The notes beneath the pieces are model-generated. The model saw only the letters and a list, made by a program, of their open reading frames with translations. It had not been told where the DNA came from and ran no database searches. This document shows positions 1 through 64,000 of a stretch of DNA of 64,000 nt, piece after piece. Source of the stretch: an uncultured Planctomycetia bacterium (GTDB lineage: Bacteria > Omnitrophota > Gorgyraeia > Pluralincolimonadales > Pluralincolimonadaceae); NCBI GenBank assembly GCA_964650515.1, contig CAZYUB010000002.1, forward strand, positions 12,708 to 76,707, read 5' to 3'. The position numbers were made by a program, and so were the translations under genes. Position 1 is the stretch's first letter, and the number at the start of each line of letters is the position of its first letter.

Positions 1-327
1 TTCCTGTTGAAATACGATGACCATGCGCAATTACGAACTATACGGCCCGTCACTCCATATCCCGGTTCGCCGCTTTATTATTACGCGATAGAGAAAGGAT
101 TATTGAAGGATTGTGCGGACTTCTATGAGAATAAACATGTCAATTCGGATCTCATGAGCGTAAACTTCACGGACATGGCGGAAGAGGAGTATTACAGCTG
201 CCTGCTGGACGCGAACAAGAGGTTGATAACTAAATATTACGAGAACAAACATTCCGATTCCATGAAACAGGTCGATGACATTTACCTGAAGAAGGATCCG
301 GCATTCAGGGGATTCAGGCAGACATAA
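1..327 (+). CDS. C-terminal fragment of a B12-binding radical SAM protein (5'-truncated by window edge)
   Basis: Frame is open from nt 1. The tail 'TPYPGSPLYYYAIEKGLL' parallels the C-terminal 'PG(S/A)P(L/I)Y' segment of the four complete B12-rSAM paralogues in this window (e.g. 'PIPGAPLYDFAKL', 'AYPGSPIYSEAV'). Confidence 0.5.
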   Translation, partial: FLLKYDDHAQLRTIRPVTPYPGSPLYYYAIEKGLLKDCADFYENKHVNSDLMSVNFTDMAEEEYYSCLLDANKRLITKYYENKHSDSMKQVDDIYLKKDPAFRGFRQT

Positions 328-351
328 ATGCGAAGAAGAGCGGAGGTTTAC

Positions 352-834
352 ATGGGTACTAAAAAATGCCGCATGTTGGATGATATCGGCCTTATTGTGT
401 ATGATTTCGACGGGGTCTTCACGGATAACAAGGTGATTCTCAGGGAGGACGGCAAGGAGAGCGTTGTTGTGAACAGGTCCGACGGACTTGCGGTTGGCAT
501 GCTGAAAACCCTGGGTGTCCCGCAATTCATACTGACTACAGAAACAAACGGTGTCGTCAGATCCCGTGCGAAAAAGTTGGGCATCGGTATCAAAAAAGGG
601 CTGAAAGACAAGAGGTCGGCGCTTGTATCATTATGCAAGACGCACGGCGTGTCTCTCAGGAATGTAATGTTCGTTGGAAATGATATCAATGACCTCGAAG
701 CGATGAGGGAATGCGGCTATCCGGTTGCGCCAGCCGACTCTTACGCCCCGGCAAAGAAGGCAGCAAGGATAATCACAAAGGCAAAAGGCGGCGGCGGGGT
801 AGTGCGTGAACTGCTGGATATACTGTTAAAATAA
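352..834 (+). CDS. KdsC-family HAD-IIIA phosphatase (3-deoxy-ulosonate-phosphate phosphatase-like)
   Basis: HAD motif I 'IVYDFDGVFTDN' and motif IV 'GNDINDL', about 160 aa, as in KdsC/NeuAc-9-P phosphatase. ATG 352 has GGAGG 6 nt upstream; ATG 328 directly abuts the previous stop and is an alternative start. Confidence 0.6.
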   Translation: MGTKKCRMLDDIGLIVYDFDGVFTDNKVILREDGKESVVVNRSDGLAVGMLKTLGVPQFILTTETNGVVRSRAKKLGIGIKKGLKDKRSALVSLCKTHGVSLRNVMFVGNDINDLEAMRECGYPVAPADSYAPAKKAARIITKAKGGGGVVRELLDILLK

Positions 835-836
835 AT

Positions 837-2669
837 ATGCTTACATATGACTTGGGTATGATGAGGTCACCGGACGGCTCGTCATTAAGATATGAAGTGG
901 AAAGAAAGTCCTCCGATCTTGCTATTAAAATTTCGGAGGCCATTGCATCCGAGCGCGCGTATGAAGAGATTTCTGGAAGGCTTCCAAGCCGAAGGGTTCG
1001 GTCGTATTTCCAGTACCTGCTGAAGAAGGAAGTGTATCCTTATGTCCGCCAAGCCTGCGTGATTGATTGGTATAGGCGAAACTCAAAAGAAGTATCTCCG
1101 GAGAACCGTCCTGTAAAGGTTCCGATCGGAGGAATATTCCCGCTACTGATTCAATGCTGGGATTTTAACGATATTAAGATAATACCCGAAATAAAAGTAT
1201 GCTCAGTTTATAAGTCATTACCTATTATTGGTAAGCGGATCAAAGATATGTTATATAGGAAGAATCGCGCTCATAATTATAGCATGACGTTGCGCAAACC
1301 TGACGGATATATGATCGCGTGCCATTATACAGAAGGAATTGATCCGCTCAAGAGGAATGACCTTAACTGGTATGATGGAAGCGGGATTGATCCCATGAAG
1401 GTATTAGTCTATTTCGACACCCCCAACAACAGTAACGGAAATCCTGTTAGGAAGGAAGAGGTTGATAAGCTGAGAAAAGCGGGGTTCACAACCGTGGTAT
1501 TGAAAGAAGGCATTGTCGAGGGGGGTGAAAATATTTTATGGCCGGGTCCGGCAAATTGTAGGGATAGTGCTGTAGATATCCGGTCTGCGTCCAATTCCGT
1601 GGAGCGTTGGATATACGCAGCAGGTAACGATATTATCGGAGATGTTAAATATTGGCGTGCATTCCATGATGATTTTAATGTTAGGATAAACTATATTCCC
1701 GAGGAAGGCGCCATAAAGAACCATGCGCAGGCAATTGCTTTCGATATGGACGGGGAAAAGGGTGGGTTGCTTGCAGGTAAACAGCGCTCGGAAGCATACC
1801 TTCCTTATAGATACCATTTGGGATATCATCCGAAGCATTTGTTCTTCATGTGGAACAGCAGGGCCGCGGGGCAACTAGGTTGTGGAACTGAAACAATAGA
1901 CGATATTGTACTGACCGGCTATACTTATGACGCACTAAAAAGGTTGCGTTTCGATGGAGAAGGTTTACCGTCAAAGGATATGAGGACTCGCGGGGCAAAG
2001 ACCGTAATAGCATTGTTTGATAACATGCATGGATGCGATTATTTTGTATCGACGAATGACATGGTGCGTTTCTATAAAGCATTTTTTGAATGGGCCATTG
2101 CAGATGATAAAATCGGGTTGATAATTAAATCCAAGAAACCCATGGTCATGGAGAGGCTGCCGCGGATCCGGACATTGATGGCCAAAGCAACGGATACGGG
2201 CAGATGTATAAAGATGGACGACGAGTGGGGAAGGTATCCGTCAGATGCATCATTCGGTGCGGATTTTGCAGTCGGAACCGGGATATCGTCCGCCGTAATG
2301 GAATCGGTGATTTCAGGATGCAGGGGCATACATTATGACGCGACTCATTTGATAGGGCATGAATTCTACAAATGGGGACATAACAGGATAATCTTTGATG
2401 ATCTTGATAAGATGGTGAGTGCGCTGAAAGGATATGCCTTTGACCCGGGAAGTGAAGAAGGCCTCGGGGATTGGTCAAATCATTTAAATGAGATCGACTC
2501 CTTCCGTGACTGGAAGGGTGGAGAACGCATGGGTCAGTATATGAGAATATTACTGGAATCGTTCGATAAAGGAATGACAAGGCGCGAGGCTTTGGACAAT
2601 GCCGATAGGTTTTACAGGGACAAATGGGGGCAGGACAAGGTCATAAGGACGGGACAAACAAATGGATAA
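837..2669 (+). CDS. hypothetical protein with GT-B-like C-terminal signature (candidate capsule-type KpsC/KpsS- or TagF-like transferase)
   Basis: 610-aa ORF in the lower-GC block. C-terminal 'AVGTGISSAVMESVISGCRGIHYD' resembles the GT-B donor-binding helix. Same architecture as 9641..11491 and 17197..18633. No firm family assignment. Confidence 0.35.
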   Translation: MLTYDLGMMRSPDGSSLRYEVERKSSDLAIKISEAIASERAYEEISGRLPSRRVRSYFQYLLKKEVYPYVRQACVIDWYRRNSKEVSPENRPVKVPIGGIFPLLIQCWDFNDIKIIPEIKVCSVYKSLPIIGKRIKDMLYRKNRAHNYSMTLRKPDGYMIACHYTEGIDPLKRNDLNWYDGSGIDPMKVLVYFDTPNNSNGNPVRKEEVDKLRKAGFTTVVLKEGIVEGGENILWPGPANCRDSAVDIRSASNSVERWIYAAGNDIIGDVKYWRAFHDDFNVRINYIPEEGAIKNHAQAIAFDMDGEKGGLLAGKQRSEAYLPYRYHLGYHPKHLFFMWNSRAAGQLGCGTETIDDIVLTGYTYDALKRLRFDGEGLPSKDMRTRGAKTVIALFDNMHGCDYFVSTNDMVRFYKAFFEWAIADDKIGLIIKSKKPMVMERLPRIRTLMAKATDTGRCIKMDDEWGRYPSDASFGADFAVGTGISSAVMESVISGCRGIHYDATHLIGHEFYKWGHNRIIFDDLDKMVSALKGYAFDPGSEEGLGDWSNHLNEIDSFRDWKGGERMGQYMRILLESFDKGMTRREALDNADRFYRDKWGQDKVIRTGQTNG

Positions 2670-3834
2670 GCTCAATATTCTTGTTGTGGGAACAGGCATG
2701 TACGTTTGCGGCCGCGGCACATCTGGGGACGGGACCATAATGCCGGCGATATTCGAATGGGGCAGGACTGGAAATATCGGGAAGGTAATTGTAGCGGGCA
2801 GGAGTGCGTCCGGCGCAAAGGAAGCGAGAAGGAAGATAAGCGCGCTCAGCAGGAAAATGGGCGTATCCATTCCGGTATCTTTCTATCCGCAAGGGAACGA
2901 CGACGCAAAGGCGTACCTTAAAGCTATAGAAGACATGCCTCGGCCGGCATGCGCACTTGTGGCGACACCTGACAGGCTGCATAAGCGTAACGCAAAGGCG
3001 GCCATAAAAGCGGGATTGAATACGCTTGTAGTCAAGCCGCTTGTATCGACCGCTGCGGAAGTAAGGTCGCTTGTAGGCCTTCAGAAACGGATGAAAGTGT
3101 ATTGCGCGGTGGAATTCCATAAAAGGTATGATGATGCCAATCTGAAGCTAAGGGATGTTATATCACAGGGTGCTATAGGTGACCCGCTGTATTTCCTTGC
3201 TGAGTTCAGCCAAAGGAAGAGCATGCCGGAAAAAGTATTCAGGAGATGGGCAGCCTCTACTAATATTTTCCAATACCTTGGGATCCATTATGTGGACATG
3301 ATCCACTTTGTCACCAAGGCGAAACCGGTGCGGGCAATGGCTACCGGCCAGTCGTATTGGCTGAAATCAAAAGGCATTGATACGTATGATGCCGTTGAAG
3401 CCGTTACCGAGTGGAAAATGAAGAATGGAAAAAGATTCGTCTCGCATATACTCACCAACTGGATAGATCCCGAGAAGACATCGGCAATGTCCGACCAGAA
3501 GATAAAGGTCATAGGCACGAAAGGAAGATTTGAGTCAGATCAAAAGGACCGCGGAGTTACGATGGTTACCGACAAGAATGGCATAGAAGAGATCAATCCG
3601 TATTTTTGCGGCCAGTATGGCCCTTATGGGAATGTGAGATTTCGCGGCTATGGAATAGACAGCATAAAGACCTTTCTCGATGATTCTATAGCGGTAGAAT
3701 ACGGCAGCAAAACCATTGAAGAACTTGAGAAGGAAAGGCCTACCTTCAGCGACTCGCTTATATCCACAATGGTGCTTGAAGCCGTTAATACAAGCTTGAA
3801 ACGCAACGGTAAATGGGTTGAGATAGGCGGATGA
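2662..3834 (+). CDS. Gfo/Idh/MocA-family NAD(P)-dependent oxidoreductase
   Basis: N-terminal Rossmann 'LNILVVGTGMYVCGRG' and 'EWGRTGNIGKVIVAGRSA'; 390 aa, typical for this family (sugar dehydrogenases). Confidence 0.65.
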   Translation: MDKLNILVVGTGMYVCGRGTSGDGTIMPAIFEWGRTGNIGKVIVAGRSASGAKEARRKISALSRKMGVSIPVSFYPQGNDDAKAYLKAIEDMPRPACALVATPDRLHKRNAKAAIKAGLNTLVVKPLVSTAAEVRSLVGLQKRMKVYCAVEFHKRYDDANLKLRDVISQGAIGDPLYFLAEFSQRKSMPEKVFRRWAASTNIFQYLGIHYVDMIHFVTKAKPVRAMATGQSYWLKSKGIDTYDAVEAVTEWKMKNGKRFVSHILTNWIDPEKTSAMSDQKIKVIGTKGRFESDQKDRGVTMVTDKNGIEEINPYFCGQYGPYGNVRFRGYGIDSIKTFLDDSIAVEYGSKTIEELEKERPTFSDSLISTMVLEAVNTSLKRNGKWVEIGG

Positions 3835-4874
3835 AAAGGATATCCGTACCGCACGAGCGGTTATCGGTATTTATAAAGAAAGTGCTTCTGAATGCCGGGG
3901 TGCGCGAAGATGTTGCGTATCATGTCACTGAAGGACTCGTGCAAGCGTCATTAAGGGGCGTCGATTCCCACGGCATAAGGCTCTTTCCGCATTATATGGC
4001 GTCGGTAAAAGCCGGCAGGATAAATCCCGGCCCCGCATATAAGTTCGAGAGGACATCAGCCTCTACCGGAAAGTTCGACGCGGACCATACGTTCGGGCAC
4101 GCCGCGGGCATAGAGTCGGCGAGGAAGGCTGTGGAGCTCGCGAAGGAAGCGGGGACGGGCAGCATAGCCGTGTTCAATTCGACCCACTTCGGCGCGGCCG
4201 CATATTTCACGCTCGAGATAGCCAAACAGGGGATGATAGGGTTGAGTTTCACTCATGCGGATTCCCTGATGAAGACATATGCGGGCAAGAGGGCGTTCCT
4301 CGGGACGAACCCGATATCTTTCGCCGCGCCGGTGGAGGGCGAAGAGCCGTTCTGCCTAGACATGGCCACGACGCTTTATAATTTCAACAAGATAAAACAG
4401 CTGAGGGAGCGCAAGCATCCCGCACCGGAAGGCGTAGGCGCGGATACGGAAGGCAATGAGACGACGGATGCGGATAAGATATCGATGCTGCTTCCAATAG
4501 GCGGATACAAAGGATACGGCCTCAGCCTGATGGTGGAGGTGCTTTGCGGGATACTTACCGGCATGCCATATGGCCCGAATATATCGAGCATGTTCAAGGC
4601 GCCGTTATCGCAGAAAAGGTTCCTCGGACATTTTATTTGCGCCATGAGGATAGACTGCTTCCAGGAAGAGAAAGTGTTCAAGCGGCGCATGTCCGCGCTT
4701 TTGAATGAACTGAGGAATGAGCCTCCCATGGAGAAAGGGGTACCGGTGCAGGTGGCGGGAGACCCGGAGAAGAAGGCCGCCTCGGCAAGGATGAAAGAAG
4801 GGATACCGATGGCCGCGCAGGAGGCGGAGGCCTTCATGAAGTTATCCGCCGAATACGGGGTGGAATTCATATAG
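3831..4874 (+). CDS. Ldh_2 family (malate/L-lactate/L-sulfolactate-type) dehydrogenase
   Basis: 'GVDSHGIRLFPHYMASVKAG', 'HTFGHAAG', 'GSIAVFNSTHFGAAAYF' match the type-2 malate/L-lactate dehydrogenase fold; 347 aa. Confidence 0.6.
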   Translation: MKRISVPHERLSVFIKKVLLNAGVREDVAYHVTEGLVQASLRGVDSHGIRLFPHYMASVKAGRINPGPAYKFERTSASTGKFDADHTFGHAAGIESARKAVELAKEAGTGSIAVFNSTHFGAAAYFTLEIAKQGMIGLSFTHADSLMKTYAGKRAFLGTNPISFAAPVEGEEPFCLDMATTLYNFNKIKQLRERKHPAPEGVGADTEGNETTDADKISMLLPIGGYKGYGLSLMVEVLCGILTGMPYGPNISSMFKAPLSQKRFLGHFICAMRIDCFQEEKVFKRRMSALLNELRNEPPMEKGVPVQVAGDPEKKAASARMKEGIPMAAQEAEAFMKLSAEYGVEFI

Positions 4875-6520
4875 TGGAAAGAGCGGACTTCGCGATAATA
4901 GTCCCTCCGGCGGGGGTAAGCAATACGGTGTATCCGCCGTACGGGGCGATGTACATAGCCAGCGCGGCAAGGAAGGCGGGGCTAGAGGTCCGCATAATCA
5001 ATGTCGATACAGACAGGATATCGAACGCTGAAGTGATTAAACGGCTGAAGGCGTTCGGGCCGGGGTTTATAGGCATAAGCGGTATAGTCGCGCCGTCATA
5101 TAGATATATCAAATGCCTCAGCACGGATATTAAGTCCGCGATGCCGGAGAGCATACAGATACTCGGCGGAGGGTTATCGAGCGCGGCAGAGACGGTCCTG
5201 AGGAACATGCCGGTGGATTACGTCATAGCGGGCGAAGGAGATTCGGCAATAACGGAACTCATCGGCCGCCTGCGGAACGGGAAGGTTCCTTCGGATGTAA
5301 CCGGGCTTTATTACAGGGATGGCGGAAAATACGTATTCACGGGCGCGAGGAGACTTATCGCGAATATAGATGAATTGCCGTATCCCGCATTCGACCTTGT
5401 CGATATGTCCAGGTATATGCCTGACGGGAAGGAGTTCATAGGGTATTTCATCCAGGATATAAAGGACAGAAGGATAACGGATCCCGGCCGTAAGGGCGGG
5501 ATGGTGACGATACCGACAGGCAGAGGATGCTTCGGGAAGTGCTCATTCTGCTTCAGGGCATACCCGGGGCTCAGGACCCATTCCATGAAATATGTATTCG
5601 ACCTCATAGAATACTGCGCGGAGAAATTCGGCACGAGCTACTTCTCCTTCGGGGACGAATGCTTCGCGCCGAACAAGGAACATAATTGGAGGTTTATCGA
5701 GGAGTACAAGAGGAGGAAGCTCGACCTCGTCTTCAGGATACTCGGCATGAGGGTCGACACGGTCGACAGGGATATATTGCACGCTTATAAAGATATAGGA
5801 TGCTGGATGATCGAATATGGTTTCGAGGCCGGCAACCAGAGGATGCTGAATATCATCGACAAGAGGGTTACTGTGGAGCAGAACAGGCAGGTCGCCCTCT
5901 GGACCAGGGAGGCGGGGATATATACGTCGCCGACGATCGTCCTCGCGATGCCCGGAGAGACGGACAGGACAGTCAACGAATCTATAGGGTTCCTTAAATC
6001 GCTGAACCTCGGTTATAAGCAGTACCAATGGTCGTACGCCCTGCCGATACCCGGCGCGCCGCTATATGATTTCGCGAAGCTGTCGGGCGCCATCAAGGAC
6101 GAAGACGAATATCTCACCTCGCTTGACGGCAAGGTCGCGGGCGCGGGGGTCTTCCATGTAAATCTTACCGATGAGCCGGACTCGACTGTCGCCGGATGGG
6201 CGGACAGGATAAAGGAAGAGGTCGACGCGGATTATTTCAGGAGGGTATACAGGTTCGGGGCGGTTGCCGCGATAGCGCGCCTTTTAAAGAAGATCCGCCT
6301 GCATTTAAGGAGGAAGGACCTGAAGGATGTCATCAAAGGAAAATTGAAGAGCATCTGGCGGGGACATCCGGGCGGGCAAACCTCTGCCCCTGTCGCAGTC
6401 CCGGCAAGGTTCAGGAAGAGAAGTGATATCGTATTCGAGGACCTGATAAAGGGCATGGACGATACGGTCATCAACAGGGATATGGCGCTGAAGAACATAA
6501 ATACGAGGATTGCGTCGTGA
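4874..6520 (+). CDS. B12-binding domain radical SAM protein (class B rSAM; probable sugar C-methyltransferase or epimerase)
   Basis: N-terminal cobalamin-binding Rossmann-like region, then 'TGRGCFGKCSFC' (CxxxCxxC) radical SAM cluster motif. GTG start overlaps the upstream stop. Confidence 0.7.
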   Translation: MERADFAIIVPPAGVSNTVYPPYGAMYIASAARKAGLEVRIINVDTDRISNAEVIKRLKAFGPGFIGISGIVAPSYRYIKCLSTDIKSAMPESIQILGGGLSSAAETVLRNMPVDYVIAGEGDSAITELIGRLRNGKVPSDVTGLYYRDGGKYVFTGARRLIANIDELPYPAFDLVDMSRYMPDGKEFIGYFIQDIKDRRITDPGRKGGMVTIPTGRGCFGKCSFCFRAYPGLRTHSMKYVFDLIEYCAEKFGTSYFSFGDECFAPNKEHNWRFIEEYKRRKLDLVFRILGMRVDTVDRDILHAYKDIGCWMIEYGFEAGNQRMLNIIDKRVTVEQNRQVALWTREAGIYTSPTIVLAMPGETDRTVNESIGFLKSLNLGYKQYQWSYALPIPGAPLYDFAKLSGAIKDEDEYLTSLDGKVAGAGVFHVNLTDEPDSTVAGWADRIKEEVDADYFRRVYRFGAVAAIARLLKKIRLHLRRKDLKDVIKGKLKSIWRGHPGGQTSAPVAVPARFRKRSDIVFEDLIKGMDDTVINRDMALKNINTRIAS

Positions 6521-7563
6521 TAAAGGAAGCACTGCTTGGCGCGGATTACAGGTTCGACGGGGCGCGGGCGCCCGAATCGCTGAGCAGCCCGCAGAATGAG
6601 GCGAGGGAGCTCTTCCTTAAGGAAATCCACGCGAGGGGAAGATACATCGACGTAGAAAGATGCCCTTTCTGCGGGGCGACGGAGTTCACTAAGATATCGG
6701 AAAGGGACGCGAGGGGGCTGCCGTGCGAAGTGGCCGTCTGCGACGCCTGCGGCGGTTGCTTCAAGAACAGGATATTGGACCCGGAGGCGAACAGGTACCT
6801 ATACGAGAAGATATCATACAAGCTTAGAGGCAAGGACCGTTCTCCCGGTGCGGTAGAAGCGCTGTTCAGGAAAAGGATAAAGGAATTCGCCTACCCGAGA
6901 TACGGGTTCATAAGGCATTTCGCCGAACTGGAGCAGGATATGGACCTTATCGCCGAATTCGGCTGCGGCGACGGAGCGAACCTGGTCCCGTGGAGGAATG
7001 ACGGTTTCAGCGTGACAGGCATCGAGTTCGACGGCGGAATGGTCGAGTTCGGCAAAAGCAAGGGGCTCGACCTCGTTCAGGGCGATTTCATGACTCACGA
7101 CCTCGGAGGGGCGAGGCCGAAGCTTATAATACTGTCGCACCTGCTTGAGCATGTATCGGACATGGACGCGGTCTTATCGCGCATACATTCCGTGCTCGAC
7201 CCTTACGGATACCTTTTCATAGAAGTGCCGGGCGTGAAAGGACAGGGCCTTGGCAGGCCGTTATCTTCGTTCGATGTTGAGCACAATTACTATTTTGACC
7301 TCGAAAGCCTTTCGTCGGCGCTGGGGAAGAACAGGTTCTCCGTGGCTTACGGAGACGAATATATAAGGATGATCTGCAGGCCGGCCGGCGCGCAGATCGC
7401 GGGACCGCAGAATAAGAAGGCCGGCGCGCGAAGGTTGTTGGACCTGTTCAGGCGAGAGGAGTCGGGAAGCATCAGGGCGAAGGTCATGAACAGGCTGACC
7501 GGCGCGTACTTCAAGGCGTATTATTCGATATTATCGTCAGGAGTCGGACATGGCAAAGCGTAA
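6517..7563 (+). CDS. class I SAM-dependent methyltransferase with N-terminal Zn-ribbon
   Basis: 'CPFCG...C..CG' zinc ribbon, then SAM motif I 'IAEFGCGDGANL'; GTGA start overlap. Confidence 0.6.
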   Translation: MIKEALLGADYRFDGARAPESLSSPQNEARELFLKEIHARGRYIDVERCPFCGATEFTKISERDARGLPCEVAVCDACGGCFKNRILDPEANRYLYEKISYKLRGKDRSPGAVEALFRKRIKEFAYPRYGFIRHFAELEQDMDLIAEFGCGDGANLVPWRNDGFSVTGIEFDGGMVEFGKSKGLDLVQGDFMTHDLGGARPKLIILSHLLEHVSDMDAVLSRIHSVLDPYGYLFIEVPGVKGQGLGRPLSSFDVEHNYYFDLESLSSALGKNRFSVAYGDEYIRMICRPAGAQIAGPQNKKAGARRLLDLFRREESGSIRAKVMNRLTGAYFKAYYSILSSGVGHGKA

Positions 7564-8287
7564 ATGCAGGACGGTCGCAATGATACCCGCGCGCATGGGC
7601 AGCACGAGGCTCGCTATGAAGAACCTCGCGTTGATAGGCGGGAAACCGATGATCTACTACGCGATAAAGGCGGCGAAGGATTCGGGCGTATTCGACAGGG
7701 TGGTCATAAATTCGGAAGACAGCGTATTCGCGAAGATAGCGAAGCGTTACGGCGCGGAATTCTACCTGCGCCCGCGGGAATGGGCGACCTCGGCCGCGAA
7801 ATCAGATTACGTGGTATATGATTTCGTCAGGAATAACCCGTGCGATGTGGTCGCGTGGGTCAACCCGACGTCGCCGCTGCAGACTGCGGACGAGGTAAGG
7901 GGCGCCATGGAATATTTCGAAAAAAAGAAGCTCGATTCGATGATAACCGTCAAGGACGAGCAGGTCCATTGCGTATATAAAGGAAAGCCGGTCAATTTCA
8001 AGCTGAAGGAGGTCTTCGCGCAGACGCAGGACCTCGTCCCTGTACAGCCCTTCGTATATTCGGTGATGGCATGGAAGACGGGAAGGTTCATGAAAGAGTT
8101 CGAAAAAAAGGGTTTTGCGTTCTTTTGCGGTAAGACGGGGTATTACCCGGTAAGCAAGCTCGCGGGCATAATAATCAAAAGGCAGGAAGACCTGATGGCC
8201 GCGGACCTTATACTGCGGTCTATCTCAAAAAAAGGCGGGTACAAGCTGCGATACGACAAGCTCGCCGTAAAGGGCAGGAGAGGATAA
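7550..8287 (+). CDS. acylneuraminate/CMP-ulosonic acid cytidylyltransferase (CTP_transf_3, NeuA/PseF/LegF-like)
   Basis: 'VAMIPARMGSTRLAMKNLALIGGKPMIYYAIKAA...FDRVVINSED...AKRYGAEFYLRP' matches the CMP-NeuAc synthetase N-terminal fingerprint. Confidence 0.7.
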   Translation: MAKRKCRTVAMIPARMGSTRLAMKNLALIGGKPMIYYAIKAAKDSGVFDRVVINSEDSVFAKIAKRYGAEFYLRPREWATSAAKSDYVVYDFVRNNPCDVVAWVNPTSPLQTADEVRGAMEYFEKKKLDSMITVKDEQVHCVYKGKPVNFKLKEVFAQTQDLVPVQPFVYSVMAWKTGRFMKEFEKKGFAFFCGKTGYYPVSKLAGIIIKRQEDLMAADLILRSISKKGGYKLRYDKLAVKGRRG

Positions 8288-8288
8288 T

Positions 8289-9641
8289 TTGGGAAAGCTC
8301 GCTTCTATCATAATCAGGACAAAGAACGAGGAGCGCTGGATAACGCAGTGCCTGCACGGCGTATTCGAGCAGGAATACAGGGATCTCGAGGTCATACTCG
8401 TGGATAACGAAAGCGAGGACAAGACGCTCGAGAAGGCTGGGCAGTTCAAACTTGCGAAAGTCGTGAAATGCACAGAATACCTGCCGGGCAAAGCCCTCAA
8501 CATCGGAATAAGGGAATCGAAGGGGGATTATATAGTATGCCTCTCGGGCCATTGCATACCCGTGAACTCGAAGTGGCTCGGGAACTTGCTGAAGGACCTC
8601 GATGACCCCGGGGTGGCAGGCGTATACGGCAGGCAGGAGCCGATGAGCTTTACCCCCGATTCCGACAAGCGGGACCTTACGCTCGTCTTCGGGCTCGACA
8701 GGAAGGTCCAGCAGAAGGACAGCTTTTTCCACAACGCGAACAGCGCGATGAGAAAAGAGACCTGGCGGAAATACCCGTTCAATGAGGCCGTCACGAATAT
8801 CGAGGACAGGGTCTGGGCGAAAAAGGTCCTCGAACAGGGATATAAGATAATATATGAGCCGGAGGCGAGCGTATACCATTACCACGGTATACACCAGAAC
8901 AGCAACGAACAGCGCTGCTCGAACGTCGTGAAGATAATGGAGAAGCTCCATGCAGGATTCAGCAGGAAGCCGATAGACATGGAGAAGATGGACGTCGCGG
9001 CGATAATACCGGTAAAGGGCGCGGCGAGGTATGTCGGGGATGCGCCGCTCATCGAATACACGATAAAGAGGGCCAAGGGATCGAAGTACATAAATAACGT
9101 GATAGTCTCCACGGATAACGAAGAGACCGGGCAGTTGGCGAGGAAGCTGGGCGCGAACGTGCCGTTCATAAGGGACCCTTCGCTCTCGAAAGAGAATATC
9201 GACCTCGCGCAGGTCCTGCGGTATACGATGAAGAAGCTCGAGGAGTCGCGCATACTTCCGGATATCGTCGTCCTGCTGGAGGTCACGTTCCCGTTCAGGC
9301 CCGAGGGCCTGCTCGACGACATGATCGCGCAGCTCGCGGAAGGCGGGTTCGACAGCGTCGTCGCGGCGAAGAAGGAGAACAAGGCGATATGGCAGCAGAA
9401 GGACGGTGTCATATCGCAGATAGAGGAAGGCATAACCCCGAGGCAGTTCAAGGAGCCCACGTATATAGAGTTGAAGGGTGTGGGCTGCGTGACGCATCCG
9501 GAGTTCCTCAGGGAAGGCAAGCTCCTCGGTGAGAAGGTGGGCATCTACGAACTGGACAACCCGTATTCGCACCTCGAGGTCAGGAGCGAGGAGGATTATA
9601 AGCTCGCGTCATCGCTCATAAAGGAGGTATTCGGGAGGTAA
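8289..9641 (+). CDS. bifunctional protein: N-terminal GT2 glycosyltransferase fused to C-terminal CTP_transf_3 cytidylyltransferase domain
   Basis: N-terminus 'ASIIIRTKNEERWITQCL...VILVDNESED' (GT2). C-terminus 'VAAIIPVKGAARYVGDAPLIEYTIKRA...VIVSTDNEETGQLARKLGANVPFIRD' (NeuA-like). TTG start with GGAGAGGA RBS. Confidence 0.6.
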   Translation: MGKLASIIIRTKNEERWITQCLHGVFEQEYRDLEVILVDNESEDKTLEKAGQFKLAKVVKCTEYLPGKALNIGIRESKGDYIVCLSGHCIPVNSKWLGNLLKDLDDPGVAGVYGRQEPMSFTPDSDKRDLTLVFGLDRKVQQKDSFFHNANSAMRKETWRKYPFNEAVTNIEDRVWAKKVLEQGYKIIYEPEASVYHYHGIHQNSNEQRCSNVVKIMEKLHAGFSRKPIDMEKMDVAAIIPVKGAARYVGDAPLIEYTIKRAKGSKYINNVIVSTDNEETGQLARKLGANVPFIRDPSLSKENIDLAQVLRYTMKKLEESRILPDIVVLLEVTFPFRPEGLLDDMIAQLAEGGFDSVVAAKKENKAIWQQKDGVISQIEEGITPRQFKEPTYIELKGVGCVTHPEFLREGKLLGEKVGIYELDNPYSHLEVRSEEDYKLASSLIKEVFGR

Positions 9642-11491
9642 TGGCTTTTTCCGGCGTTAAAAAGCTCGTATTCATCAACGGCATAAACGAGGCCGAAGCT
9701 TACATGGATGGCCGTCCCGCGGAAGATGCCGCCGGCGATACGCTCCTGATAGCGATGAACCCGTCTATCCGTGCGCGCCTGAAGAGAAAGGGGTTTCACG
9801 CTGCCGATACCGCGGACTATTTCACGACGGATTCCCATGTGAATACCCTGCAGAAGTCGGATGAGCTTGTCAAATGGTTCGAGGCGAATGCCCGTTTCGC
9901 CGATACCGGGATGGGGGTCAGCAGCGCCTACAGGGATTTCTTCATATACTGGGCAAGGTTCGCAATGCATTACTGCATCTGGGCAATAGATATAGCATCC
10001 GCGGCGATTGAGGCACATAGGCCGGAGGCGGTATGCGCATACGGGGCGGGCGGTAAAGCGGCGGTGTCCAGCCTGTATATCGAGAACAGCGAAGGCTATT
10101 TCGGCCGCCTGGTAAGGGATACCGCGAAGGCGAAAGGCGCAGGATTCATAGACCTAGGGAATGGGGACGCCGAGGCCCGCAGGGAACAGGGACCGCGCGC
10201 AATATACATGAAGTCGCTGGTAAGGTTCATCCTGCAGAACATAAAGTTCTCTTTATGGGAGGCCTCCGTATGGGCAAAGAACATATTCCCGGGCAAGAAG
10301 CCGGTATTCTTCACGACGAGGTTCTATAACCTCGACAAGCTCGCGAAGGAATCGGTAAAGGACGGCAGCGGCAAGAGGCCGGAGATACTGAGGGGGCCGG
10401 TAATATTCACATACGGCCTGTCTGACGCGGTCATAAAACTGTTCGGCGGCGCGTATTCCGCCGCTATAATATCGCAGAAGAAGAACTTCGCGGAGCTCGT
10501 CGAAAAGATGAGGAAAGACCCCTCGGTATTCTCCTACAAGGGGGTATCGTTCGCGGAGGCCGTCTCGGGCAAGATCGAGGATAACCTCGGCGACCATATA
10601 ATGGGCCTTATGCTGTGGACCGTGAAACTCAATGATTTTGTCGACAGGTCGAAGGCGTCATTGTTCGTCTCCAACGGCAACAGGGCGGACGATGTGATAC
10701 TGGCGGAATTATGCGCGAGGAAAGGTGTAAGGACGTTGCTGATAAGCCACGGTTCGCATGTCCGGCCTAAGAACGTCCCTGAGAGGATAGAATGGGGCGA
10801 GCACGGAAGGGCGCTTCTGAGGGCGCCGTTCTCGGATATCGCGCTGCAGACGCCCGTCGCGGAAGGATACGTCGATGCCTTCAAGACGGAAAGCAGGATG
10901 ATCAGGACCGGCCCTCTCATATGGGGAAAACCGGTGGAACGCAGGAAGAGCGGCGTGAGGACTATCGTGCATGCAGGCACGCCGAAGGCGGCGAACAGCT
11001 TAAGGCCGTTCGTCTACGAGACGCCCGATGAGTACATACGCGGCATATGCGAGCTCGCCGCGGCCGTGGAGGGGATACCCAATGCGGCGCTTATCGTGCG
11101 TTTCAGGCCGTCCTCGGATATAGGGATTGAAGATATCAGGGAACTCGTGCCATTTTCCGATAAAGTGAAGCTCAGCACAGACGGGCCTTTTTCGGCAGCG
11201 CTCGGAGCTGCGGACCTGCTGGTAAGCTTCTCATCTACGACGATAGAGGAAGCCCTGCAGAACAGGATACCCGTCCTTCTTTACGGAGGTTCGGGGCGCT
11301 ATATGCACATAGAAGCTGTCGAGGCGGGAAGCAACGGCGAAATGCCGCGGTCGGCGATATACCATGTGAGTAAGGCCGGCGACCTTAGACCTGCAATAGA
11401 GAAGATCCTCGGCCTAGGAACGGACGGTAAACTGTTCGACGAATATATATACCCTGAAAACGAAAGGCAACCGCTGGAGGCGCTATTATAA
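9641..11491 (+). CDS. hypothetical protein with GT-B-like C-terminal half (candidate CMP-sugar or CDP-alcohol dependent transferase)
   Basis: 616 aa. C-terminal 'AALGAADLLVSFSSTTIEEALQNRIPVLLYGG' resembles the GT-B C-domain helix-loop. Paralogous architecture to 837..2669 and 17197..18633. Confidence 0.35.
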   Translation: MAFSGVKKLVFINGINEAEAYMDGRPAEDAAGDTLLIAMNPSIRARLKRKGFHAADTADYFTTDSHVNTLQKSDELVKWFEANARFADTGMGVSSAYRDFFIYWARFAMHYCIWAIDIASAAIEAHRPEAVCAYGAGGKAAVSSLYIENSEGYFGRLVRDTAKAKGAGFIDLGNGDAEARREQGPRAIYMKSLVRFILQNIKFSLWEASVWAKNIFPGKKPVFFTTRFYNLDKLAKESVKDGSGKRPEILRGPVIFTYGLSDAVIKLFGGAYSAAIISQKKNFAELVEKMRKDPSVFSYKGVSFAEAVSGKIEDNLGDHIMGLMLWTVKLNDFVDRSKASLFVSNGNRADDVILAELCARKGVRTLLISHGSHVRPKNVPERIEWGEHGRALLRAPFSDIALQTPVAEGYVDAFKTESRMIRTGPLIWGKPVERRKSGVRTIVHAGTPKAANSLRPFVYETPDEYIRGICELAAAVEGIPNAALIVRFRPSSDIGIEDIRELVPFSDKVKLSTDGPFSAALGAADLLVSFSSTTIEEALQNRIPVLLYGGSGRYMHIEAVEAGSNGEMPRSAIYHVSKAGDLRPAIEKILGLGTDGKLFDEYIYPENERQPLEALL

Positions 11492-11492
11492 A

Positions 11493-13298
11493 ATGAGACC
11501 CGAAAGGAAAGTCAACGCAGTATGGTTCTTCCTGAAACGCTACAAGCGCATCTACGTGACGATGCTTTTAGTCACGATAGGATATTCCGTGCTCGAGAGC
11601 GTGAATATATCGATGTTCCTTCCGCTCTTCACGTCGGTCGTGGGGGAGAGCGCCGAGACGGCCGGAAAGTTCTTCCGGATAATGGAGGGCATCATATCGC
11701 TGATGCCGTTCGGGAACAGGTTCCTGAACATATGCGTGTTGATAGTGGTGCTGCTCGTGGTCAAGGAGATACTCGGATTCGTCAGGCACGTGCTGATCGG
11801 CTACGGGATAGGCAGGGTCATAACCGACGTCAAGGAAGAGATCTTCAACAAGTACGTCAATTCGGATTACCAGTTCTTCCTCGACAACAAGCAGGGCAGG
11901 CTCCTCTATAATATGCTTACGGCCACCGGACGCCTCGGCAGCTGCCTGCAGTTCATACCCGATTTCATAAACGCGATGCTGATGACGGTAAGCATAGGCG
12001 CGCTGCTCTTCTCGATGTCGTTCGGGGTGACGATGGTGCTCCTCGTAGCGGGCCTGGCTTTCAATCTCCTTACGCAGATACTGGCCAAACGCGTCTCTTA
12101 CCACATAGGGACGGAGAGGGCGACCGTCAGCACCGAAGCGAACGTCATAGCGAACGAGGTGATAGACGGGATAAAGCATATAAAGGTCTTCGGTTCGTCG
12201 GAGTTCTGGAGGCATAATTTCGAGCGATCGGTAAGGCGCTTCAAGACCCTCGTCATAGAGGATTTCGTATGGATAGGCATCCCCGAAAGGGTAATGCAGC
12301 TGCTTCCCGCGGCGATGCTTATAATGGTTGCCATATTCTTCAGGCATTTCAGCAAAGGCCCGGACGCCGATCAGGCGTTTTCCGCCAAGATAGCGCTTGT
12401 GGGCGTATATGCGTACGCGTTCTACAGGCTAATCCCTTTCCTGACGTCATTCGGAAGGCTGCGTATGCAGATAATGGGCGCGCTTCCCGAGGTCGAGCTA
12501 TTGTACGACGACCTGCATGAGGACACGAACAGGATCAAGGACGGCAATACGAAGATAGACGGGTTCAGGAAGGAACTGGCGTTCAGGGACGTGAGCTTCA
12601 ATTACAAGGGGAAGAAGGAGATACTTAACGGCGTCTCCTTCAATATCGAAAAGGGCAAGACCACCGCCATCGTGGGCGCCTCCGGAAGCGGCAAGACAAC
12701 GCTGATAAACCTCATTGTAAGGCTCTTCGTGCCTGACGAAGGCAGGATAACCCTGGACGGGACAGACCTGAGGGACATCAAGTACGCCTCGCTTATCAAG
12801 CTCATCGGGATGGTAAGCCAGGACACGTTCATATTCAACGCGACGATAAAGGAGAATATCATCTTCGGCCTTAAGGCAGTGACGCACGAACGGCTTGTCA
12901 ACGCGTGCAAGCTGGCCAACGCGCATGATTTCATAAGCAATTTCCCCGAAGGCTACGAGACGGTCGTCGGCGATAAGGGATTGAAGCTGTCGGGCGGGCA
13001 GAGGCAGAGGATAGCCATTGCGCGCGCGATAATCAGGGACCCGGAGATACTGATACTCGACGAGGCGACGAGCTCGCTCGATTACCATTCCGAGGCGATA
13101 GTGCAGGAGGCCATAAACGAGGTATCGAAGAACAGGACGGTCATAGTCGTAGCGCACAGGCTTTCCACGGTGATCGACGCGGACAAGATAATAGTCATGG
13201 ACAAGGGCAGGATAGTAGAGGAAGGGACGCATGCCGCGCTTATAAAGAAAGAAGGGGTCTACAGGGCTTTATATGAAAGACAGCAAAAAACGATATAA
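11493..13298 (+). CDS. fused TMD-NBD ABC exporter (MsbA/PglK-like, candidate lipid-linked glycan flippase)
   Basis: Six predicted N-terminal TM helices, Walker A 'GASGSGKTT', ABC signature 'LSGGQRQRIAIARA', Walker B 'ILILDEATS', H-loop 'VIVVAHRLS'. Confidence 0.85.
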   Translation: MRPERKVNAVWFFLKRYKRIYVTMLLVTIGYSVLESVNISMFLPLFTSVVGESAETAGKFFRIMEGIISLMPFGNRFLNICVLIVVLLVVKEILGFVRHVLIGYGIGRVITDVKEEIFNKYVNSDYQFFLDNKQGRLLYNMLTATGRLGSCLQFIPDFINAMLMTVSIGALLFSMSFGVTMVLLVAGLAFNLLTQILAKRVSYHIGTERATVSTEANVIANEVIDGIKHIKVFGSSEFWRHNFERSVRRFKTLVIEDFVWIGIPERVMQLLPAAMLIMVAIFFRHFSKGPDADQAFSAKIALVGVYAYAFYRLIPFLTSFGRLRMQIMGALPEVELLYDDLHEDTNRIKDGNTKIDGFRKELAFRDVSFNYKGKKEILNGVSFNIEKGKTTAIVGASGSGKTTLINLIVRLFVPDEGRITLDGTDLRDIKYASLIKLIGMVSQDTFIFNATIKENIIFGLKAVTHERLVNACKLANAHDFISNFPEGYETVVGDKGLKLSGGQRQRIAIARAIIRDPEILILDEATSSLDYHSEAIVQEAINEVSKNRTVIVVAHRLSTVIDADKIIVMDKGRIVEEGTHAALIKKEGVYRALYERQQKTI

Positions 13299-14997
13299 AG
13301 AATTCGAGATCCTTGATTGTACTATCAGGGACGGCGGTTACCTCAACGACTGGAAGTTCGATAAGGCGCTTGTCAGGGAGGTTTATAGGGCCGTCTCGAA
13401 AGCGGGTGTGCCTGTCATCGAGATAGGGTTCAGGGGGACGGATGAGCATTTCGACAGGAAGAGGTACGGCCCCTGGAGGTTCTCGGACGAGTTGTTGCTG
13501 CGCGAGACGATCGAAGGGATAGACGGCGCGAAACTCGCCCTGATGGGTGACTTCGGCAGGATATCGGCGGACGACTTTGTCCCGCGCGACGAGAGCGTTG
13601 TCGATATCGTGAGGATAGCGGCCCATAAGAACGATATAGCGGAAACTATCAAGACCCTCGGCAGGATAAAGAAGAAGGGCTATAAGACATCGCTTAATGC
13701 GATGGGATACAGCAACTACACGAAATCGGAACAGAAGAAGTTCGTCTCGATGGTCAGGAAGGCGGGCCTCGATTATGTATATGCGGTGGACAGCTACGGT
13801 TCGGTCTTCCCGAACGAGATAGAAGGGCTCATCAGCCCGCTGCTCGGCATACGCGGGACGAAGGTCGGGTTCCATCCGCATAACAGCCTGCAGATGGCGT
13901 TCGCGAACACGCTTGAGGCGGTCCGCTGCGGCGCGGATATAGCCGATTCTACGTTCTACGGCATTGGCCGCGGGGCGGGCAACCTGCCGACCGAAATAAT
14001 CGTACTCTATAAGGAACTTTTAGGCGATAAGAAATATAACGCGATCCCGGTCCTCAATTGCATAGACAGGTACTTCCTGCCGATGAGGAAGGAGATTGAC
14101 TGGGGATACCAGCTGCCGTTCATGCTCTCGGGGATGTACAAATGCCACCCGAACTACGCGAGCGGCCTGATAAATTACAGGGAATATACGATAGACGAGA
14201 TATGCAAGGCGATGGAGGCCATTGAGAAGAGGAACCCGTTAGGATACAAGCCGGAGATATTAAAGGAGATCATAGAGGACGGGCTTATCGGGAAGCTGAA
14301 GACCTCCTCCGTCACGAAGAAGGCGGGGAAGGCCAGGAAAACCGGGGCATCAGTGCCGTATGCGGGAAGGCATGAAGGCAGGGATTTCCTGGTGCTGGCC
14401 AACGGGCCCGGCCTGAAGGATAACAGGGAGAAGATAGAGGCGTTCATAAGGAAGACGGACCCCGTCATACTCGGTGCTAACAACCTCTCGGGGCTGTTCG
14501 TCCCGCATTATCACGCGTTCAACAACAAGAGGAGGTTCACGGATTACGCCGGTACCGTATCCGGGAAGTCGAAACTCCTCATAAGCGAATATTTCCCGGA
14601 TGAGTTCATCAGGGAATACACGGACAGGGACTACGAGAAACTGTATTATAACGATGTCCTGAACGCGCATTTCGGCATCGATGACGGGGTCATACGGACG
14701 AATTGCAGGACGATATCGGTCCTGCTTATCGGCGCGGCGATAGTAATGGGCGCCAGGAGGATATTCGTCGCCGGGATGGACGGCTACCTCGGCCCGGGCA
14801 CAGAGGGCAAGGCCCTCTATTACAACGAGAAAGACGAAAAGACCGACAAGCAGATGATCATCGAGAGGCATATGTGGTGCCAGAAGTTCCTGGAGGAGAT
14901 CGAGGCATACCTGCAGAAGAACGGCAGGGAGGGTATCCATATCATAACGCCCACGACCTACAAGGCGTTCTATAAAAGCGTGGAAAATTACATATGA
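13273..14997 (+). CDS. DRE-TIM (HMGL-like) pyruvate aldolase domain fused to MptE-like/DUF115 (Maf-type) domain
   Basis: N-terminus 'ILDCTIRDGGY', 'FHPHNSLQMAFANTLEAVRCGA', 'GIGRGAGNLPTE' match DmpG/HMG-CoA lyase/IPMS metallo-aldolases. C-terminus 'FLVLANGPGLKDNREKIEAF...PVILGANN' resembles DUF115/6-hydroxymethylpterin diphosphokinase MptE-like. Confidence 0.55.
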   Translation: MKDSKKRYKEFEILDCTIRDGGYLNDWKFDKALVREVYRAVSKAGVPVIEIGFRGTDEHFDRKRYGPWRFSDELLLRETIEGIDGAKLALMGDFGRISADDFVPRDESVVDIVRIAAHKNDIAETIKTLGRIKKKGYKTSLNAMGYSNYTKSEQKKFVSMVRKAGLDYVYAVDSYGSVFPNEIEGLISPLLGIRGTKVGFHPHNSLQMAFANTLEAVRCGADIADSTFYGIGRGAGNLPTEIIVLYKELLGDKKYNAIPVLNCIDRYFLPMRKEIDWGYQLPFMLSGMYKCHPNYASGLINYREYTIDEICKAMEAIEKRNPLGYKPEILKEIIEDGLIGKLKTSSVTKKAGKARKTGASVPYAGRHEGRDFLVLANGPGLKDNREKIEAFIRKTDPVILGANNLSGLFVPHYHAFNNKRRFTDYAGTVSGKSKLLISEYFPDEFIREYTDRDYEKLYYNDVLNAHFGIDDGVIRTNCRTISVLLIGAAIVMGARRIFVAGMDGYLGPGTEGKALYYNEKDEKTDKQMIIERHMWCQKFLEEIEAYLQKNGREGIHIITPTTYKAFYKSVENYI

Positions 14998-15728
14998 AAA
15001 TAATCGGGGTAATACCGGCGCGTTTCAAGTCATCGAGGTTTCCCGGCAAGCCGTTGGCGGATATATGCGGAAAGCCGCTCGTATGGTGGGTATATAAACA
15101 GGCCGAGAAGGTAAAAGAACTCGGGAAGGTCTATGTCGCTACGGATGACGGCAGGATAGCCCGGGTATGCAAAAAGCTCGCGATACCGTATGTGATGACC
15201 TCGGGCAGGCACCAGACAGGCACGGACAGGGTCGCCGAGGTCGCGAGGAAGGTCAAAGCGGATATTTACGTGAATATACAGGGGGATGAACCCCTGCTGA
15301 AACCCGCTATGATAAGAAGCGCGATAGGACCCCTTTTGAAAAAGAATTCCGGATTCGATGTTACGAACCTGATGTCTTTAATACGCAACCCGAAGGAGGT
15401 ACCGAGCCCGACCGTCCCGAAGGTCGCGGTGAGCGCGAAGGGCGACGCCGTATTCCTCTCGAGGGCGCCGATACCTTATCCGAAGAGGGGCGGCTACGCG
15501 CAGTATTATAAGCAGGTCTGCGTATACGGGTTCAGGAGGAAGGCGTTATTGGCGTTCGGCGGGCTTTCGAGAGGGGCTTCCGAGCTTATAGAGGATATCG
15601 AGCTGCTGCGCTTTATAGAGAACGGCATAAAGGTCAGGATGATCGAAGTGAAAAGCGGCAGCATGGCGGTTGATACTCCTGAGGACCTGAAGGCGGTAAA
15701 AAAGATAATATGCAAAAACCGGGCGTAA
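14994..15728 (+). CDS. 3-deoxy-manno-octulosonate cytidylyltransferase-like (CMP-Kdo synthetase family, KdsB-like)
   Basis: 'IIGVIPARFKSSRFPGKPLADICGKPLVWWVY...GKVYVATDD...VNIQGDEPLL' is the classic KdsB N-terminal pattern; 244 aa. Confidence 0.7.
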   Translation: MKIIGVIPARFKSSRFPGKPLADICGKPLVWWVYKQAEKVKELGKVYVATDDGRIARVCKKLAIPYVMTSGRHQTGTDRVAEVARKVKADIYVNIQGDEPLLKPAMIRSAIGPLLKKNSGFDVTNLMSLIRNPKEVPSPTVPKVAVSAKGDAVFLSRAPIPYPKRGGYAQYYKQVCVYGFRRKALLAFGGLSRGASELIEDIELLRFIENGIKVRMIEVKSGSMAVDTPEDLKAVKKIICKNRA

Positions 15729-17206
15729 TATTCATCAACCCGTCGCTTGCGCAGGATGGGGGCAAATGCGACGAAGTGCTGTTCCCGTTCGCTGCCATCA
15801 TGCTGCTCGCGACGATCCTCGACAAGTCGGGGTATGATGTCACGATCATCGACGGCAATATGTATACGTCGGCGGAATGCATCGGTAAGGTCCGCGCGGC
15901 GGTCAACGAAAACACGGTCTTCGCGGGATTTTCCGTGATGACCTCGCAGGTCAAATGGGCTTATGAAGTGGCCGGCGCGCTCAAGAAGTCGCATCCGGGC
16001 CTTAAGATAGTGTGGGGAGGGGTGCACGCGACCTTATACCCGGAACAGACGATCGCGGACCCGCTTATAGACATAATAGCCGTCAATGAGGCGTGCAGTT
16101 CGATAGCGATGCTCGCAGAGGCGTTGAAGAACGGCGGCGGCCTCTCGAACGTGCCCGGCATATATTTCAAGAAGGACGGAAAAACGATAAAGAACGCGCC
16201 GTACCTGCCTGATGACATCACGAAGATACCGCAGATCGATTTCTCTCTTTTCGATGCGCTCCGCTACGCCAGGAACAACCTGCTCCCGAAGGCATACGAC
16301 CTTCCGCTAAAGGATGCAGTGATGATGCCCATAATAACGGGGCTCGGATGCGCTTATAAGTGCTCGTTCTGCATAAACGTCATCCTGAACAGGAAATACC
16401 GGTATATGGAAGCGAAGGAGATAGTGGACAGGATAGAATTCCTGCAGAAGGAATACGGAGCGAACTTCTTCCAGCTGCTCGACGAGGACTTCTTCATAAA
16501 CAAGAAGAGGACGATGGATTTCATCGAGCTTGTCGAGAAGAGGGGGCTTAAGTTCTATTTCAGACCGTGGATGCGCGTATCGTATTTCAGGGACAACTAC
16601 ATTTCTGAAGAGGTCGCGAAACGGCTCGAGAAGATAGGCATGGTCACGGCGGTGATGGGGGCCGAGTGCGGCTCGCAGGCGATGCTGGATAAGATACATA
16701 AGCAGATAAAAGTGGAAGACACCGTGAACGCGGCGAGGACGCTTTCGAAGACGCGGATCGTGCCGAGGTATTCGATGATGGTAGGGCTTCCGGGAGAGAC
16801 GAAGGAAGATATACTGGCTACCTACCGGCTCGCGCTGAAGCTGAAAGATATAGACTGCAGGTCGGATATACCGATACTCAGTTTTGCCGCGTATCCCGGT
16901 TCGCCGATATACAGCGAAGCGGTCAGGAAATACGACCTGAAGGAACCCGGCAGCCTTGCGGAATGGGCAGCCCTCGACTTCTCGGGTTTCCTCGGATTCT
17001 ATTCCGCGCAGGGCAAGCCGTGGATATTCGACAGGAAGATATTCGAGAGGATGAACAATTATTACAATATCGGCTTCCAGTTCTCGCCGAGAAAGACATT
17101 GCGCAACAAAGTGCTCTACCCGCTGCTAAGATCGCTGATCAGGTTCAGGTTCGTTACAGGATGGTTCGGGTTCCCGGTCGAGGAGTTCATACTCGGATGC
17201 CGTTAA
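15710..17206 (+). CDS. B12-binding domain radical SAM protein
   Basis: N-terminal B12-binding region and 'TGLGCAYKCSFC' CxxxCxxC; C-terminal 'AAYPGSPIYSEA' as in the paralogues. Confidence 0.7.
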   Translation: MQKPGVIFINPSLAQDGGKCDEVLFPFAAIMLLATILDKSGYDVTIIDGNMYTSAECIGKVRAAVNENTVFAGFSVMTSQVKWAYEVAGALKKSHPGLKIVWGGVHATLYPEQTIADPLIDIIAVNEACSSIAMLAEALKNGGGLSNVPGIYFKKDGKTIKNAPYLPDDITKIPQIDFSLFDALRYARNNLLPKAYDLPLKDAVMMPIITGLGCAYKCSFCINVILNRKYRYMEAKEIVDRIEFLQKEYGANFFQLLDEDFFINKKRTMDFIELVEKRGLKFYFRPWMRVSYFRDNYISEEVAKRLEKIGMVTAVMGAECGSQAMLDKIHKQIKVEDTVNAARTLSKTRIVPRYSMMVGLPGETKEDILATYRLALKLKDIDCRSDIPILSFAAYPGSPIYSEAVRKYDLKEPGSLAEWAALDFSGFLGFYSAQGKPWIFDRKIFERMNNYYNIGFQFSPRKTLRNKVLYPLLRSLIRFRFVTGWFGFPVEEFILGCR

Positions 17207-18633
17207 CCGATTCCACGAAAAGATTGGTGGAGGAGTGCGCGGGCCTGAACGCGCGTACCGCTGGGCGGCTCGGCCCCGGGCTCGGATTCCTTGTATGGGC
17301 ATCCCCGACGGCATACAGGGACCCGGAAGATACGAAACTCTGGCATCCGGTATATCTTGAAAAGCCGGTTGCGTATAAGCTTCCCGCGCTTTGCTGCATG
17401 TACCTGCGTTATGCGCTAATAGGGGTAATAAGGTGTTTCGCTTACAGGGGTTTCTCCTACGCATACAGGGAGAAAAGAGCGCCGGTGCTTATCGTGATGG
17501 CTGAGGAGATAACGGACCATTCAAAGGAGTTCAGCACCGATTATATAATCGAAGATACTTCGCATCATGAAGACAAACTCGTCTTCTCGAGGACAAAAAT
17601 CATCGGCAGCAACTATACTGCGCTGGGCTTCTGGAAGAAGATGGTGATCGGAGAGAAGCTGGAAATGGCGCTGATCGCCGATTTCATCCGGAAACTATTG
17701 GCGGGACGCCTGAGCATGGCATACATGGAATCGCTGGCCATATTCCACAGGTGGGTGATATCTTATTCCTGGTGTTTTCATTATGATTTCTACATGCTGG
17801 TGCATAAGGTGCTCAGCCGCGAGCCTGCGGAATACCGTTCGGTGTTCGTACCGCATGAGATGCATTTCTATTCAAGGATGGTCTGGAAAGCGGCTAAAGA
17901 GCTGAATGTAAAAGGCATTACCGCGCAGCATGCGATGATATTGCCCGAGAAGCTGTGGTATTTTCCCGAGGCCGCCGAAGTTAGGGCCGGGTGCGCCCTT
18001 CCGGACATATTCTATGTTTACAGCGAGGGTATAAAAGCCCTACTCGGCAGGTACTACCCGGGCACGGACCTCCGGCTTTGCTGCAGCCCGAGGTTCAGGA
18101 AATGGAAGGACTCCGGCAGGCTGGACAGGTCGCGCGCTGACGCGGTAACGTTCGTATGCGGGATAATGGAGTATGACACCGCGATAATCGTGGAAGCGGC
18201 AAAGACATTGCTTGCGGAGGAATATAAGGATAAGAGGAAGATCCGGCTTCGGCTGCATCCCGCCGGTATAATAGGCAGGGAACAGAGGGATTGGATAGAA
18301 GCGGCATCCAAGACAGGCTCGATAGAGCTGTCGAAGGTGCAGCTCAAGGAGGAATTTGAGTTGTCTAGGCTGATAATAGGATCGAACTCCGCGGTGCTGC
18401 AGGAAGCGGTGCTTTCGGGCGTGCCGGCGCTCGCCCTAACCAGCAGGGAATATATATGCGCGTCCGTCCTTCCCGACGAAGATAAATGGACCATAGACGT
18501 ATCGCGGTTATCATGGAAACGGGTAGAAGAGCAATCCGCCAGGACGCCGGACCAGGACACGACACGCCGGTTCAGGGCAAACATGGGGCTCGACAACCCT
18601 GACCTGACCACGGCAACGGTGGCCGCGGCATGA
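17197..18633 (+). CDS. hypothetical protein, capsule-polysaccharide-biosynthesis (KpsC/KpsS-like) or other GT-B-like transferase candidate
   Basis: Most plausible start is ATG 17197, with GAGGAG 11 nt upstream. The 16963 extension is a spurious in-frame read-through. C-terminal 'LIIGSNSAVLQEAVLSGVPALALTS' resembles the Capsule_synth/GT-B motif. Confidence 0.35.
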   Translation: MPLTDSTKRLVEECAGLNARTAGRLGPGLGFLVWASPTAYRDPEDTKLWHPVYLEKPVAYKLPALCCMYLRYALIGVIRCFAYRGFSYAYREKRAPVLIVMAEEITDHSKEFSTDYIIEDTSHHEDKLVFSRTKIIGSNYTALGFWKKMVIGEKLEMALIADFIRKLLAGRLSMAYMESLAIFHRWVISYSWCFHYDFYMLVHKVLSREPAEYRSVFVPHEMHFYSRMVWKAAKELNVKGITAQHAMILPEKLWYFPEAAEVRAGCALPDIFYVYSEGIKALLGRYYPGTDLRLCCSPRFRKWKDSGRLDRSRADAVTFVCGIMEYDTAIIVEAAKTLLAEEYKDKRKIRLRLHPAGIIGREQRDWIEAASKTGSIELSKVQLKEEFELSRLIIGSNSAVLQEAVLSGVPALALTSREYICASVLPDEDKWTIDVSRLSWKRVEEQSARTPDQDTTRRFRANMGLDNPDLTTATVAAA

Positions 18634-19559
18634 AACCTTTGGTCAGCGTGCAGGTCTGCTGCTATAATTCGGAGAAATATCTTGCGCAAACCCTTGAGAG
18701 CGTGGCGGCCCAGACGTTCAATGGCTGGGAACTCGTGATCGTAAACGACGGTTCCACGGACGGGACGGAAGCGATAGTGGACGGTTTCGTGAAGAAGGGC
18801 CTGCCGATAACCTACCACAGCCAGCCAAACAGCGGTTTCGCAGCCGCGAGGAACAGGGCGGTAGGGTTGTCGAAAGGCGATTGGATAGCAATACTGGACC
18901 ACGACGACGTATGGCGTCCGGAAAAGCTTGATGTTCAGCTCAAAGCGGCCGAAAAATACCCGAAGGCTAAACTGCACTTCTCCAACTCGGAATGGTTCAC
19001 CGACGACGGTAAGATAGCGAGGAATACGATAGAGGACGGCAGGTTCTGCTCCGGCATAATAAAGGAGCCCTTCACGACGTTGCTGTCCGAGGGTTGCTTC
19101 ATAGACAGCGAGACTGCGCTGATAGACAAAAAGACTCTTGAAACCCTCGGCGGTTTCAACGAGAAATACAAGTATATCGTGGATTACGACATGTTCCTCA
19201 GGATAGCGAAGCAGGACACTATCTGCTATGAGGATAAGGTGCTTGCGGGATGGCGTATGCACCCGTCGCAGGCGACGAAGAAGCTTGAAGAGGAGATGAC
19301 GAGGGAATATATAGACCTTTTCGAGAAAGCGCTGAAGGAGAGCGGCCTGCCGGCGGAGGTAAAGGAGAAGGTGAAGAAGTCTATCGTTTACCACCTCAAC
19401 AACTACTCGCTTCTCATGCTGAAGAAGGAGGGCAAGAAGGCGTTCCTGCGCACGCTGCTGGGCGGGATAAGGAAGAGGCCGATGAGCCCTCACACGTACC
19501 TGAAGACGCTGCATACGTTCTGCAGGGCGTATATGGGCGAGGACATATCGTCAAGATGA
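18630..19559 (+). CDS. GT2 family glycosyltransferase
   Basis: 'VSVQVCCYNSEKYLAQTLESVAAQTF...ELVIVNDGSTDGT' and 'DHDD' are canonical GT-A/GT2 motifs. Confidence 0.75.
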   Translation: MKPLVSVQVCCYNSEKYLAQTLESVAAQTFNGWELVIVNDGSTDGTEAIVDGFVKKGLPITYHSQPNSGFAAARNRAVGLSKGDWIAILDHDDVWRPEKLDVQLKAAEKYPKAKLHFSNSEWFTDDGKIARNTIEDGRFCSGIIKEPFTTLLSEGCFIDSETALIDKKTLETLGGFNEKYKYIVDYDMFLRIAKQDTICYEDKVLAGWRMHPSQATKKLEEEMTREYIDLFEKALKESGLPAEVKEKVKKSIVYHLNNYSLLMLKKEGKKAFLRTLLGGIRKRPMSPHTYLKTLHTFCRAYMGEDISSR

Positions 19560-21076
19560 AGGTGTTGTTCATAAATTTCAATATCGGCTCCACACCGGGG
19601 ATCAATAACGGTATCGCGTGCCTATCCGCCGTCCTGAAGGAGAAGGGCCACAGCACGGCTCTCATATTCCTCTGCGAGCAGCTGGGCTACGGCTTTGACC
19701 CGGACAGGATAAAGAAGGACATATTGTCCGAGGCGCCCGGTATCATAGGGCTGTCGCTTATCGAGACGCAGCTTAAGTATGCCAGGAAACTGATGGAAGG
19801 GCTCAGGAGCTATTATAATGGCATCGTCGTATGCGGCGGGCCGTACCCGACGATGGACCCGGAAGGCTGCCTCGCGATAGAAGGCGTCGACGCCGTATGC
19901 GTCGGCGAGGGCGAGGATGCTCTTACCGAGCTTGCCGACGCGGTAGAGTCAGGCAGGAAGTACGACGGAATAAGGAACATATGGGTAAAGCGGGGCAATA
20001 CGGTAATAAAGAACAAACTGCGCCCGTTCAAGAGCTTATATGACCTGCCTCCGGACGATAAGGAGCTATTCGACCTGGACAGGATACTGCCGCTGAAGAA
20101 TTACCAGCTGGAGACGATGATAGGCAGGGGCTGCGTATACCAGTGCAGTTACTGCATAAACGATTCGTATGTGAGGAGGTACCGCGATCTTTGCGAACGC
20201 AAGGTCGGGCTCAACGATTACATAAGGTTCAAGGACGCCGTCAAGGCGGCTGCGGAGATAAAGGATACGGTCCTGAAACACCCGCAGATAAAGAAGATAG
20301 CTTTCATAGATGATAATTTCATAACCGACGAGAAATACCTCGCCAAGTTATGCGGGGAATATAAAAAGGCCGTGGCCCTGCCTTTCATGTGCAACGTAAA
20401 CCCCGCTTCCTATAACGAAAGGAAGGCGAGGATACTGAAAGAATCAGGCTGCGATGACGTGAGGTTCGGCATCGAGAGCGGAAGTGAGCGCGTAAAAAAA
20501 GAGGTGATGAAGCGTCCCGTCCCTAACAGGAGCGTATTGGAGGCATTCAGGATAAACAAGGAGCTGGATATGATGACCAGCTCATTCAATATGATAGGGC
20601 TGCCTACGGAGACGAAAGAGGAGGTCCTCGAGACGCTGAAGCTCAACGCGCGGATAATGCCGGACACGGTGAAGGTCATGACTTTCTACCCGTTCAAGAA
20701 CACGCCGATATACGGGTTCTGCGAAGAGCTCGGGCTCATCGATACGGAAGCAAAGGAAGAGCTCGATAATTACGATACTTTCACGTGTTTGAAGTTTCCC
20801 GGGGAGTACCGCCTGTTCCTCAGGAAGATGCAGGTCTGCTTCAACTGGTACCTGAACAGCATGCTGGGAAATGAGGCGTCCGGGGCGTACAGGGAGCTCG
20901 TGGAGAAGGCGGAGGGCATGTCCGGCGCGGAATGGGACGGCTATGATTTTTGCGCGGAGGACAAGAAGGTATCCGAAGCGATGAAGGCGAAGAATCTGGA
21001 GCATTACACGAAATATATGAACAGGAGCCTCGCGGTCAAATGGCCGAGCAGGCATACTATTGGAGAGTCGCGATGA
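19556..21076 (+). CDS. B12-binding domain radical SAM protein
   Basis: 'IGRGCVYQCSYC' CxxxCxxC with upstream B12-binding-like Rossmann; C-terminal 'FYPFKNTPIYG'. Confidence 0.7.
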   Translation: MKVLFINFNIGSTPGINNGIACLSAVLKEKGHSTALIFLCEQLGYGFDPDRIKKDILSEAPGIIGLSLIETQLKYARKLMEGLRSYYNGIVVCGGPYPTMDPEGCLAIEGVDAVCVGEGEDALTELADAVESGRKYDGIRNIWVKRGNTVIKNKLRPFKSLYDLPPDDKELFDLDRILPLKNYQLETMIGRGCVYQCSYCINDSYVRRYRDLCERKVGLNDYIRFKDAVKAAAEIKDTVLKHPQIKKIAFIDDNFITDEKYLAKLCGEYKKAVALPFMCNVNPASYNERKARILKESGCDDVRFGIESGSERVKKEVMKRPVPNRSVLEAFRINKELDMMTSSFNMIGLPTETKEEVLETLKLNARIMPDTVKVMTFYPFKNTPIYGFCEELGLIDTEAKEELDNYDTFTCLKFPGEYRLFLRKMQVCFNWYLNSMLGNEASGAYRELVEKAEGMSGAEWDGYDFCAEDKKVSEAMKAKNLEHYTKYMNRSLAVKWPSRHTIGESR

Positions 21077-21783
21077 CGAGCATTCTCATTATGTGCGGAG
21101 GAAGGGGCGCTAGGCTCGGAGATATCACGAAAAATTGTCCGAAGCCGCTGATTAAGATCGGGGGCGTGACTATACTTGAGCGAAAGATCGGGCATTATAT
21201 GCGAAATGGTTTTAAGGATTTCATTGTCTGTATCGGGTATAAGGCAGATATGATAAAATCTTCATTACGAAAAGGCGGTTTTTCAAGATATTGCAGGTAT
21301 TCAGATTCCGGTGAACCCGCGGGAATACTTAAAAGGCTGTATAACGCTCGAAATATGTTTGATGATAATGTGGTTCTTACATACGGAGACACTTTCGCGA
21401 ATATTGATCTGTCTTTGCTCCTAAAGACGCATATAAAGGAGAAGAATTCCGCCACCATAGTAGTGGCTCCTATCCAGAACCCTTTCGGCCTGGTAGAGTA
21501 TGATAATAATAGGAAAGTTTTGTCGTTCAAGGAAAAACCCGTTCTGAATTATTATATCGGATATGCGGTCATTAATAAATCTGACATAGAAAGAGTGCCG
21601 CAGAAAATGATAGGTATGCCCGACGGTAAAGGACTCGTGGAATTTTATAAATATCTTATAGATAAAGGCAGTCTCGGAATATTTGAATATTCGGGGCCGC
21701 AGATAACGTTTAATACGGAGGACGAGCTTAGGCTGGCTCGCAGGAAAATGACCGCATTCTATACAAGCAGGGAGGAAACTTGA
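21073..21783 (+). CDS. sugar-phosphate nucleotidyltransferase (NTP_transferase family)
   Basis: 'ILIMCGGRGARLGDITKNCPKPLIKIGG' G-x-G-x-R-L nucleotide-binding signature. ATGA overlap start at 21073; the ORF-track start 20950 is an upstream extension. Distinctly AT-richer than flanks. Confidence 0.6.
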   Translation: MTSILIMCGGRGARLGDITKNCPKPLIKIGGVTILERKIGHYMRNGFKDFIVCIGYKADMIKSSLRKGGFSRYCRYSDSGEPAGILKRLYNARNMFDDNVVLTYGDTFANIDLSLLLKTHIKEKNSATIVVAPIQNPFGLVEYDNNRKVLSFKEKPVLNYYIGYAVINKSDIERVPQKMIGMPDGKGLVEFYKYLIDKGSLGIFEYSGPQITFNTEDELRLARRKMTAFYTSREET

Positions 21784-22751
21784 AAAACAAGACGGTATTG
21801 GTGACCGGCGGGGCAGGTTTCATAGGTTCGCATTTAACGAAGAGGCTCGTGAAATCGGGCGCGAAAGTATCAGTAGTCGTGAAATACAAGAGCATAATAG
21901 ATAACGTCAGGCTAGCCCCGATATGGGATGATATTACGCCGATTGAGGCCGACCTGAGGAATATCGATTCAATGAGGCAATTTTCGGGAACTTCATACGA
22001 TCTCATATTCCATCTTGCGGCATACAACCATGTCGGAGACAGTTTCATGCACGTCAGTGAGGCGATTGAATCGAATGCGATGGCAACGGCCAACCTGCTT
22101 GAATTCGCCCCGCAATATAAGAGATTCATATATACATCTTCATCTGAAGTGTACGGAAAGCAAAATACCGTTCCGTTCGAAGAGAGCTTTACCCCGCATC
22201 CTATCTCGCCTTACGCTATCGGTAAATATGCCGGAGAGCTTTACGCGAAGATGAAACGCGAGCAGACAGGAAAAGATATAATCTGCTTAAGGTTCTTTAA
22301 CGTGTTCGGGCCTTACCAGAGCGAGAGGGCCGTAATACCGGAACTTATCATTAAGAGCCTGCGGGGGGAACCAATCAAGACTACCGAAGGGAAACAGACG
22401 AGGGAATTCAATTATGTAGATAATATTGTCGACGCCTTTATCGCCGCAGCAAAATTAAAAAAACCTCCGGAGGAGGTCATAAATATTGGCGCGCAGGAAG
22501 AGATATCGATATCGGACCTGGTGCGCAAGATACATAAGATGTCGGGCTCGCGGTCCAAGCTGATGATAGGAGCGCTTGCCTATAGGCCGACGGAAATTTG
22601 GAGGATGTATTCCAATAATACAAGGGCAAAGGAAATACTCGGATGGCAGCCACGGGTGGATTTTGATGAAGGCCTTAAGAAGACCGTGGAATGGTTCAGA
22701 AGGTATGTAAAACTATTCAGGGAAAAAGACTCGCTTCTTTGCAAGCTATGA
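21780..22751 (+). CDS. NAD-dependent epimerase/dehydratase (extended SDR; NDP-sugar 4,6-dehydratase/4-epimerase-like)
   Basis: '[14 protein letters not shown]' Rossmann, 'YAIGKYAGE' YxxxK catalytic motif. TTG start overlaps the upstream stop, with GGAGGA RBS. Confidence 0.7.
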   Translation: MKNKTVLVTGGAGFIGSHLTKRLVKSGAKVSVVVKYKSIIDNVRLAPIWDDITPIEADLRNIDSMRQFSGTSYDLIFHLAAYNHVGDSFMHVSEAIESNAMATANLLEFAPQYKRFIYTSSSEVYGKQNTVPFEESFTPHPISPYAIGKYAGELYAKMKREQTGKDIICLRFFNVFGPYQSERAVIPELIIKSLRGEPIKTTEGKQTREFNYVDNIVDAFIAAAKLKKPPEEVINIGAQEEISISDLVRKIHKMSGSRSKLMIGALAYRPTEIWRMYSNNTRAKEILGWQPRVDFDEGLKKTVEWFRRYVKLFREKDSLLCKL

Positions 22752-23620
22752 TGAACGTGAAGATAGGGATAACAGGGTCAAGAGGGTTCATAGGTTCCGA
22801 GTTGGCGGGGCATCTTGAAAGCAACGGCTTCAAGGTAGTCAAGCTGGACGGACATACTCGGCAGGAAAGCGGCGAGAATGAAAAGAGCGCCTTGCCGAAA
22901 GGCCTGAAATGGGTACTTCATTTTGCCGCATCGACATCTATTGAGGAGAGCCGGAAAGACCCGTTTCGAACATATAGGAACAATATAGATTCTACTCTTG
23001 CGGCGATTGAAATAGCCAAAGAGTCGAAAGCCGCCTTATTGTTCATGAGTTCATATGTTTACGGAAACCCGAAGTACGTTCCTATTGACGAGGACCATCC
23101 TCTTGGGGCTGTGAACCCATACATGTCGAGTAAGATAATATGCGAGGATATCTGCCGTCAGGTATCCAAGTTAATGTCAATACCTCTTGTCATATTAAGA
23201 GGATCGAATATTTATGGAAAAACCCTTATCAAGGGAAGGCTTATTCCCGATTTGCTGGAATCGGCGAAAAAGGGCGAGCAATTGACGATAACCGACCCTC
23301 TTCCAAGGAGGGATTACCTGTACATAAGGGATTTTTGCGGGTTGATTATCAAAATACTTGATAACGATCCCCCTATACAAGGGACATTCAATGCCGGACA
23401 GGGCCAAAGCTATTCCAACAAGGAAGTTGCGGAAATAGTTAGACGGCTTAGTTCAAATAAATACCCGGTAGCTGTTAACGGTCCGAAAAGGGAGAACGAC
23501 ATTAAGGACGCCTCGATAAACGTTTCTCTTGTAAAGAAGACTTTCATGTGGGAACCGTCATACAGTCTGGAAGACGGGCTGAAGGAACTCATAGGTCATA
23601 GAAAGAGAGGGTTAATATGA
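22748..23620 (+). CDS. NAD-dependent epimerase/dehydratase family (short form; NDP-4-keto-6-deoxyhexose reductase/epimerase-like)
   Basis: 'IGITGSRGFIGSEL', 'YMSSKIICE' YxxxK; about 290 aa. ATGA overlap start. Confidence 0.65.
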   Translation: MMNVKIGITGSRGFIGSELAGHLESNGFKVVKLDGHTRQESGENEKSALPKGLKWVLHFAASTSIEESRKDPFRTYRNNIDSTLAAIEIAKESKAALLFMSSYVYGNPKYVPIDEDHPLGAVNPYMSSKIICEDICRQVSKLMSIPLVILRGSNIYGKTLIKGRLIPDLLESAKKGEQLTITDPLPRRDYLYIRDFCGLIIKILDNDPPIQGTFNAGQGQSYSNKEVAEIVRRLSSNKYPVAVNGPKRENDIKDASINVSLVKKTFMWEPSYSLEDGLKELIGHRKRGLI

Positions 23621-24552
23621 TATCAATAATATCTCCGGTCTACAACGAAGCCGAAAATCTTGAAGAGCTTTGCAACAGGATCACGTCGGCCGTTAAGAAA
23701 GAGGAAGTTGATTATGAGGTCATCTTTGTAGATAACGGAAGCACGGATCGGTCGCTCGATGTAATAAAAAAGCTCAGGAAAAGCGACGCTAAAGTAAAAT
23801 ATGTAAGCCTTTCAAGGAATTTCGGCCATCAGGGAGGTATTGTTGCGGGTCTTTCAAGTGCATCTGGTGACGCGGTAATTTCACTTGACGCCGATCTTCA
23901 GCATCCGCCCGAACTCATACCGGAACTGATCAGGAAGTGGAAGGGCGGTTACTGTGTTGTTTCAACGACAAAGAAATTCAAAGGGGTGAGTTCAGGATTC
24001 AGCCTGTTCCCGAGCAGGATATTTTACAAGCTGATAAGCTCCATATCGGACATCAATTTGACCTACGGAGAATCGGATTATCGCCTGCTCGACCGGAAGG
24101 TGGTTGATGCAGTGTTGGAGATACCTGAAAAGCACAAATTCCTTCGCGGTATGGTCAAATGGGTCGGATTTTCGCAGACATCGGTCGAATACGAGGTAGC
24201 CCAGAGAAAATCCGGCGAATCGAAATTCTCGTTCTGGAATTACGTTAATTTTGCGTTTGACGGGATATTTTCATTCTCTATCGTACCTTTGAGGGTCTTC
24301 CTTTGGTCGGGCATCCTGGTGGCGTTATTCTGCATATTATGGGGAGCGTTCTATTTTGTAATGGGCCTGATCAGCCTTTTTTCCCCCGAGAAGAACCTTT
24401 TGCCGCCCGGCTCTGCCACGATAACGGTCAGCATAATGTTTCTCGGCGGAGTGCAGCTTATCGGGATAGGGATACTCGGCGAGTACCTTGGGCGCGTATA
24501 CCAGCAGACGAAGGAAAGGCCGGATTTTATCGTGAAGGAAAAAGAGCTGTAA
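23617..24552 (+). CDS. GT2 polyprenyl-phosphate glycosyltransferase (DPM1/ArnC/GtrB-like) with C-terminal TM helices
   Basis: 'ISIISPVYNEAENL...IFVDNGSTDRS...VSLSRNFGHQGGIVAGL...ISLDADLQHPPE', then two hydrophobic helices at the C-terminus. Confidence 0.75.
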   Translation: MISIISPVYNEAENLEELCNRITSAVKKEEVDYEVIFVDNGSTDRSLDVIKKLRKSDAKVKYVSLSRNFGHQGGIVAGLSSASGDAVISLDADLQHPPELIPELIRKWKGGYCVVSTTKKFKGVSSGFSLFPSRIFYKLISSISDINLTYGESDYRLLDRKVVDAVLEIPEKHKFLRGMVKWVGFSQTSVEYEVAQRKSGESKFSFWNYVNFAFDGIFSFSIVPLRVFLWSGILVALFCILWGAFYFVMGLISLFSPEKNLLPPGSATITVSIMFLGGVQLIGIGILGEYLGRVYQQTKERPDFIVKEKEL

Positions 24553-24558
24553 TAAGCC

Positions 24559-25401
24559 ATGGGTAATTGCATAGTTTGCGGCAGCAACGATAAAGGCCCC
24601 TTATTCGGAAAAATATCCAGATGCAAGGGGTGCGGCCATATATATTATGGTATAGAGCATACCGATGAAGAGATAGAAAGGCTTTATTCACATGGGTATT
24701 TCTTCGGGGAGGAATACAGCGATTATGTTGCTGACAGGAAAACCGCGAGCAAAAATTTCAGGCTTAGGGTCAAGGTTCTTAAACGGTTCCTGGACGCAAG
24801 CAAGCATAAGCGGCTGCTTGAGATTGGATGCGCATACGGGTTTTTTCTCGAGGAGGCTAAGGAATATTTTACTTCCGTTAAAGGCATCGATGTCTCTAAA
24901 GAGGCTGTGTCATACGCTAAGGACAGGCTGTTTTTGGATGTTGAAAGCGATGAATTCCTTAAACACGATTATAAGGGACAAAAATTCGATTGTGTATGCA
25001 TGTGGGACACCATCGAGCACTTGAAAAGGCCGGACCTGTATATTGAGAAGATCGGGCAGCTGACCGATAAGGGGGCTTTGCTTGCGCTGACGACCGGGGA
25101 TATAGCGAGCTTTAGCGCAAGAATGATGAAAAGTAAATGGCGCCTTATCCATCCACCCACCCATATACATTATTTTTCGGAAAAATCGCTTGCTAAGTTA
25201 TTGGAAAGGGGCGGTTTTAGGATTATTTATAAGTCTCATTGCGGATTTTTCAGGAGCATAGATATGCTGTTTAACAGGACCGTAGGCAAGATCCCGGGAT
25301 TGGGCAGATTATGTTCATTTATCGGCAAAACCGCTATTGGAAGGGTTGATTTTTATGTTAATCTTCGTGATATCATGTATTTGATCGCAAAAAAAGATTA
25401 G
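24559..25401 (+). CDS. class I SAM-dependent methyltransferase with N-terminal Zn-ribbon
   Basis: 'CIVCGSN...CKGCGH' ribbon; 'LLEIGCAYGFF' SAM motif I; 'DCVCMWDTIEHL' motif III. Confidence 0.6.
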   Translation: MGNCIVCGSNDKGPLFGKISRCKGCGHIYYGIEHTDEEIERLYSHGYFFGEEYSDYVADRKTASKNFRLRVKVLKRFLDASKHKRLLEIGCAYGFFLEEAKEYFTSVKGIDVSKEAVSYAKDRLFLDVESDEFLKHDYKGQKFDCVCMWDTIEHLKRPDLYIEKIGQLTDKGALLALTTGDIASFSARMMKSKWRLIHPPTHIHYFSEKSLAKLLERGGFRIIYKSHCGFFRSIDMLFNRTVGKIPGLGRLCSFIGKTAIGRVDFYVNLRDIMYLIAKKD

Positions 25402-25417
25402 TCTAGGGAGGTTAGAG

Positions 25418-27391
25418 ATGTGCGGCATATTCGGGTTCGTGCTAAACAAGGAATCAAAGATGTCGGAGGATGGCATCCGCGGGATGTTGCCTCTGATATG
25501 CAGGCTTTCGGAAAGGCGGGGGAGCGAAGCATCGGGTATCGCGATAGGCTTAGAAGGCGCGATATCATATTTTAAGAAGCCGATGAGGCCTACGCAGCTG
25601 GTCAAGGAAACGGATTTCCGGAAATTTATCGATTCTAAACTGGGACTGGCGGCCTCCGGCGAGTCAAGGATGGTAGAAAAGCCTTTTGCGGTGATCGGGA
25701 ACAGCCGCCTTGTGACGAACGGCACGCAGGCGGTGGCCCAGAACAACCAGCCGGTCGGCGCCGGCCGCGTAGTCGGCGTTCACAACGGGATCATAACCAA
25801 TTCGGACAGGATCCTGGAGAAGTACCCGAATGTCAGAAACGCGGTTGTGGATAGTTCGGATTCAGATACGTCAGTGCTTATGGGGTTGATAAATGAAAAA
25901 TACGCGGAAAGCGGCGATATAAAAAGTGCGCTCGCAGAAACGTATTCTGATATAGAAGGTTCTGCGTCTATTGCATTCATGTGCGAGAACGCGCCGTTTA
26001 TCGCGCTTGCGACAAATACAGGTTCCTTATTCTACAGTAACGATCCAAGTGCACGGATGTTTGTATTCGGTTCAGAGAAATTCATTGTAGAACGGTTCCT
26101 TGCCGGCAGTAAGATAGCATCCGGAAGGGATTTTGTTCCGGTGGTGCAGATCAAGCCGCATACCGCCGCTATAGTGGATATACATTCGGGCGCGCCTGAT
26201 ATTTACGACATGAGAGGGTACCAAAGCGGGAAAAAGATGGTTATCTCGGGCAAGAGATCCGGGTTATACAAGATATTTGATGAAAGCGAATCGAAGGTTG
26301 AATTAAAGCGATGCACGAGATGCATCCTGCCCGAATCATATCCGTTCATTGCTTTTGACGAAGAAGGTGTATGCAATTACTGCAGAAGATATAAGAAACA
26401 GGAATACCTTGGAAAAGCCGCGCTGGAAGAGGTGTTGTCAAAACACAGGTCGAAGGATGGTAAGCCCGACTGCATTTATGGCTTAAGCGGGGGCAGGGAC
26501 AGTTCCTACGGGTTGCATGTGCTTGTAAAAGAATTCGGGATGCATCCTATAGCGTATACATATGATTGGGCGCTTGTTACAGACCTTTCCAGGAGGAACC
26601 AGGCAAGGATCACCGGGAAGCTCGGAGTTGAGCATCTTATCAGAGCAGCGGATATACACGCCAAGAGGAGGCATATACGAAAGAATATCTACGCATGGCT
26701 TAAAAGGCCTAAGCTTGGCATGGTCACGATTTTCATGGCTGGCGACAAAATGTTTTACTACTATGGAAGGCAGTTGCGGAAAGAGACGGGGATTGATTTC
26801 ACCGTATTCGCTTCTGGACAACAGGTGGAGCAGATGGAATTCAAAGTCGGCTATTGCGGCATAAACAAGCAGCTTGTGAATAATACGCGCCTTTACGATT
26901 ACGGAGCATCGGCGAAGATGCGCCTTGCGCTATGGTACGGAAAGGAATTCATGCTTAATCCCTCCTACCTCAACGAATCACTCCCGGACAATATATTCGC
27001 GTTTTATTCCAGTTTCCTGAATAAGGATGACTATCTCTATCTCTATAATTACCTGCCTTGGGATGAAAAGCTGATAGAAAAAACAGTAATAGAACAATAC
27101 GGATGGGAGTCCGACGTTAAGTACGGCGGAAATCAGTGGAGAATGGGCGATGGCCAGACGGCTTTTATTAATTATATATATTATACGATAGGAGGTTTCT
27201 CCGAGTTTGATAATTTCCGAAGCAACCAGGTAAGGGAGGGATGGATTAAGAGGGAAGAGGCGCTTAACCTTGCGGAAAAGGATAACAGGCCTCGAATAGA
27301 CATGCTCCTTGATTTCAGCCAGCTGATAGGTTTTAATCTCGAAGACGTGCTTTTAAGGATTAATTCGATACCAAAGACATATATAAAATAA
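25418..27391 (+). CDS. class-II (Ntn) glutaminase domain fused to WbuX/PseA-type N-acetyl-sugar amidotransferase (PP-loop)
   Basis: N-terminus 'MCGIFGFV' with nucleophile Cys2 and AsnB-like 'GNSRLVTNG'. Middle 'CTRCILPESYPFIAFDEEGVCNYC' matches the WbuX/PseA zinc ribbon. 'SGGRDSS' PP-loop. GGGAGG RBS in the 16-nt gap upstream. Confidence 0.65.
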   Translation: MCGIFGFVLNKESKMSEDGIRGMLPLICRLSERRGSEASGIAIGLEGAISYFKKPMRPTQLVKETDFRKFIDSKLGLAASGESRMVEKPFAVIGNSRLVTNGTQAVAQNNQPVGAGRVVGVHNGIITNSDRILEKYPNVRNAVVDSSDSDTSVLMGLINEKYAESGDIKSALAETYSDIEGSASIAFMCENAPFIALATNTGSLFYSNDPSARMFVFGSEKFIVERFLAGSKIASGRDFVPVVQIKPHTAAIVDIHSGAPDIYDMRGYQSGKKMVISGKRSGLYKIFDESESKVELKRCTRCILPESYPFIAFDEEGVCNYCRRYKKQEYLGKAALEEVLSKHRSKDGKPDCIYGLSGGRDSSYGLHVLVKEFGMHPIAYTYDWALVTDLSRRNQARITGKLGVEHLIRAADIHAKRRHIRKNIYAWLKRPKLGMVTIFMAGDKMFYYYGRQLRKETGIDFTVFASGQQVEQMEFKVGYCGINKQLVNNTRLYDYGASAKMRLALWYGKEFMLNPSYLNESLPDNIFAFYSSFLNKDDYLYLYNYLPWDEKLIEKTVIEQYGWESDVKYGGNQWRMGDGQTAFINYIYYTIGGFSEFDNFRSNQVREGWIKREEALNLAEKDNRPRIDMLLDFSQLIGFNLEDVLLRINSIPKTYIK

Positions 27392-27392
27392 T

Positions 27393-28220
27393 ATGGGCGT
27401 AAACTGCACTATTTGCGGAAACAGCGCGAATACCATCCTCGCAGACGGGACGATAAACCGGTATGACTGCGTATCCTGCGGACATTCATTTTCCGTGATT
27501 GAGCCGTCAAAACAAGTTTCTTACAATGCGGATTACTATGACCTTAAGCATGCAAACTGGTTCAGCAATCCCAATATATGGTTATTCAGGTACATTTTGA
27601 AGCAGGCGCGGATCATCCTGGGCGACGGCAGGATATCGGTGGTCGATGTGGGGTGCGGTAAGGCTGATTTCCTGAAATACGCAAGGATAAAAGACCGCAA
27701 GGTCGATGTTTACGGCATAGACCTGTGCGATAACGATATTCCGGACATAGCGTTCTATAGGGCAGATTTCCTAAAAACGGAGATCAACCGGAAATTTGAT
27801 CTGGTTACAAGCATGGCCTCGATCGAACATGTTGAAGATGTGAATTCTTTTGTCAGGAGGCTGGCGAATCTATCGTCTCAGGGAGGCATTATATCCGTAA
27901 CTACGGATAATGCAGGCGGGATATTCTTTTCATTGTCGAGATTTCTAAAAAAGGCGGGATTGGCAACGCCTTATTACAGCCTTTATGAGCCGGCCCATTT
28001 GCAGCATTTCACGAATAAATCATTGCGGATCCTTCTTGAAAAGAACGGACTTAAGGTCATCTCGCAAAGGAACCACAATTATCCCGCTGAAGCGGTGGAC
28101 ATGCCGGATGCAAACCCGTTCATGAAGATGGTTTATATATTAGGAGTACGCTTCCTGTTTGCCATGCCGTCGAACTTCGGGATCCTGCAGACAGCTATTT
28201 GCAGGAAGGAAAGAAATTGA
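27393..28220 (+). CDS. class I SAM-dependent methyltransferase with N-terminal Zn-ribbon
   Basis: 'CTICGNS...CVSCGH' ribbon; 'VVDVGCGKADFL' motif I; 'FDLVTSMASIEHV'. Confidence 0.55.
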   Translation: MGVNCTICGNSANTILADGTINRYDCVSCGHSFSVIEPSKQVSYNADYYDLKHANWFSNPNIWLFRYILKQARIILGDGRISVVDVGCGKADFLKYARIKDRKVDVYGIDLCDNDIPDIAFYRADFLKTEINRKFDLVTSMASIEHVEDVNSFVRRLANLSSQGGIISVTTDNAGGIFFSLSRFLKKAGLATPYYSLYEPAHLQHFTNKSLRILLEKNGLKVISQRNHNYPAEAVDMPDANPFMKMVYILGVRFLFAMPSNFGILQTAICRKERN

Positions 28221-30094
28221 ACCGCAGCCCTTTCCGTATTAAATACGGGCTTTACGCGATCTTGCTTCTTGTTATCTGTATTGCGGTCGCATCATCTGTT
28301 TTGCCCGGTATCGGCAAACACCTCGACAACCCTAACCTTATACCGTATTTCAACGTTGACGAAGGTTATCTTATGGACCTGATGTGGTATTACTACTCAG
28401 GGGAGATCAGGGACAGTTTCCAGATGACGCTTGATTACGGGTTGGAGATGGTTTACGTGGTCAAGTTCTGCCGCATATTCCTTTCGGAGAAAATGGTATT
28501 CACCCCGGGCACTTTCGTAATGATATTCAGGTATATTCATCTCATATCCTGGATCGCGGCTATTATTTGTTTATGGGGGCTGGTCGGCAGGCATTTCCGT
28601 AAAGGCGCAGAGCAGGTAGTTGTGGCGGGCCTTCTTGCCGTTAGCCCGAGTTTCGGTTATTTCATGAACAGCCTTAAGCCGGACCCTTTGTTATTACTTA
28701 TCATGGTCTTGGGCATGGATTATACTCTCAGGATGATAGATAAACCGCGAACAGCATATTTCATTGCCGTCATATTTTTGTCTGCAATGGGATTCGTGGT
28801 CAAATTTTCCGGCATATTTATGCTCTTGCCGTTAATAGCGTCATTATATATTTCACGCCAAATGTTAAATAATGAGAATAGCTGGATCGCGCGGTTCAAT
28901 ATAAGAGGGGTGTGGTGCATACCCTTGGTTGCTTCGGCAGTAATGATCGCGCTGCCGATAGCGGCTATATTTATATATGTTCGAAAAACATCGGGAATGA
29001 CATATTTTCAGGAATATGGATTTTGGCAGGCGTTTATAAGATATAAGATAGCGACGGTATTTGGCGCGGCCGGTTTGTCTCTTGCGGCATTTAGTATCGC
29101 CTTGTACAAGATGAGCAGGTCAAGGAAGGACTACGTGCGGGAAATATGGAAAAAACTTGAGATATTTGGGTCGTATTCGGTCTTTGCCGCGGGCGCTTTT
29201 ATCATTGCTTTATTGATCGTAGGATTCGGATGGCTGCTGATGCCGGCGCATTTCTTCGAAACATATTTTCTTAACGGGATGGATTTTACCGGTGGCGAGA
29301 TCCTTAAGCAGGTAAAGACCATACCGCAGTTAACCGCGGTATATTCTTCTGCGATCGCCGAAAGGTTAGGGTCATTGGATATCGTCATGTTAGCGCTGTT
29401 TGCCGTGTATGCGTTAGTTGAATATAATTATCGTACGACTCTTGCCAGGGAAGATGAAGCCAGACGCAGAAAAAGATTACTAATATCCGTTTATTTGATC
29501 CCTTTTTTCATGATGATGTTTACGCTGGGCCGGTTTACGAACCATCACGCGCTTATATTCACTGTTTTTGTGTCATTGTTGGCCGTAGAAGGTATATATA
29601 TCATCATGACGAGGCCGAATATGAATATGCTTGTAAAGTCGGTTATCGGGACAGGCGCTGCCGTATATTTCCTGATTGATTTGACGCTGGGCGGTTATGC
29701 GATGGCAAAAGAGCGCATGTATGAGCTGAGAAAAGATGAAGATGTTTGCTTCGAGGTGGAAAAATGGATCCGGAATAACCTTCCCCAGGACGCAAGAATC
29801 CTCACCGATTATCATACTAGGGCCTATGTTCCCCCTTATCTTAATAATCCGATAACTCTGAAGCACGGGGGTAAGGACAGGCTTACACAGATAACAGAGC
29901 TTATTAATGATGCCAGGCCGCGCTATATATATTTGAATGAAGGGACCGGTGATGAGAACCTGCCTCCTATCGAAAAAATAGTCACGGGCGGAAAAACCAG
30001 GCTGTTGGCTTACTTCGAAAGCAAGGGAAGGCAATACCAGAGAAGGAGAGGAGATAAATACGTAATATATGAAATATTTTACGAAAGTAAGTAG
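28199..30094 (+). CDS. polytopic membrane protein, GT-C fold (ArnT/PMT-like) glycosyltransferase candidate with C-terminal periplasmic domain
   Basis: At least 11 hydrophobic helices, then a soluble ~150-aa tail. TTG start is uncertain: the first in-frame ATG lies after the first TM helix. Low-GC region. Confidence 0.5.
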   Translation: MQEGKKLNRSPFRIKYGLYAILLLVICIAVASSVLPGIGKHLDNPNLIPYFNVDEGYLMDLMWYYYSGEIRDSFQMTLDYGLEMVYVVKFCRIFLSEKMVFTPGTFVMIFRYIHLISWIAAIICLWGLVGRHFRKGAEQVVVAGLLAVSPSFGYFMNSLKPDPLLLLIMVLGMDYTLRMIDKPRTAYFIAVIFLSAMGFVVKFSGIFMLLPLIASLYISRQMLNNENSWIARFNIRGVWCIPLVASAVMIALPIAAIFIYVRKTSGMTYFQEYGFWQAFIRYKIATVFGAAGLSLAAFSIALYKMSRSRKDYVREIWKKLEIFGSYSVFAAGAFIIALLIVGFGWLLMPAHFFETYFLNGMDFTGGEILKQVKTIPQLTAVYSSAIAERLGSLDIVMLALFAVYALVEYNYRTTLAREDEARRRKRLLISVYLIPFFMMMFTLGRFTNHHALIFTVFVSLLAVEGIYIIMTRPNMNMLVKSVIGTGAAVYFLIDLTLGGYAMAKERMYELRKDEDVCFEVEKWIRNNLPQDARILTDYHTRAYVPPYLNNPITLKHGGKDRLTQITELINDARPRYIYLNEGTGDENLPPIEKIVTGGKTRLLAYFESKGRQYQRRRGDKYVIYEIFYESK

Positions 30095-30797
30095 AGCTGA
30101 AGTCGTAATACTATGCGGCGGTATGGGCACGCGCATGAAAGAGGAGACGGAATACAGGCCCAAGCCGATGGTCGAGATAGGCGGAAAACCGATCATCTGG
30201 CATATAATCAGGCACTATTCACTGTTCGGGTTCGACAGGTTCATATTGGCACTCGGGTATAAGGGCGACCAGATAAGGGAATATTTCTCAGGGGACGGGA
30301 ACGTCGTCTGCGTCGAAACGGGGCTTAAGACGCTGAAAGGCGGAAGGATAAAGAGATTGGAGCCCTTCATCCAGGGTAAGCATTTCCATCTTACATACGG
30401 TGACGGGCTGAGCGATGTTGATATCGGCCGGCTTGAAGCGTTCCACAGGAAGCACGGGAAGATATGCACGGTCACGGCCGTAAGGCCGCCTTCCCGCTTC
30501 GGGGAGATGGTGATAAAGGGGAACAAGGTCAGGGAGTTTGAGGAGAAACCGCAGCTTTCGACCGGGCATATAAACGGCGGATATTTCGTGTTCAAGAGGG
30601 AGATATTCGATTACCTGACTTCATCGAAGGATTGTGATTTCGAGTTCGGGCCCCTGCAAAAGCTGTCAAGGAAAGGGCAGATGATGGCATACCGGCATTA
30701 CGGGTACTGGCAGTGCATGGATACGGTCAGGGACGCGGAGTACCTGAACAAGCTATGGAAGTCGGGAGCCGCGCCGTGGAAGACGTGGAAGAGATGA
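30069..30797 (+). CDS. rfbF: glucose-1-phosphate cytidylyltransferase (CDP-glucose pyrophosphorylase, RfbF-like)
   Basis: 'VVILCGGMGTRMKEETEYRPKPMVEIGGKPIIWHIIRHYSLFGFDRFILALGYKGDQIREYF' is near-canonical RfbF. Confidence 0.7.
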   Translation: MKYFTKVSRAEVVILCGGMGTRMKEETEYRPKPMVEIGGKPIIWHIIRHYSLFGFDRFILALGYKGDQIREYFSGDGNVVCVETGLKTLKGGRIKRLEPFIQGKHFHLTYGDGLSDVDIGRLEAFHRKHGKICTVTAVRPPSRFGEMVIKGNKVREFEEKPQLSTGHINGGYFVFKREIFDYLTSSKDCDFEFGPLQKLSRKGQMMAYRHYGYWQCMDTVRDAEYLNKLWKSGAAPWKTWKR

Positions 30798-31852
30798 AAG
30801 AAAAGCGTACGGTACTTGTGACCGGCAACGCCGGATATATAGGCACCGTCATGACGGGATATTTGAAGGACAGGTCGTACAGGGTATTCGGTCTGGATAC
30901 ATGCTATTTCTCGGACGACCTGCTTTATCCGGTGCCCGAGGGTTCGAGACCAGACAGGCAGGCGGTAAAGGACATACGCGATGTTTGCGCCGCGGACCTT
31001 GAAGGCGTCGATGCGGTCGTGCACCTCGCCGCGTTATCGAACGACCCACTCGGCGAGATAAACCCCGGATTGACCGAGGAGGTCAATTTCAGGTCAACCA
31101 TAAGGCTTGCCGGCCTCTGCAGGGACGCCGGGGTAAAGAGGTTCATATTCGCCTCCTCATGCAGCATATACGGCATATCGGGCAGCGATGCCCCGGTCGA
31201 TGAGAAGGGCAAGATTAATCCGGTAACGGCATACGCGAAGGCGAAGGTCCAGGCCGAGGAAGGACTTTCTAAACTTGCGGGAAGGGATTTTCACCCCGTC
31301 TTCATGCGGAACGCCACGGTATACGGTTTGTCCCCGCGGCTAAGATTGGATCTCGTGGTCAATAACCTGTTGGCCTGGGCATACCTGACTAAGGAAGTGG
31401 CAATTATGAGCGACGGCAAGCCGTGGAGGCCGATATTGCATATAGAGGATTTCTGCGCGGCGTTCGCGGCCGCGCTTGAAGCGCCGGAGGACAGGGTGCA
31501 TAACGAGGCATTCAATGTGGGGCAGGACACGGAGAATTACCGCGTGAAGGATATAGCCGCCGAAGTGCAGAAGGCGGTACCCGGCTCTGAGGTCAGAATA
31601 TTGAACAAGACAGGCGCGGATGAGCGAAGTTATAAAGTTGATTTCTCGAAAATAAAGAAGATATTGCCGGAATTCAGGCCCCGATGGGGACTGAAAGCGG
31701 GCATCGGGCAGCTCCTCGAGGCATACACCGGGTACGGGCTGACGCGCGAAGGGTTCGATTCCGAGAGATATTTCCGCATAAGGGCCATAAGGTCGTTGAT
31801 GAAGGAAGGGAAGGTAGATAATAACCTGAAGATAACGGGAGGTAAAAGATGA
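30794..31852 (+). CDS. NAD-dependent epimerase/dehydratase (candidate CDP-sugar 4,6-dehydratase/epimerase)
   Basis: 'VLVTGNAGYIGTVM' Rossmann, 'YAKAKVQAE' YxxxK. ATGA overlap at 30794; the track start 30713 is an upstream extension. Confidence 0.65.
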   Translation: MKEKRTVLVTGNAGYIGTVMTGYLKDRSYRVFGLDTCYFSDDLLYPVPEGSRPDRQAVKDIRDVCAADLEGVDAVVHLAALSNDPLGEINPGLTEEVNFRSTIRLAGLCRDAGVKRFIFASSCSIYGISGSDAPVDEKGKINPVTAYAKAKVQAEEGLSKLAGRDFHPVFMRNATVYGLSPRLRLDLVVNNLLAWAYLTKEVAIMSDGKPWRPILHIEDFCAAFAAALEAPEDRVHNEAFNVGQDTENYRVKDIAAEVQKAVPGSEVRILNKTGADERSYKVDFSKIKKILPEFRPRWGLKAGIGQLLEAYTGYGLTREGFDSERYFRIRAIRSLMKEGKVDNNLKITGGKR

Positions 31853-32298
31853 TAGACGGCGTAAAGGTAATACCGCTCAAGAAGATATCGGACGAGAGGG
31901 GCACGATCATGCACATGCTGAAGAATACTGACCCCCATTTCGAGCAGTTCGGCGAGGTCTATTTCTCGACCGCTTATCCCGGAGTGATAAAAGGATGGCA
32001 TGAGCATACGAAACAGGTCCAGTTCTACGCAGTTATAAAGGGGATGATCAAGCTCGTCATGTGCGACAACAGGCCGAAATCCCCTACATACAAGGAGCTT
32101 ATGGAGGTCTGCGTAGGCGACGATAATTACCAGCTCGTCAGGATACCTGCCGGCGTAATAAACGGTTATAAGAACATCGGGACGGATACAGTGATAGTTG
32201 CCAACTGCTCCACGCTGCCGCATGAGCCTAACGAGATGCTCCGGTACGACCCTCACGGGGACAAGGTCCCTTACGAATGGAAAAGAATAGATAAGTAG
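31849..32298 (+). CDS. cupin-fold NDP-sugar epimerase/ketoisomerase (RmlC/FdtA-like)
   Basis: 149 aa; 'DERGTIMHM', 'KGWHEH' His pair and β-rich composition typical of the dTDP-4-dehydrorhamnose 3,5-epimerase/WxcM-like domain. Confidence 0.55.
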   Translation: MIDGVKVIPLKKISDERGTIMHMLKNTDPHFEQFGEVYFSTAYPGVIKGWHEHTKQVQFYAVIKGMIKLVMCDNRPKSPTYKELMEVCVGDDNYQLVRIPAGVINGYKNIGTDTVIVANCSTLPHEPNEMLRYDPHGDKVPYEWKRIDK

Positions 32299-32299
32299 G

Positions 32300-33199
32300 A
32301 TGCAGACCGTCGATTTTCTCGTCATAGGGGCGAACGGATTGGTGGGGAGGCGCGTCCTGTCATTGCTGAAGGCAAAAGGGGAAAGCGCGTCAGGCACATA
32401 CAACAGGCGCGCCGAGGGCGGGCTCATTCCCTTTGATATAACTGATGGGGCATCGGCCAGGCGGATATTCAAGGACCTTGCGCCGAGACGGGTGTACCTT
32501 TGTGCTAACCTGCCAGGCGGAGTTGACTATTGCGAAAAAAACCCGGCGCAAGCCCGCAGGTTCTATTATGACGCGACCGTGAATATCGGTAACTTGTGCG
32601 GCGAGTCTGGCGCATCCCTAATATTCATCTCCACGGACTATGTATTTGACGGATCTAAGGGGCCTTATATGGAGGAGGACGGAAAGAACCCCCTCAATCT
32701 TTACGGCCGGCTGAAGCTTGAGGCCGAGGAATGGATCCGGAAAAACATGAAAAAGCACATAATAGCCAGGACAACAAATGTTTTTGGATGGGATCCGCAG
32801 ACCGTAACGCCTAATTATGTAATGAACCTTTACATGACTTTAAGGTCAAGCAAATTATTCAATGCGCCGTCATATCTGTGGGGTAACCCGACGTACGCGG
32901 GGGACCTTGCAGCAGCGCTCATAGAACTGTCGGATTGTAATGCCTCGGGCATATTTCATGTGGTCGGCGGCAGTTTCGTGAACAGGTATGAGTGGGCTAT
33001 CGAGGCATGCAGGGCGCTGGAACTGGATGCAGGGCTCATAAAAGAAGTCAAGGATCCCCCGCAGAACGCAGTTCCACGCCCGTTAAAATCATGGCTTGGA
33101 ACGGATAAATTCCGCGGCTCTTTCAAGACGGTATTGCATAGCATGAAGGAAGGCCTCGCTCTTATGAAGGAAGAGTCAGATAAGGACGATGGGAGATAA
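32300..33199 (+). CDS. RmlD-like NDP-4-keto-6-deoxyhexose reductase (dTDP-4-dehydrorhamnose reductase family)
   Basis: 'FLVIGANGLVGRRV', 'IFISTDYVFDGSKGPYMEED', 'YGRLKLEAE' (YxxxK) match the RmlD substrate-binding domain. Confidence 0.7.
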   Translation: MQTVDFLVIGANGLVGRRVLSLLKAKGESASGTYNRRAEGGLIPFDITDGASARRIFKDLAPRRVYLCANLPGGVDYCEKNPAQARRFYYDATVNIGNLCGESGASLIFISTDYVFDGSKGPYMEEDGKNPLNLYGRLKLEAEEWIRKNMKKHIIARTTNVFGWDPQTVTPNYVMNLYMTLRSSKLFNAPSYLWGNPTYAGDLAAALIELSDCNASGIFHVVGGSFVNRYEWAIEACRALELDAGLIKEVKDPPQNAVPRPLKSWLGTDKFRGSFKTVLHSMKEGLALMKEESDKDDGR

Positions 33200-34094
33200 T
33201 TTGCCCCTATTCACGGTGGTCATTTCGACCTATAACAGGAAGCACGTCCTGCCGCGCGCGATATCGAGCGTGCTGGGGCAGACGTGCGGGGATTTCGAGC
33301 TTATAGTGATAGACAACGGCTCCACGGACGGCACGGAGTCTGCCGTCAGCGACATAAAGGACCCGAGGATAAAATACATCAGGAACCCAGAACCGACCTC
33401 ATCCTGCGACGGGCCGCGCAACATGGGCATAGAAATGGCCAAAGGAAGCTACATCGCGTTCCTCGATGACGATGACATCTGGTATCCGCAGCGCCTCGAG
33501 AAAGTAAAAGAAGCATTCGATAGCGACCCGGGAGTATCCGCCATATGCCACAACGAGAACAGGAATTACAAGGGCAAAGTCGACAAGGTACTCGAATACG
33601 GGCCTTGGTCTGAGGACCTGCATGAGCGGCTCCTGTATGACGGCAACTGCATGTCGTCGTGCGGGACTACGGTCAGGGCGGAAGTGTTGAGGGCGCTGAA
33701 CGGTTTCGATACGCGCAGGGAATATGCCGCTGCGGGCGACTACGAGTTCTGGATAAGGATGACCGCTTCAGGCGCCAAGGTCGGTTTTATCAAAGAGCCT
33801 CTCGGCGAATTCGGCTTTACCGGGGTTAATTGGAGCTTAAGGGACGCGGCTTTCCAATCAAGGGTCGCGGCGATCGTACGCGACCACATACTGATGCAAG
33901 AGAAGAAGAATATATACGGCGTATCGGAAAGGGGAGCCGCGCGCCTCTCGAAGCTTTACGCTATAGCAGCGAGGTCTTTTTTTAGGGCGGGCAGGCCGCT
34001 GCCTGCGCTGGCATATTCGTTAAAAGCGCTGTTTCTCGTCCTGATAAGGCCGAACCTGGTTATCAGGATGTTATCAAGGGGGAAAGAGCGGTAA
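33189..34094 (+). CDS. GT2 family glycosyltransferase
   Basis: 'FTVVISTYNRKHVLPRAISSVLGQT...ELIVIDNGSTDGT...FLDDDD'. Confidence 0.7.
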   Translation: MGDNLPLFTVVISTYNRKHVLPRAISSVLGQTCGDFELIVIDNGSTDGTESAVSDIKDPRIKYIRNPEPTSSCDGPRNMGIEMAKGSYIAFLDDDDIWYPQRLEKVKEAFDSDPGVSAICHNENRNYKGKVDKVLEYGPWSEDLHERLLYDGNCMSSCGTTVRAEVLRALNGFDTRREYAAAGDYEFWIRMTASGAKVGFIKEPLGEFGFTGVNWSLRDAAFQSRVAAIVRDHILMQEKKNIYGVSERGAARLSKLYAIAARSFFRAGRPLPALAYSLKALFLVLIRPNLVIRMLSRGKER

Positions 34095-34097
34095 TAA

Positions 34098-35246
34098 ATG
34101 AAGATGCGGAAGGCTGTCATAATAATATTATGCTGTACCGTAGCGTTTACGTTATTTCCGTTCGCGATGTTGGCCAACAGGGGTACGGCATATTTCGCTT
34201 ACAAAGAGATAGCATATAAAACGATGGCAGATAGGCTGGCCAGCAGCTCTGACGGGCCTGAAGAAGCAGCGATGCGCATCAGCGAGTATTATCACCGGTA
34301 CCTGTTCACGCCGTTAGGGGCCCAAGCCGTAGATAAGGATACTTATAATGACATCATCAGGGGAATAGCATATTGCGACCAGAAGGCCTGGGGGATGTCC
34401 GCTTTTCTTGCGAAACGGGGAATAGACAGCAGGATGATTATGGCAGTCAATCCCGACGGCCAGTCAAACCATACCGCCCTTGAAGCGAATATCGGAGGAA
34501 AATGGAGGTATTTCGACCCACAATATGCGCTAGTTATACGCAGGAAGGACGGGGAGCTTGCTTCATACAATGATATGTGCGAGGACTCGTCGCTTTTGGT
34601 CGATTCTCCAAGGATGTGCCTGCTGGAGAAGGCCTGCCCCGCGGAGTTCGAGATCGTAAGTAAATACCTGGAAAAGAACGTGTTCAATCCGGGAGTTATA
34701 AAACCGGTAATATGGAATAGCCCCGCCAAAAGCAAGGGAAACGCAAAACGCGCCCTATCGGGCGTTTTGGACACTTATGTCGCGTTCTTCGGCAGGAAAT
34801 TCTCCTGTCTCTTCCAGGACGCGTATCTGGGCATCTATTCCGGGAAGGGCGGACATAATGCCGATTATCTGCTCGCAAGGAATTATGATATCTACGGAAG
34901 GTACGATAAAGCGGCCTATTATTACAGGAAGTTCATAGGGAATTCTTCATCAGATGCCGAAAGGTATTCCGCAATGCTGTTCCTCTCGATCATATATACA
35001 AATAGCGGGGACTATGAGGCCGCGATAGGTACACTCAGGACTATGATGGCGGAGCAGGCGTCATCTAAATGGGCGTCGTCTATGTATTACTGGCTCGGTT
35101 ATAATTATGAGGCCCGGAATGATGCGGAAAAGGCAGCGGATTGCTACCGGACCTCCATAAAGGAACGCGCGAAGACGGGTGACCCGTCGGATATGGTAAA
35201 ACTACTAGAACTAGATTCATTCGAAAGGCTTGCGGAATTGGAATGA
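34098..35246 (+). CDS. secreted or membrane-anchored transglutaminase-like (Cys-His-Asp) domain protein with C-terminal TPR repeats
   Basis: N-terminal hydrophobic signal/anchor. 'CDQKAWGMSAF' (Cys), 'NHTALE' (His), 'RYFDPQ' (Asp) are spaced as in transglutaminase-like cores. C-terminal repeated 'Y..A...Y..' TPR-like helices. Confidence 0.45.
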   Translation: MKMRKAVIIILCCTVAFTLFPFAMLANRGTAYFAYKEIAYKTMADRLASSSDGPEEAAMRISEYYHRYLFTPLGAQAVDKDTYNDIIRGIAYCDQKAWGMSAFLAKRGIDSRMIMAVNPDGQSNHTALEANIGGKWRYFDPQYALVIRRKDGELASYNDMCEDSSLLVDSPRMCLLEKACPAEFEIVSKYLEKNVFNPGVIKPVIWNSPAKSKGNAKRALSGVLDTYVAFFGRKFSCLFQDAYLGIYSGKGGHNADYLLARNYDIYGRYDKAAYYYRKFIGNSSSDAERYSAMLFLSIIYTNSGDYEAAIGTLRTMMAEQASSKWASSMYYWLGYNYEARNDAEKAADCYRTSIKERAKTGDPSDMVKLLELDSFERLAELE

Positions 35247-37066
35247 AAATCAAATCGTTCATCGTATCTTCCATGATATATGCCGCGGCCTCGCTATTAT
35301 TGCTTGTCAATGTGACGGCCGGAGAAGGTTTTTACGAGAGTTGGGACACGGCCAGGTATATAGCCATATATTTACTTATCTCGGTGCTGTACTTCTCCAA
35401 AGTAAAGTTATCGCATGGAGTGAATATCGCTGCGGGAATGATATCCTCGGTAATATTCAGCCTGGGAGCGATGCTTATAAGGATGAACGGAGTTTTACTG
35501 GATGTGCCATCCCCCCTGAAGATACAAAAAGTATATTTCGTGGTAATATTGTTCTCATTTATATGTTTCGTGTTAGTTATGTCGATGATAAATATGGCTG
35601 CAGCGGTACGGTGGGCGCGCGGAAAAGACACGGGCCCTGGACGCGGTTTCTACCTGTCGTTCCATTATATAGCGCTTATCCCGTATGCCATATATGAGTT
35701 GTGTGTGCCGGGCGGGCAACACGGTTGTACTGCATTGGGTGTCGCACTGTGTATTTCGGCGGCAACCATATATTTGCTGCATATCGGGCGCATTCGCGAA
35801 GCGATAAAAAGGGCGGTCCTTTACCTTTGGGATGCAAAAAGGTTCCTTGCCGTTATATTCATATTTGCGCTTGCGGCAAGGGTCATGTTCGCCTTCCAGC
35901 TGACGCACAACCTGCCTGAAGGGTTCATGGAGGGACCGGATACGCAGGAGATCCACAACGAGTCAATAGAGCTCTCAAGGACATGGGATATCCTTAACGG
36001 GAAGCCGGTATTCCTTAACCAGAAGGGTTCCGCGGTGATATTTTACGCGGCGATCTACAAGGCGTTCGGAGAAGACCCGCTGTACGGCCGGCTGGCGGAC
36101 GCGATACTCGGCGCGTTATGCGTGTTGATGGCCTTCTATATAGCTGACAGGATGTTCGGAGCCACGGCCGCGAAGATAGCGGCGGCACTCGGCGCCGGGT
36201 ACGGTTATCTTATTCAATACGGCGTGTATATAGGCACGGAATCTATAGGCCTTTTCTCGCTCATGCTGTTCGTGTGCGGAGTGATCGCGGTGGAAGGAAA
36301 ACGCGGCATTATGCCGTATATGTTTGCGCTTGTTTCGGGCTTGAGCTTCGCCGTATGCGTCATGGCGAGGTCCGAATACTATTATGCTATACTACCGGCT
36401 TTCATATGGGTAGCATGGACATTGAGGAAGAGTAAGGCGCATATGCTGCCTTTCTTCGCGGGTTTCGCGGTAATAGCATTGTTATGGTCATGGAGGAACA
36501 TGATAGCGTTTGGTGATTTTACGATCTCGCACCTGCTGAGCCCCGCGTTCAAGGATGAGTGGCTGGGGCAGCTCTGGCAGTTCGAGAAAGGAAGGTTCGC
36601 CGAGGCGGGCATAATGGTGTCCGGCGTAGGGGATATGTTCGCGCAGCTGCTGCTGCATCCGGAGGCCGCGTTCGGGATATTGATGCCGCATATCGCAAAG
36701 GGTTTCTACAGCTTCTGGGATTACAACGTATTCTTCACGCCGGCATTTATATTCCTCGAGCCGAAAAACTCCTGTTATAATATGGCGCTGTGTTTATATC
36801 TTTACATGTTCATGATAATTGGCTTTTTTATCAAAGGGAAAGCAAGGAGCGCGGCTTTGTTCCTTATATTCCTTATCGCGTTCAAGACGGTCAGTTACAT
36901 ATTTACGACTACACCGACATTTTACGAAGAGGGCAGGCTTATGCCTCTTTTTAAGGACTGGTACAGGTTCACTATTATCCCGTTCACGCATGTGTTCATG
37001 GGCGCTGGGATCGCGTGGTTGATATCAAGGGCGCGTGACGCACAAACAGGGAAGGCAAAAGAATGA
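35243..37066 (+). CDS. polytopic GT-C fold membrane glycosyltransferase candidate (ArnT/PMT_2-like)
   Basis: 'FYAAIYKAFGEDPLYGRLADAILGALCVLMAFYIADRMFG' matches the ArnT/PMT_2 N-terminal loop-helix signature; more than 12 predicted TM helices. Confidence 0.55.
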   Translation: MKIKSFIVSSMIYAAASLLLLVNVTAGEGFYESWDTARYIAIYLLISVLYFSKVKLSHGVNIAAGMISSVIFSLGAMLIRMNGVLLDVPSPLKIQKVYFVVILFSFICFVLVMSMINMAAAVRWARGKDTGPGRGFYLSFHYIALIPYAIYELCVPGGQHGCTALGVALCISAATIYLLHIGRIREAIKRAVLYLWDAKRFLAVIFIFALAARVMFAFQLTHNLPEGFMEGPDTQEIHNESIELSRTWDILNGKPVFLNQKGSAVIFYAAIYKAFGEDPLYGRLADAILGALCVLMAFYIADRMFGATAAKIAAALGAGYGYLIQYGVYIGTESIGLFSLMLFVCGVIAVEGKRGIMPYMFALVSGLSFAVCVMARSEYYYAILPAFIWVAWTLRKSKAHMLPFFAGFAVIALLWSWRNMIAFGDFTISHLLSPAFKDEWLGQLWQFEKGRFAEAGIMVSGVGDMFAQLLLHPEAAFGILMPHIAKGFYSFWDYNVFFTPAFIFLEPKNSCYNMALCLYLYMFMIIGFFIKGKARSAALFLIFLIAFKTVSYIFTTTPTFYEEGRLMPLFKDWYRFTIIPFTHVFMGAGIAWLISRARDAQTGKAKE

Positions 37067-38022
37067 TAAAAGGCAGCAGGATATTCCTGACGGGCGGGGC
37101 CGGGTTCATCGGTTCGGCCCTGATAAGGCGGCTTATCGAAAATAACAAAGTCACTGTATATGATAACCTGCACCGTGATGCGCTCAAGCATACGGGTCTA
37201 GCCGATCACCCGAACCTGAAGTTCGTGAACGGGGACGTGCTCGACGCGGCGAGCGTCGAGGGGAGCATCGGTGATTCGGATATCATAGTTCACCTCGCGG
37301 CTATCGCCGGGGTCGATACCGTGCTTTCGATGCCGGTCAGGACGATGGAGGTGGCGCTGATAGGCTCGTATAACATGCTGAAGGCATGCGCCGGCCGCAA
37401 GGGGATAAAGAGGTTCATAGATTTCTCTACGAGCGAGGTATACGGCGCGGTCGCGAGGGACGTAAAGGAAAGCGATGCGACCCCGGTCGGCGCCGTAGGA
37501 GAGCCGAGATGGACGTACGCGGTAAGCAAGCTTGCCGCCGAGCATCTTGCGTTCAGCTATTACATGCAGCAGAAGCTGCCCGCCGTATCCATAAGGCCCT
37601 TTAACATATTCGGGCCTATGCAGGTGGGCGTTGGCGCTATACATATATTCATCAAGAAGGCGTTGAGGGGGGAGCCGATAACGCTCAATAACGGCGGCGG
37701 ACAGGTAAGGTCGTGGTGCTATATTGACGACATTGCGGACGCGGTCCTTCTTTGTATGGAGAAGGAAGCCGCCGTCGGGCAGGCGTTCAATATAGGCAAC
37801 CCGCAGAACACCGTCACGATAAAGGAACTCGCGGAGATGGTAAAGAAGGTTACCGGGTCTGCGAGCGGCATAGTGCCGGTCAACAACGACCGCGCCGAGG
37901 TCGAAGTAAGGATACCCGATATAGAAAAAGCGAAGAAACTCCTGGGTTTCATGCCTAAGGTCGGGCTCGAGGAAGGCTTGTCCAGGACCGTCGACTGGTA
38001 CAGAAAAGAACAGAAGGGGTGA
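37063..38022 (+). CDS. NAD-dependent epimerase/dehydratase (UDP-sugar 4-epimerase/decarboxylase-like extended SDR)
   Basis: '[14 protein letters not shown]', 'STSEVYG', 'YAVSKLAAE' YxxxK; 319 aa. Confidence 0.7.
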
Positions 38023-38026
38023 AGCG

Positions 38027-38545
38027 ATGAAAAGACCGGAATCCCACGGAAGCGGCGCATGCAAACGCTCGCAATTCGCGAAGATAGGCAAAGGAGTAGT
38101 GATCGAGAAAGGGGCGCTATTCTTCCATCCCGAGAATATCGAGATAGGTGATAACGTATATGTCGGGCATTACGCGATAATCAAGGGTTACTACAGGAAC
38201 AGGATGAAGATAGGAAGCGGGACGTGGATAGGCCAGCAGGCGTTCCTGCACAGCGCTGGCGGCATCACGATCGGCAAAGGCGTGGGGATCGGCCCGCATG
38301 TCCAGGTCCTGACATCGTCGCACGGGACCGGCGGCGCCGGGACCCCGGTAATGCGCAATAAGCTGCAATTCAAGCCCGTCATAATAGAGGACGGTTCGGA
38401 CATCGGCACCGGGGCAATCATACTGCCGGGAGTCAGGATCGGCAAGAACGCGATAATAGGCGCGGGAGCGGTGGTCACGAAGGATGTCCCTGCGTCATCG
38501 ATAGCCGTCGGGAACCCGGCAAAGGTAATAAAGAAAAGGAAATGA
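38027..38545 (+). CDS. hexapeptide-repeat (LbH) sugar O-/N-acetyltransferase (WbbJ/maltose acetyltransferase-like)
   Basis: Tandem hexapeptide '[13 protein letters not shown]', '[32 protein letters not shown]' and tail 'VGNPAKVI'. Confidence 0.75.
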
Positions 38546-39228
38546 AGCCCGTAATCTCGGCCATAGTGATGGCATATAACGAGGCTGCGAGCATAGATGA
38601 CACATGCCGCGAGATACACGGAGAATTATCCCGTATCGGCGACCCGTTCGAGCTCCTTATCATAGACGACGGCAGCACCGACGGGACGTCCGCGAAGGCC
38701 GACTCTATCGCCGCTTCCCTGCCGTACAGCAGGGTCGTGCACCATGCGGCAAATTCGGGCCTCGGGGGCGTATACAGGACGGGCTTCTCGGCCGCAGAGG
38801 GCAGTTATGTGACGTTCTTCCCGGCAGACGGGCAATTCCCCGCCGATATAATAGGGAAGTTCAGGCCCATGATGGGCGAATATGACATGGTGCTCGGATA
38901 CCTCCCCGAGAGGAAAGGGCAGGCGTTCGCGAAATTCCTGTCTAAGGCGGAGAGGTGCCTCTATGCCGCGCTGTTCGGGAAATTGCCGGTATTCCAGGGG
39001 ATAATGATGTTCAGGAGGGAACTGCCGGGCATGTTCAGGCTGAAGTCCTCCGGCAGGGGCTGGGCGGTCGTCATGGAGCTCATAATAAGGGTATCCCGCG
39101 CGGGTTTCAGGATAACGAGCGTCCCGACCGGATACCGGCCGCGGAAAAGCGGTTCATCGAAGGTCAATAACCTGAGGAATATCGTCGCAAACCTTGTCCA
39201 GGTCATCGTGCTGAGGTTCAATATATAG
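38542..39228 (+). CDS. GT2 polyprenyl-phosphate glycosyltransferase (DPM1/ArnC-like, short soluble form)
   Basis: '[14 protein letters not shown]...[11 protein letters not shown]...[14 protein letters not shown]...FPADGQFP' as in 23617..24552 and 49246..50184. Confidence 0.65.
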
Positions 39229-39229
39229 C

Positions 39230-40765
39230 ATGAAAAGGCCCGTAGCCATAGCGTTGCTGTTGCTGATGAACCTTACGGCGCATTTCATGCCGTTCGAAAG
39301 GGCGGCGCTCGCGCCGGATGATTACGCGACGCTCGTAAGGTCGCTTCCGGCCGTGGAATGCGGGACTTCACACATAAAGGCGTATGCAGACAGGCCGCTG
39401 AATTACGCGTTCCTCGCCCTGCAGGCAAAATACATAGGCGACAATGCCGGGCTGGCGTTCATCCTGTTATTCCTGTCCGCCTGCGCGCTTTTGCTGGCCG
39501 TATTTATGCTGCTTGAAAGGATATTCGGGGATACAGCCGCGGCTTTCATAGGGGCGGCGGTATTTTGCCTGCTCCCGAACAAGCTTGAGACGTACCATAC
39601 GCTAATATTCCTTAATATTAACCTCGTATCGCTTATATATGTCGTGAGCTTCGCGCTATTCATCGCCCATGCAGGCACAGGCAGGAGAGAGGTCCTTCTT
39701 GCGTCAGTGTTGTTGTATGCCGCGGGCATATTCTGGTATGAAGTGGGATTTTTTATGCCTTTGCTGATGTTATCCTATTGTTTCCTGGACAAGAGATGCA
39801 GGCCGGTATCGGTAATGCCTTTCATGGCGGTGGCGTTGTTTTATGCGGTCTACAGGTTCACGGGGGCCTACGGCATGGCTGCCGGAGCGGAAGGGCAGTC
39901 CCATTCCGTCTCATTGGCTATGCTGCCGCTCAACATCAAGGAGCTGTTCCATCATTATGCCGGAAGGTATGCGGCCCGCAGCGTATTATACGGTTTCTAT
40001 AATTTCGCGGCTATGCAGACCGTATGGCTTGTCGCCGTGTCGGCGGCGCTGCTTGCGCTCATCATTTCGGTGAGGTCTGCTCTTGCGGGCACGGGAACGC
40101 CGGAAATAAGAAAGGGCACCTTTATGCTCGGGCTGGCGGCGTTCTTAACCATGATGTTGCCGATATTGTTCAATGATAAGGGAGGAATAGGCGGAAGGCA
40201 CCTGATGCTTCCGTCGATAGGCGTGTCCATAATGGCGGTGCCGGCGCTGATGTACGCGGGCAAGGCGTGGAAACATATTCTGATAGCGTTCATAATTATT
40301 ATGTCCGTCGTGGGAGCAGGGAATGCATGGACACAGGTGGTCGCCTGCCGGATAAACGCGGCGGTGTTCGGGTATTTGAAGTCGAACGGCCCGGCGCTGG
40401 GATCCGCAAAGGCCGTGGTAATAGATACGAACAGTTTTGCGGAGAAGATAAAATATACGCTGGTGAAGAGGGATTTTAACCTCTTTAACACATATTACGG
40501 GGCGCAGGCTTTTGAGGATTGGGGGCTCATAAGCATGGTAAGGTGGGCGGCGAAGGACAGCGGAAAGCAGGTATACGTATCCATAAGCTCGCCATATGCC
40601 AAAAAGGGCGAGGTCAAGTTCTGCGTTTACGAATATAAAGGATACCGTTCAAAGGGCGTAAAGGACATACGCCTGCCCGCCGATGGGACGTTCGTGGTAG
40701 GAGCTAAAGAGGTATTCGGAGGCGATACGGATGCAGGCATCAGAAAGCTGGGCATAAGGAAATGA
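39230..40765 (+). CDS. polytopic membrane protein (GT-C-like glycosyltransferase or polymerase candidate)
   Basis: About 12 hydrophobic helices with a short soluble C-terminal tail; no soluble catalytic domain; lies in the GT2/GT-C context. Confidence 0.4.
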   Translation: MKRPVAIALLLLMNLTAHFMPFERAALAPDDYATLVRSLPAVECGTSHIKAYADRPLNYAFLALQAKYIGDNAGLAFILLFLSACALLLAVFMLLERIFGDTAAAFIGAAVFCLLPNKLETYHTLIFLNINLVSLIYVVSFALFIAHAGTGRREVLLASVLLYAAGIFWYEVGFFMPLLMLSYCFLDKRCRPVSVMPFMAVALFYAVYRFTGAYGMAAGAEGQSHSVSLAMLPLNIKELFHHYAGRYAARSVLYGFYNFAAMQTVWLVAVSAALLALIISVRSALAGTGTPEIRKGTFMLGLAAFLTMMLPILFNDKGGIGGRHLMLPSIGVSIMAVPALMYAGKAWKHILIAFIIIMSVVGAGNAWTQVVACRINAAVFGYLKSNGPALGSAKAVVIDTNSFAEKIKYTLVKRDFNLFNTYYGAQAFEDWGLISMVRWAAKDSGKQVYVSISSPYAKKGEVKFCVYEYKGYRSKGVKDIRLPADGTFVVGAKEVFGGDTDAGIRKLGIRK

Positions 40766-42114
40766 AAAGGGTCTCGGCGGGATTTCTGGCGGCCTGCGCG
40801 ATCTTCGGCTCGTCGTATCTCATATCACCGGGTTTTGCGTTATGTATACTGTTGTCCGTTGCGTTCTTTTACGCGGTCCGCAGGAATACCGGCGAAGACG
40901 ACAGGATGTTCGTATTATTCATGATATCGGCCGCGGTGGTCCTGAGGGTCGCGGGCCTCATAATACTGCAATACAAATGCCTTTCGATGGGCCAACTGGA
41001 TATCTTCGGGGACGCCCAGGACAACATCATACAGGGGATAAATATAAGCGATTCAATCAGGAACATGAAAGAGATCCCGGTCACGCCGCAATCGATATTA
41101 TCGAGCAGGTACAATACGCATTCGATGACAATATTCAACGGGATATTCTTTTTATTGTTCGGACACGATATCGTATCGTTGAAATACGTAAATATACTGG
41201 CGATATGCGCGACGGCGTGGATAATATACGACTTCGCAAAAAATATATATTCCGGCGCGGCAGGCAGGATCGCACTCGCGATAATACTATTCTGGCCTAC
41301 TGTATTCATCTGGTCGTTGACAGACCTCAAGGAGAGCCACCTGTTGTTCACGGTCGCATGCTCGTTCTGGCTGCTTGACAAGGCGGCAAGGGGGAAGGGA
41401 GTGTTAAGGAAGGCCGTTTTCGTCACGCTGTCGGTCCTGTTCGCGTTCTATTTCGTACTGCTGAAGATAAAGTTGATGATGCCGGTTTTCATCCTATCCG
41501 CGTCATTGATCGTGCTTTATAACGCGCTGCATTACGGGTTCTCTAAAGACCCGGCACTGTCGCGGAAGGTGTTGTACGTATCGCTTGTACCCGCAGCCGC
41601 GATCATAATGGCGTTCGGCGGCCGCATATTACAGGCCGCTAAGGGAATGTATGCGTTGATACTACATTACCATATAGGGTTCCTTAACAGCGGAGGATGG
41701 AATGTAAACCTTATAGGCGACCAGTCACAGTGCTATTTCACGCTGCAATTTATAACAAAATATATCGTAAAAGCCTGGTTGTATTTCCTTCTTGAGCCGC
41801 TTCCGTGGCATTTTTATTCGTTTAGCCTTACCGTTACATATCCGGTGATGATCACATGGTACATCCTCGTGGCGTTCTCCGTTGTCGGTATAGGAAAGAT
41901 ATTTTACTCTGGTAAGGCGAAAGAGATTTTTGCGATGCTTGTATTTATGACTATATATATCACGGTAGTCGGAATGTCTGTGGCGAACATAGGGACTTTA
42001 ATACGTTTTAGGGATGCAATGGTGCCTATCGTGGCGTTGTTCGCGGGGATAGGGCTATCGGGGATATCGCGGATACCTACGGTAACGGAGGAGAGATGCA
42101 AGAACATACGATAA
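40762..42114 (+). CDS. polytopic membrane protein (GT-C-like glycosyltransferase/O-antigen polymerase-like candidate)
   Basis: 450 aa, at least 10 hydrophobic helices; ATGA overlap with the upstream gene. Confidence 0.4.
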   Translation: MKRVSAGFLAACAIFGSSYLISPGFALCILLSVAFFYAVRRNTGEDDRMFVLFMISAAVVLRVAGLIILQYKCLSMGQLDIFGDAQDNIIQGINISDSIRNMKEIPVTPQSILSSRYNTHSMTIFNGIFFLLFGHDIVSLKYVNILAICATAWIIYDFAKNIYSGAAGRIALAIILFWPTVFIWSLTDLKESHLLFTVACSFWLLDKAARGKGVLRKAVFVTLSVLFAFYFVLLKIKLMMPVFILSASLIVLYNALHYGFSKDPALSRKVLYVSLVPAAAIIMAFGGRILQAAKGMYALILHYHIGFLNSGGWNVNLIGDQSQCYFTLQFITKYIVKAWLYFLLEPLPWHFYSFSLTVTYPVMITWYILVAFSVVGIGKIFYSGKAKEIFAMLVFMTIYITVVGMSVANIGTLIRFRDAMVPIVALFAGIGLSGISRIPTVTEERCKNIR

Positions 42115-43547
42115 GGAAGGCCTTGATACCGGCGGCCGGGAAAGGTATAAGGGCATATCCGAAGAGCAGGTATCTTCCGAAGACGCTCCTCGAGATAGAA
42201 GGAAAACCCCTGATCGAGAATAACATAGCGATATTAAGGGACCAGCTCGGGATAAAGGACATTACCGTGATCGTGGGGCACCTTGCCGATAAGATAAAAG
42301 CCCGGCTCGGGGACGGGAGCCGGTTCGGGGTGTCTATCAAGTATTTGGATTGCGGCGATCCCGACGAAGGCCTCGCGAAGGGCATACTGCTGGCAGAGAA
42401 GGAGTTCGACGAGCCGTTCATATGCATATTGGGCGATGAGTACTACTTCGGTTCCAACCATTCCGGGCTTGCGAAGATCCCGGCAGACGCCGGCTATGTC
42501 TGCGCGGTAAAGCACTCGACAGACATTAAGTCCATCAAGAAAAATTATAACGTCGAGATCGAGGGCGGGTTCGTCAGCAGGATAATCGAGAAACCGGCCG
42601 AGATCAGGCAATGGAACCTGGGGTGCGGGACATATCTGCTCAGGCCGGAGATATTCGGCCTGATACGCAGGACGAAGCCGTCGCACAGGAGCCATAAGGT
42701 CGAATTCATGGATGCGCTCGACCTCGCCGTGCAGGAAGGCGCGAAGGTGAAGCCGTACTACCTCGAAGGCATATACTATAACATCAATACCATCGAAGAC
42801 GTGAACCAGTGCAATTATGATATCCGTTCGCTGAATTTCGGAAAATACAAGGTAAGCGTCGTGATACCCGCGCATAATGAGGAAGCGACCATAGCTACCG
42901 TCATCGAGGACCTGCGGCAGCACGTCGACGAGGTGCTTGTAGTCAATAACGGCTCGAACGACAGGACCTCCGAGGTCAGCAGGAAGGCCGGCGCGAGGGT
43001 CGAGGAGGTCTCGTTGAAGGGCTACGGCGACACTATAAAGCACGGCCTCGAAAAGGCGTCCGGCGACATACTCATCGTGACCGAGGCGGATTACTCGTTC
43101 CGTTCGAAGGATATAGGCAAGTTCCTCGAGTACATAAAGGATGCCGACATGGTCATTGGCACGCGGACGACGCGGCAGCTCGTTGAACAGGGGGCGAACA
43201 TGAGCCTGATGCTGCTGCTCGGGAACCTCGTATACGCGAAGATAGTCGAGATCCTCTGGTGGGGCATCGACCCGCCGCGTTTTACCGATGTCGGCTGCAC
43301 CTACAGGGCCATTTGGAAGAGCTCGTTCGAGAAGATAAAGGGAGACCTGAAGTCTACGGGGCCGGAGTTCTCCGTCGAGATGATGATAAAGACGCTCAAA
43401 TACAAACTGCGCGTCCTTGAGATACCGATATCGTATTACCCGCGCCTTGAAGGCGTATCGAAACATTCGAAGAACTGGTTCGGCATCCTGAGGACTGCCT
43501 CGAGGATGATGCGCCTTATAATAAGAGAAAGGCTGGACAACAGGTGA
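42096..43547 (+). CDS. bifunctional sugar-phosphate nucleotidyltransferase / GT2 (DPM1-like) glycosyltransferase fusion
   Basis: N-terminus 'ALIPAAGKGIRAYPKSRYLPKTLLEIEGKPLI' (NTP_transferase). C-terminus 'VSVVIPAHNEEATI...LVVNNGSNDRTSEV...ILIVTEADYSF' (GT2). Confidence 0.6.
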   Translation: MQEHTIRKALIPAAGKGIRAYPKSRYLPKTLLEIEGKPLIENNIAILRDQLGIKDITVIVGHLADKIKARLGDGSRFGVSIKYLDCGDPDEGLAKGILLAEKEFDEPFICILGDEYYFGSNHSGLAKIPADAGYVCAVKHSTDIKSIKKNYNVEIEGGFVSRIIEKPAEIRQWNLGCGTYLLRPEIFGLIRRTKPSHRSHKVEFMDALDLAVQEGAKVKPYYLEGIYYNINTIEDVNQCNYDIRSLNFGKYKVSVVIPAHNEEATIATVIEDLRQHVDEVLVVNNGSNDRTSEVSRKAGARVEEVSLKGYGDTIKHGLEKASGDILIVTEADYSFRSKDIGKFLEYIKDADMVIGTRTTRQLVEQGANMSLMLLLGNLVYAKIVEILWWGIDPPRFTDVGCTYRAIWKSSFEKIKGDLKSTGPEFSVEMMIKTLKYKLRVLEIPISYYPRLEGVSKHSKNWFGILRTASRMMRLIIRERLDNR

Positions 43548-44992
43548 AGCGCGCGATAAGGAAAGCGCTGCTTTGCTATCCGCCGGTGGGGCTGTTCCAG
43601 AGGGGCGAGGAGAGGTGCCAGGCGGATATCGAGGGCTCGGCGACACAGGCGCCGCATGCACCTAATGACCTCGGGTATATCGCCGCTTGCCTCGGAAGGC
43701 GGGGGATAGAATGCATAATAAAGGATTATCCGGCAGAGGGGGTGCAGGAGGCGGCCGTGCTGGAAGAGGTAAAGGCATACTCGCCGGACATTATGCTTAT
43801 CAGCACGACTACGCCTACGTTCCCCGAAGACGTCCGGTTCCTGGAGAAGGTAAAGTCGGCTCTGCCGGGGACATTTACCGTCGCTAAGGGAAGTTGTTTC
43901 TGCTCGCTTCCGCTGGATGAACTTCAGAAATGCGAATACAGGCCGCTCGACGCTGCCATTTACGGGGAAGCCGAATTTATAATAGAGGAACTGGTTAAAG
44001 CTTTGGGGGCGGACGGCCGCCTCGACGGAGTAGAGGGTATAATAATAAATATCGGGACGAAGGATGCCGCGAGGACCGCGCGCCCGCGATTCCGTGAGGA
44101 CCTCGATTCCCTGCCGTTCCCAGCGAGGGGCCTGATGAACAACGGGCTCTACAGGAACCCGCTTACCGGCAGGCCCATGGCCACTATACTTGTCTCCCGC
44201 GGGTGCCCTTCACAATGCATATTTTGCCTTACGCCGGTAATATCCGGGCATAAGTTCAGGAAGAGGTCCGTCGGTAATGTCTTGGATGAGATAAAGGACT
44301 GCGTTAAGAATTACGGCATCAGGGATTTCTTCTTCCGTGCCGACACATTTACAATGGATAACGAATACGTGAAACAGCTGTGCGGCAGGATACTGGATGA
44401 AGGGCTCAAGATAACATGGGTGGCTAATAGCAGGGCCGACGTGGTAAGCAAGGAGCTCCTCGCGGCGATGAAGGCGGCGGGATGCGCGCTCGTCGCGTTC
44501 GGGTTCGAATCCGGCAATGAGGATATACAGCGGAAGATCAAGAAGAACGCGTCCGCGGATGACGCGCGCCGCGCGGTCAGGTTATGCAGGGAAGCGCGGC
44601 TGAAGACGCTCGGGTTCTTCATGATAGGTTTCCCGTGGGACGATGAGAAGACGGTTGAGGACACGGCCGCGCTGGTCAGGGAACTCGATTGCGATTTCAT
44701 AGAAGTGCATATAGCGCTGCCGTTCGAGGGCACGGAGCTCAACGACATATGCCGGGACCTCGGGCTCATAAAGGAGACATCGGTCGGATACAACTATTTC
44801 TCGAACCCTTACGGCGGCGGGACGCTGCACCTGGGAAGGGAACGCCTGGCACAGCTCAGGAAAGATATCATAAAGAGACAGTACCTGAGGTTACCGTATA
44901 TATTTCGCATGCTTACGCACTGCAGCTCTTTTTATGAATTCATGAACTACATCAAGTACGGTTTCAGGCTCCTCGGAAAGGTCGCGTGTTGA
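43544..44992 (+). CDS. B12-binding domain radical SAM protein
   Basis: 'VSRGCPSQCIFC' CxxxCxxC. N-terminal B12-binding-like region 'IGSATQAPHAPNDLGYIAACL' as in paralogues. GTGA overlap start. Confidence 0.7.
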   Translation: MKRAIRKALLCYPPVGLFQRGEERCQADIEGSATQAPHAPNDLGYIAACLGRRGIECIIKDYPAEGVQEAAVLEEVKAYSPDIMLISTTTPTFPEDVRFLEKVKSALPGTFTVAKGSCFCSLPLDELQKCEYRPLDAAIYGEAEFIIEELVKALGADGRLDGVEGIIINIGTKDAARTARPRFREDLDSLPFPARGLMNNGLYRNPLTGRPMATILVSRGCPSQCIFCLTPVISGHKFRKRSVGNVLDEIKDCVKNYGIRDFFFRADTFTMDNEYVKQLCGRILDEGLKITWVANSRADVVSKELLAAMKAAGCALVAFGFESGNEDIQRKIKKNASADDARRAVRLCREARLKTLGFFMIGFPWDDEKTVEDTAALVRELDCDFIEVHIALPFEGTELNDICRDLGLIKETSVGYNYFSNPYGGGTLHLGRERLAQLRKDIIKRQYLRLPYIFRMLTHCSSFYEFMNYIKYGFRLLGKVAC

Positions 44993-46119
44993 GGAAAATA
45001 TCATTGCCCGTATACGAGGCATCGCGCTGCCGATTGTATGCGTTGGGAAGGAACGCGATGTATGCCGCGTGCAAGGCGTTCGGGCTGAAAGAAGGCGACG
45101 AGATATTGACGCCCGCGTTCGATTGCGACGGGTCTCTACAGCCGTTCAGGGCGCTCGGGCTGAAACTGAAGTTCTACCGTTCGGACCCGTACACTTTCGA
45201 AGCGGATACGGGCGATATGGAAGCAAGGATGGGGCCGTCTACAAAGATGGTCCACGTCATCAACCATTTCGGAATGCCCCAGCCGTGGGACAGGATAAAG
45301 AGGATATGCGTGGCCTCGAAGGTCCCCGTCATGGAGGACTGCGCGTATTCGCTGTTCTCGAAAGGATTCGGCACGAACGGCGATGCAGCGATATTCTCGC
45401 TGAGGAAGAACCTGCCGATTGTTGACGGCGGTATGCTGCGTATGAACAACGGGAATTACGCGCTGGGCCGTCAGGCAGAACGCGCGCCCCTATTCTACCG
45501 GACGGAATCGGCAAATGTGCTGACATTGGTCAAATCGGCGATGGGGTATTATAAGGCGCCAGAAGGGCTCAGGCGGATGCTCAGGAAGGCAAACCCGGCG
45601 GTCGAACCGCCTCCGCCTTTGTACTCGGAGAAGGAGAAGGGGTATCCCGAGTGGCCCCTGCGCGATCATACGGGCGAGGAGTTCAGCTGCGATTATGAAA
45701 GGCCCATCTCCGCGTTGGCGAGGTTCCAGCTGGAAGGCCTGCCGGAAGGATATTATAAAAATGCCGCGGAGATGAAACGGCGCTATTATTCGGAGCTCGC
45801 CGGGAAATTTGCCGGGCTGAACGGGTTACGGGTGCTCTGGCCGGAACTTCCGGAAGGGATAGTCCCTTTTTGCCTTTCCGTATTAGTGCACCGGGACAGG
45901 GACAGCATATTCGCGGAATTAAGGAAAAGATATGACGTGATGGCCTGGCCGACGCTTTCGCAGGAAGTCATCGACCGGCTTGACGAATACCCGGAAGTGG
46001 AGATCCTCGGCAGGAAGGTCCTGCAGTTCAACCTGCCGGCCGACAAGGTCATGAGGCGGGATTATCCCTTGTATATAGGCAGGCTCGCGCGCGATCTCAC
46101 CGCGCTTACGGAAAGATAG
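44986..46119 (+). CDS. DegT/DnrJ/EryC1/StrS-family PLP-dependent sugar aminotransferase-like (N-terminally short, divergent)
   Basis: 'NAMYAACKAFGLKEGDEILTPAF' aligns with the DegT 'alhlal.algi..GDEVivP.f' segment; 'VPVMEDCAYS', 'IFSLRKNLP' matches the SFxxxK PLP-lysine motif. GTG start. Confidence 0.5.
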   Translation: MLRKISLPVYEASRCRLYALGRNAMYAACKAFGLKEGDEILTPAFDCDGSLQPFRALGLKLKFYRSDPYTFEADTGDMEARMGPSTKMVHVINHFGMPQPWDRIKRICVASKVPVMEDCAYSLFSKGFGTNGDAAIFSLRKNLPIVDGGMLRMNNGNYALGRQAERAPLFYRTESANVLTLVKSAMGYYKAPEGLRRMLRKANPAVEPPPPLYSEKEKGYPEWPLRDHTGEEFSCDYERPISALARFQLEGLPEGYYKNAAEMKRRYYSELAGKFAGLNGLRVLWPELPEGIVPFCLSVLVHRDRDSIFAELRKRYDVMAWPTLSQEVIDRLDEYPEVEILGRKVLQFNLPADKVMRRDYPLYIGRLARDLTALTER

Positions 46120-47220
46120 ATGGAATACCGCTGGATCGAGGATATAGAGGATTTCAGGAAGATAGCGGGAGAATGGGACATGCTCGTCTCCAGCGGAGAC
46201 TCGCACCCTTTCCTGCTGTCGGATTTCATAATAACGTGGTGGAAATATTTCGGGAAGGGCAAGAAACTCAGGATATTCGTCATCGAGGAGGGCGGAAAGG
46301 TCAAAGGCGGCCTGCCTTTATGCCTTAACAGGGGCGGCGCAAGGGAGGGTTTCGCGGATCTCCTCCATTATATAGGAGAGGTCGCCGCGAATTACACGGA
46401 ACCGCTTTATTCAAACGGGAAGCCGGAGATATTCCCGTTGCTGGCCCGTGCGCTTTCGGAGAGGAACGACTGGGATGTCTTTTGCCTGACCGATATCAGG
46501 GAAGGCAACCGGTTCCTGAAGGAGCTCAAAGGCGCGACGGGTCAGAAGGGCTGTTCGATATTCCTCATAAGCGACCATATGAACTACGCGATAGACCTTG
46601 GTAAGGGGCTCGACAGTTATCTTTCGTCGTTATCGCCGAAACTCAAGAGGGACCTGAGATCGAAGCGCAAGCACCTCACGCAGAAGTGCGGAGCGATAGT
46701 CCTCGAGAAGGCCTCGGGCGAAAAGGAAGTTGGAGAAAGCGCCGCCCTTTACAAGAAGTTCTCAAGGGAAGCGTTCGCGGCGAGGAACAGGAAGAGCAAT
46801 TTCGAGAACGACAAATACGCGGATTTCTTCGGGGAATTCCTAGTCCTGATGGAAAAGGCCGGCCGGCTGGACGCGCACCTGCTCAAGGCGGGAGATACCG
46901 TGCTTGCGATAAGCTTCGCGTACAGGTTCGGCAGGGGCTTCAACTGGGTCCTTACGGCGTTCGATTACGAATATAAGTATTACAGGCCGGGATATATCCT
47001 CATAGAGGAATTACTGAAGGAGATATGCGCGAGGGGCGAGACATATTACAACTGGTACGGGCACGGGCGTTTTTACAAGGACCAGCTTTGCAACCTGCTT
47101 AAGCCCCTGTATAAGGTGATGATGGTAAGGAAGACGTTGAAAGGTTCGTCGTACCTGCTTTCGCAAAAAGCCAAGAAGGCGGTCAAGTACCTGAAAGGGC
47201 TGGTCGACGGTGCAAAATAA
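46120..47220 (+). CDS. FemAB/BioF2-like (Acetyltransf_6, CelD-like) GNAT-fold acyl- or aminoacyltransferase
   Basis: 366 aa. The N-terminal 'W..L......PFL...F...W' segment and C-terminal 'GYILIEELLKEICARGETYYNWYGHG' resemble the BioF2-like acetyltransferase family. Confidence 0.45.
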   Translation: MEYRWIEDIEDFRKIAGEWDMLVSSGDSHPFLLSDFIITWWKYFGKGKKLRIFVIEEGGKVKGGLPLCLNRGGAREGFADLLHYIGEVAANYTEPLYSNGKPEIFPLLARALSERNDWDVFCLTDIREGNRFLKELKGATGQKGCSIFLISDHMNYAIDLGKGLDSYLSSLSPKLKRDLRSKRKHLTQKCGAIVLEKASGEKEVGESAALYKKFSREAFAARNRKSNFENDKYADFFGEFLVLMEKAGRLDAHLLKAGDTVLAISFAYRFGRGFNWVLTAFDYEYKYYRPGYILIEELLKEICARGETYYNWYGHGRFYKDQLCNLLKPLYKVMMVRKTLKGSSYLLSQKAKKAVKYLKGLVDGAK

Positions 47221-48181
47221 CCCGGTACGCCGCCGCCTGCGCAGGGATTACCATGCCGTAAGGCGCGTCGTCGCGCATGCAAAAAATGCGCTTACGGACC
47301 CTTCGCCGAAACTCATAGTCCTTACGTACCACAGGATATTGCCTGCTGCCGGGCATAACCCTTTGAATACGGCTGTGTCGGAACGCGCCTTCGTAAAGCA
47401 GGTCGAGGGCGTTGCAAGGAAGGCGGGCATAATATCGCTGTCGGATGCGGCCGACCAGCTCAGGAACGGACGCGTTAAACGGGATTTGCAGGCGGTGATA
47501 AGCTTTGACGACGGGTATTCGGATAATTACGGGACGGCCTTCCCGCTATTGAAGCGGAAGGGCCTACCGGCGGTATTCTCCGTTTCGACCGCTTATATCG
47601 GCGCAGGTCTGCCGCTTTGGGATTCCGAAGCGATAATGAGGATAATCCGCGGGAATATAGGCCGGATAGACACCGCAGGTTTCACTGCCGAGAGAAGCAT
47701 GGCGGAATCGGCGCGTTCTTTCGCTTTCAGGGTCTTCGATGAACTGAAATCGAAGGACTTCGCGGTGATAGGAAAAGTCCTCGAATTCCTGAGGGAGAAG
47801 GACCCCGGATACGGAAACGAGGAAGGGCGCTGCATGACGTGGGAACAGGTAAAGGAATTGTCCGATGCGGGCATGGAGATCGGGTCGCACGCAGTGACCC
47901 ATAGGTCCCTCGCGAGGATACCCTTCGCGGAGGCGGAGTCCGAGGTGAACGCAAGCAAGGCCGAAATAGAGAAGAGGACCGGAAGGCGCTGCGCCCATTT
48001 CGCTTTCCCGTTCGGAAGCGCAAGGGATTATAATCCGAGACTGATAGAATGCGTAAGGAAGGCCGGATACGGGACCTGCCTGCTCAATATACACGGTTAC
48101 AACAGGATGGGCGAGGGCGCTTTCGCGCTGAAGAGGACTGTCATGGAAGAGGATACGGACGTGAGGTTCATACTTGGCTGA
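47210..48181 (+). CDS. polysaccharide deacetylase (NodB-homology, CE4 family)
   Basis: 'VISFDDGYSDNYGTAFPLLKRKGLPAVFSV', 'MEIGSHAVTHRSL' are NodB motifs 1-3. GTG start. Confidence 0.65.
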   Translation: MQNNPVRRRLRRDYHAVRRVVAHAKNALTDPSPKLIVLTYHRILPAAGHNPLNTAVSERAFVKQVEGVARKAGIISLSDAADQLRNGRVKRDLQAVISFDDGYSDNYGTAFPLLKRKGLPAVFSVSTAYIGAGLPLWDSEAIMRIIRGNIGRIDTAGFTAERSMAESARSFAFRVFDELKSKDFAVIGKVLEFLREKDPGYGNEEGRCMTWEQVKELSDAGMEIGSHAVTHRSLARIPFAEAESEVNASKAEIEKRTGRRCAHFAFPFGSARDYNPRLIECVRKAGYGTCLLNIHGYNRMGEGAFALKRTVMEEDTDVRFILG

Positions 48182-49244
48182 GAATATCATGCCGGAAGTG
48201 GATGTCATAATCCTGAGCTATCTCGATTACGGGAGGCTGCAGAAATGCGCCGATTCCGTATTGGCGTCCACCTACCCGAACCTGAAACTGGTCATAGCCG
48301 ATAACGGATCGGGGCCTAACGTCATCGCTGCCGTAAAGGAGAGGTATTCAGGGAACCCTAAGGTGGCAATAATAGAGAACAGGGAGAACCTCGGTTACGC
48401 CGAGGGCAACAACGTCGCGTTGAGGGCGACCGGAGGCAAATACTGCGTGATCCTCAACAACGACGCGATAGTCGACCGTAACTGGCTCGAGCCGATGGTC
48501 GAATACCTCGACAGGAACGCGAAAGCCGGCGCGTGCCAGCCGAAGATACTCGACATAAAGGACCCGCGCAGGTTTGAGCATTCCGGCGCCGCCGGCGGGT
48601 ACCTGGACAGGTACGGTTACCCGTTCATGAGGGGAAGGCTGTTCGATACGCTCGAGAACGATGAGGGCCAGTATGACGACCACGCATCGCTCGACTGGTG
48701 CTCCGGGACCGCGTTCATGGCCAAGCGCGAAGTGCTCGAAAAGGTGGGCCTTTTCGACCCGATATATTTCATGTATGGCGAAGAGAACGACCTCTGCTGG
48801 AGGATAAAGCGCTGCGGATACGACATCGCGTTCGTGCCGAGGTCGAAGGTCTACCACGAAGGCATGGGCTCTATAGGGAAACGCCCGCTTTTCAAGCTTC
48901 ACCTTAACTACAGGAATAACATAATACTGCTCATGAAGAATTTCAGCATGACCCAGCTGGCCGTAAGGCTTCCGGTAAGGATGGCGCTGGACGCCGTTAA
49001 TATCCTGTATTTTATCGCCAGCAAGCCAATGAGCTTCAGGTTTGCCAGCATCGTATGGGCTTATTGCGAGCTTGCGATCATGCTGCCGCGGATTATCCTC
49101 GCGAGGATACGCACGCAGCGCCTGTTCCGCGAACTCGGAAGCGAAAACGCCCCGCTATACCCGATGTACCAGATAAGCGTCGTCTTCCAGTATTTCCTGA
49201 TGGGAAGGAAAAAATTCAGCCAATTGAAATTAAGGAGAGCGTAA
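48174..49244 (+). CDS. GT2 family glycosyltransferase
   Basis: 'VDVIILSYLDYGRLQKCADSVLAST...LVIADNGSG...LNNDAIV'. The start could be TTG 48174 or ATG 48189. Confidence 0.7.
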   Translation: MAENIMPEVDVIILSYLDYGRLQKCADSVLASTYPNLKLVIADNGSGPNVIAAVKERYSGNPKVAIIENRENLGYAEGNNVALRATGGKYCVILNNDAIVDRNWLEPMVEYLDRNAKAGACQPKILDIKDPRRFEHSGAAGGYLDRYGYPFMRGRLFDTLENDEGQYDDHASLDWCSGTAFMAKREVLEKVGLFDPIYFMYGEENDLCWRIKRCGYDIAFVPRSKVYHEGMGSIGKRPLFKLHLNYRNNIILLMKNFSMTQLAVRLPVRMALDAVNILYFIASKPMSFRFASIVWAYCELAIMLPRIILARIRTQRLFRELGSENAPLYPMYQISVVFQYFLMGRKKFSQLKLRRA

Positions 49245-49245
49245 T

Positions 49246-50184
49246 ATGAATACGGCCCTTTCTATCGTCATCCCCACGTATAACGAGGAAGCTTCCATCG
49301 TCAAGCTACACGCAAGGATAAAAGAAGCCCTGCGCGGCAAGGTCAAATACGAGGTCATATTCGTCGACGACGGGAGCACCGACGGGACATGCGGCATATT
49401 GGGCAGGCTGAACCGCGAGGACCCGGACGTAAAGGCCGTGAGACTCTCGAGGAATTTCGGGCACGAGATAGCGACGTCCGCGGGGCTCAAATATGCGTCG
49501 GGAGAGGCCGTAGTCGTAATGGACTCCGACCTGCAGCATCCTCCCGAGACGATAAATGAACTGTTGGAGAAAATGAAGGAAGACTATGATATCGTCTTCG
49601 CGGTAAGGCGCAACAGGGAAGCCGGATCCGCGCTTAAAAAATTCTGCTCGAAGGCCTTCTACGGCATATTGGGCAGGCTGTCGGAGGTCAAACTGCCGGA
49701 TGACGTGACGGATTTCATGATACTCAACAGGAAAGCGGTCGACGCGTTCCTGAAGCTCAAGGAGAAGAGCCGGTTCTTCAGGGCCATGGTATCGTGGATG
49801 GGCTTCAGGACGGCATTCGTGCCGTTCGAGGAGGGCAAGAGGCGCAGCGGCAGCTCGAAATACGGCCTGCGGAAGCTCGCGGGCCTTTCGGTAGACGTAG
49901 TGACCGGATATTCGATAAAACCGCTGGCGTTCGTCGCATGGACAGGGTTCATAATATCGGCGTCAAGTTTTGCGCTGCTGATTTTCTACCTGGTCAAGAC
50001 GGTATTCTACGGCGCGTCCATGCCGGGTTACGCGTCGATGATGATAACGATATTGTTCATAGGCGGCATACAGCTGCTGTCGATCGGGATAATAGGCCAG
50101 TATATCGGCAGGATTTACAAGGAGACACAGAAGAGGCCGTTATACCTAGTCGGCAGCCTTATCGGACTGGAAGAAAAGGAATGA
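49246..50184 (+). CDS. GT2 polyprenyl-phosphate glycosyltransferase (DPM1/ArnC/GtrB-like) with C-terminal TM helices
   Basis: 'LSIVIPTYNEEASI...[11 protein letters not shown]...VRLSRNFGHEIATSAGL...VVMDSDLQHPPE', then two TM helices. Confidence 0.75.
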   Translation: MNTALSIVIPTYNEEASIVKLHARIKEALRGKVKYEVIFVDDGSTDGTCGILGRLNREDPDVKAVRLSRNFGHEIATSAGLKYASGEAVVVMDSDLQHPPETINELLEKMKEDYDIVFAVRRNREAGSALKKFCSKAFYGILGRLSEVKLPDDVTDFMILNRKAVDAFLKLKEKSRFFRAMVSWMGFRTAFVPFEEGKRRSGSSKYGLRKLAGLSVDVVTGYSIKPLAFVAWTGFIISASSFALLIFYLVKTVFYGASMPGYASMMITILFIGGIQLLSIGIIGQYIGRIYKETQKRPLYLVGSLIGLEEKE

Positions 50185-51896
50185 CACGTAAGAAGGCCGC
50201 CCTGTTGTTGGCCGTCGTGCTGCTGGCGGCATTCCACATCGCCGCAAGCATCGCGCAGATGTCTAACAAGTTCGACGATGAGCCCGCCGCAGGGCCTTTC
50301 GGCGGGATACGCCTGCATTACCTGAATGTCCTCAACTTCGATTTCTCGCATGGGGTGTCAGCGCCGGCCGGCACGTCGCATATACTGGACAATTTCATCA
50401 AGTCGGCGGTCAGCGGAACGCACGGGCTCCTTGATTTTGCGCACTGGTACGCATACGCGGGCATATATGACATGCTCGGGATACCGGTGAACGAGTTCTG
50501 GCTTTTGTTCGCGCAGACCGTGGTGATGTTCTGCGGCCTCATGTTGATGGCATACGCGGTATACAGGCTCTACGATGATGCAGTAGCGGCGCTGGTATTC
50601 CTGGCGATAACGTCCCAGGCGTATGTGCAGCACTCCATCAGTTTCTATATAATACCGGCCAATACGCTATATGAGGGACTCCTACTTCTCGCGATATACT
50701 TTTACGACTGGAAGGAGAAGGGGTTTGCGCGGAAAATCCCGCTTCTCGCGATGTTATTCATAAACTCGGCCTGCGGCAACGTGATAAAACTGCCGGTATA
50801 CCTGTATTTCGCATGGGCCGCGGCGTATAAACGGGACAATTACGGGCCGGTGCGTTCGGCCAGGGAATACTTCGTAAAGAACCCCGCGAACCTGACGCTT
50901 GCGGTCCCGGTCATTGCCGCGGCCGTCGCGCACCTCTATGTATACAAGAGGATAGGAGAGAGCAATCTCGGGCTTTTGGGCTGGGTCTCGCAGAAGATAG
51001 GCATAGGAGCTCCGCTCGTTTCGAAGTTCGCAGCGATAGGAAGTTCGCTGAAGAGCATGCTGCTGTCAGGCATGTGGCAGTGGTGGGCGTTTGCAGCACT
51101 TGCGGCATTTTACGCGATAGCCGTAATGCGGGGAAAGAAACAAACACCGCTGCTGTTATTTCCCGTCGTATATTACCTGTACCTCATAAATCTCGAGCCG
51201 TATTCGGCGATGCTTCCCTATATGATTATCGCGTCTATAGCGATAGCGCAGGCCTTCAGGATGGCATCCGATAAAACACGGAATGCGGCCGCGAGGTATG
51301 TTTCAACTGCGGCAGCCGCGGTCTTCACGGCATACATACTGTCGGTCCCGGCGTCCGCGAACATGGCTTCCCTCGTCTCGCCGAGGCAACGGTCACCCAA
51401 TTACCTGAAGAGCGTCGGTTATTACCTTAGGGAGCATATGAGCAAGGATGATAAGATCGCAAGCTTGCTCGACCAGAGGGAGAACATCCTGAACGAATAT
51501 TATTACGGAAAGAACTTCTTCAAGAGCCCGGTATTCGGGAAATATATCTATGACATGAGGAACATTTCGGAGCCGCCGTCTTCAACGAACCCGGTAGCCG
51601 AAGGCGAGGCGGACATGGAATTCCCTTTTTATGTCGTATCTGCGTCGTGTTATAAAAAGGACGCGGGATATGCCTCATTTGTAGATAGGCTCGCAAAGAA
51701 ATACTCTCTCAAGAAGGTCGCCGATATCGCCTCGGGCGGCACCGTCTATGCGTCGGTGTATTCTTCGAGGCCTCTGCAATACGAGAGGTTAGAGGCCGAG
51801 AATGCCAATGGGAAATTTGACAGGAAATACGCAAATTTAAAGAAACTGTTCTACAACAGGCATGTCGGCGTAGCCTCGACATGGGGGTTCTATTGA
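50181..51896 (+). CDS. polytopic GT-C fold membrane glycosyltransferase candidate (PMT_2/ArnT-like)
   Basis: ATGA overlap start at 50181 'MTRKKAALLLAVVLL'; the track start 49794 is an upstream extension. At least 11 TM helices and a C-terminal soluble ~150-aa tail. Confidence 0.5.
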   Translation: MTRKKAALLLAVVLLAAFHIAASIAQMSNKFDDEPAAGPFGGIRLHYLNVLNFDFSHGVSAPAGTSHILDNFIKSAVSGTHGLLDFAHWYAYAGIYDMLGIPVNEFWLLFAQTVVMFCGLMLMAYAVYRLYDDAVAALVFLAITSQAYVQHSISFYIIPANTLYEGLLLLAIYFYDWKEKGFARKIPLLAMLFINSACGNVIKLPVYLYFAWAAAYKRDNYGPVRSAREYFVKNPANLTLAVPVIAAAVAHLYVYKRIGESNLGLLGWVSQKIGIGAPLVSKFAAIGSSLKSMLLSGMWQWWAFAALAAFYAIAVMRGKKQTPLLLFPVVYYLYLINLEPYSAMLPYMIIASIAIAQAFRMASDKTRNAAARYVSTAAAAVFTAYILSVPASANMASLVSPRQRSPNYLKSVGYYLREHMSKDDKIASLLDQRENILNEYYYGKNFFKSPVFGKYIYDMRNISEPPSSTNPVAEGEADMEFPFYVVSASCYKKDAGYASFVDRLAKKYSLKKVADIASGGTVYASVYSSRPLQYERLEAENANGKFDRKYANLKKLFYNRHVGVASTWGFY

Positions 51897-51897
51897 T

Positions 51898-52842
51898 ATG
51901 GCCCTGATAAGCGTAGTCATACCTACATACAACAGGGCCGGTTACCTCAAGCAAGCGGTAGACAGCGTCCTCGCGCAGACGCATAAGGATATCGAAGTGA
52001 TCGTCGTGGATGACAGTTCCACCGACAGGACAGGGAGCGTGGCCGCATCGTTCGGCGGGAAGATCAGGTATATCCTGCAGGACAACCGCGAGCGCGGGGC
52101 GGCAAGGAACAGGGGAATAAAGGATTCGAAAGGGGAGTATGTCGCATTCCTCGATTCCGACGACCTTTGGCTGCCGGCGCACCTTGAGTCGTGCCTGTGC
52201 GCGTGCGAGTCGTCGGGAGCGGAGGTCTCCTATTCGGGCTCATACCTTATAGACGAGTCCGGCGGGACCATAGGAAAGCTTGAGGCGTCATCGTTCGGGA
52301 AAGACCCGCTGCGGGAGATGGTCGCAGGTTATTCGTCGCGCGGATGCAACGCCTCGTCCTGCCTTATTAAGAAGAGCGCGTTCGGGAAGGCGGGCTATTT
52401 CAGCGAGAGGAGGGAACTCTCCGGCTCGGAGGATTGGGAGATGTGGGCAAGGCTTGCGTCATGCTGCCGGATGGCCTTTACGGGGGATTATACGGCGAAG
52501 GTCAGGTTCCATCCGGGCAAATCATCGATAGTCCCCGAGAGGATGGCCGGGTCTATGAAGCTTGCGCTGGATATGGCCTTCGGGAACGAAATGCTCGCGC
52601 CGAGGATAGCAGACCTGAAAGGAAAAGCATATTCGCGCCTGTATACGGTGACCGCCATCAATTATTATGCCGCCGGAAGGATGAAGGACGCAAGGCGATA
52701 TCTTGCGCTCGCATTGCGGAGCCGGCCGGTTGCGTTAGCCGAGGACCTTCTCCTGGCATATACGTTCCTTAGGAGTTTCCTCGGCGCGCGCGCGGCATCG
52801 GCGCTCAGGAACGCGAAATGGGGGATGGGCAAGCGGGCATGA
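51898..52842 (+). CDS. GT2 family glycosyltransferase
   Basis: 'ISVVIPTYNRAGYLKQAVDSVLAQT...VIVVDDSSTDRT...FLDSDD'. Confidence 0.75.
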   Translation: MALISVVIPTYNRAGYLKQAVDSVLAQTHKDIEVIVVDDSSTDRTGSVAASFGGKIRYILQDNRERGAARNRGIKDSKGEYVAFLDSDDLWLPAHLESCLCACESSGAEVSYSGSYLIDESGGTIGKLEASSFGKDPLREMVAGYSSRGCNASSCLIKKSAFGKAGYFSERRELSGSEDWEMWARLASCCRMAFTGDYTAKVRFHPGKSSIVPERMAGSMKLALDMAFGNEMLAPRIADLKGKAYSRLYTVTAINYYAAGRMKDARRYLALALRSRPVALAEDLLLAYTFLRSFLGARAASALRNAKWGMGKRA

Positions 52843-54077
52843 AGGTCCTTTTCATAACATATAACGGCGCGACCGAACCTCTGATAAGGTCCCAGGGCAT
52901 ACCATACCTGAAGGGCCTATCAAAGAGAGGCGTCGGATGCGCGATAATGAGCTTCGAGAAATCGCGGCCTGACGCGGCGTCCGGGCGGCTTGAGGATGAG
53001 TTAAAGGCATCGGGCATTATATGGAAGAAGCTAAGATACCATAAAAGCCCCTCGCTTCCGGCCACGGTATTTGATATACTTACCGGTATTGCCGCAGGCG
53101 TAAAACTGGCGATATCCCATAAGGCGGACATTATACATGCGCGGGCGACGGTCCCGGCCGTGATGGCGTATGCCATTGCCTCGATCACGCGGAAGAAGTT
53201 CGTGTATGACGAGAGGGGCCTCATGGCGGAGGAATACGCCGACGGCGGGATCTGGAAGAGGGACGGCCTCGTATACAGGGCCGTACGGCGTATCGAGAAA
53301 TATCTTCTGTTGAAAGCCGACGCCGTCGTGGTCCTTACGGAGAACATAAGGAAATTCCTCGTCGACGGGGATTACCTCGGCGGCGGTGTCAAGGGGCTTA
53401 ACATACACGTGATACCGTGCTGTGTTGACCTGGAAAAGTTCAAAAGCCCCGATGCGGAAAAACAGGCACTAAGGGATAGGATAGCCCCCGGTTTCGGCGG
53501 CAGGTTCATGTTCATTTATACCGGCTCCATAGGCACGTGGTACATGCCGGCAGAAATGCTTGATTTCATTGCAGCGGCCAAGGAAGAGATACCCGGCGCA
53601 TGCATGATGTTCGTAACGCATATAGACAGGGAAGCTGTCATCAGGGAGAGGGATAAAAAGGGCCTTACGGCCTCGGACGTTATAGTTACGGGCGCCGAAT
53701 ATGACAGGATGCCGGAATACCTGTGCGCAGCCGATGCGGGCATGTTCTTCATCAAGCCCGTCCTGTCGAAGAGGTCTTCATGCCCTATAAAGTTCGCTGA
53801 ATACCTTTCGTGCGGGCTGCCAGTGGTCATAAACTCCGGCATAGGCGATACAGCGCGGACGGTGGAGGAGAACTCCGCCGGTGCCGTCGTAAAGGGTTTC
53901 AGCAGACTCGAATACAAGGAAGCCGCGCGCAGGATAGCCTCGATAGCGGCCGAGGGCCCGGAGGCATCGAAGCGCTGCCGCAACGCGGCCGAGAGCGGTT
54001 TTTCGCTCGGTTCGGGAGTGGAAAAATATATGGATGTTTACGATAGCGTGTTTAAAACGAAGAAAGGGAATAAATGA
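52839..54077 (+). CDS. GT4 (GT-B, group 1) glycosyltransferase
   Basis: ATGA overlap start 'MKVLFITYN'; C-terminal 'KFAEYLSCGLPVVINSGIGD' EX7E-like motif. Confidence 0.65.
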   Translation: MKVLFITYNGATEPLIRSQGIPYLKGLSKRGVGCAIMSFEKSRPDAASGRLEDELKASGIIWKKLRYHKSPSLPATVFDILTGIAAGVKLAISHKADIIHARATVPAVMAYAIASITRKKFVYDERGLMAEEYADGGIWKRDGLVYRAVRRIEKYLLLKADAVVVLTENIRKFLVDGDYLGGGVKGLNIHVIPCCVDLEKFKSPDAEKQALRDRIAPGFGGRFMFIYTGSIGTWYMPAEMLDFIAAAKEEIPGACMMFVTHIDREAVIRERDKKGLTASDVIVTGAEYDRMPEYLCAADAGMFFIKPVLSKRSSCPIKFAEYLSCGLPVVINSGIGDTARTVEENSAGAVVKGFSRLEYKEAARRIASIAAEGPEASKRCRNAAESGFSLGSGVEKYMDVYDSVFKTKKGNK

Positions 54078-54952
54078 TGAAAAAGAAAGCCATGGTCACA
54101 GGAGCGAACGGGATGCTGGCGGACGCATTATGCCCGCTGCTCATAAAGAACGGTTATGAGCTCATACTCACCGATATTTCGGGTGAAGAAGGGATAACGA
54201 AGTGCGATATCAGGGACATAAACGGCATGTTATCCGTTGTGAAGGAGGTGCGTCCCGAAATAATTTTCCATCTCGCCGCCGAGACCGACGTAGACAAGTG
54301 CGAGCTCCAGCCCGAGCATGCCTACGCGACGAACTGGCAGGGGACGGAGAATATCGCGCAGATATGCAAGGAACTGGATATCGCGATGGTATACATAAGC
54401 ACGGGCGCAGTATTTGACGGCGAGAAGGAAGGCGGGTATAAGGAGACAGACAAGCCCAACCCGATAAGCATATACGGCATGAGCAAGCTCAAGGGCGAGG
54501 AATCCGTCCGGTCGCTGCTTAAGAGGTACTTTATCGTGCGCGCCGGATGGATGATAGGCGGGCACAACAAGGACAAGAAATTCGTGTGGAAGATAGTCCA
54601 GCTGCTGAACACCAAGAAGGAGATATCAGTCGTCACGGACAAAACGGGAAGCCCGACGTTCACTACGGATTTCTCGCAGGGCATAGTCGACATAGTAAAG
54701 AGCGGGAAATACGGGCTCTACCACTGCGTGAATAAAGGAATATGCACGCGGTATGACATAGCCGTAAAGATCGCAGAATACCTCGGCAGGAAGGATGTCG
54801 TGATAAAGCCGGTAACATCGGACGCTTTCCCCCTTCCCGCGCCAAGGGGCAAGTCCGAGGCGATGCTGAACAGCAACCTCTCGAAGCTCGGTCTCGACAA
54901 GACAAGGCCGTGGCAGGACGCGCTTAAGGAGTACCTGAAAGCCATAAAATGA
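54074..54952 (+). CDS. RmlD-like NDP-4-keto-6-deoxyhexose reductase (second copy)
   Basis: 'AMVTGANGMLADAL', 'VYISTGAVFDGEKEGGYKETD', 'YGMSKLKGEE' YxxxK. Confidence 0.65.
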   Translation: MMKKKAMVTGANGMLADALCPLLIKNGYELILTDISGEEGITKCDIRDINGMLSVVKEVRPEIIFHLAAETDVDKCELQPEHAYATNWQGTENIAQICKELDIAMVYISTGAVFDGEKEGGYKETDKPNPISIYGMSKLKGEESVRSLLKRYFIVRAGWMIGGHNKDKKFVWKIVQLLNTKKEISVVTDKTGSPTFTTDFSQGIVDIVKSGKYGLYHCVNKGICTRYDIAVKIAEYLGRKDVVIKPVTSDAFPLPAPRGKSEAMLNSNLSKLGLDKTRPWQDALKEYLKAIK

Positions 54953-56031
54953 AAGTCCTGTTCCTGGAACCGTATCCTACGGAAGGGCCCAGCAGCAGGT
55001 ACAGGGTAGAGCAGTATATACCGTACCTGAGGCAGAACGGCATAGACTGCGAAGTCAGGCCGTTCGTCAGTTCCCCGTTTTACAGGATACTGTACAAGAA
55101 GGGGATGTATCTCAGGAAGCTCGCGTATTTCGCGGCCTGCGCGTTCAGGAGGATATCCGACCTGTTTGCAGCGTTCTCGTCCGATGCGGTATTCATACAC
55201 CTCGAGGCGTTCCCGTTCGGCCCGCCGGCCATAGAATGGCTTCTTGCCGTGACGGGCAAGAAGATAATATACGACCTCGACGACGCGATATACCTGGGCG
55301 CGGCGAGCAGTACGAACAGTTTTTTGAAGGGGCTGAAATGCCCGTGGAAGATACCGAAGATAATAGCGATGAGCAGGCGCGTAATAACCTGCAACGAATA
55401 TCTTGCGGAATACGCATCAAAGTATAATAAGGAAGTGACGGTCATACATACATCTGTCGACACGGAGAAATTTAGGCCTTCAGGGCGGTCCGGCGACAAC
55501 CTGATAACAATAGGGTGGATAGGAAGCCATAGCACCGCGAAATATCTCGAGTCCCTGAAAGGCGTTTTTGAAGAGCTCGTGAAAAGGGGTTTCAGGTTCA
55601 GGTTGAAGATCATAGGCGCATCGGGCAGGATCACGGAAGTGCCGGGAGTCGAGGTCATATATAAGGATTGGAACTTGAAGGATGAGATAGCCGAGTTCCA
55701 GTCGATAGATATCGGCGTCTATCCTCTTACGGATGACGAATGGACCGCAGGCAAGACGGGGTTCAAGACGATACAGTATATGAGCGTCGGCATACCGTGC
55801 GTCGCCTCAAACGCGAGCCCGAACAGGGTGATAATAGAGGAAGGCAGGAACGGTTTTCTCGCGAGGGACTCGGGAGAATGGGTCGAGAAACTGTCGAAGC
55901 TTATCGGGGATGCCGGCCTGAGGCAAAGGATAGGCGAAGCCGGCCGCAGGACCGTCCTGGAAAGGTATTCGCTCGAGGTCAACGCTCCTAAGATAATGGC
56001 GATAATCAAGAAAACGGGGGCAGAGAGGTAA
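54949..56031 (+). CDS. GT4 (GT-B, group 1) glycosyltransferase
   Basis: 'MKVLFLEPYP...'; C-terminal 'IQYMSVGIPCVASNASPNRVIIEEGRNGFLA' is the GT4 signature. Confidence 0.7.
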   Translation: MKVLFLEPYPTEGPSSRYRVEQYIPYLRQNGIDCEVRPFVSSPFYRILYKKGMYLRKLAYFAACAFRRISDLFAAFSSDAVFIHLEAFPFGPPAIEWLLAVTGKKIIYDLDDAIYLGAASSTNSFLKGLKCPWKIPKIIAMSRRVITCNEYLAEYASKYNKEVTVIHTSVDTEKFRPSGRSGDNLITIGWIGSHSTAKYLESLKGVFEELVKRGFRFRLKIIGASGRITEVPGVEVIYKDWNLKDEIAEFQSIDIGVYPLTDDEWTAGKTGFKTIQYMSVGIPCVASNASPNRVIIEEGRNGFLARDSGEWVEKLSKLIGDAGLRQRIGEAGRRTVLERYSLEVNAPKIMAIIKKTGAER

Positions 56032-56033
56032 AC

Positions 56034-57926
56034 ATGTGCGGGATCTGCGGGATCATAGACATCTCCGGAAAGCCTGTAAGCGCCGACGCGGTAAAGGCAA
56101 TGTGCTCGGAGATGAAGCACCGCGGCCCCGACGACGAAGGGATATACCTGAATGATGCCGGCAGCGGCCCCTCGGCCGCTCTCGGCCACAGGAGGCTGAG
56201 CATCATAGACCTGTCGTCGTGCGCGAAGCAGCCGATGTCGAACGAGGACGGTTCGGTATGGCTTGTCCTGAACGGAGAGATATATAATTACAACGAGCTG
56301 AGGCCCGGGCTCGAGAGTAAGGGCCATAAGTTCAGGTCGCATTCCGATACCGAGACGCTAGTGCACCTGTACGAGGAATACGGCGTAAAGTGCGTCGACA
56401 TGCTCAGGGGGATGTTCGCGTTCGCGATCTGGGACGATAATAAGAAGGAGCTTTTTGCGGCCCGGGACAGGGTCGGGAAGAAGCCGTTCATATATCAGCA
56501 TAAGGACGGAAGGTTCGTGTTCGCGTCCGAATTCGCGGCGATCCTGAAGAGCGGCGATATATCCCGAAAAGTAAGCGATGACGCGATACACTATTACATG
56601 AGCCTTGGTTACGTCCCGGCCCCGATGTCGGCGCTGGAAGGCGTAAGCAAACTGTCGCCTGCCTGCTATCTTACGCTTTCCAGGAACGGCCTTAAGGTGG
56701 AACGATATTGGGAACTGGATTACTCCAGGAAGCTAAAGATAAGCGAGGAAGATGCCGCGGCCGAGGTCAGAAGGCTTGCTGAAGAAGCGGTAAAGATAAG
56801 GTTGTTCAGCGACGTCCCTCTCGGCGCTTTCCTGAGCGGCGGGGTAGACTCAAGCTGTGTAGTGGCGATGATGAGCAAACTCTCCCCTGGAAAGGTCAGG
56901 ACCTTTACGATAGGCTTCGAGGAAAAGGACTACAGCGAGCTCGAATACGCAAGGAAGATATCGGGCCTTTTCGGCACCGAACACCGTGAATTCATCGTGA
57001 AGCCGAATGCGCTCGATATCATAGGCATGCTTGCGGAAAGGTACGGCGAACCGTATGCCGACTCTTCGTGCATACCGACGTACTACGTATCGAAGGAGAC
57101 GCGCGCGTTCGTGACTGTCGCCCTTAACGGCGACGGCGGCGACGAATCATTCGCTGGATACGAGCGTTACCAGGCGATGAGCGCGGCGGAAAAGATCCGC
57201 GGCCTCGGGCTGGGCGCGGCGGCTAAAGCCGCCGCAACGGTATTGCCGGACTCGACAGACCCGAAGGACCTTGCGCGCAGGGCAAGGAGGTTCCTTACCA
57301 ACGCGGGGCTGCCAGCGGCCGAAAGATACTTGAGATGGGTCGGGATAGCGGGGGACGTAAAACCTGAGGGGCTGTATTCCGGGGATTACCTTGGCCGTAT
57401 AGATAGAAGCGGCCCGTTAAACCTGCTGAAACCGTATATAGGCGACAGGTCGTGCCCGGAGTTCCTCGACAGGCTCCTGAAGGCCGACGTGAACACGTCG
57501 CTGCCGAACGACCTGCTCGTAAAAGTCGATATCGCGGGCATGGCGGCGTCGCTCGAAGGGCGTTCGCCGTTCCTCGACCATAAGCTTATGGAATTCGCGG
57601 CGTCACTTCCCTCGTCATATAAGATAAAAGGAAGCGTCAAGAAGTACATACTTAAGAAGGCCTTCTCGGGGGTGATACCCGCCGACATACTTTCGAGGAG
57701 GAAAATGGGATTCGGCGTGCCTGTAAGCGCGTGGTTCAGGGGAGAGCTGAAGGGAATACTGGCGGAGACCCTGCTTTCAAAGGCGTCGCTATCGAGGGGA
57801 TATTTCAGGCAGGAGGCGGTAAAAGGGATGGTCGAGAGCCATACCTCCGGAAGGAAGGATTATTCGTTCCAATTGTGGGCGATGTTGATGCTCGAACTGT
57901 GGCATAAGAGGTTCATCGACGGATGA
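56034..57926 (+). CDS. asnB: asparagine synthase (glutamine-hydrolysing) family amidotransferase, AsnB-like
   Basis: 'MCGICGI', 'LGHRRLSIIDLS', 'LNGEIYNYNELR', PP-loop 'SGGVDSS'; 630 aa. AGAGAGG RBS upstream. Confidence 0.8.
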   Translation: MCGICGIIDISGKPVSADAVKAMCSEMKHRGPDDEGIYLNDAGSGPSAALGHRRLSIIDLSSCAKQPMSNEDGSVWLVLNGEIYNYNELRPGLESKGHKFRSHSDTETLVHLYEEYGVKCVDMLRGMFAFAIWDDNKKELFAARDRVGKKPFIYQHKDGRFVFASEFAAILKSGDISRKVSDDAIHYYMSLGYVPAPMSALEGVSKLSPACYLTLSRNGLKVERYWELDYSRKLKISEEDAAAEVRRLAEEAVKIRLFSDVPLGAFLSGGVDSSCVVAMMSKLSPGKVRTFTIGFEEKDYSELEYARKISGLFGTEHREFIVKPNALDIIGMLAERYGEPYADSSCIPTYYVSKETRAFVTVALNGDGGDESFAGYERYQAMSAAEKIRGLGLGAAAKAAATVLPDSTDPKDLARRARRFLTNAGLPAAERYLRWVGIAGDVKPEGLYSGDYLGRIDRSGPLNLLKPYIGDRSCPEFLDRLLKADVNTSLPNDLLVKVDIAGMAASLEGRSPFLDHKLMEFAASLPSSYKIKGSVKKYILKKAFSGVIPADILSRRKMGFGVPVSAWFRGELKGILAETLLSKASLSRGYFRQEAVKGMVESHTSGRKDYSFQLWAMLMLELWHKRFIDG

Positions 57927-57938
57927 GTGAGGGTAAAG

Positions 57939-59783
57939 ATGCTTAAGAACCACGACATTATATGCATATCTTCTATCGACTGGGATTTTATCTGGCAGGG
58001 GCACCAGGAGATCATGTCCGCGTTCGCCGCGAACGGCAACCGCGTACTGTTCATCGAGAATACCGGCGTGCGCGCGCCGAAGATAAAAGATATTTCCCGG
58101 CTGCGCAAGAGGTTCAGGGATTACTTCAGGGGCGTAAAGGGCATAAGGGAGGAAACGAAGAACCTTTATATATACTCCCCGATAGTGCTTCCGTTCCCGT
58201 ACTCGCGCATAGCGAGGTTTGTCAATAAGTCCATCCTTCTCTCGGTCATCAAAAGATGGATGAGGGCGATGAATTTCGTGAACCCGGTAATATGGACATT
58301 CCTTCCGACGGGCACCGCGATGGACATCATAGAGAACATAGACAAGAAACTGCTGATCTATTATTGCATAGATAATTTCGCGGTCAGTTCCGCGTCCGCG
58401 AAAAAGATAATAGCGTACGAGAAGAAACTGATAAGCGCGGCGGACCGCGTGTTCGTGACCTCGCAGGCGTTGTATGACCACTGCGTGAGGTTCAATGATA
58501 ATGTGACGATCTTCCCGTTCGGCGTGAATATCGAGAATTTCGAGAAGGTAAGGAAGGAGCAAACACGGGTGCCCGCAGAGCTTGAGGGCCTGAAGCCGCC
58601 GGTCATCGGATATGTCGGAGGGGTGCACAAGTGGATAGATTTCGAGCTTGTCAAATATGCCGCTTCCGCGCACCCGGAGATGCAGTTCGTGTTCGTCGGG
58701 CCGGTGCAGACAGACGTGTCGCAGCTTTCCGGCTGCCCCAATATCCGTCTTTTGGGGGGACGCAAGCATTCCGAGCTTCCGAACCTCGTTAAGCATTTTA
58801 CCGCGGCTGTCATTCCTTACCTGTTAACGGAGTATACGAAGAACGTCTATCCCACAAAACTTAACGAATACCTCTCGATGGGCAAGCCGGTCGTATCATC
58901 CTATCTTCCCGAAGTGGATACGTTTAACGGCAGGTACGGCGGCATAGTATATATTGGCAAGGACAAGCAGGAGTTCTCCTCGCTGTTATCCAGGGCGATA
59001 GCGGAAGATAACGACGCGCTGAGGCAGAAGAGGATATCTGCGGCTTCGGAGAACAGCTGGAGGTCGCGCATAGAGCTGATGAGCGCGGCCATAGACGAGG
59101 CCATAGAGGAGAAGACGAGGAAGGGCGAGGCCGGCTGGAAGGACAACCTTGCCGGATTATTTGCCGCCGCGAGGCGCAGGATCGCGCGGCCGGTGATATA
59201 TACCGCGGCGGCCATTCTGCTCGTATTCTGCACGCCCGCGATATGGTTTTTCGCCGAGCCGCTTAAGATAAGCGAACAGCCGCAAAAGGCCGACGCGATA
59301 GTCGTCTTTGCCGGCGGAACGGGTGAATCGGGAAAGCAGGGGCAGGGATATGAGGAGAGGGTCGATTACGCGGTCGAGCTTTATAAGAAGGGCTACGCGG
59401 AGAACATCATCTTCTCATCGGGATATTCCTACGCGATAAAGGAAGTCGATATCATGAAAGCGTTGGCGGTCTCGATGGGAGTTCCCGCAAACGCGATAAC
59501 GCTCGAGGACAAGTCCGGATATACGTATGAATTTGTGAAGAACACGAACGATATCGTGCGCAGGAACGGCTGGAAGAGGATACTGCTGGTCAGTTCGCCA
59601 TATCATATGAGGCGCGCGTCATTGGTTTATGGTAAACTCGGAGAAGGTATAGACGTCATATATACGCCTATCAGGGACAGCAAGTTCTACAGGCACGGGT
59701 TTGGCGCGTCGCCGAGACAGATAAAGGGTATTTTACACGAGTACGCCGGTATAGTATATTACCTTATAAAGGGATATATCTAA
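57939..59783 (+). CDS. GT4-like GT-B glycosyltransferase fused to C-terminal DUF218 (YdcF/ElyC/SanA-like) domain
   Basis: GT4 C-domain 'TKLNEYLSMGKPVVSS'. Then a hydrophobic helix and 'ADAIVVFAGGTGESG...RVDYAVELYKKGYAENIIFSSG...ILLVSSPYHMRRA' (DUF218). ATG 57939 has GAGGG upstream; GTG 57927 is also possible. Confidence 0.5.
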   Translation: MLKNHDIICISSIDWDFIWQGHQEIMSAFAANGNRVLFIENTGVRAPKIKDISRLRKRFRDYFRGVKGIREETKNLYIYSPIVLPFPYSRIARFVNKSILLSVIKRWMRAMNFVNPVIWTFLPTGTAMDIIENIDKKLLIYYCIDNFAVSSASAKKIIAYEKKLISAADRVFVTSQALYDHCVRFNDNVTIFPFGVNIENFEKVRKEQTRVPAELEGLKPPVIGYVGGVHKWIDFELVKYAASAHPEMQFVFVGPVQTDVSQLSGCPNIRLLGGRKHSELPNLVKHFTAAVIPYLLTEYTKNVYPTKLNEYLSMGKPVVSSYLPEVDTFNGRYGGIVYIGKDKQEFSSLLSRAIAEDNDALRQKRISAASENSWRSRIELMSAAIDEAIEEKTRKGEAGWKDNLAGLFAAARRRIARPVIYTAAAILLVFCTPAIWFFAEPLKISEQPQKADAIVVFAGGTGESGKQGQGYEERVDYAVELYKKGYAENIIFSSGYSYAIKEVDIMKALAVSMGVPANAITLEDKSGYTYEFVKNTNDIVRRNGWKRILLVSSPYHMRRASLVYGKLGEGIDVIYTPIRDSKFYRHGFGASPRQIKGILHEYAGIVYYLIKGYI

Positions 59784-59798
59784 AAAGGAGCGGGCAAA

Positions 59799-60290
59799 AT
59801 GAGGATGATAGACGAAAAGGGAAGGGTTTTCGGAAAGATCAACATTATTGATTTCATCTTTGTGGTCCTGCTACTGAGCGTTATCCCGGCCTTTTATTAC
59901 GGCAACAGGCTTACGGAAATGAAGAAGCCGGCGGAGAAGACGTATGAGAAGGTCATCGCAGAGATAAAGTTCCCGAAGATCATGCCCGAGCTGGCGTCGG
60001 TGGTCAGGGAGGGCGATGTGGACAAGGATCCGGGAGGGGGCGCGGCCGGCGTCCTAAAAAAGATAATTTCCAGCGAGAACAGCCGGTTCGCCGCCCTGGG
60101 CAAAAACGATCAGGTGGTGATCATGGAAGACCCGACGGCCAAGGACATACAGGCATCCTTCGAGCTGAACTGCGTAAACGATAACGGCTCGCTCGACTTC
60201 GAGGGATATCCCGTGAAGATAGGAAGCAATATCGTATTTACTACCGACCTCTACAGCATGCAGGGCATAGTGGTGAAGATAGAGAAATGA
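59799..60290 (+). CDS. small N-terminally membrane-anchored conserved hypothetical (DUF4330-like)
   Basis: 'MRMIDEKGRVFGKINIIDFIFVVLLLSV' resembles the DUF4330 N-terminus often found in polysaccharide loci. AAAGGAG RBS in the 15-nt gap upstream. Confidence 0.4.
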   Translation: MRMIDEKGRVFGKINIIDFIFVVLLLSVIPAFYYGNRLTEMKKPAEKTYEKVIAEIKFPKIMPELASVVREGDVDKDPGGGAAGVLKKIISSENSRFAALGKNDQVVIMEDPTAKDIQASFELNCVNDNGSLDFEGYPVKIGSNIVFTTDLYSMQGIVVKIEK

Positions 60291-60715
60291 AAAGGGGCAG
60301 AACGGCCGGAAGCGGGCTTGTAAAAGCGGCTCAATACACCTGGGGCGTCTATAGCCGGTTCATCGACCGCCTTGAATCAGTATTCCTGCAGAGTTTGGTG
60401 ATAAAGTTTTTAAGGAAAGCAGCGGATATCCTGTCGGCAAGCGTTGAAGGAAGCTTCCTGGCGAGTGTCTCAAGGCCGTTGAACGGGTGCGTTTATTCCG
60501 GAAGCGTGCTGATAGGGAGCATAAAGAGGCCGTTCCGCAGGGCGGAATCGCGGATAGGCGCGTATTATGAGGAAAGCGGATTCAGGCGCATCGCGTCGGA
60601 GATAGAAGCGCTGTTCGTCCGCGTCGACAAGTTATTTTCCGGCTCTGGATGGAAGACGCTGAAGGATAACAGCAAGATGATCGGCATGCTGAGAAGATGC
60701 AGCGGAAAAAAATAA
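60287..60715 (+). CDS. hypothetical protein
   Basis: 142-aa ORF translationally coupled (ATGA) to the upstream gene; no recognisable motif. Confidence 0.3.
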   Translation: MKRGRTAGSGLVKAAQYTWGVYSRFIDRLESVFLQSLVIKFLRKAADILSASVEGSFLASVSRPLNGCVYSGSVLIGSIKRPFRRAESRIGAYYEESGFRRIASEIEALFVRVDKLFSGSGWKTLKDNSKMIGMLRRCSGKK

Positions 60716-61893
60716 AAGTCCTGAGGATAATCGCCCGCCTCAATGTCGGCGGCCCTGCCATACACACCATCCTTCTGACATCGGCCCTTAAAGGAGAGGA
60801 TTATGAATCGATCCTTGTCTGCGGGATCGTAGACAGTTCCGAAAAGGATATGTCCTACCTCGCGGATGCAAAGGGGGTCAAGCCGGTCGTCATTCCGGAC
60901 CTTTGCAGGAGCATAAACCCGGTAAGGGACCTGCGCGCGTTTTTTTCCATATTCAAGGCCATCAGGGAATTCAAGCCGGATATAGTCCATACTCATACGG
61001 CGAAGGCCGGAGCGATAGGAAGGGCGGCCGCGGTGCTCGCAGGAGTCCCGGTCAGGATACATACCTTCCACGGCCATATATTCGACGGTTATTTCAGCAG
61101 GCTGCAGGCGGCGGTCTTCCTGGCGATAGAGAGGATGCTGGCATATTTCACGAAATATATAATCGTCGTCAGCGAAGCGCAAAAATCGGATATCGCGGTA
61201 AGATACCGGATCGCCGGAGGGCGCAAGATAAAGGTCGTCCCTCTCGGCCTGGAGCTGGGGAAGTACGCCGTCATCGGCGGAAGGGATAAGAATTTCAGGA
61301 GGGAGCTCGGGATCGGAGACGGCGCGGTGCTGGTCTCGATAATCGGCAGGCTCGTGCCCGTAAAGAACCACAGGATGTTCATAGATGCCGCGAAAATAGC
61401 GGTGGCGGAAGCCCCCGCCGAGGATATGAGGTTCGCCGTAATAGGGGACGGCGAGGAGAGGGCATCGCTGGAAAAATATGTATCCGACTGCGGCCTGGAC
61501 GGCAAGGTATCGTTTTGCGGATGGAAGGAGGATATGTCGGGTGTCTACGCGGATTCGGATATTGTAGCGCTCACCTCGTTGAACGAGGGGACGCCCGTAG
61601 CCCTGATAGAGGCCCTGGCCTCGGGAAGGCCGGTCGTCTCGACCGACGTGGGCGGCGTAAAGGATGTCGTTCAGGACGGCATGACAGGATATCTCGTCGC
61701 TTCCGGGGATACGCGCGCGTTCGCGAAAAAGCTGCGTGAGCTTGCGGATGACGCCGCGAAGCGTGTGTCGTTCGGGGCGGCCGGAAGGGTCTCGGTCATG
61801 GGGAAATACTCAAGCGACAGGCTGGTATCCGACATAAAACGGCTTTACACAGATTCCCTAATAGATTATAATAAGGGCAAAAAAGGAGTATAG
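60697..61893 (+). CDS. GT4 (GT-B, group 1) glycosyltransferase
   Basis: 'IKVLRIIARLNVGGPAIH...', 'SLNEGTPVALIEALASGRPVVSTDVGGVKDVV'. Confidence 0.75.
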   Translation: MQRKKIKVLRIIARLNVGGPAIHTILLTSALKGEDYESILVCGIVDSSEKDMSYLADAKGVKPVVIPDLCRSINPVRDLRAFFSIFKAIREFKPDIVHTHTAKAGAIGRAAAVLAGVPVRIHTFHGHIFDGYFSRLQAAVFLAIERMLAYFTKYIIVVSEAQKSDIAVRYRIAGGRKIKVVPLGLELGKYAVIGGRDKNFRRELGIGDGAVLVSIIGRLVPVKNHRMFIDAAKIAVAEAPAEDMRFAVIGDGEERASLEKYVSDCGLDGKVSFCGWKEDMSGVYADSDIVALTSLNEGTPVALIEALASGRPVVSTDVGGVKDVVQDGMTGYLVASGDTRAFAKKLRELADDAAKRVSFGAAGRVSVMGKYSSDRLVSDIKRLYTDSLIDYNKGKKGV

Positions 61894-61897
61894 ATAA

Positions 61898-62863
61898 GTG
61901 CGCTATCTAATAACCGGCGGCGCCGGTTTCATAGGTTCCCATCTGTCGGATAAACTTATAAAAGAAGGCCACCAGGTGACTGTTTTGGATGACCTGTCTA
62001 CGGGAAAGACAGGCAATATCAGGCATCTCGAAGGAAACCCCTCGTTTAGCCTGGTCGTCGGGACGATCCTGAATGAATACCTTGTGGACAAGCTCGCGGA
62101 GCGCTGTGACGCGATATTCCATCTCGCGGCCGCGGTAGGGGTTGAGCTTATTGTCAACCATCCACTGGAGTCGCTTACCACGAACATAAAGGGAAGCGAG
62201 ATAGTGCTGGATATGGCGTGCCGCTACCACAAGAAGGTGCTGATAACATCTACGTCGGAGATATACGGGAAGAATACACAGGGCCCGCTCAAGGAAGACC
62301 AGGACAGGATCCTCGGGTCGCCGCTAAAATCAAGGTGGAGCTACTCCACCGCGAAGGCGGTAGATGAGATGCTCGCCTATACATATTGGAAGACCAAGGA
62401 TGTCCCGGCGGTCATAGTGCGGCTGTTCAATACCGTCGGGCCTAGGCAGACCGGGACGTACGGTATGGTAGTGCCGAGATTTGTCAGGCAGGCGGTCGAG
62501 GGGAAGGATATCACCGTTTACGGCTCCGGCAAGCAGAGCAGGTGCTTCCTGCACGTGAAAGACGTGGTCGCCGCGCTGCCTAAACTTATCGAGGAACCTA
62601 AGGCGTACGGCCAGGTGTTCAATATCGGCAGCCAGGAAGAAGTGACGATCGACGCGCTCGCGCGGAAGGTCATAGAGATCACGAAAAGCAGCTCCAAAGT
62701 AGTGAATATCCCCTATGAAAAGGCGTATGAAGAGGGTTTTGAGGACATGGAGAGAAGGGTCCCCGACACCTCAAAGATACGCGGGCTGATCGGTTTCGCC
62801 CCGACGGCGGACCTTAAAGCGATAATAGAAGATGTGGTAAGGTATATAAAGGAAAACAAGTAA
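61898..62863 (+). CDS. NAD-dependent NDP-sugar epimerase/dehydratase (GalE/UDP-glucuronate epimerase-like)
   Basis: GTG start '[15 protein letters not shown]'; 'TSTSEIYG'; 'YSTAKAVDE' YxxxK. Confidence 0.75.
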   Translation: MRYLITGGAGFIGSHLSDKLIKEGHQVTVLDDLSTGKTGNIRHLEGNPSFSLVVGTILNEYLVDKLAERCDAIFHLAAAVGVELIVNHPLESLTTNIKGSEIVLDMACRYHKKVLITSTSEIYGKNTQGPLKEDQDRILGSPLKSRWSYSTAKAVDEMLAYTYWKTKDVPAVIVRLFNTVGPRQTGTYGMVVPRFVRQAVEGKDITVYGSGKQSRCFLHVKDVVAALPKLIEEPKAYGQVFNIGSQEEVTIDALARKVIEITKSSSKVVNIPYEKAYEEGFEDMERRVPDTSKIRGLIGFAPTADLKAIIEDVVRYIKENK

Positions 62864-62865
62864 CA

Positions 62866-64000
62866 GTGGCTTATGTTTACCTTTTTTTGGCCGCATTTTC
62901 AGTCGCGTTCCTGACGACCCCGGTAGTCAAGGTTTTGGCAGGGCGGCTCGGCGCCGTGGCAAAGCCCAAGGAAGACAGGTGGCATAAGAAGGTCATACCG
63001 CTGATGGGAGGCGTCGCCATCTATGCGGCGTTCATGGCCGCGTACCTGTTCTTCATGCGCGAAAGGATGAATACGGGGCTCGTGGTCGGCGCCACGTCGA
63101 TATTCATCCTCGGCGTCATCGACGATATTAGAGGGCTGAGCCCCCAATCGAAACTTATAGGGCAGATCGTCTGCGCATCCCTTGCGGTGATGTTCGGGGT
63201 ATCGATCAAGGCTATCCCGATCGCCGCCATATCCGTGCCGCTTACCATACTCTGGATGGTCGGGATAACGAATTCATTCAATCTGCTCGATAATATGGAC
63301 GGCTTGTCGGCAGGCGTGGCGGCCATAGCATCCCTCACGCTCTTCGCGTGTTCGCTCGCGCTGCATAATTATGAGATAGCGATGGTATCCCTTGTAATGG
63401 CGGGCGCGGCGCTCGGTTTCCTGCCGCATAATTTCTACCCGGCGAGGATATTCATGGGCGACTGCGGCGCTATGTTCCTCGGGTTCACGCTGTCGTCGCT
63501 CGCAATAATGGGCACGTGGAAGGAGGCCTCGCACCTTTTCCTGGTGTTGCTTATCCCCGTTTTGGCGCTGGCCGTCCCTATATTCGATACACTCTTCGTT
63601 GCTATAACGCGCACGATAGACGGGAGGTCGGTAGCGAAGGGCGGAAAGGACCATACGTCGCACAGGATGGTCTTCCTCGGATGGCAGGAGAGAAAGGCGG
63701 TCATGGTGCTTTACGCCATATCTATACTGTTCGGGGCCGCGGCATACATGTCGCTGCACGTGAAGATATACGTGAGCGCTGTCATTATGTCGCTTCTCGT
63801 GCTGGTCGTCTCGGCTTTCGCGATCTTCCTGAACCATTCCACCATGTCGAGGCGCTCAGCGAGGCAGCCCGGCGATAAAGAGGTCTCGTTCTACAAGAAC
63901 GAATCAGAGCTGATAGAGGCCCTTGTAAAATACAAGAGGGTCATATTCGAGGTCATATGCGATTTTGTCCTGATATGCCTCGCGTACATGTCGAGCTATA
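62866..64000 (+). CDS. WecA/MraY-family polyprenyl-phosphate N-acetylhexosamine-1-phosphate transferase (3'-partial, runs off window)
   Basis: Not in the ORF track because no stop falls in the window. Translating from GTG 62866 gives 'GVIDDIRGLSPQSKLIGQ', 'ITNSFNLLDNMDGLSAGV', 'FMGDCGAMFLGF', which are canonical WecA/MraY motifs. Confidence 0.7.
   Translation, partial: MAYVYLFLAAFSVAFLTTPVVKVLAGRLGAVAKPKEDRWHKKVIPLMGGVAIYAAFMAAYLFFMRERMNTGLVVGATSIFILGVIDDIRGLSPQSKLIGQIVCASLAVMFGVSIKAIPIAAISVPLTILWMVGITNSFNLLDNMDGLSAGVAAIASLTLFACSLALHNYEIAMVSLVMAGAALGFLPHNFYPARIFMGDCGAMFLGFTLSSLAIMGTWKEASHLFLVLLIPVLALAVPIFDTLFVAITRTIDGRSVAKGGKDHTSHRMVFLGWQERKAVMVLYAISILFGAAAYMSLHVKIYVSAVIMSLLVLVVSAFAIFLNHSTMSRRSARQPGDKEVSFYKNESELIEALVKYKRVIFEVICDFVLICLAYMSSY

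Follow-up and report, generated by a model that had tools for sequence, protein, structure and literature searches.

A gapless, co-directional array of LPS O-antigen and core genes in a Candidatus Omnitrophota bacterium, with a NusG paralog and an ops-like leader in related loci

Bacteroides CPS loci comprise roughly 20 genes, and the rfb O-antigen locus of Leptospira spans about 100 kb, with some 90 genes of which almost all point the same way. Antitermination of the NusG type in long sugar operons is known: NusG paralogs are activators of long clusters for polysaccharides and antibiotics, and their genes often adjoin these clusters (PMC7819879, PMC7593976). The loading signals have also been described, as the GCGGTAGC hairpin of the E. 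coli ops element (PMC5995543) and as the opsX consensus YGCGNAGCR in Bacteroides (PMC11685472). The scale of the locus presented here is unusual.

The window, that is, the whole stretch of 64,000 nt that was analysed (1-64000), is the interior of an LPS O-antigen and core super-locus of a Candidatus Omnitrophota bacterium. As originally predicted, every credible gene is on the + strand: 56 open reading frames tile the window completely, with both ends cut, g1 being only a 3' fragment and g56 continuing past the end. At all 55 junctions an in-frame start codon lies between -26 and +16 nt relative to the upstream stop. When junctions are classified by the start nearest to the upstream stop, 22 are 4-nt start/stop overlaps (18 ATGA, 2 GTGA and 2 TTGA), 2 are 1-nt overlaps, 12 are overlaps of 7-26 nt and 19 are gaps of 0-16 nt; the 4-nt class drops to 16 if the first start codon of each frame is used. 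The original prediction gave at least 19 overlaps of 4 nt and several of 8-26 nt, and the largest gap, put at about 16 nt, is exactly 16 (25402-25417, containing GGAGGT before g23). In all, the genes are separated by 61 nt of non-coding DNA. No Shine-Dalgarno sequence is recognisable at 15 of the 23 possible -4 junctions, a pattern consistent with reinitiation coupling on a single mRNA. The ten longest - strand frames (213-486 aa) have no Pfam match, no RNA genes were found in the window with Rfam, and the window holds no convincing + strand terminator, the few terminator-like matches having short stems and lying within genes. The array had been called unusual even for O-antigen or capsule loci; this is a fair description of the length of the uninterrupted run but not of the tight packing, which is normal in operons of this lineage, the pil genes of a non-glycan operon in L092 being packed as tightly.

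Pfam matches were obtained for 49 of the 56 products and all are compatible with glycan synthesis. Families below are from Pfam unless otherwise stated. The first gene (g1, 1-327) encodes the C-terminal end of a radical SAM protein of the B12-binding kind; the fragment has no Pfam match and is 80% identical to the C-terminus of the B12-rSAM gene at 5137-6525 in the related locus L084. It is followed by a HAD-type hydrolase (Hydrolase_3; g2, 328-834), by a 610-aa protein without a Pfam match (g3, 837-2669) that has a weak, sub-cut-off match of 36 bits to a PFTS-motif polysaccharide protein model (TIGR04417), and by a GFO/IDH/MocA oxidoreductase (g4, 2662-3834). Next come an Ldh_2 family oxidoreductase (g5, 3831-4874; 97% to P0001), a B12-binding radical SAM enzyme (g6, 4874-6520), a SAM methyltransferase (g7, 6517-7563), a cytidylyltransferase (CTP_transf_3; g8, 7550-8287), a GT2 and cytidylyltransferase fusion (g9, 8289-9641) and a 616-aa protein with no family match in Pfam or NCBIfam (g10, 9641-11491). 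Pfam and NCBIfam identify g11 (11493-13298) as a fused ABC exporter resembling MsbA, HepA and PglK, and g12 (13273-14997) as an HMGL-like aldolase or synthase. Another cytidylyltransferase (g13, 14994-15728), a B12-binding radical SAM enzyme (g14, 15710-17206), a gene with no family match (g15, 17197-18633, with the start at 17197 preferred to the first start codon at 16963), a GT2 (g16, 18630-19559) and a further B12-binding radical SAM enzyme (g17, 19556-21076) complete this part. From g18 to g25 (21073-30094) there is a low-GC3 island, with values of 0.46-0.57 versus 0.67-0.78 in the preceding g5-g17, which encodes in order an NTP transferase, an NDP-sugar dehydratase, an epimerase, a GT2, a methyltransferase, an AsnB-like amidotransferase, a second methyltransferase and a GT-C (PMT_2).

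An RmlA/B/C/D-like dTDP-sugar pathway (g26-g29, 30069-33199) comes next, followed by a GT2 (g30, 33189-34094), a transglutaminase-like protein with TPR (g31, 34098-35246), a GT-C (PMT_2) with 11 hydrophobic segments (g32, 35243-37066), an epimerase, a hexapeptide acyltransferase and a GT2 (g33-g35, 37063-39228), a polytopic membrane protein with no family match in Pfam or NCBIfam (g36, 39230-40765) and another GT-C (PMT_2; g37, 40762-42114). Then come an NTP transferase-GT2 fusion, a B12-binding radical SAM enzyme and a DegT aminotransferase (g38-g40, 42096-46119), a FemAB-like GNAT, a polysaccharide deacetylase and two GT2 (g41-g44, 46120-50184), and g45 (50181-51896, start 50181 preferred), which has no Pfam or NCBIfam match. 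The genes g46-g51 (GT2, GT4, RmlD, GT1, asparagine synthase and GT1 with DUF218; 51898-59783) are syntenic with the related loci L002 and L003. The window closes with a DUF4330 protein, an unknown protein of 142 aa and a GT4 (g52-g54, 59799-61893), an NDP-sugar epimerase/dehydratase (g55, 61898-62863) and a WecA/MraY-type initiating phosphoglycosyl transferase (g56, 62866-64000), which is cut; it matches Glycos_transf_4 (PF00953, E 5e-37), and its full-length L002 homologue has 596 aa with CoA_binding_3.

What identifies an LPS cluster is present: nucleotide-sugar genes (RmlA-D-like, CDP/NDP-sugar genes and four cytidylyltransferase domains) and modification enzymes (DegT, acyltransferases, four B12-binding radical SAM enzymes and the fragment of a fifth in g1) accompany 17 glycosyltransferases, including nine GT2, four GT1/GT4 and three GT-C, together with an initiating polyprenyl-phosphate sugar transferase. 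Export and ligation are represented by g11, which like g56 is within the window, by Wzm/Wzt in L086 and L087, and by a Wzy_C/WaaL protein, two GT9 and GmhB in L002; the window stops at g56, so the ligase and core genes can be seen in relatives alone.

Comparison with these relatives confirms that the true locus extends beyond the window. Over 3106-16644 of the window L083 shows 94.5-95.5% DNA identity (blastn); it overlaps L086 at 99.85% over 11.6 kb, and the relative of this segment has further + strand genes on both sides. Its array extends over about 82 kb and about 75 genes, an estimate pieced together from three loci that overlap or are syntenic, about 34 kb of it unread. Downstream, L002 continues with a WaaL-type ligase, two heptosyltransferases, a GmhB-like phosphatase, four glycosyltransferase genes (one of the Glyco_trans_1_2 type and three GT2) and one more + strand gene, joined by an ATGA overlap, that runs beyond that locus. 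Upstream, L086 has the order HTH gene, NusG paralog, 175-nt leader, DegT, GFO, Hexapep, Wzm, Wzt and onward to g5. The first three genes of the window have diverged from L083 and L086 (47-56% amino acid identity) and resemble L084 more closely. There is a recombination breakpoint within g4 near 3106, where the blastn match to L083 begins, and a cassette carrying g11 (11493-13263) is missing from L083, the closest relative. A cassette was thus gained or lost and recombination occurred inside a gene, yet no intergenic gap ever opened, and such gapless exchange is relevant to the evolution of O-antigen diversity where genomes are streamlined.

In the closest relatives, genes for a MarR-like HTH protein and for a NusG paralog of 169 aa lie about 11 kb upstream of the equivalent of the window start. 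The window's own genome presumably has the same head of HTH gene, paralog and leader, although the divergence of its first three genes from L083 and L086, in which this head is seen, tells against it. These elements were missing from the original prediction because they are outside the window. The paralog of L086 (3434-3943) scores 109.4 bits against the NCBIfam UpxY model NF033644 (cut-off 100), and falls under the cut-offs for housekeeping NusG (TIGR00922, 72 bits, cut-off 135.7), RfaH (TIGR01955, 78.5 bits, cut-off 144.5) and LoaP (79.9 bits, cut-off 125). The family is kept across Omnitrophota at 68-92% identity. In the relatives' loci the paralog has an HTH_24/C2185-like_N gene upstream and a DegT aminotransferase or epimerase gene downstream; among these neighbours we found neither an UpxZ partner nor any further small gene. 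In L092 and L093 the pair is the true head of a glycan array. In L086, L088 and L090 additional + strand sugar genes precede it, so that the co-directional run does not always begin with the pair. Nearly all sizeable gaps in these arrays flank the pair, the one other being 122 nt long in L090. Within 2500-4300 of L086, the + strand promoter-like matches all fall in a single cluster upstream of the HTH gene, with TTGACA-17-TAAAAT as its best match, and it is conserved in L088, L090 and L092.

The leader that follows the pair carries the motif TGTAAYC-N2-6-GGGCGRAGC-N1-3-TG in all five independent leaders, with no other occurrence in the 1.42 Mb of sequence searched. Its GCGNAGC core and downstream TG match, at the level of sequence only, the opsX consensus and the E. 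coli ops hairpin. Upstream of it, three of the five leaders, but not the others, have a hairpin, GTTACA/TGTAAC, which shows no compensatory changes. The paralog and the leader motif probably act as an antitermination pair.

On balance we favour, with the odds slightly on its side, a translationally coupled super-operon driven by the NusG paralog and assisted by secondary internal promoters. The gene layout, the family assignments and the conservation of motif and promoters are observed; the function is one that we infer, as we do the number of transcripts. Transcription in the closest relatives would most likely start at the sigma-70-type promoter before the HTH gene and the UpxY-family paralog. 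RNA polymerase would then cross the leader with its ops-like element, where the paralog may load onto the paused enzyme, as RfaH and Bacteroides UpxY do, and confer resistance to pausing and to Rho, permitting read-through of tens of kilobases. The lack of intergenic DNA and the start/stop overlaps would keep ribosomes continuously on the RNA, which would also deny Rho an entry site. Secondary promoters before g8, g52 and g55 may supply some of the downstream blocks, notably the conserved block for LPS core and initiation.

The alternatives may be weighed against this proposal. That the array is an artefact, either an assembly chimera or a set of mis-called genes hiding intergenic regions, might be suggested by its mosaic composition (GC3 of 0.46-0.59 in g1-g4 and g18-g25 versus 0.67-0.78 in g5-g17). 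However, the mosaic boundaries coincide with the g11 cassette and the breakpoint inside g4, both seen against real relatives, 49 of the 56 frames have full-length domain matches, and the junctions recur, as does an identical gene order, in independent assemblies (L002/L083, L084, L086 and L087, from NCBI, ENA, JGI and Logan). The order is thus not an assembly artefact, and an artefactual origin of either kind is extremely improbable. The strictest form of the original prediction, in which the whole window is one transcript with no internal promoter, accords with the absence of any gap above 16 nt and of convincing terminators, and with promoter-like matches that are overall no more frequent than chance (3 of 38 upstream of gene starts versus 2.1 expected, so that weaker or non-consensus internal promoters are not countable). 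Yet the scan of coding sequence that had been proposed as a check revealed three sigma-70-like sites embedded in genes, 26-39 nt before g8, g52 and g55, all conserved in diverged relatives. The two best + strand matches of the window, with the common motif TTTACAC-N16-TATAWT, are TTTACA-17-TATATT (10/12; 59732-59760), within g51 at its 3' end and 39 nt upstream of the ATG at 59799 of g52, and TTTACA-17-TATAAT (11/12; 61844-61872), within g54 at its 3' end and 26 nt upstream of the GTG at 61898 of g55. Both keep their hexamers unchanged in L002 and L003, even though the host proteins are only 62-63% identical in L003, and synonymous sites are conserved at 15 of 20 and 11 of 17 positions versus a background of 0.46. 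Relatives have TATAAT boxes at the same place, where they stand in true intergenic DNA. The third site, CTGACC-18-TATTAT (7495-7524), 26 nt before the ATG at 7550 of g8, has a -35 that reads TTGACC in L084 and a synonymous-codon identity of 21/23 versus a background of 0.60. A single, promoter-free transcript is accordingly improbable. The window has the common strand, the short or overlapping junctions and the lack of internal terminators expected of one operon, and departs from one in its conserved promoter-like sites. The "glycan mega-operon" of the original prediction is right as to glycan content, common direction and gaplessness and not supported as to a single operon; its failure to find promoter-sized space or a terminator stands, whereas an absence of promoters anywhere does not hold.

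The same sites may be turned against the proposed super-operon. The array might consist of many ordinary transcription units served by numerous weak or non-consensus embedded promoters, with gaplessness reflecting general genome streamlining in small-celled Omnitrophota rather than co-transcription and the paralog controlling only the first few genes. Promoter-like sites were found wherever a diverged relative permits a conservation test, real intergenic promoters precede the g55 homologue in many relatives, and tight packing extends to non-glycan operons such as pil. Against this, there is no overall enrichment of sigma-70-like matches upstream of starts, the -4 junctions that lack a Shine-Dalgarno sequence fit reinitiation coupling, and a conserved paralog with an ops-like leader is an arrangement used elsewhere for long read-through. 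We regard this explanation as possible, though rather unlikely. Of the two options in the original prediction, a very long polycistronic transcript and promoters inside coding sequence, each has support. A bolder version of the super-operon holds that a single unbroken transcript, dependent on UpxY and translationally coupled, runs from the ops-like leader as far as g51 or beyond (about 71 kb, with 60-odd cistrons), and that HTH/UpxY/ops is an undescribed phylum-wide LPS control system common to Omnitrophota and Nitrospinota. This we advance as a speculation that is somewhat more doubtful still; if true, few polycistronic units proposed for any bacterium would contain more genes.

If the favoured super-operon is right, the principle of a NusG paralog with an ops element, found in Proteobacteria, Bacteroidota, Firmicutes and Myxococcota, would extend to the uncultivated Omnitrophota and Nitrospinota, with a concrete conserved loading motif that is testable in vitro. 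With about 75 genes in about 82 kb, and 61 nt between genes in the 64 kb of the window, it would be an extreme case and a reason to ask how far polymerase can reach under processive antitermination and translational coupling. If it is merely densely packed with many internal promoters, it is an ordinary though large LPS cluster.

Among described systems, the LoaP and TaA clusters (Bacillus velezensis dfn/mln and the 40-kb ta operon of Myxococcus xanthus) resemble the present one in having an adjoining NusG paralog needed for read-through (PMC7819879). They differ in their polyketide rather than glycan cargo and in consisting of a few giant genes, as opposed to about 75 small ones; in addition, the relatives' paralog is below the LoaP cut-off, and an RNA hairpin has been proposed as the LoaP signal. 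The Leptospira rfb locus, also for LPS O-antigen, is likewise very long and essentially co-directional and has many genes for sugar modification; it is not known to be associated with a NusG paralog or an ops element. Its strand and operon structure are not stated in PMC10958091. The RfaH/ops (JUMPStart) system of Enterobacteria shares the target class, LPS core and O-antigen, and a pause site at which a small non-template DNA hairpin loads a polarity-suppressing NusG paralog, and GGGGCGGAGCCTG resembles GGCGGTAGCGTG. RfaH, unlike the paralog here, acts on several operons from a gene at a distance from them, and the T6 base of ops that it reads is absent here. An RfaH/ops regulon with an RfaH orthologue and the 12-nt ops GGCGGTAGnnTG was accordingly rejected, the TIGR01955 score being sub-cut-off and the motif being without the T of GCGGTAGC. 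In the UpxY/opsX operons of Bacteroides, as here, a locus-encoded NusG paralog is paired with a long co-directional glycan operon; the relatives' paralog passes the UpxY cut-off, and the GCGNAGC core of the non-template-strand hairpin, a conserved upstream sequence and the downstream TG are common to both. The geometry differs, because the regulator is encoded upstream of its own putative loading site, whereas in Bacteroides it lies downstream; its partner is a MarR-like HTH gene instead of UpxZ, and no invertible promoter was seen here. The array of the relative is, moreover, several times longer than the Bacteroides CPS operons, and it belongs to other phyla, Omnitrophota and Nitrospinota.

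Positions 1-64000 are tiled by 56 plus-strand ORFs, g1 to g56, derived from a six-frame ORF listing together with stop-to-stop ORFs on the plus strand. The window is cut at both ends, g1 (to 327) being a 3' fragment and g56 (from 62866) remaining open at the end. At every junction an in-frame ATG, GTG or TTG is found within -26 to +16 nt of the upstream stop. When the 55 junctions were classified by the start nearest the upstream stop, 22 were 4-nt overlaps (18 ATGA, 2 GTGA and 2 TTGA), 2 were 1-nt overlaps, 12 were overlaps of 7-26 nt and 19 were gaps of 0-16 nt. Choosing the first start codon of each ORF gives 16 four-nt overlaps along with five implausibly long overlaps, and in the light of these two counts the original prediction of at least 19 is therefore reasonable. 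Its description of an exclusively plus-strand layout with a largest gap of about 16 nt also holds: the maximum is 16 nt, at 25402-25417, and all gaps together sum to 61 nt. A recognisable Shine-Dalgarno sequence is absent at 15 of the 23 possible -4 junctions, the ATGA junction g32/g33 being one example. The plus strand is purine-rich (A+G 55.8%) and GC skew is positive along the whole window. The layouts of relatives were taken from the gene tables of their loci; a length-based caller was discarded, having produced 6 false minus-strand genes in the window.

Pfam matches were obtained for 49 of the 56 products, and on this gene content the designation of the array as a glycan locus is correct. 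The products include nine GT2 enzymes (two of them fused to nucleotidyltransferase domains), four GT1/GT4, three GT-C of the PMT_2/ArnT type and one initiating transferase of the WecA/MraY type (g56). The genes g26-g29 encode an RmlA-D-like set, to which g48 adds another RmlD, and g18-g20 encode a CDP/NDP-sugar set; there are four cytidylyltransferase domains, four B12-binding radical SAM enzymes in addition to the g1 fragment, three SAM methyltransferases and two AsnB-like amidotransferases. Also encoded are a DegT protein, hexapeptide and GNAT acyltransferases, a polysaccharide deacetylase, an HMGL-like aldolase, an Ldh_2 oxidoreductase and, as g11, a fused ABC exporter that is MsbA/HepA/PglK-like. 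No Pfam match was found for g3, g10, g15, g36, g45 or g53; g36 is polytopic, and g3 has one relative, at 48%, on a 6-kb contig in a metagenome scan. Searches for exact matches to the g3, g5, g48 and g54 proteins recovered a single 3-kb Logan contig, contained within the window. The g1 fragment is also without a Pfam match and is assigned by its homology to a gene of the related locus L084. Several proteins are fusions: g9 (GT2 and cytidylyltransferase), g38 (nucleotidyltransferase and GT2), g51 (GT1 and DUF218) and g56 (WecA-like and CoA_binding_3), the last of which is seen full length in L002, a locus of a near relative. Together with the four B12-radical-SAM paralogs and the g1 fragment, these fusions suggest that the sugars are heavily C-methylated or otherwise unusual.

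By g55 protein, the nearest relatives are Candidatus Omnitrophota MAGs, represented by the loci L002 (92%; contig JBAZJG010000001.1) and L003 (88%). The genes g46-g56 are syntenic with L002 at 81-99% protein identity except for g53 (51%). The latter (60287-60715), a small ORF without a family match whose neighbours are at 81-92%, marks a local point of fast evolution flanked by two conserved genes. Downstream on the plus strand, L002 contains a complete 596-aa g56, a Wzy_C/WaaL-type ligase, two GT9 heptosyltransferases, a GT1-like gene, three GT2 genes and a GmhB-like phosphatase; its last gene begins with an ATGA overlap and is open at the locus end. These downstream genes identify the locus as one for LPS O-antigen plus core. 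The L002 contig also carries a g5 homologue (97% protein identity) in a locus, L083, that matches window positions 3106-16644 at 94.5-95.5% DNA identity and has nine additional plus-strand genes ahead of its g2 homologue. An apparent 76-nt gap in this upstream region probably reflects a start-codon call, because the gene is called at 303 aa and its orthologue in the related locus L087 is 335 aa long and overlaps its neighbour. Further upstream the array continues in L086, a JGI contig that shares 11.6 kb with L083 at 99.85% identity. Thus the claim that the true locus exceeds the window is borne out, upstream by L083 and L086 and downstream by L002. When L086, L083 and L002 are chained, the relative's plus-strand array is estimated at about 82 kb with about 75 genes. 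This estimate spans an unread middle of about 34 kb, whose length of 34,971 bp matches that of the window's equivalent, 36,188 bp. No strand switch was met at either end of the chained array.

L086 and L087 have sizeable gaps only on either side of a gene pair located about 15 kb before g5. If the layouts are collinear, the pair would lie about 11 kb ahead of position 1 of the window. The upstream member encodes a 203-aa HTH protein (HTH_24/C2185-like_N) whose best NCBIfam match is a MarR-family EPS-associated regulator (69.7 bits, below the cut-off of 88). The second encodes a 169-aa NusG paralog. It scores 109.4 bits against the NCBIfam UpxY model NF033644 (cut-off 100), compared with 72 bits for NusG (cut-off 135.7), 78.5 for RfaH (144.5) and 79.9 for LoaP (125). 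This family is conserved across Omnitrophota, with about forty 90%-identity clusters at 68-92% identity, and the HTH gene lies upstream of the paralog in every locus examined. In L092 the genes upstream of the pair are non-glycan genes (pilMOQ, RNase E/G), and in L093 (Nitrospinota) they are divergent, so that in these two loci the glycan array truly begins with the pair. Additional plus-strand sugar genes lie upstream of the pair in L086, L088 and L090.

A promoter-like TTGACA-17-TAAAAT is conserved in the gap before the HTH gene, with TAAACT or TACAAT as the -10 box in other loci. When L086 was scanned from 2500 to 4300, two overlapping plus-strand sigma-70-like matches were found before the HTH gene, of which this is the better, and there was no other plus-strand match in that interval. 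The -10 box, which ends at L086 2789, is followed by an inverted repeat, CGTTC-N7-GAACG, located ahead of the MarR-like gene's start codon and conserved at L086 2790-2813 and in the equivalent place in L088, L090 and L092; the repeat may act as an autoregulatory operator or form a hairpin in the 5' UTR. L086 and L087 are 100% identical across the gaps around the pair and 91.7% identical overall, which may point to a recent exchange of the regulatory head between populations.

The gap downstream of the paralog gene, which is 91-267 nt long, forms a leader with the motif TGTAAYC-N2-6-GGGCGRAGC-N1-3-TG in all five independent leaders, preceded closely by a complementary arm, GTTACA, in three of the five. 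The composite motif occurs nine times in 1.42 Mb of sequence searched, always at the leader position. Its core, GCGNAGC followed by TG, matches both the non-template hairpin of Bacteroides opsX, 5'-YGCGNAGCR (PMC11685472), and the E. coli ops hairpin, 5'-GCGGTAGC, with its pause-inducing TG (PMC5995543). The 175-nt leader of L086 (3944-4118, equal to L087 2332-2506), with the core GGGCGGAGC, contains three GCGNAGC units, GGCGGAGCC, CCGCGAAGCGG and CTGCGAAGCGCAG, and two copies of a 29-nt direct repeat, TCCTATTGCGATTGCTTGCTGAGGACTGC, that the other leaders lack; this leader folds somewhat better than its shuffles (z = -2.2). The window contains neither the leader motif nor GGGCGRAGC and thus gives no hint of sites for reloading within the array. 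GCGNAGC itself is depleted there (34 occurrences against 54.9 +/- 6.9 expected from dinucleotide shuffles), possibly through avoidance of stray pause or loading sites or as an effect of codon usage.

Within the window, consensus scans returned promoter-like counts at chance level: 3 of 38 plus-strand sigma-70-like matches fall 8-70 nt upstream of starts, against 2.1 expected, which is no enrichment. Candidate promoters embedded in coding sequence lie before g8, g52 and g55, and conservation is seen for all three of the matches at 8-70 nt. The candidate before g55 (61844-61872, plus strand) is TTTACA-17-TATAAT, with 11/12 matches, 26 nt before the start; that before g52 (59732-59760, plus strand) is TTTACA-17-TATATT, with 10/12 matches, 39 nt before the start. 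Both lie within the 3' end of the preceding gene and have the common extended pattern TTTACAC-N16-TATAWT, and they account for the only 6-mers, TTTACA/TTACAC, enriched de novo upstream of starts. Their hexamers are invariant in L002 and L003, with variable spacers. Synonymous-codon conservation was examined where sufficiently diverged relatives exist, outside g12-g45. Against L003 (background 0.46), identity over the 90 nt upstream is 15/20 for g55 and 11/17 for g52; it is 0.15-0.40 at the junctions before g47-g51, and 14/23 at the g56 junction, which carries no flag from the promoter scan. In a comparison with L003, plain identity in 40-nt steps along the window failed to pick out the promoter regions because many coding stretches are as conserved; synonymous-codon identity is the more informative measure. 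In many other Omnitrophota a TATAAT-type box lies 25-35 nt before the g55 homologue in true intergenic DNA. The site before g8 (7495-7524, plus strand; CTGACC-18-TATTAT, 26 nt before the start) reads TTGACC in L084 in place of CTGACC, and is part of a block in which the window and L084, at 79% DNA identity on average, hardly differ; synonymous-codon identity in this block reaches 21/23 (background 0.60). The neighbouring g9 shows unusual conservation as well, which makes the evidence for this candidate weaker.

The claim that terminators are lacking agrees with the hairpin-plus-T scan, in which plus-strand matches have only short stems and are intragenic. Such sites number 34 in 20001-40000 against 18.0 +/- 4.3 expected, 21 of them on the minus strand, an excess that may follow from the T richness of the antisense strand or may serve to block antisense transcription. 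The ten longest minus-strand ORFs (213-486 aa) had no match in a Pfam search. They include 8220-9572 (450 aa, exactly the length of the sense gene g9), 18054-19514 (486 aa) and 42234-43661 (475 aa), all on the minus strand, and are probably shadow ORFs of a purine-rich, RNY-biased coding strand. An Rfam search of the window gave no match.

The array is mosaic. Similarity to L083 (94.5%) begins abruptly at 3106, in the middle of g4, upstream of which the proteins are 47-56% identical to L083 and 59-80% to L084; a position near 3106 looks like an intragenic recombination breakpoint. The gene g11 (11493-13263) is missing from L083, where g10 and g12 are 11 nt apart; relative to L083 it is an exact cassette insertion that takes the place of the 11-nt spacer and runs 26 nt into g12. 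L084 is laid out just as tightly, with other cassettes. Taken together, the g4 breakpoint, the g11 cassette and the L084 cassettes argue for an array that remains gapless as it changes by recombination inside genes and by exchange of cassettes. GC3 also varies in blocks: 0.48-0.59 in g1-g4, 0.67-0.78 in g5-g17, 0.46-0.57 in g18-g25 and 0.58-0.76 in the remainder. The two low-GC3 islands (1-3834 and 21073-30094), set in an array of 0.6-0.78, are probably exchanged or imported cassettes; the window's two largest gaps (6 and 16 nt) both lie within the second.

The gene layout, motif, promoter and GC3 results are all read at the level of sequence; the mechanism that follows is inferred. Transcription would begin before the HTH/paralog pair, and polymerase would pause at the ops-like site and there take up the UpxY-like factor, which would let it resist both pausing and Rho. 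Reviews describe NusG paralogs as activators of very long clusters, to which their genes often lie adjacent (PMC7819879, PMC7593976). Cistrons that overlap or abut, many of them lacking a recognisable Shine-Dalgarno sequence, would keep the transcript continuously covered by ribosomes and so add protection. The embedded promoters before g8, g52 and g55 would allow independent expression of downstream genes, which would matter most for the conserved initiation/core block comprising g55, g56 and the WaaL and heptosyltransferase genes of the relatives. The main rival explanation is that there are many more, weaker embedded promoters and that the compaction is merely streamlining. In its favor, the non-glycan operons of L092 are equally tight, and the distinctive feature of the array is therefore the length of the run and not the style of its junctions.

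Neither a glycan mega-locus nor a NusG paralog of Omnitrophota is described in the literature that was searched, and a paper on the Leptospira rfb locus does not give strand or operon data. What is already known is that several of the paralog clusters have been named UpxY-family by NCBI's pipeline; for the system in Omnitrophota we found no description in the literature. In the relatives, the head of the array combines a UpxY-family HMM match with the leader motif, and by analogy the system would work much as UpxY/opsX and RfaH/ops do. It differs in four respects: no UpxZ is present, the regulator gene precedes its own loading site, it is paired with a MarR-like gene, and the array is far longer.

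Follow-up and report, generated by a model that had tools for sequence, protein, structure and literature searches.

Class B-type radical SAM enzymes of five families in a mosaic glycan locus

The 64,000-nucleotide stretch of DNA analyzed here (the window) probably encodes class B-type radical SAM enzymes of five families, each with its own sugar-precursor cassette in a mosaic surface-glycan locus, and we infer that the five radically tailor activated sugar intermediates under anoxia. Judged by sequence, they are five distinct orthologous families (A to E), each known from several anaerobic phyla. There is no characterized orthologue of any of the five, in agreement with the first-pass annotation, which had predicted undescribed substrates and products.

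The radical SAM genes lie within a glycan biosynthesis locus

The window is a single co-directional glycan locus of ~55 genes and about 63 kb, assigned to a Candidatus Omnitrophota bacterium. Its glycosyltransferases comprise 13 GT2-domain, 5 GT1/GT4-type, and 3 PMT_2 GT-C proteins, accompanied by 4 nucleotidylyltransferase-domain, 3 CTP_transf_3-domain, and 2 AsnB-like proteins, 9 SDR-type proteins, 1 RmlC-like epimerase, and 3 methyltransferases. This gene content bears out the earlier placement of the B12-binding radical SAM genes inside a sugar or glycan biosynthesis locus, and the three separate class I SAM methyltransferases said to accompany them are indeed present (6517-7563, 24559-25401, and 27393-28220). 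Placement of such genes in glycan loci is conserved across phyla. Metagenome loci with several B12-binding radical SAM genes are common (at least two in 33 of the 54 loci surveyed), and our literature search found no paper describing glycan loci with several of them.

The locus is also a mosaic. Identity to relatives breaks sharply at 3106 and 21054, GC changes stepwise, and the ABC exporter at 11493..13298 constitutes a clean 1.77-kb indel, missing from two related loci (L001 and L013) that are 94.5% identical on either side. Such features, and the fact that distant family D members stand alone, would fit accidental clustering in a recombination-prone glycan island, with some radical SAM genes, notably 43544, being unrelated passengers or decaying copies. 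We consider this very improbable, as none of the four complete genes is disrupted, their family-invariant residues are in place and their predicted folds are confident, the start and stop codons of the radical SAM genes overlap those of their neighbors in operon-like fashion, and the same pairs of radical SAM gene and neighbor recur in other phyla at 38-64% identity. The radical SAM genes of the locus are the following.

1..327 (+): 3' end (108 codons) of a family E gene, assigned by synteny and homology to L002:4094-5482
4874..6520 (+): B12-binding family A, 548 aa (PF02310, 64.1 bits; PF04055, 62 bits; CFGKCSFC at 219)
15710..17206 (+): B12-binding family B, 498 aa (PF02310, 49.8 bits; PF04055, 78.6 bits; CAYKCSFC at 214)
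19556..21076 (+): B12-binding family C, 506 aa (PF02310, 66.2 bits; PF04055, 69.5 bits; CVYQCSYC at 193)
43544..44992 (+): family D, 482 aa, AprD4/HpnJ-like (PF02310, 37.0 bits versus a cutoff of 32.1; PF04055, 85.2 bits; CPSQCIFC at 221)

Five separate families of class B-type enzymes

The four complete genes are open reading frames whose products combine the B12-binding and Radical_SAM domains with a CxxxCxxC motif, as had been proposed. Both domains score above the Pfam gathering cutoffs in every one of them (32.1 bits for PF02310 and 29.5 bits for PF04055), with Radical_SAM scores of 61.6 to 85.2 bits. The motif occurs once per protein and in none of the rest of the window's 55 + strand proteins. 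A Rossmann G-G pair is kept in families A, B, C, and E, and the top PDB matches of the predicted structures (AF2 pLDDT of ~90) are MgmA, TsrM, OxsB, TokK, CysS, and AprD4. Domains, motif, and folds thus bear out the assignment as class B-type radical SAM enzymes. The cobalamin-ligand motif DxHxxG is absent from all five proteins; this is not a valid test against cobalamin binding, because solved class B enzymes bind cobalamin base-off, without a protein ligand.

The genes had been described as paralogous, which holds at the superfamily level but not in the sense of a close set, since the complete four are only 23-28% identical pairwise, compared with 40-95% within families. Similarly, the C-terminal PG(S/A)P(L/I)Y segment thought to be shared is found in 1-327, 4874, and 15710, but is partial in 19556 (NTPIY) and absent from 43544 (GTELN).

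The truncated gene at 1-327 has no Pfam or NCBIfam match of its own. Over all 108 residues it shares 81% identity with positions 355-462 of a 462-aa PF02310+PF04055 protein on a related Omnitrophota contig (L002:4094-5482), which occupies the syntenic position directly upstream of a KdsC-like phosphatase. Identity and synteny together support well, by proxy, the claim of a fifth radical SAM gene.

Methylation and its alternatives

The first-pass annotation had predicted a repeat unit with several C-methylated or otherwise radically tailored sugars, and C-methylation by families A, B, C, and E is plausible. Methylation has a favorable prior because C-methyltransferases occur in every characterized group of the B12-radical SAM network (PMC12931638), and methylcobalamin-dependent methylation of an unactivated sp3 carbon would be the single most likely reaction, with about an even chance for each enzyme; the other candidate reactions are epimerization, dehydration, and skeletal rearrangement. 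According to a 2026 review, structural features do not separate methylating from non-methylating members (PMC12931638).

It is possible, if rather doubtful, that most or all of the five are instead non-methylating, i.e., sugar epimerases, diol dehydratases, or ring-contracting or cyclizing enzymes that a strict anaerobe would use in place of oxygen- or NAD-dependent sugar chemistry, with cobalamin either taking up electrons as a sink (the OxsB case) or absent (the AprD4 case). The best-scoring curated models are all non-methylating (BchE, HpnJ, the ladderane-lipid radical SAM, and AprD4), but their scores are 3- to 5-fold under cutoff; no radical SAM protein of the window reaches any NCBIfam cutoff, and the check for clustering with non-methylating families returned only sub-threshold scores. 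For 43544, AprD4 leads in both fold and sequence, and it is among the top matches for 4874, whose best fold matches are the methylases MgmA and TsrM. Non-methylating members sit in the largest, unexplored B12-radical SAM group, without distinguishing features, yet most characterized class B enzymes are methylases (PMC12931638). The three ordinary SAM methyltransferases already present in the locus also speak for the non-methylating reading, and the retained G-G pair and solid PF02310 scores in four of the five speak against it.

Families E, A, and B: candidate ulosonic acid tailoring

The family E fragment and the family A gene are accompanied by the following genes.

328..834 (+): KdsC/Kdn-9-P-phosphatase-like HAD phosphatase (Pfam Hydrolase_3)
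837..2669 (+): 610-aa protein, weakly matching the PFTS-motif polysaccharide-biosynthesis model (TIGR04417, 36 bits versus a cutoff of 100)
2662..3834 (+): GFO/IDH/MocA-type sugar oxidoreductase, cassette A (Pfam)
3831..4874 (+): Ldh_2-family 2-oxo/2-hydroxy-acid dehydrogenase, cassette A (PF02615, 349 bits)
6517..7563 (+): class I SAM methyltransferase, cassette A (Methyltransf_23/11/25), co-conserved with the family A enzyme
7550..8287 (+): CMP-ulosonic-acid-type cytidylyltransferase, PseF/KdsB-like (PF02348, 79.6 bits; best NCBIfam model PseF, under cutoff)
8289..9641 (+): GT2 glycosyltransferase fused to a CTP_transf_3 cytidylyltransferase (PF00535 + PF02348)
9641..11491 (+): conserved 616-aa protein of unknown function, cassette A, adjoining the GT2-CTP_transf_3 gene in relatives
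11493..13298 (+): fused TMD-NBD ABC exporter, MsbA/PglK type (ABC_membrane + ABC_tran), variably present among close relatives

The phosphatase, whose best NCBIfam models (Kdn-9-phosphatase and KdsC) both score under cutoff, keeps its place upstream of the cassette in three related loci (L001, L002, and L004), where the 837..2669 protein, which has no Pfam or PDB match, is also syntenic at 46-59% identity. The gene set of cassette A is kept, in shuffled order, in Omnitrophota, Brocadiaceae, and Saganbacteria, and accessory genes also occur in Nitrospirae. The sugar oxidoreductase is found with family A in the first three of these groups, and the dehydrogenase is co-conserved with it across phyla. 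The GT2-CTP_transf_3 fusion shows 56-60% identity across phyla and 99% to L001; it is adjoined in six loci (L001, L002, L004, L006, L008, and L018) by a homologue of 9641..11491, itself without a significant Pfam, NCBIfam, or PDB match. No ulosonic-acid synthase for cassette A lies inside the window; we infer one because NeuB genes are located upstream in L001, L002, and L004.

For the family A enzyme, 131 homologues were found, with 40-95% identity among the best 120 of them, and residues G98-G99 of its Rossmann domain are invariant in the family. Its AF2 model (pLDDT of 90.6) matches the folds of MgmA, TsrM, AprD4, and OxsB. MgmA/QCMT (PDB 9CCB) and TsrM (6WTE) lead (E values of 1e-20 and 7e-20), and they also give the top PDB sequence-profile match, at 83.5 bits. 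However, those enzymes act on protein glutamine and tryptophan, identity to them is 17-20% with a TM score of only 0.54-0.69, and family A carries an extra C-terminal region of ~130 residues. BchE, the anaerobic Mg-protoporphyrin cyclase, gives the highest NCBIfam score for both 4874 (139 bits) and 15710 (142 bits), and several homologues were named BchE by JGI annotators. We rejected this identity, given scores under the cutoff of 481, no chlorophyll genes, and a context that indicates a non-phototroph; the name on the homologues is annotation carry-over.

Cassette B consists of the family B gene and these neighbors.

13273..14997 (+): HMGL-like (pyruvate aldolase/synthase-type) protein (PF00682)
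14994..15728 (+): KdsB, CMP-Kdo-type cytidylyltransferase, passing NCBIfam cutoffs
16963..18633 (+): conserved protein of unknown function, its ORF overlapping the 3' end of the family B gene
18630..19559 (+): GT2 glycosyltransferase (PF00535, 116.8 bits)

The best NCBIfam model for the HMGL-like protein is 4-hydroxy-2-oxovalerate aldolase, under cutoff. The gene beside family B encodes a bona fide KdsB, with scores over cutoff for NF009905 (289.8 versus 255 bits), NF003952 (276.8 versus 193), and TIGR00466 (158.7 versus 155.2). The true start of the 16963..18633 ORF is probably near 17206; its product has no Pfam match, and homologues come after family B orthologues in six other loci (L026-L029, L035, and L036). 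In the family B enzyme itself, G103-G104 is invariant. Among 26 loci with orthologues of at least 36% identity, 25 had glycan-type neighbors, 15 a CTP_transf_3 gene, and 10 an HMGL-like gene; L015, L018, L023, and L024 lack an adjacent cytidylyltransferase.

Taken together, families E, A, and B may act on 3-deoxy-2-ulosonic acids of the Kdo or nonulosonic-acid type; aldol enzymes of the NeuB, HMGL-like, HpcH, or DHDPS type would form these acids, which would next be activated as CMP-sugars. It is possible that the CMP-activated form is the substrate, as for Fom3 of fosfomycin biosynthesis, a class B enzyme that methylates CMP-linked hydroxyethylphosphonate, cytidylylated by an adjacent cytidylyltransferase. 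Three radical SAM genes of the window likewise adjoin or share cassettes with CMP-type cytidylyltransferases. Unlike a sugar acid, the Fom3 substrate is a phosphonate, whereas PEP mutase and other phosphonate genes are absent from the window, and models for the Fom3-related PhpK and Sden_1168 P-methylases score far below cutoff. GenK, GenD1, and Fms7, class B C-methyltransferases of aminoglycoside sugars (PMC12931638), combine the same domain architecture with action on sugar carbons in a carbohydrate pathway, and theirs is the chemistry that the first-pass annotation proposed. They differ in belonging to actinomycete secondary metabolism and acting on pseudo-oligosaccharides, rather than lying in cell-surface glycan cassettes with CMP-/NDP-sugar genes; the comparison is by description, no curated model for them having matched.

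Family C: a candidate NDP-6-deoxyhexose or polyprenyl-phosphate sugar enzyme

20950..30094 (+): cassette C, NDP-6-deoxyhexose and glycosyltransfer genes (Pfam and transmembrane prediction)
23617-24552 (+): GtrB/ArnC-like GT2, cassette C, with two predicted C-terminal transmembrane segments
28199-30094 (+): PMT_2 GT-C, cassette C (Pfam)

Family C is small: at 42% identity or above, it comprises only 5 representative clusters. Its relatives at 58-61% identity come from Omnitrophota, Planctomycetes, and Magnetobacteriaceae. The cassette includes a sugar-1-P nucleotidylyltransferase, 4,6-dehydratase-type and epimerase-type SDRs, two methyltransferases, and an AsnB-like amidotransferase. Polyprenyl-P sugar synthases typically have two C-terminal transmembrane helices, as predicted for the GT2. 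In Planctomycetes and Omnitrophota, the GT2, dehydratase, and PMT_2 neighbors recur, and in three of four distant loci a GT2 homologue (50-53% identical) directly follows the family C homologue, with a PMT_2 homologue 4-6 kb downstream. The substrate of family C might be either an NDP-6-deoxyhexose or a polyprenyl-phosphate sugar from the adjacent GT2, and the tailored sugar would then be transferred by the PMT_2 GT-C.

Family D: an AprD4/HpnJ-like enzyme

42096..43547 (+): sugar-1-P nucleotidylyltransferase fused to an AglJ/dolichyl-P-hexose-synthase-like GT2 (PF00483 + PF00535)
44986..49244 (+): DegT-like aminotransferase, Acetyltransf_6 (FemAB-like) protein, polysaccharide deacetylase, and GT2 (Pfam)

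The 43544 protein has a weak B12-type Rossmann domain in which K-G replaces the G-G pair, and C-methylation by it is unlikely. AprD4 (PDB 6FD2), the radical SAM 1,2-diol dehydratase of apramycin biosynthesis, which acts on a sugar, is its best PDB sequence-profile match (143.8 bits; E value of 5e-41) and its best fold match over the full length (Foldseek E value of 4e-27; TM score of 0.73-0.78). The N-terminal Rossmann-like domain of AprD4 does not bind cobalamin (PMC12931638), which accords with 43544 having a weak B12 signature. The two proteins differ in that identity is 21-22%, the NCBIfam AprD4 score is 116 bits where the cutoff is 500, the AprD4 motif is CX3CX3C (in alignment) versus CX3CX2C, and no AprD3-type partner was identified for 43544.

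The best curated model for 43544 is HpnJ (192 bits over model positions 50-441 of 472, a third of the cutoff of 577.6), the hopanoid-associated B12 radical SAM enzyme that contracts the ring of a lipid-linked glucosamine. A GT2 and a deacetylase lie near 43544, as hpnI and hpnK do at HpnJ; however, hopanoid genes are absent from the window, and its deacetylase is PF01522, whereas HpnK is presumably of the YdjC type.

Might the enzymes merely be co-located with the glycan genes and target no sugar at all, but rather the carrier or anchor lipid (by polyprenyl, hopanoid, or ladderane-type lipid chemistry) or an acceptor that is a peptide or protein? The HpnJ, HpnR, and ladderane-lipid models are among the best matches, and the MsbA/PglK-type exporter and three GT-C enzymes suggest lipid-linked intermediates. 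Family D relatives at 43-48% identity also stand alone among housekeeping genes at three independent loci (in Caldisericia, Melainabacteria, and another MAG), one of them beside a UbiA prenyltransferase, and family D is evidently not intrinsically glycan-specific. Nonetheless, we regard non-sugar targets as improbable. Genes for lipid biosynthesis (squalene-hopene cyclase, hpnI/K, or synthases of fatty acids or polyprenyls) and genes for precursor peptides or RiPPs are both absent from the 55 genes of the window. It is cytidylyltransferases and aldolases, rather than lipid genes, with which families A and B co-vary, and even the lipid-linked HpnJ works on a sugar moiety.

As a sugar-tailoring enzyme, 43544 could act on the product of the adjacent nucleotidylyltransferase-GT2 fusion, either by an AprD4-like 1,2-diol dehydration whose product would go to the neighboring DegT aminotransferase, or by an HpnJ-like rearrangement, and this chemistry may not need cobalamin. 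The AglJ and dolichyl-P hexose transferase models match the fusion under cutoff. The same neighbors are found with family D elsewhere at 64% identity: in L020, a 68% identical homologue of the fusion adjoins the family D homologue, which is followed by the 44986..49244 cassette, found too in L017 and L018.

Radical SAM and B12-binding domains

The five radical SAM (rSAM) genes of the window fall into families A to E, and the truncated gene is followed directly by a phosphatase gene.

B12-binding rSAM genes and the neighbor of the fragment
4874-6520, + strand, complete rSAM gene, family A
15710-17206, + strand, complete rSAM gene, family B
19556-21076, + strand, complete rSAM gene, family C
43544-44992, + strand, complete rSAM gene, family D
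1-327, + strand, 3' fragment of an rSAM gene, family E
328-834, + strand, KdsC-like phosphatase gene

The first-pass annotation had described four complete genes with a B12-binding domain and a CxxxCxxC cluster, and a motif scan and both Pfam domains confirmed all of them. Each protein carries one CxxxCxxC, at residues 219, 214, 193, and 221 (4874, 15710, 19556, and 43544, respectively), and the motif occurred in no other protein among the 55 + strand window proteins scanned. PF04055 scored 61.6 to 85.2 bits against a Pfam gathering cutoff of 29.5, and PF02310 was found N-terminal to the rSAM core at 64.1, 49.8, 66.2, and 37.0 bits (cutoff 32.1). By motif and PF04055, these four are members of the radical SAM superfamily, and PF02310 ahead of the core gives them the architecture of class B (B12-binding-domain) enzymes, marginally so in 43544. 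The Rossmann pair of 43544 is K-G rather than the G-G retained in families A, B, C, and E, and numerous family D homologues have no PF02310 match. AprD4 does not bind cobalamin, so the same fold is possible without the cofactor (PMC12931638).

A sequence scan found no DxHxxG ligand motif in any of the five, family E included. A lack of conserved cobalamin ligands had been proposed as grounds for refuting the assignment, but solved class B members bind cobalamin base-off without a protein ligand (PMC12931638). The absence is therefore normal for the class and uninformative, and we rejected it as a test.

Because the window starts inside the fifth gene and holds only its 3' fragment, this gene rests on a homologue in a related contig (L002). 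The fragment by itself has no family match in Pfam or NCBIfam, but it is 81% identical over its full length to the C terminus of a 462-aa protein with B12-binding and Radical_SAM domains (L002:4094-5482). This homologue, the only place where the family E CxxxCxxC is seen, occupies the same position, immediately upstream of the KdsC-like phosphatase. Identity and synteny together bear out the fragment as a fifth B12-rSAM gene.

Five separate families

The genes had been called paralogous. Instead, they represent five separate families, as the four complete proteins are 23 to 28% identical to one another versus 40 to 95% to their orthologues among the matches listed. Families A and B comprise 131 and 339 homologous proteins and family D more than 1,651; family C is small and, before it merges into the superfamily, has five representative clusters (42% identity or higher). 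The labels of the nearest homologues, together with a genome scan, assign the window to Candidatus Omnitrophota, and the 43544 protein has a 100% identical copy on a 198-kb JGI contig. Two database homologues that are 92 to 96% identical to window rSAMs (P0122 and P0249) carry the NCBI label "Dehalococcoidales bacterium," which is probably a MAG binning error, as every other close relative is labeled Omnitrophota.

A mosaic glycan-assembly locus

The window is one + strand gene train running from 1 to 62863, with ~55 genes, stop/start overlaps, and positive GC skew along its entire length. Its annotation is that of a glycan-assembly locus, and the three separate SAM methyltransferases noted earlier are real class I enzymes.

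Glycan-related proteins of the window (Pfam and NCBIfam annotation)
GT2-domain proteins: 13, including two fusions
GT1/GT4-type proteins: five
Polytopic PMT_2 (GT-C) proteins: three
Sugar-1-P nucleotidylyltransferase-domain proteins: four
CTP_transf_3 (CMP-type cytidylyltransferase) domain proteins: three
SDR-type proteins (dehydratase, epimerase, RmlD-type reductase): nine
RmlC-like epimerase: one
DegT-like aminotransferase: one
Acetyl- and acyltransferases; one polysaccharide deacetylase
AsnB-like amidotransferases: two
MsbA/PglK-type ABC exporter: one

Among the 55 window genes, we detected no domain of Wzx, Wzy, Wzz, or an initiating phosphoglycosyltransferase. A scan of the window at Rfam gathering thresholds returned no RNA family, and hence no cobalamin riboswitch, and there were no tRNAs.

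Window positions 3106-11493 and 13263-21054 share ~94.5% DNA identity with two Omnitrophota contigs (L001 and L013), from which the intervening ABC exporter gene (11494-13262) is missing as a clean indel. The homology stops abruptly at 3106, within a GFO/IDH gene, and at 21054, at the end of the family C rSAM gene; GC content steps from 46 to 48% up to 53 to 56% and back roughly at these breakpoints. Breakpoints, indel, and GC steps suggest a hypervariable surface-glycan locus whose cassettes are exchanged.

A small GT2 is repeatedly paired with a downstream polytopic membrane protein.

GT2 genes and their membrane partners (window, + strand)
23617-24552, GT2, with 28199-30094
33189-34094, GT2, with 35243-37066
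38542-39228, GT2, with 39230-42114
49246-50184, GT2, with 50187-51896

Two of these GT2 proteins end in a pair of transmembrane (TM) segments, as do GtrB and ArnC, and the partners are PMT_2 GT-C proteins or proteins without assignment, with three to eight predicted TM segments. The pairs look like several Gtr/Arn-type modules, in which a polyprenyl-P-sugar is made and then transferred in the periplasm.

Five large proteins of 475 to 616 aa have no significant Pfam match.

Large Pfam-less proteins (window, + strand)
837-2669
9641-11491
17206-18633
39230-40765
50187-51896

The 616-aa and 475-aa members are kept beside rSAM cassettes in other phyla. Neither the 616-aa (9641-11491) nor the 610-aa (837-2669) protein has a meaningful PDB sequence match, and no paralogues emerged among the Pfam-less or PMT_2 proteins when the window proteins were compared by all-against-all BLAST. 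All five are candidates for novel CMP-sugar transferases or polymerases. Opposite the + strand genes, there are also antisense open reading frames (ORFs) of 450 to 486 aa, which are probably shadow ORFs produced by the strong compositional skew.

Long antisense ORFs
8220-9572, - strand
18054-19514, - strand
42234-43661, - strand

Conservation of the rSAM cassettes

The rSAM genes are conserved members of gene cassettes in other genomes. We took a neighborhood census for family B; families A, C, and D were compared in a handful of loci each.

Cassette A consists of the rSAM, GFO/IDH, Ldh_2, a methyltransferase, CTP_transf_3, a GT2-CTP_transf_3 fusion, and a Pfam-less protein of 616 to 650 aa. 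This gene set is constant, in varying order, across three Omnitrophota contigs, Brocadiaceae, and Saganbacteria, usually with the ABC exporter, and its accessory genes are present in a Nitrospirae locus. NeuB-type synthases lie immediately upstream in the Omnitrophota relatives and near cassette A in Saganbacteria. The full-length family E gene of L002 sits between a group of SPASM radical SAM and NeuB genes and the KdsC-like phosphatase. Related loci (L002, L004, L018, and L001) hold non-B12 rSAM genes in the same cassettes, a type absent from the window; such glycan loci thus host a broader radical chemistry than the five flagged genes.

Non-B12 rSAM genes (SPASM or Fer4_12 type) in related loci
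L002:3013-4083
L002:18418-19377
L004:15360-16319
L018:5469-6386
L001:1-554
L001:1890-3224

In the window, the family B gene lies downstream of an HMGL-like aldolase-type gene and of a KdsB gene (14994-15728, + strand) whose product passes NF009905 (289.8 versus 255 bits), NF003952 (276.8 versus 193), and TIGR00466 (158.7 versus 155.2). A metagenome scan returned 505 family B relatives, and from its best 80 loci we surveyed 54. Among the 26 close ones (loci of at least 6 kb with orthologue identity of at least 36%), 25 had glycan-type neighbors, 15 a CTP_transf_3-family gene, 10 an HMGL-like gene, and 16 a second B12-rSAM. Of the 28 loci with distant relatives, 22 had glycosyltransferase neighbors, and at 17 the B12-rSAM ORFs numbered from two to five; none had a CTP_transf_3 gene nearby, and AsnB-like amidotransferases adjoined seven. 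One "Proteobacteria" MAG combines HMGL-like and HpcH/HpaI aldolase genes with rSAM-B and CTP_transf_3. At least two B12-rSAMs occur in 33 of the 54 loci, and five in some, so that a locus with five stands out but has parallels. In two metagenome loci of ~17 kb each (L057 and L065), five B12-rSAM ORFs are interleaved with GT4 glycosyltransferases.

Family C relatives at 58 to 61% identity come from Omnitrophota, Planctomycetes, and Magnetobacteriaceae. A homologue of the window GT2 at 23617-24552 directly follows rSAM-C in three of four distant loci, with a PMT_2 homologue 4 to 6 kb downstream; in two Planctomycetes loci, a nucleotidylyltransferase and a 4,6-dehydratase-type SDR follow as well. 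TM prediction gives this GT2 two C-terminal segments, as is usual for polyprenyl-phosphate sugar synthases of the GtrB/ArnC type.

For family D, an Omnitrophota relative at 64% identity retains the entire neighborhood in order: GT2, two membrane proteins, a nucleotidylyltransferase-GT2 fusion, rSAM, DegT, Acetyltransf_6, deacetylase, and GT2. Relatives at 43 to 48% identity, from Caldisericia, Melainabacteria, and another MAG, are solitary amid housekeeping genes in three independent loci. Such solitary genes are what one might expect if one or more of the rSAM genes were passengers in the glycan locus; given the cassettes retained across phyla, we consider this highly improbable. The DegT-like protein (44986-46119, + strand) matches its model only in the middle (residues 22-158 to model positions 49-191 of 360, 60.9 bits) and could represent a PLP enzyme that has diverged or degenerated.

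Resemblance to characterized enzymes

None of the complete rSAM proteins reached the cutoff of any curated NCBIfam model; the cutoffs of the best-scoring models range from 251 to 750 bits, and the library holds no GenK, GenD1, or Fom3 model.

NCBIfam scores of the complete rSAM proteins (bits)
4874, best: BchE 139, HpnJ 122
15710, best: BchE 142, ApyD 106
19556, best: MJ_1487 97, PhpK 91
43544, best: HpnJ 192, BchE 137, AprD4 116
BchE (TIGR02026), cutoff 481: 139, 142, 70, 137 (4874, 15710, 19556, 43544)
HpnJ (TIGR03471), cutoff 577.6: 192 (43544)
AprD4 family (NF033070), cutoff 500: 116 (43544), others at most 58
MgmA (TIGR04014), cutoff 360: at most 113
PhpK, cutoff 600: at most 105
HpnR, cutoff 650: at most 89
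KedN5, cutoff 700: at most 49
TIGR03975 (RiPP C-methylase), cutoff 282: at most 84
TsrM, cutoff 500: at most 48

The "BchE" label on database homologues is annotation carry-over, with at most 142 bits against 481, as is "YgiQ," whose model is absent from the hits listed for the complete genes and scores 31.6 against 462 bits with the family E homologue. No hopanoid-related domain was found among the 55 window genes.

The closest PDB sequences are AprD4 (6FD2) and MgmA/QCMT (9CCB). The latter code appears in PMC11796369 and PMC12931638; the enzyme is called QCMT in PMC12931638 and MgmA in the PDB entry title. AF2 models of 43544 and 4874 were confident (pLDDT 90.5 and 90.6, respectively), and both superpose on TsrM, MgmA, OxsB, TokK, and CysS. 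For 4874, the ranking was generic for class B (MgmA, TsrM, AprD4, and OxsB). The best superposition of 43544 was full-length on AprD4 (E 4e-27, TM 0.73 to 0.78), which is its strongest fold and profile likeness among solved structures, despite a score of 116 bits versus 500. The family D alignment also shows conserved C25, C253, C280, C314, and C383 besides the three cluster cysteines, and a conserved N-terminal R20-x-E22-x-R24-C25-Q26; these residues may form an auxiliary metal site.

Structure offers no way of separating B12-rSAMs that alkylate from those that do not, and C-methyltransferases are present in every characterized group (PMC12931638). We regard uniformly non-methylating chemistry of all five enzymes as rather unlikely. 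Of the original interpretation, class B-type rSAMs within a glycan locus stand; neither paralogy nor C-methylation is established, and one of the enzymes bears more likeness to AprD4 and HpnJ.

Proposed chemistry

We infer that A, B, and E would tailor 3-deoxy-2-ulosonic acids, because the aldol enzymes alongside (NeuB, HMGL-like, HpcH/HpaI, and DHDPS) belong to families that yield 4-hydroxy-2-oxo acids, the phosphatase resembles KdsC and Kdn-9-P-phosphatase, and CTP_transf_3 enzymes, the KdsB/NeuA/PseF family, activate such acids as CMP-sugars. The leading candidate reaction would methylate an sp3 carbon in the acid, either free or activated with CMP. The analogy is with Fom3, whose substrate is CMP-linked, and GenK, for which a sugar CH2OH carbon is the methylation site; on this basis, we give the reaction roughly an even chance for each of the three enzymes. 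For C, the probable substrate is an NDP-6-deoxyhexose or the polyprenyl-phosphate derivative of this sugar, modified prior to GT-C transfer. D would probably carry out an AprD4-like diol dehydration to a ketone, which the adjacent DegT would aminate; alternatively, it may rearrange, in the manner of HpnJ, the sugar that the neighboring nucleotidylyltransferase-GT2 fusion installs.

We also considered substrates other than sugars. A phosphonate (Fom3/PhpK-like) pathway was rejected, as the window lacks genes for PEP mutase or other phosphonate enzymes and its proteins score below threshold with the P-methylase models. A RiPP or lipid pathway was likewise rejected, as the window showed neither precursor nor lipid-synthesis genes. 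Nonsugar substrates thus seem improbable.

A joint reading is possible, though we hold it tentatively: anaerobes may build surface glycans from new higher-carbon or branched ulosonic acids, whose carbon skeletons B12-rSAMs would extend or rearrange on CMP-intermediates by analogy with Fom3, together with an AprD4/HpnJ-type enzyme working on a lipid carrier. Such organisms may include Omnitrophota, anammox and other Planctomycetota, Nitrospirota, and Saganbacteria. Kdo-type acids methylated at the terminal CH2OH, for example, would become 9-deoxy-nonulosonic-type sugars, and the AprD4/HpnJ-type enzyme would give deoxy-amino or carbocyclic sugars. If true, this would place B12-dependent sugar diversity in primary cell-envelope biosynthesis and tie envelope structure to cobamide availability.

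Biological context

To our knowledge, sugar-tailoring class B rSAMs are known only from a few antibiotic pathways (gentamicin, fortimicin, apramycin, and moenomycin) and hopanoid side chains. A 2026 review makes no mention of polysaccharides or glycans (PMC12931638). In one literature collection, we found no report of B12-rSAMs with nonulosonic or ulosonic acids, capsular polysaccharide, O-antigen, or anammox S-layer glycans, and no relevant literature on Omnitrophota and radical SAM. As such enzymes are known elsewhere and no report in cell-surface glycan or ulosonic-acid pathways was found, this is a known kind of enzyme in a new, widely distributed context, that of cell-surface glycan cassettes. 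The five rSAMs are embedded in cassettes that recur in Omnitrophota, Planctomycetota (including Brocadiaceae), Nitrospirota, Saganbacteria, and many environmental metagenomes.

The five-gene feature is genuine, it is conserved, and it lends itself to experiment; the reaction type is putative, as read from sequence. If the enzymes act on CMP- or NDP-sugars, the chemistry would be new, with C-methylation, chain extension, deoxygenation, or rearrangement of ulosonic acids and deoxyhexoses. It would also offer radical-SAM enzymology small, soluble, commercially obtainable substrate candidates (Kdo and CMP-Kdo), and the envelope glycans of many uncultured anaerobes would be cobamide dependent.

Mass spectrometry of the Kuenenia S-layer glycan revealed a methylated HexNAc and a 174-Da "dimethylated deoxyhexose" with methyl positions undetermined (PMC5088730). 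The link is loose but suggestive, since cassette A occurs in Brocadiaceae, and the rSAM loci provide candidate genes for "methylated" sugars reported by mass spectrometry, such as this 174-Da unit.

Follow-up and report, generated by a model that had tools for sequence, protein, structure and literature searches.

Three Divergent GT-B-Like Proteins Encoded Beside CMP-Sugar Synthetases as Candidates for Attaching Acidic Sugars to a Cell-Surface Glycan

Introduction

A 64,000-nucleotide stretch of DNA from an uncultured Planctomycetia bacterium, referred to as a whole as the window, raises the question of which proteins would transfer the CMP-activated ulosonic acids whose synthesis its genes suggest. 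Beside the CMP-sugar synthetase genes, it encodes three large proteins (A, B, and C) that a preliminary description had presented as soluble paralogues of unassigned family, and as the best candidates for the missing CMP-ulosonic-acid transferases.

Three Proteins Without an Assigned Family

The three open reading frames are indeed present on the plus strand (Table 1), and the start retained for C is backed by homologues of 478-500 aa, one of them at 93% identity. Scans against Pfam and NCBIfam assign none of the three proteins to a family at or above cut-off, and no 19-residue Kyte-Doolittle window reaches 1.6 in any of them, i.e., no membrane span is predicted; they are therefore soluble or peripheral, as had been described. 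Speaking of new families is equally fair, since each of them stands at the head of a separate family, made up of 35-72 unnamed clusters. Each has 28-50 invariant columns that cluster in inter-domain loops, which is the pattern of active enzymes.

Table 1. Genes and protein motifs of the window discussed in the text (aa, residue numbers).
Feature	Position	Strand	Remarks
KdsC/KDN-9-P-phosphatase-like HAD phosphatase	328..834	+	Directly upstream of A
Protein A (610 aa)	837..2669	+	Predicted GT-B fold with N-terminal helical extension
A, PEEG	aa 288-291		N-domain
A, IALFDNMHG	aa 389-397		C-domain
A, GLIIKSKKP	aa 427-435		C-domain, HP-motif position
A, GTGISSAVMESVISGCRG	aa 480-497		C-domain
Gfo/Idh/MocA oxidoreductase	2662..3834	+	Downstream of A
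Ldh_2 2-oxoacid dehydrogenase	3831..4874	+	Paired with Gfo/Idh/MocA downstream of A
CTP_transf_3 cytidylyltransferase, PseF/NeuA-like	7550..8287	+	PF02348, 79.6 bits
GT2 (N-terminal)::CTP_transf_3 (C-terminal) fusion	8289..9641	+	Pfam; C-terminal half PseF/NeuA-like
Protein B (616 aa)	9641..11491	+	Predicted GT-B fold with large helical insertions
B, motifs			LISHGSH (H370 invariant); VHAGTPK (cf. TarL FAPTFR); IVRFRPS (R489-P490 at HP position); VSFSSTTIEEALQNRIPVLLYG
HepA/MsbA/PglK-like ABC exporter	11493..13298	+	Directly downstream of B
HMGL-like (pyruvate-aldolase-type) domain with C-terminal weak MptE/Maf-like domain	13273..14997	+	PF00682, 77 bits
KdsB-family CMP-ulosonate synthetase	14994..15728	+	NF009905, 289.8 bits (cut-off 255)
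B12-binding radical SAM enzyme	15710..17206	+	Most C-family loci have an orthologue ahead of C
Protein C (478 aa)	17197..18633	+	TagF-like by profile
C, motifs			HEMHFYS; TAQHAMILPEKLWYFP (H245); CCSPRF; RLRLHP (H354-P355); IGSNSAVLQEAVLSGVPAL
GT2 glycosyltransferase	18630..19559	+	Most C-family loci have an orthologue after C

Gene Context and Its Conservation

The neighbors are as they had been named, i.e., KdsB-like, NeuA-like, and aldolase genes. The KdsB-family enzyme additionally passes TIGR00466 (158.7 bits, cut-off 155.2); the stand-alone PseF/NeuA-like protein stays below equivalog cut-offs (87.8 bits with TIGR03584, cut-off 205.7), and the HMGL-like protein is below cut-off with 4-hydroxy-2-oxovalerate aldolase models (101-121 bits). 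The C-terminal domain of the latter has a sub-threshold match to PF01973 (MptE; E = 0.0018, 18.6 bits, cut-off 34.6), for which comparison with the PDB gave no support.

The link to CMP-sugar synthetases is a strong one and extends widely across the phylogeny. In a survey of neighbors within 10 kb at 52 B-family loci, from 52 genomes and more than 15 lineages, a CTP_transf_3 cytidylyltransferase of the KdsB/NeuA type was found at 46, in lineages that include Omnitrophota, Planctomycetota, CPR, Dehalococcoidia, Deltaproteobacteria, Legionellaceae, SAR86, Pelagibacteraceae, Leptospiraceae, and an archaeon. The GT2::CTP_transf_3 fusion occurs at half of the loci (26/52) and is, among labelled genes, the one most often found immediately upstream of B, whose start in the window overlaps the stop of the fusion gene, i.e., the two are translationally coupled. 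The Gfo/Idh/MocA-Ldh_2 pair (2662..4874 here) is conserved at 22 of the 52 loci, the ABC exporter at 20 (downstream of B in 12), and the fusion of HMGL and MptE-like domains at nine. The 94.5%-identical loci L008 and L004 are without the exporter, as a clean indel. A short B-family protein (398 aa, E = 1.5e-31) is encoded on a Rhizobium plasmid, in a cluster with three TagF-like hypothetical proteins, a NeuB-family synthase, an acylneuraminate cytidylyltransferase, WbuX/Z, and the Wzm/Wzt ABC transporter. C has a recurrent setting of its own: a KdsB-like gene lies upstream, and C itself is flanked by a B12-binding radical SAM gene and a GT2 gene. Gene neighborhood alone does not separate donor use from precursor synthesis.

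Remote Homology to TagF-Like Proteins

That the three proteins are paralogues, as previously stated, is not borne out by all-against-all comparison: BLASTP finds nothing among them (E > 0.4), and hhalign gives probabilities of 1.8% for A-B and 1.1% for A-C, joining only B and C, weakly and over their last 78 columns (56%, E = 1e-4). Instead, they are related only at the superfamily level, via an intermediate family. A search of 1.84e9 proteins with the C profile reaches bridging proteins of 530-700 aa (E = 5e-13 to 1e-7, library-wide), some of them Glyphos_transf-positive. Of ten tested, five are at or above the Pfam Glyphos_transf (PF04464) cut-off of 22.1, with 23-58 bits, and NCBI names one bridging protein a CDP-glycerol glycerophosphotransferase family protein. 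PF04464 was reported neither for the three proteins themselves nor for the members of the B and C families when these were scanned one by one. Against the bridging family, hhalign gives 98.3% for B, 92.3% for A, and 99.9% for C, this last value being partly circular because the bridging set was picked with the C profile; the bridging profile in turn matches TarL with E = 9.6e-9. At the level of profiles, these comparisons establish a remote homology of all three proteins to TagF-like proteins, and the earlier "TagF-like" label is thereby upheld, TarL being also the top fold match of A.

Structure prediction gives both A and B a GT-B fold, with two Rossmann-like β/α/β domains and an inter-domain cleft. 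All three proteins have the C-domain strand-helix element with a Glu of the ribose-binding type (E489, invariant, in A; E536/E537, invariant, in B; E403, conserved in at least 90%, in C), in register with the TarL ...DYSSLIYEY element. The C-terminal stretch noted previously thus holds in all three as a GT-B donor-domain element, according to the hhalign register and to structural models, whereas the exact pattern as written is found in C alone: A ends in ...SGCRG, without the Pro, and the version in B is FSSTTIEEALQNRIP.

Two histidines are both invariant and essential in TagF-like enzymes (PMC10901376). In a 73-sequence superfamily alignment of C, C-like, and bridging proteins, the sole invariant columns are H245 and H354. 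The HP of C (H354-P355) aligns with that of TarL (H433), and N-domain H245 is placed opposite TarL H300 by spacing only; on this alignment, C keeps both histidines. B retains H370 and has R489 in place of the second (RP for HP), together with other TagF-like features (SHG, HAGTPK, and the SS..EE helix). In A, KSKKP (K434-P435) replaces HP, and the N-domain histidine is not alignable.

A has a further distant match, between its C-domain (aa 404-528) and positions 395-519 of TIGR04417, an uncharacterized "polysaccharide biosynthesis PFTS motif protein" family (E = 3.6e-9), a match shared by 22 of 41 A-family members. The likeness is limited to the last quarter of the 522-position model, and the score of 36.1 bits, for a cut-off of 100, does not make A a member; a literature search on this family found no paper. 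Weak matches to DUF354 and DUF6716 were also obtained in C scans.

Comparison with Transferases of Acidic Sugars

TagB-like proteins encoded beside CMP-nonulosonate pathways are already known. In Tannerella forsythia, Tanf_01245 and TFUB4_00887, which have TagB domains, are needed for the terminal addition of Pse or Leg, i.e., there is genetic evidence for nonulosonate transfer (PMC5420450). Compared by motifs and length, these GT-B proteins have an HP motif, as C does, and a D/E-D/E-G motif, reminiscent of the PEEG of A, but they are shorter (about 445 aa, versus 478-616 aa here), and the two motifs never occur together in A, B, or C, from which the GT38/52/80 sialyltransferase signature combining both is therefore absent. 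In B. subtilis, SpsB, which also has a TagB domain and is encoded beside a Leg pathway, is dispensable for Leg transfer (PMC7439481).

A link to capsule synthesis enzymes had also been drawn. KpsC and KpsS (GT107), WbbB (GT99), and KrkA (GT140) are retaining β-Kdo transferases, i.e., GT-B-derived, CMP-Kdo-dependent enzymes with an HP motif. The KpsC/KpsS signature consists of HP and QxxxKD motifs; the latter is absent from A, B, and C, and a positionally correct HP is found in C alone. Neither the three proteins nor the B and C families, on scanning, gave a match to PF05159 (Capsule_synth), and one bridging protein passes its cut-off of 20 (23.3 bits). What is left of this link are marginal C-domain matches of broad profiles: the C-centered one matches those of KpsC (E = 1.3e-3) and WbbB (E = 3.7e-3), KpsC ranging from 1.3e-3 to 4.8e-3 across profiles. 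Deeply divergent new families in the Kdo-transferase field are still being found (PMC12887879).

A Possible Role in the Assembly of Acidic Glycans

A, B, and C are best explained as belonging to a GT-B branch that comprises TagF/TarL transferases, UDP-GlcNAc 2-epimerases, and KpsC/WbbB Kdo transferases. Within this branch, we regard as evenly balanced the proposal that they represent three distinct and highly divergent families of peripheral GT-B proteins using cytidine-nucleotide donors. The transferase activity that we infer for all three, with its donor, acceptor, and catalysis, would proceed as follows. The C-terminal Rossmann domain would bind the cytidine nucleotide of a donor supplied by the adjacent KdsB/NeuA-type cytidylyltransferases (genes starting at 7550 and 14994, and the C-terminal half of that starting at 8289), with the ribose held by the ...SS/T-x-x-x-E-A... 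strand-helix element and the phosphate at the HP/RP/KP position. The N-terminal domain would position a hydroxyl of the acceptor (a growing glycan that is probably linked to a lipid), a conserved histidine (H245 in C, H370 in B) would act as general base, CMP would leave, and the MsbA/PglK-like ABC exporter would later move the product.

Several observations would also suit a role in precursor supply, with one or more of the three, most likely B or A, as a NeuC/LegG/PseG-like nucleotide-sugar 2-epimerase or hydrolase making the hexose from which the ulosonic acid derives. The best fold matches of B are 2-epimerases/NeuC and not transferases, the first PDB match of the C-centered superfamily profile is a 2-epimerase, broad profiles match such enzymes with E = 9e-7 and 4.7e-5, and the HP-type C-domain with its ...EEA helix is shared with them. 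The scanned part of the window showed no canonical Epimerase_2 gene and, at locus L006, where an A-family gene adjoins a NeuB/CTP_transf_3/DegT/PglD set, neither LegG nor PseG was seen. Such a role is nonetheless unlikely, as the weak Epimerase_2 (PF02350) matches of B-family and bridging proteins always stay below the cut-off of 30.6 (best 25 bits, in bridging proteins), with Glyphos_transf passing in the same bridging proteins. Epimerases are marked by HvEAG in the N-domain and HR..EN in the C-domain; neither motif was seen, and B has TagF-type x-A-x-T-x-K/R and SHG instead. In addition, the coupling of B to the GT2::cytidylyltransferase fusion, with an exporter after it, points to an assembly-like position rather than to precursor supply.

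Since the nearest identifiable relatives are Glyphos_transf/TarL proteins, i.e., CDP-polyol phosphotransferases (PF04464) whose leaving group is CMP, A, B, and C could alternatively be true TagF-type phosphotransferases, transferring the phospho-alcohol or phospho-acid of a CDP-linked donor to build a teichoic-acid-like phosphodiester polymer without glycosidic ulosonic-acid linkage. The C-domain register (β1, then (H/R/K)P, then the SS-x-x-x-E/D helix), the two histidines of C, and the APTxR-like phosphate motif of B would all fit, as would their peripheral character and the extra N-terminal or inserted regions of A and B, such regions being found N-terminally in TagF-like polymerases (PMC10901376). 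The conserved Ldh_2 2-oxoacid reductase could then provide a hydroxy acid, and the ABC exporter recalls teichoic-acid and group 2 capsule systems. This is rather improbable, in that the linked cytidylyltransferases are of the CMP-ulosonate type (CTP_transf_3: KdsB/NeuA/PseF, one of them above KdsB cut-offs) and not makers of CDP-glycerol or CDP-ribitol, genes of the TagD or IspD/TarI type were not seen next to A, B, or C in the window, and the KdsC-like phosphatase and the aldolase suit ulosonate synthesis. A moreover shows neither histidine and B lacks the second, B has helical insertions of about 250 aa, and the host lineages are not known for teichoic acid synthesis.

Finally, the ulosonic-acid transferase might be the GT2 of the fusion protein, which physically joins activation to a transferase domain, or the MptE/Maf-like domain encoded directly upstream of KdsB, Maf proteins being described as nonulosonic-acid transferases; in that case, A, B, and C would work with different donors or serve as partners without catalytic activity, which the apparent absence of both histidines from A would suit, but this is highly doubtful in view of the MptE score and lack of PDB support mentioned above, of GT2 enzymes not being known to use CMP donors, and of the invariant loop columns of A, B, and C.

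The previous ranking of the three as best candidates came from gene context, and the same stretch holds two others (8289..9641 and 13273..14997). Several GT2 proteins, the fusion, and the MptE-like domain are also plausible transferases in this cluster. The likeness to TagF/TarL and the near-constant presence of CMP-attaching neighbors therefore make A, B, and C reasonable candidates for attaching acidic sugars to a cell-surface glycan.

We only tentatively suggest that they form up to three new GT families for CMP-ulosonic acids, maybe methylated by the radical SAM enzymes, and that A and B belong to a widespread, undescribed module (A, Gfo/Idh/MocA, Ldh_2, cytidylyltransferase, GT2::cytidylyltransferase, B, and ABC exporter) building an acidic surface glycoconjugate. 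If so, this module would span Omnitrophota, anammox Planctomycetota, SAR11, SAR86, Legionellaceae, and Leptospiraceae.

Reading Frames and Their Neighbors

The window carries about 50 genes of surface-glycan synthesis in a single long operon-like array on the + strand. The three proteins A, B and C, described in a preliminary analysis as soluble paralogues of unassigned family with GT-B-like C-termini and as the best candidates for missing CMP-ulosonic-acid transferases, are indeed encoded there, and each of their genes abuts its neighbors or overlaps them by 1–10 nt. A longer frame for C, starting at 16963, runs into the preceding radical-SAM gene, and the start retained is supported by homologues of 478–500 aa, one of them 93% identical. 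None of the three contains a hydrophobic 19-residue window of at least 1.6; such windows do occur in the ABC exporter and in a PMT_2 protein of the same cluster. The NeuA-like, KdsB-like and aldolase neighbors reported for these genes are likewise present.

Features of the glycan cluster
Coordinates	Feature	Strand	Length
7..327	B12-binding radical-SAM fragment
328..834	KdsC-like
837..2669	A	+	610 aa
2662..4874	Gfo/Idh/MocA oxidoreductase and Ldh_2 pair
4874..6520	B12-binding radical-SAM enzyme
7550..8287	PseF/NeuA-like
8289..9641	GT2::CTP_transf_3 fusion, C-terminal half PseF/NeuA-like
9641..11491	B	+	616 aa
11493..13298	ABC exporter
13273..14997	Aldolase-like (HMGL-like) fusion
14994..15728	KdsB (cut-offs passed)
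15710..17206	B12-binding radical-SAM enzyme
17197..18633	C	+	478 aa
19556..21076	B12-binding radical-SAM enzyme
39230..40765	Large ORF	 	511 aa
43544..44992	B12-binding radical-SAM enzyme
49794..51896	Large ORF	 	700 aa

The gene directly upstream of B, whose stop overlaps the B start, is a natural fusion of a GT2 with a CMP-sugar synthetase (CTP_transf_3); we know of no characterized GT2::cytidylyltransferase fusion. The aldolase-like gene combines an HMGL-like domain of the 4-hydroxy-2-oxovalerate-aldolase type with a ~230-aa C-terminal domain, which has no significant match in the PDB, and is directly followed by the KdsB-family gene. It may provide a path to a 3-deoxy-2-ulosonic acid that is independent of NeuB and KdsA and linked to a Maf-like transferase. 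The cluster further contains at least four B12-binding radical-SAM enzymes and several SAM methyltransferases, an enrichment also seen in relatives (30/52 loci); this abundance suggests a glycan with unusual C-methylated sugars. The Ldh_2 partner of the oxidoreductase pair resembles ureidoglycolate and sulfolactate dehydrogenases. The two large ORFs are without Pfam match at E ≤0.1, and a profile search found no relation between them and A, B or C.

Family Assignment and Remote Homology

In agreement with the preliminary description, which could assign no motif to A, B or C, none of them reached the cut-off of a Pfam or NCBIfam model. The only signals lay below this level: the C-domain of A matched TIGR04417 ("PFTS motif protein"; 36 bits, cut-off 100; 22/41 A-family members), B gave a weak match to DUF6716 ("putative glycosyltransferase"; 36/46 B-family members), and DUF354 and DUF6716 matched 10 and 8, respectively, of 32 C-family members. 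No paper on "PFTS motif" or TIGR04417 was found in the literature. A, B and C each have a family of their own, comprising 72, 56 and 35 clusters, respectively, every one "hypothetical" and mostly from Omnitrophota, Planctomycetota, Dehalococcoidia and Nitrospirota. Profiles of the three families returned only noise from PDB sequences (e.g., antibody light chains, EngA), and A had no tblastn match among plasmids. One homologue in the B family and one in the A family (P0057 and P0107) carry the precomputed Pfam accessions PF27859.1 and PF27878.1, so that models overlapping with these families may already exist in more recent Pfam releases.

The proposed paralogy did not hold in its usual sense. 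BLASTP among A, B and C detected no usable similarity (E > 0.4), and direct profile–profile alignment with hhalign gave 1.8% for A-B and 1.1% for A-C, linking only B and C (56%, E = 1e-4) over their last 78 columns; no further copy of any of them was found by profile search among the 54 window proteins. A more distant connection emerged when the C profile was used in an exhaustive HMM search, which yielded 527 representatives and, ranking beyond the C family proper, a coherent set of 530–700-aa bridging proteins (D) that match C residues ~200–430 with library-wide E values of 5e-13 to 1e-7. Five of ten D proteins tested pass Pfam Glyphos_transf (23–58 bits, cut-off 22.1), one of the ten also passes the Capsule_synth cut-off, and one D protein is named CDP-glycerol glycerophosphotransferase family protein at NCBI. 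By hhalign, D aligns with C at 99.9% (E = 1.3e-31, 281 columns), a partly circular value since the C profile was used to pick D, and with B at 98.3% (E = 1.6e-14, 317 columns) and A at 92.3% (E = 5.5e-7, 216 columns, C-domain only), both independent of how D was chosen. One bridging protein alone had no match in the PDB; the D profile ranked TarL (E = 9.6e-9) above UDP-GlcNAc 2-epimerases (E = 9e-7) and KpsC (E = 4.8e-3). These profile comparisons place A, B and C as distant relatives within a single GT-B branch, not as recent duplicates, and the TagF-like resemblance noted earlier is borne out through their D relatives.

Structure and Active-Site Anatomy

Confident AlphaFold2 models were obtained for A (pLDDT 89.3, pTM 0.89) and B (pLDDT 91.8, pTM 0.93); neither KpsC nor WbbB is among the best 60 fold matches listed for either protein. 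Active-site equivalences were drawn from the hhalign register, the TarL alignment and per-column conservation.

Active-site elements aligned with TarL
Element	TarL	C	B	A
N-domain base	W-H300	TAQH245A	LISH370GSH	not identifiable
First C-domain strand	LFAPTFR	FVxGI	VHAGTPK	IALFDN
Phosphate-contacting motif	MH433P	RLH354P	FR489P	KK434P
Ribose-binding helix	DYSSLIYEY	GSNSAVLQEA	SFSSTTIEEA	GISSAVMES

When 73 sequences of C, C-like and D proteins are aligned, H245 and H354 of C are the sole invariant columns; this agrees with the "two invariant histidines" that mutagenesis identified as essential for TagB, TagF and TarL (PMC10901376). From order and spacing (109–124 residues, versus 133 in TarL), we infer that C H245 and B H370 are the likely equivalents of TarL H300. 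The sialyltransferase motifs co-occur in none of A, B and C. QxxxKD and a conserved DxD are found in none of the three, HP in the C-domain only in C, and [DE][DE]G only in A (PEEG, 288–291), where the lone EEG is given little weight because so short a motif can occur by chance.

Genomic Linkage of the B and C Families

Scanning by pattern, with each species represented by one genome, gave 52 B-family loci, whose ORFs were annotated locally. Their hosts include Omnitrophota, Planctomycetia (including Scalindua and Brocadiaceae), CPR, Dehalococcoidia, Deltaproteobacteria (including the cultured Desulfocarbo indianensis SCBM), Thermodesulfovibrionales, Legionellaceae, SAR86, Pelagibacteraceae, Leptospiraceae, SAR324, Bacteriovorax, Elusimicrobia, Saganbacteria and an archaeon. 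Within 10 kb of B, at least one CTP_transf_3-type gene lies in 46/52 loci (four of the six others are truncated contigs). The GT2::cytidylyltransferase fusion recurs across many phyla (26/52), often directly upstream of B, and the same interval holds the Gfo/Idh/MocA and Ldh_2 pair in 22 loci, an ABC exporter in 20, an A-family gene in 18, the HMGL::MptE-like fusion in 9 and a C-family gene in 5. In these 22 loci, the oxidoreductase pair accompanies A, B and the cytidylyltransferases; it was noted in the window and among loci L003, L006, L007 and L010–L057. At C-family loci, the order B12-binding radical-SAM, C, GT2 is recurrent, preceded at a distance of a few kb by a KdsB-like gene.

A 398-aa B-family protein (WP_147885249.1; E = 1.5e-31; motifs ILHAGN, FRIRPK and HFSTTVEQALQLGKPVLLWG) is encoded on a plasmid of Rhizobium sp. 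WL3, adjoined by three more TagF-like "hypotheticals" and enclosed by genes for an acylneuraminate cytidylyltransferase, WbuX/WbuZ/HisH, a Wzm/Wzt transporter and a NeuB-family synthase. This locus (NZ_CP042825.1, record 618485..627382) holds five (near-)consecutive "hypothetical proteins" of 398–513 aa, four of which are matched by B-family or TagF-like bridging profiles, and offers a culturable system for testing function.

Proposed Function and Alternatives

The reading with the best support takes A, B and C as three new GT-B families of the TagF/epimerase/KpsC branch, which would bind a cytidine-nucleotide donor made by the adjacent genes and pass on its activated group, releasing CMP. Tannerella forsythia, with its TagB-domain Pse/Leg transferases, provides a genetic precedent (PMC5420450), and B. 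subtilis SpsB a cautionary counter-example (PMC7439481). The group transferred may be a phospho-group instead of an ulosonic acid, and B and/or A may be precursor enzymes of epimerase or hydrolase type. The true ulosonate transferase may also be the GT2::CTP_transf_3 fusion or the C-terminal domain of the aldolase-like protein, whose MptE/Maf-like match is weak (PF01973, E = 0.0018, below cut-off). The preliminary description was partly confirmed in its observations, paralogy excepted, and partly supported in its interpretation.

Transferases for Kdo-like and nonulosonic acids are poorly catalogued, several systems being still without a known one, and GT140, a new Kdo-transferase family, was founded only in 2026. 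The consistent linkage of three unnamed GT-B families to KdsB/NeuA-type genes, in many uncultured phyla and some marine clades, makes them concrete transferase candidates, with C H245/H354, B H370/R489 and A E290/K433/K434 singled out for mutation. It also draws attention to a conserved seven-gene module (A, Gfo/Idh/MocA, Ldh_2, cytidylyltransferase, GT2::cytidylyltransferase, B and ABC exporter). What is new is the presence of unassigned GT-B families within a conserved, widespread, uncharacterized module, and no new principle is involved; if the proteins turn out to be ordinary enzymes of the TagF or epimerase type, the benefit would be limited to better annotation of ~160 hypothetical-protein clusters.

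Variability of the Cluster

The cluster is mosaic, segments 1..3106 and 21054..about 30000 being set apart. Nucleotide identity with an Omnitrophota MAG (JBAZJG010000001.1, locus L008) ends within the Gfo gene (3106) on one side and at 21054 on the other, and at these points GC falls from ~0.55 to ~0.46; in that genome, the orthologue of A is only 47% identical, those of B and C 95% and 93%, respectively. Compared with L008 and L004, whose flanks on both sides are 94.5% identical to the window, the ABC exporter gene forms a clean insertion/deletion of 1.77 kb (11494..13262). Among relatives, L001 and L003 carry sulfate-activation and sulfotransferase genes and L005 a PEP-mutase::cytidylyltransferase phosphonate module, so that sulfation or phosphonylation of the glycan made by this module family seems to vary.
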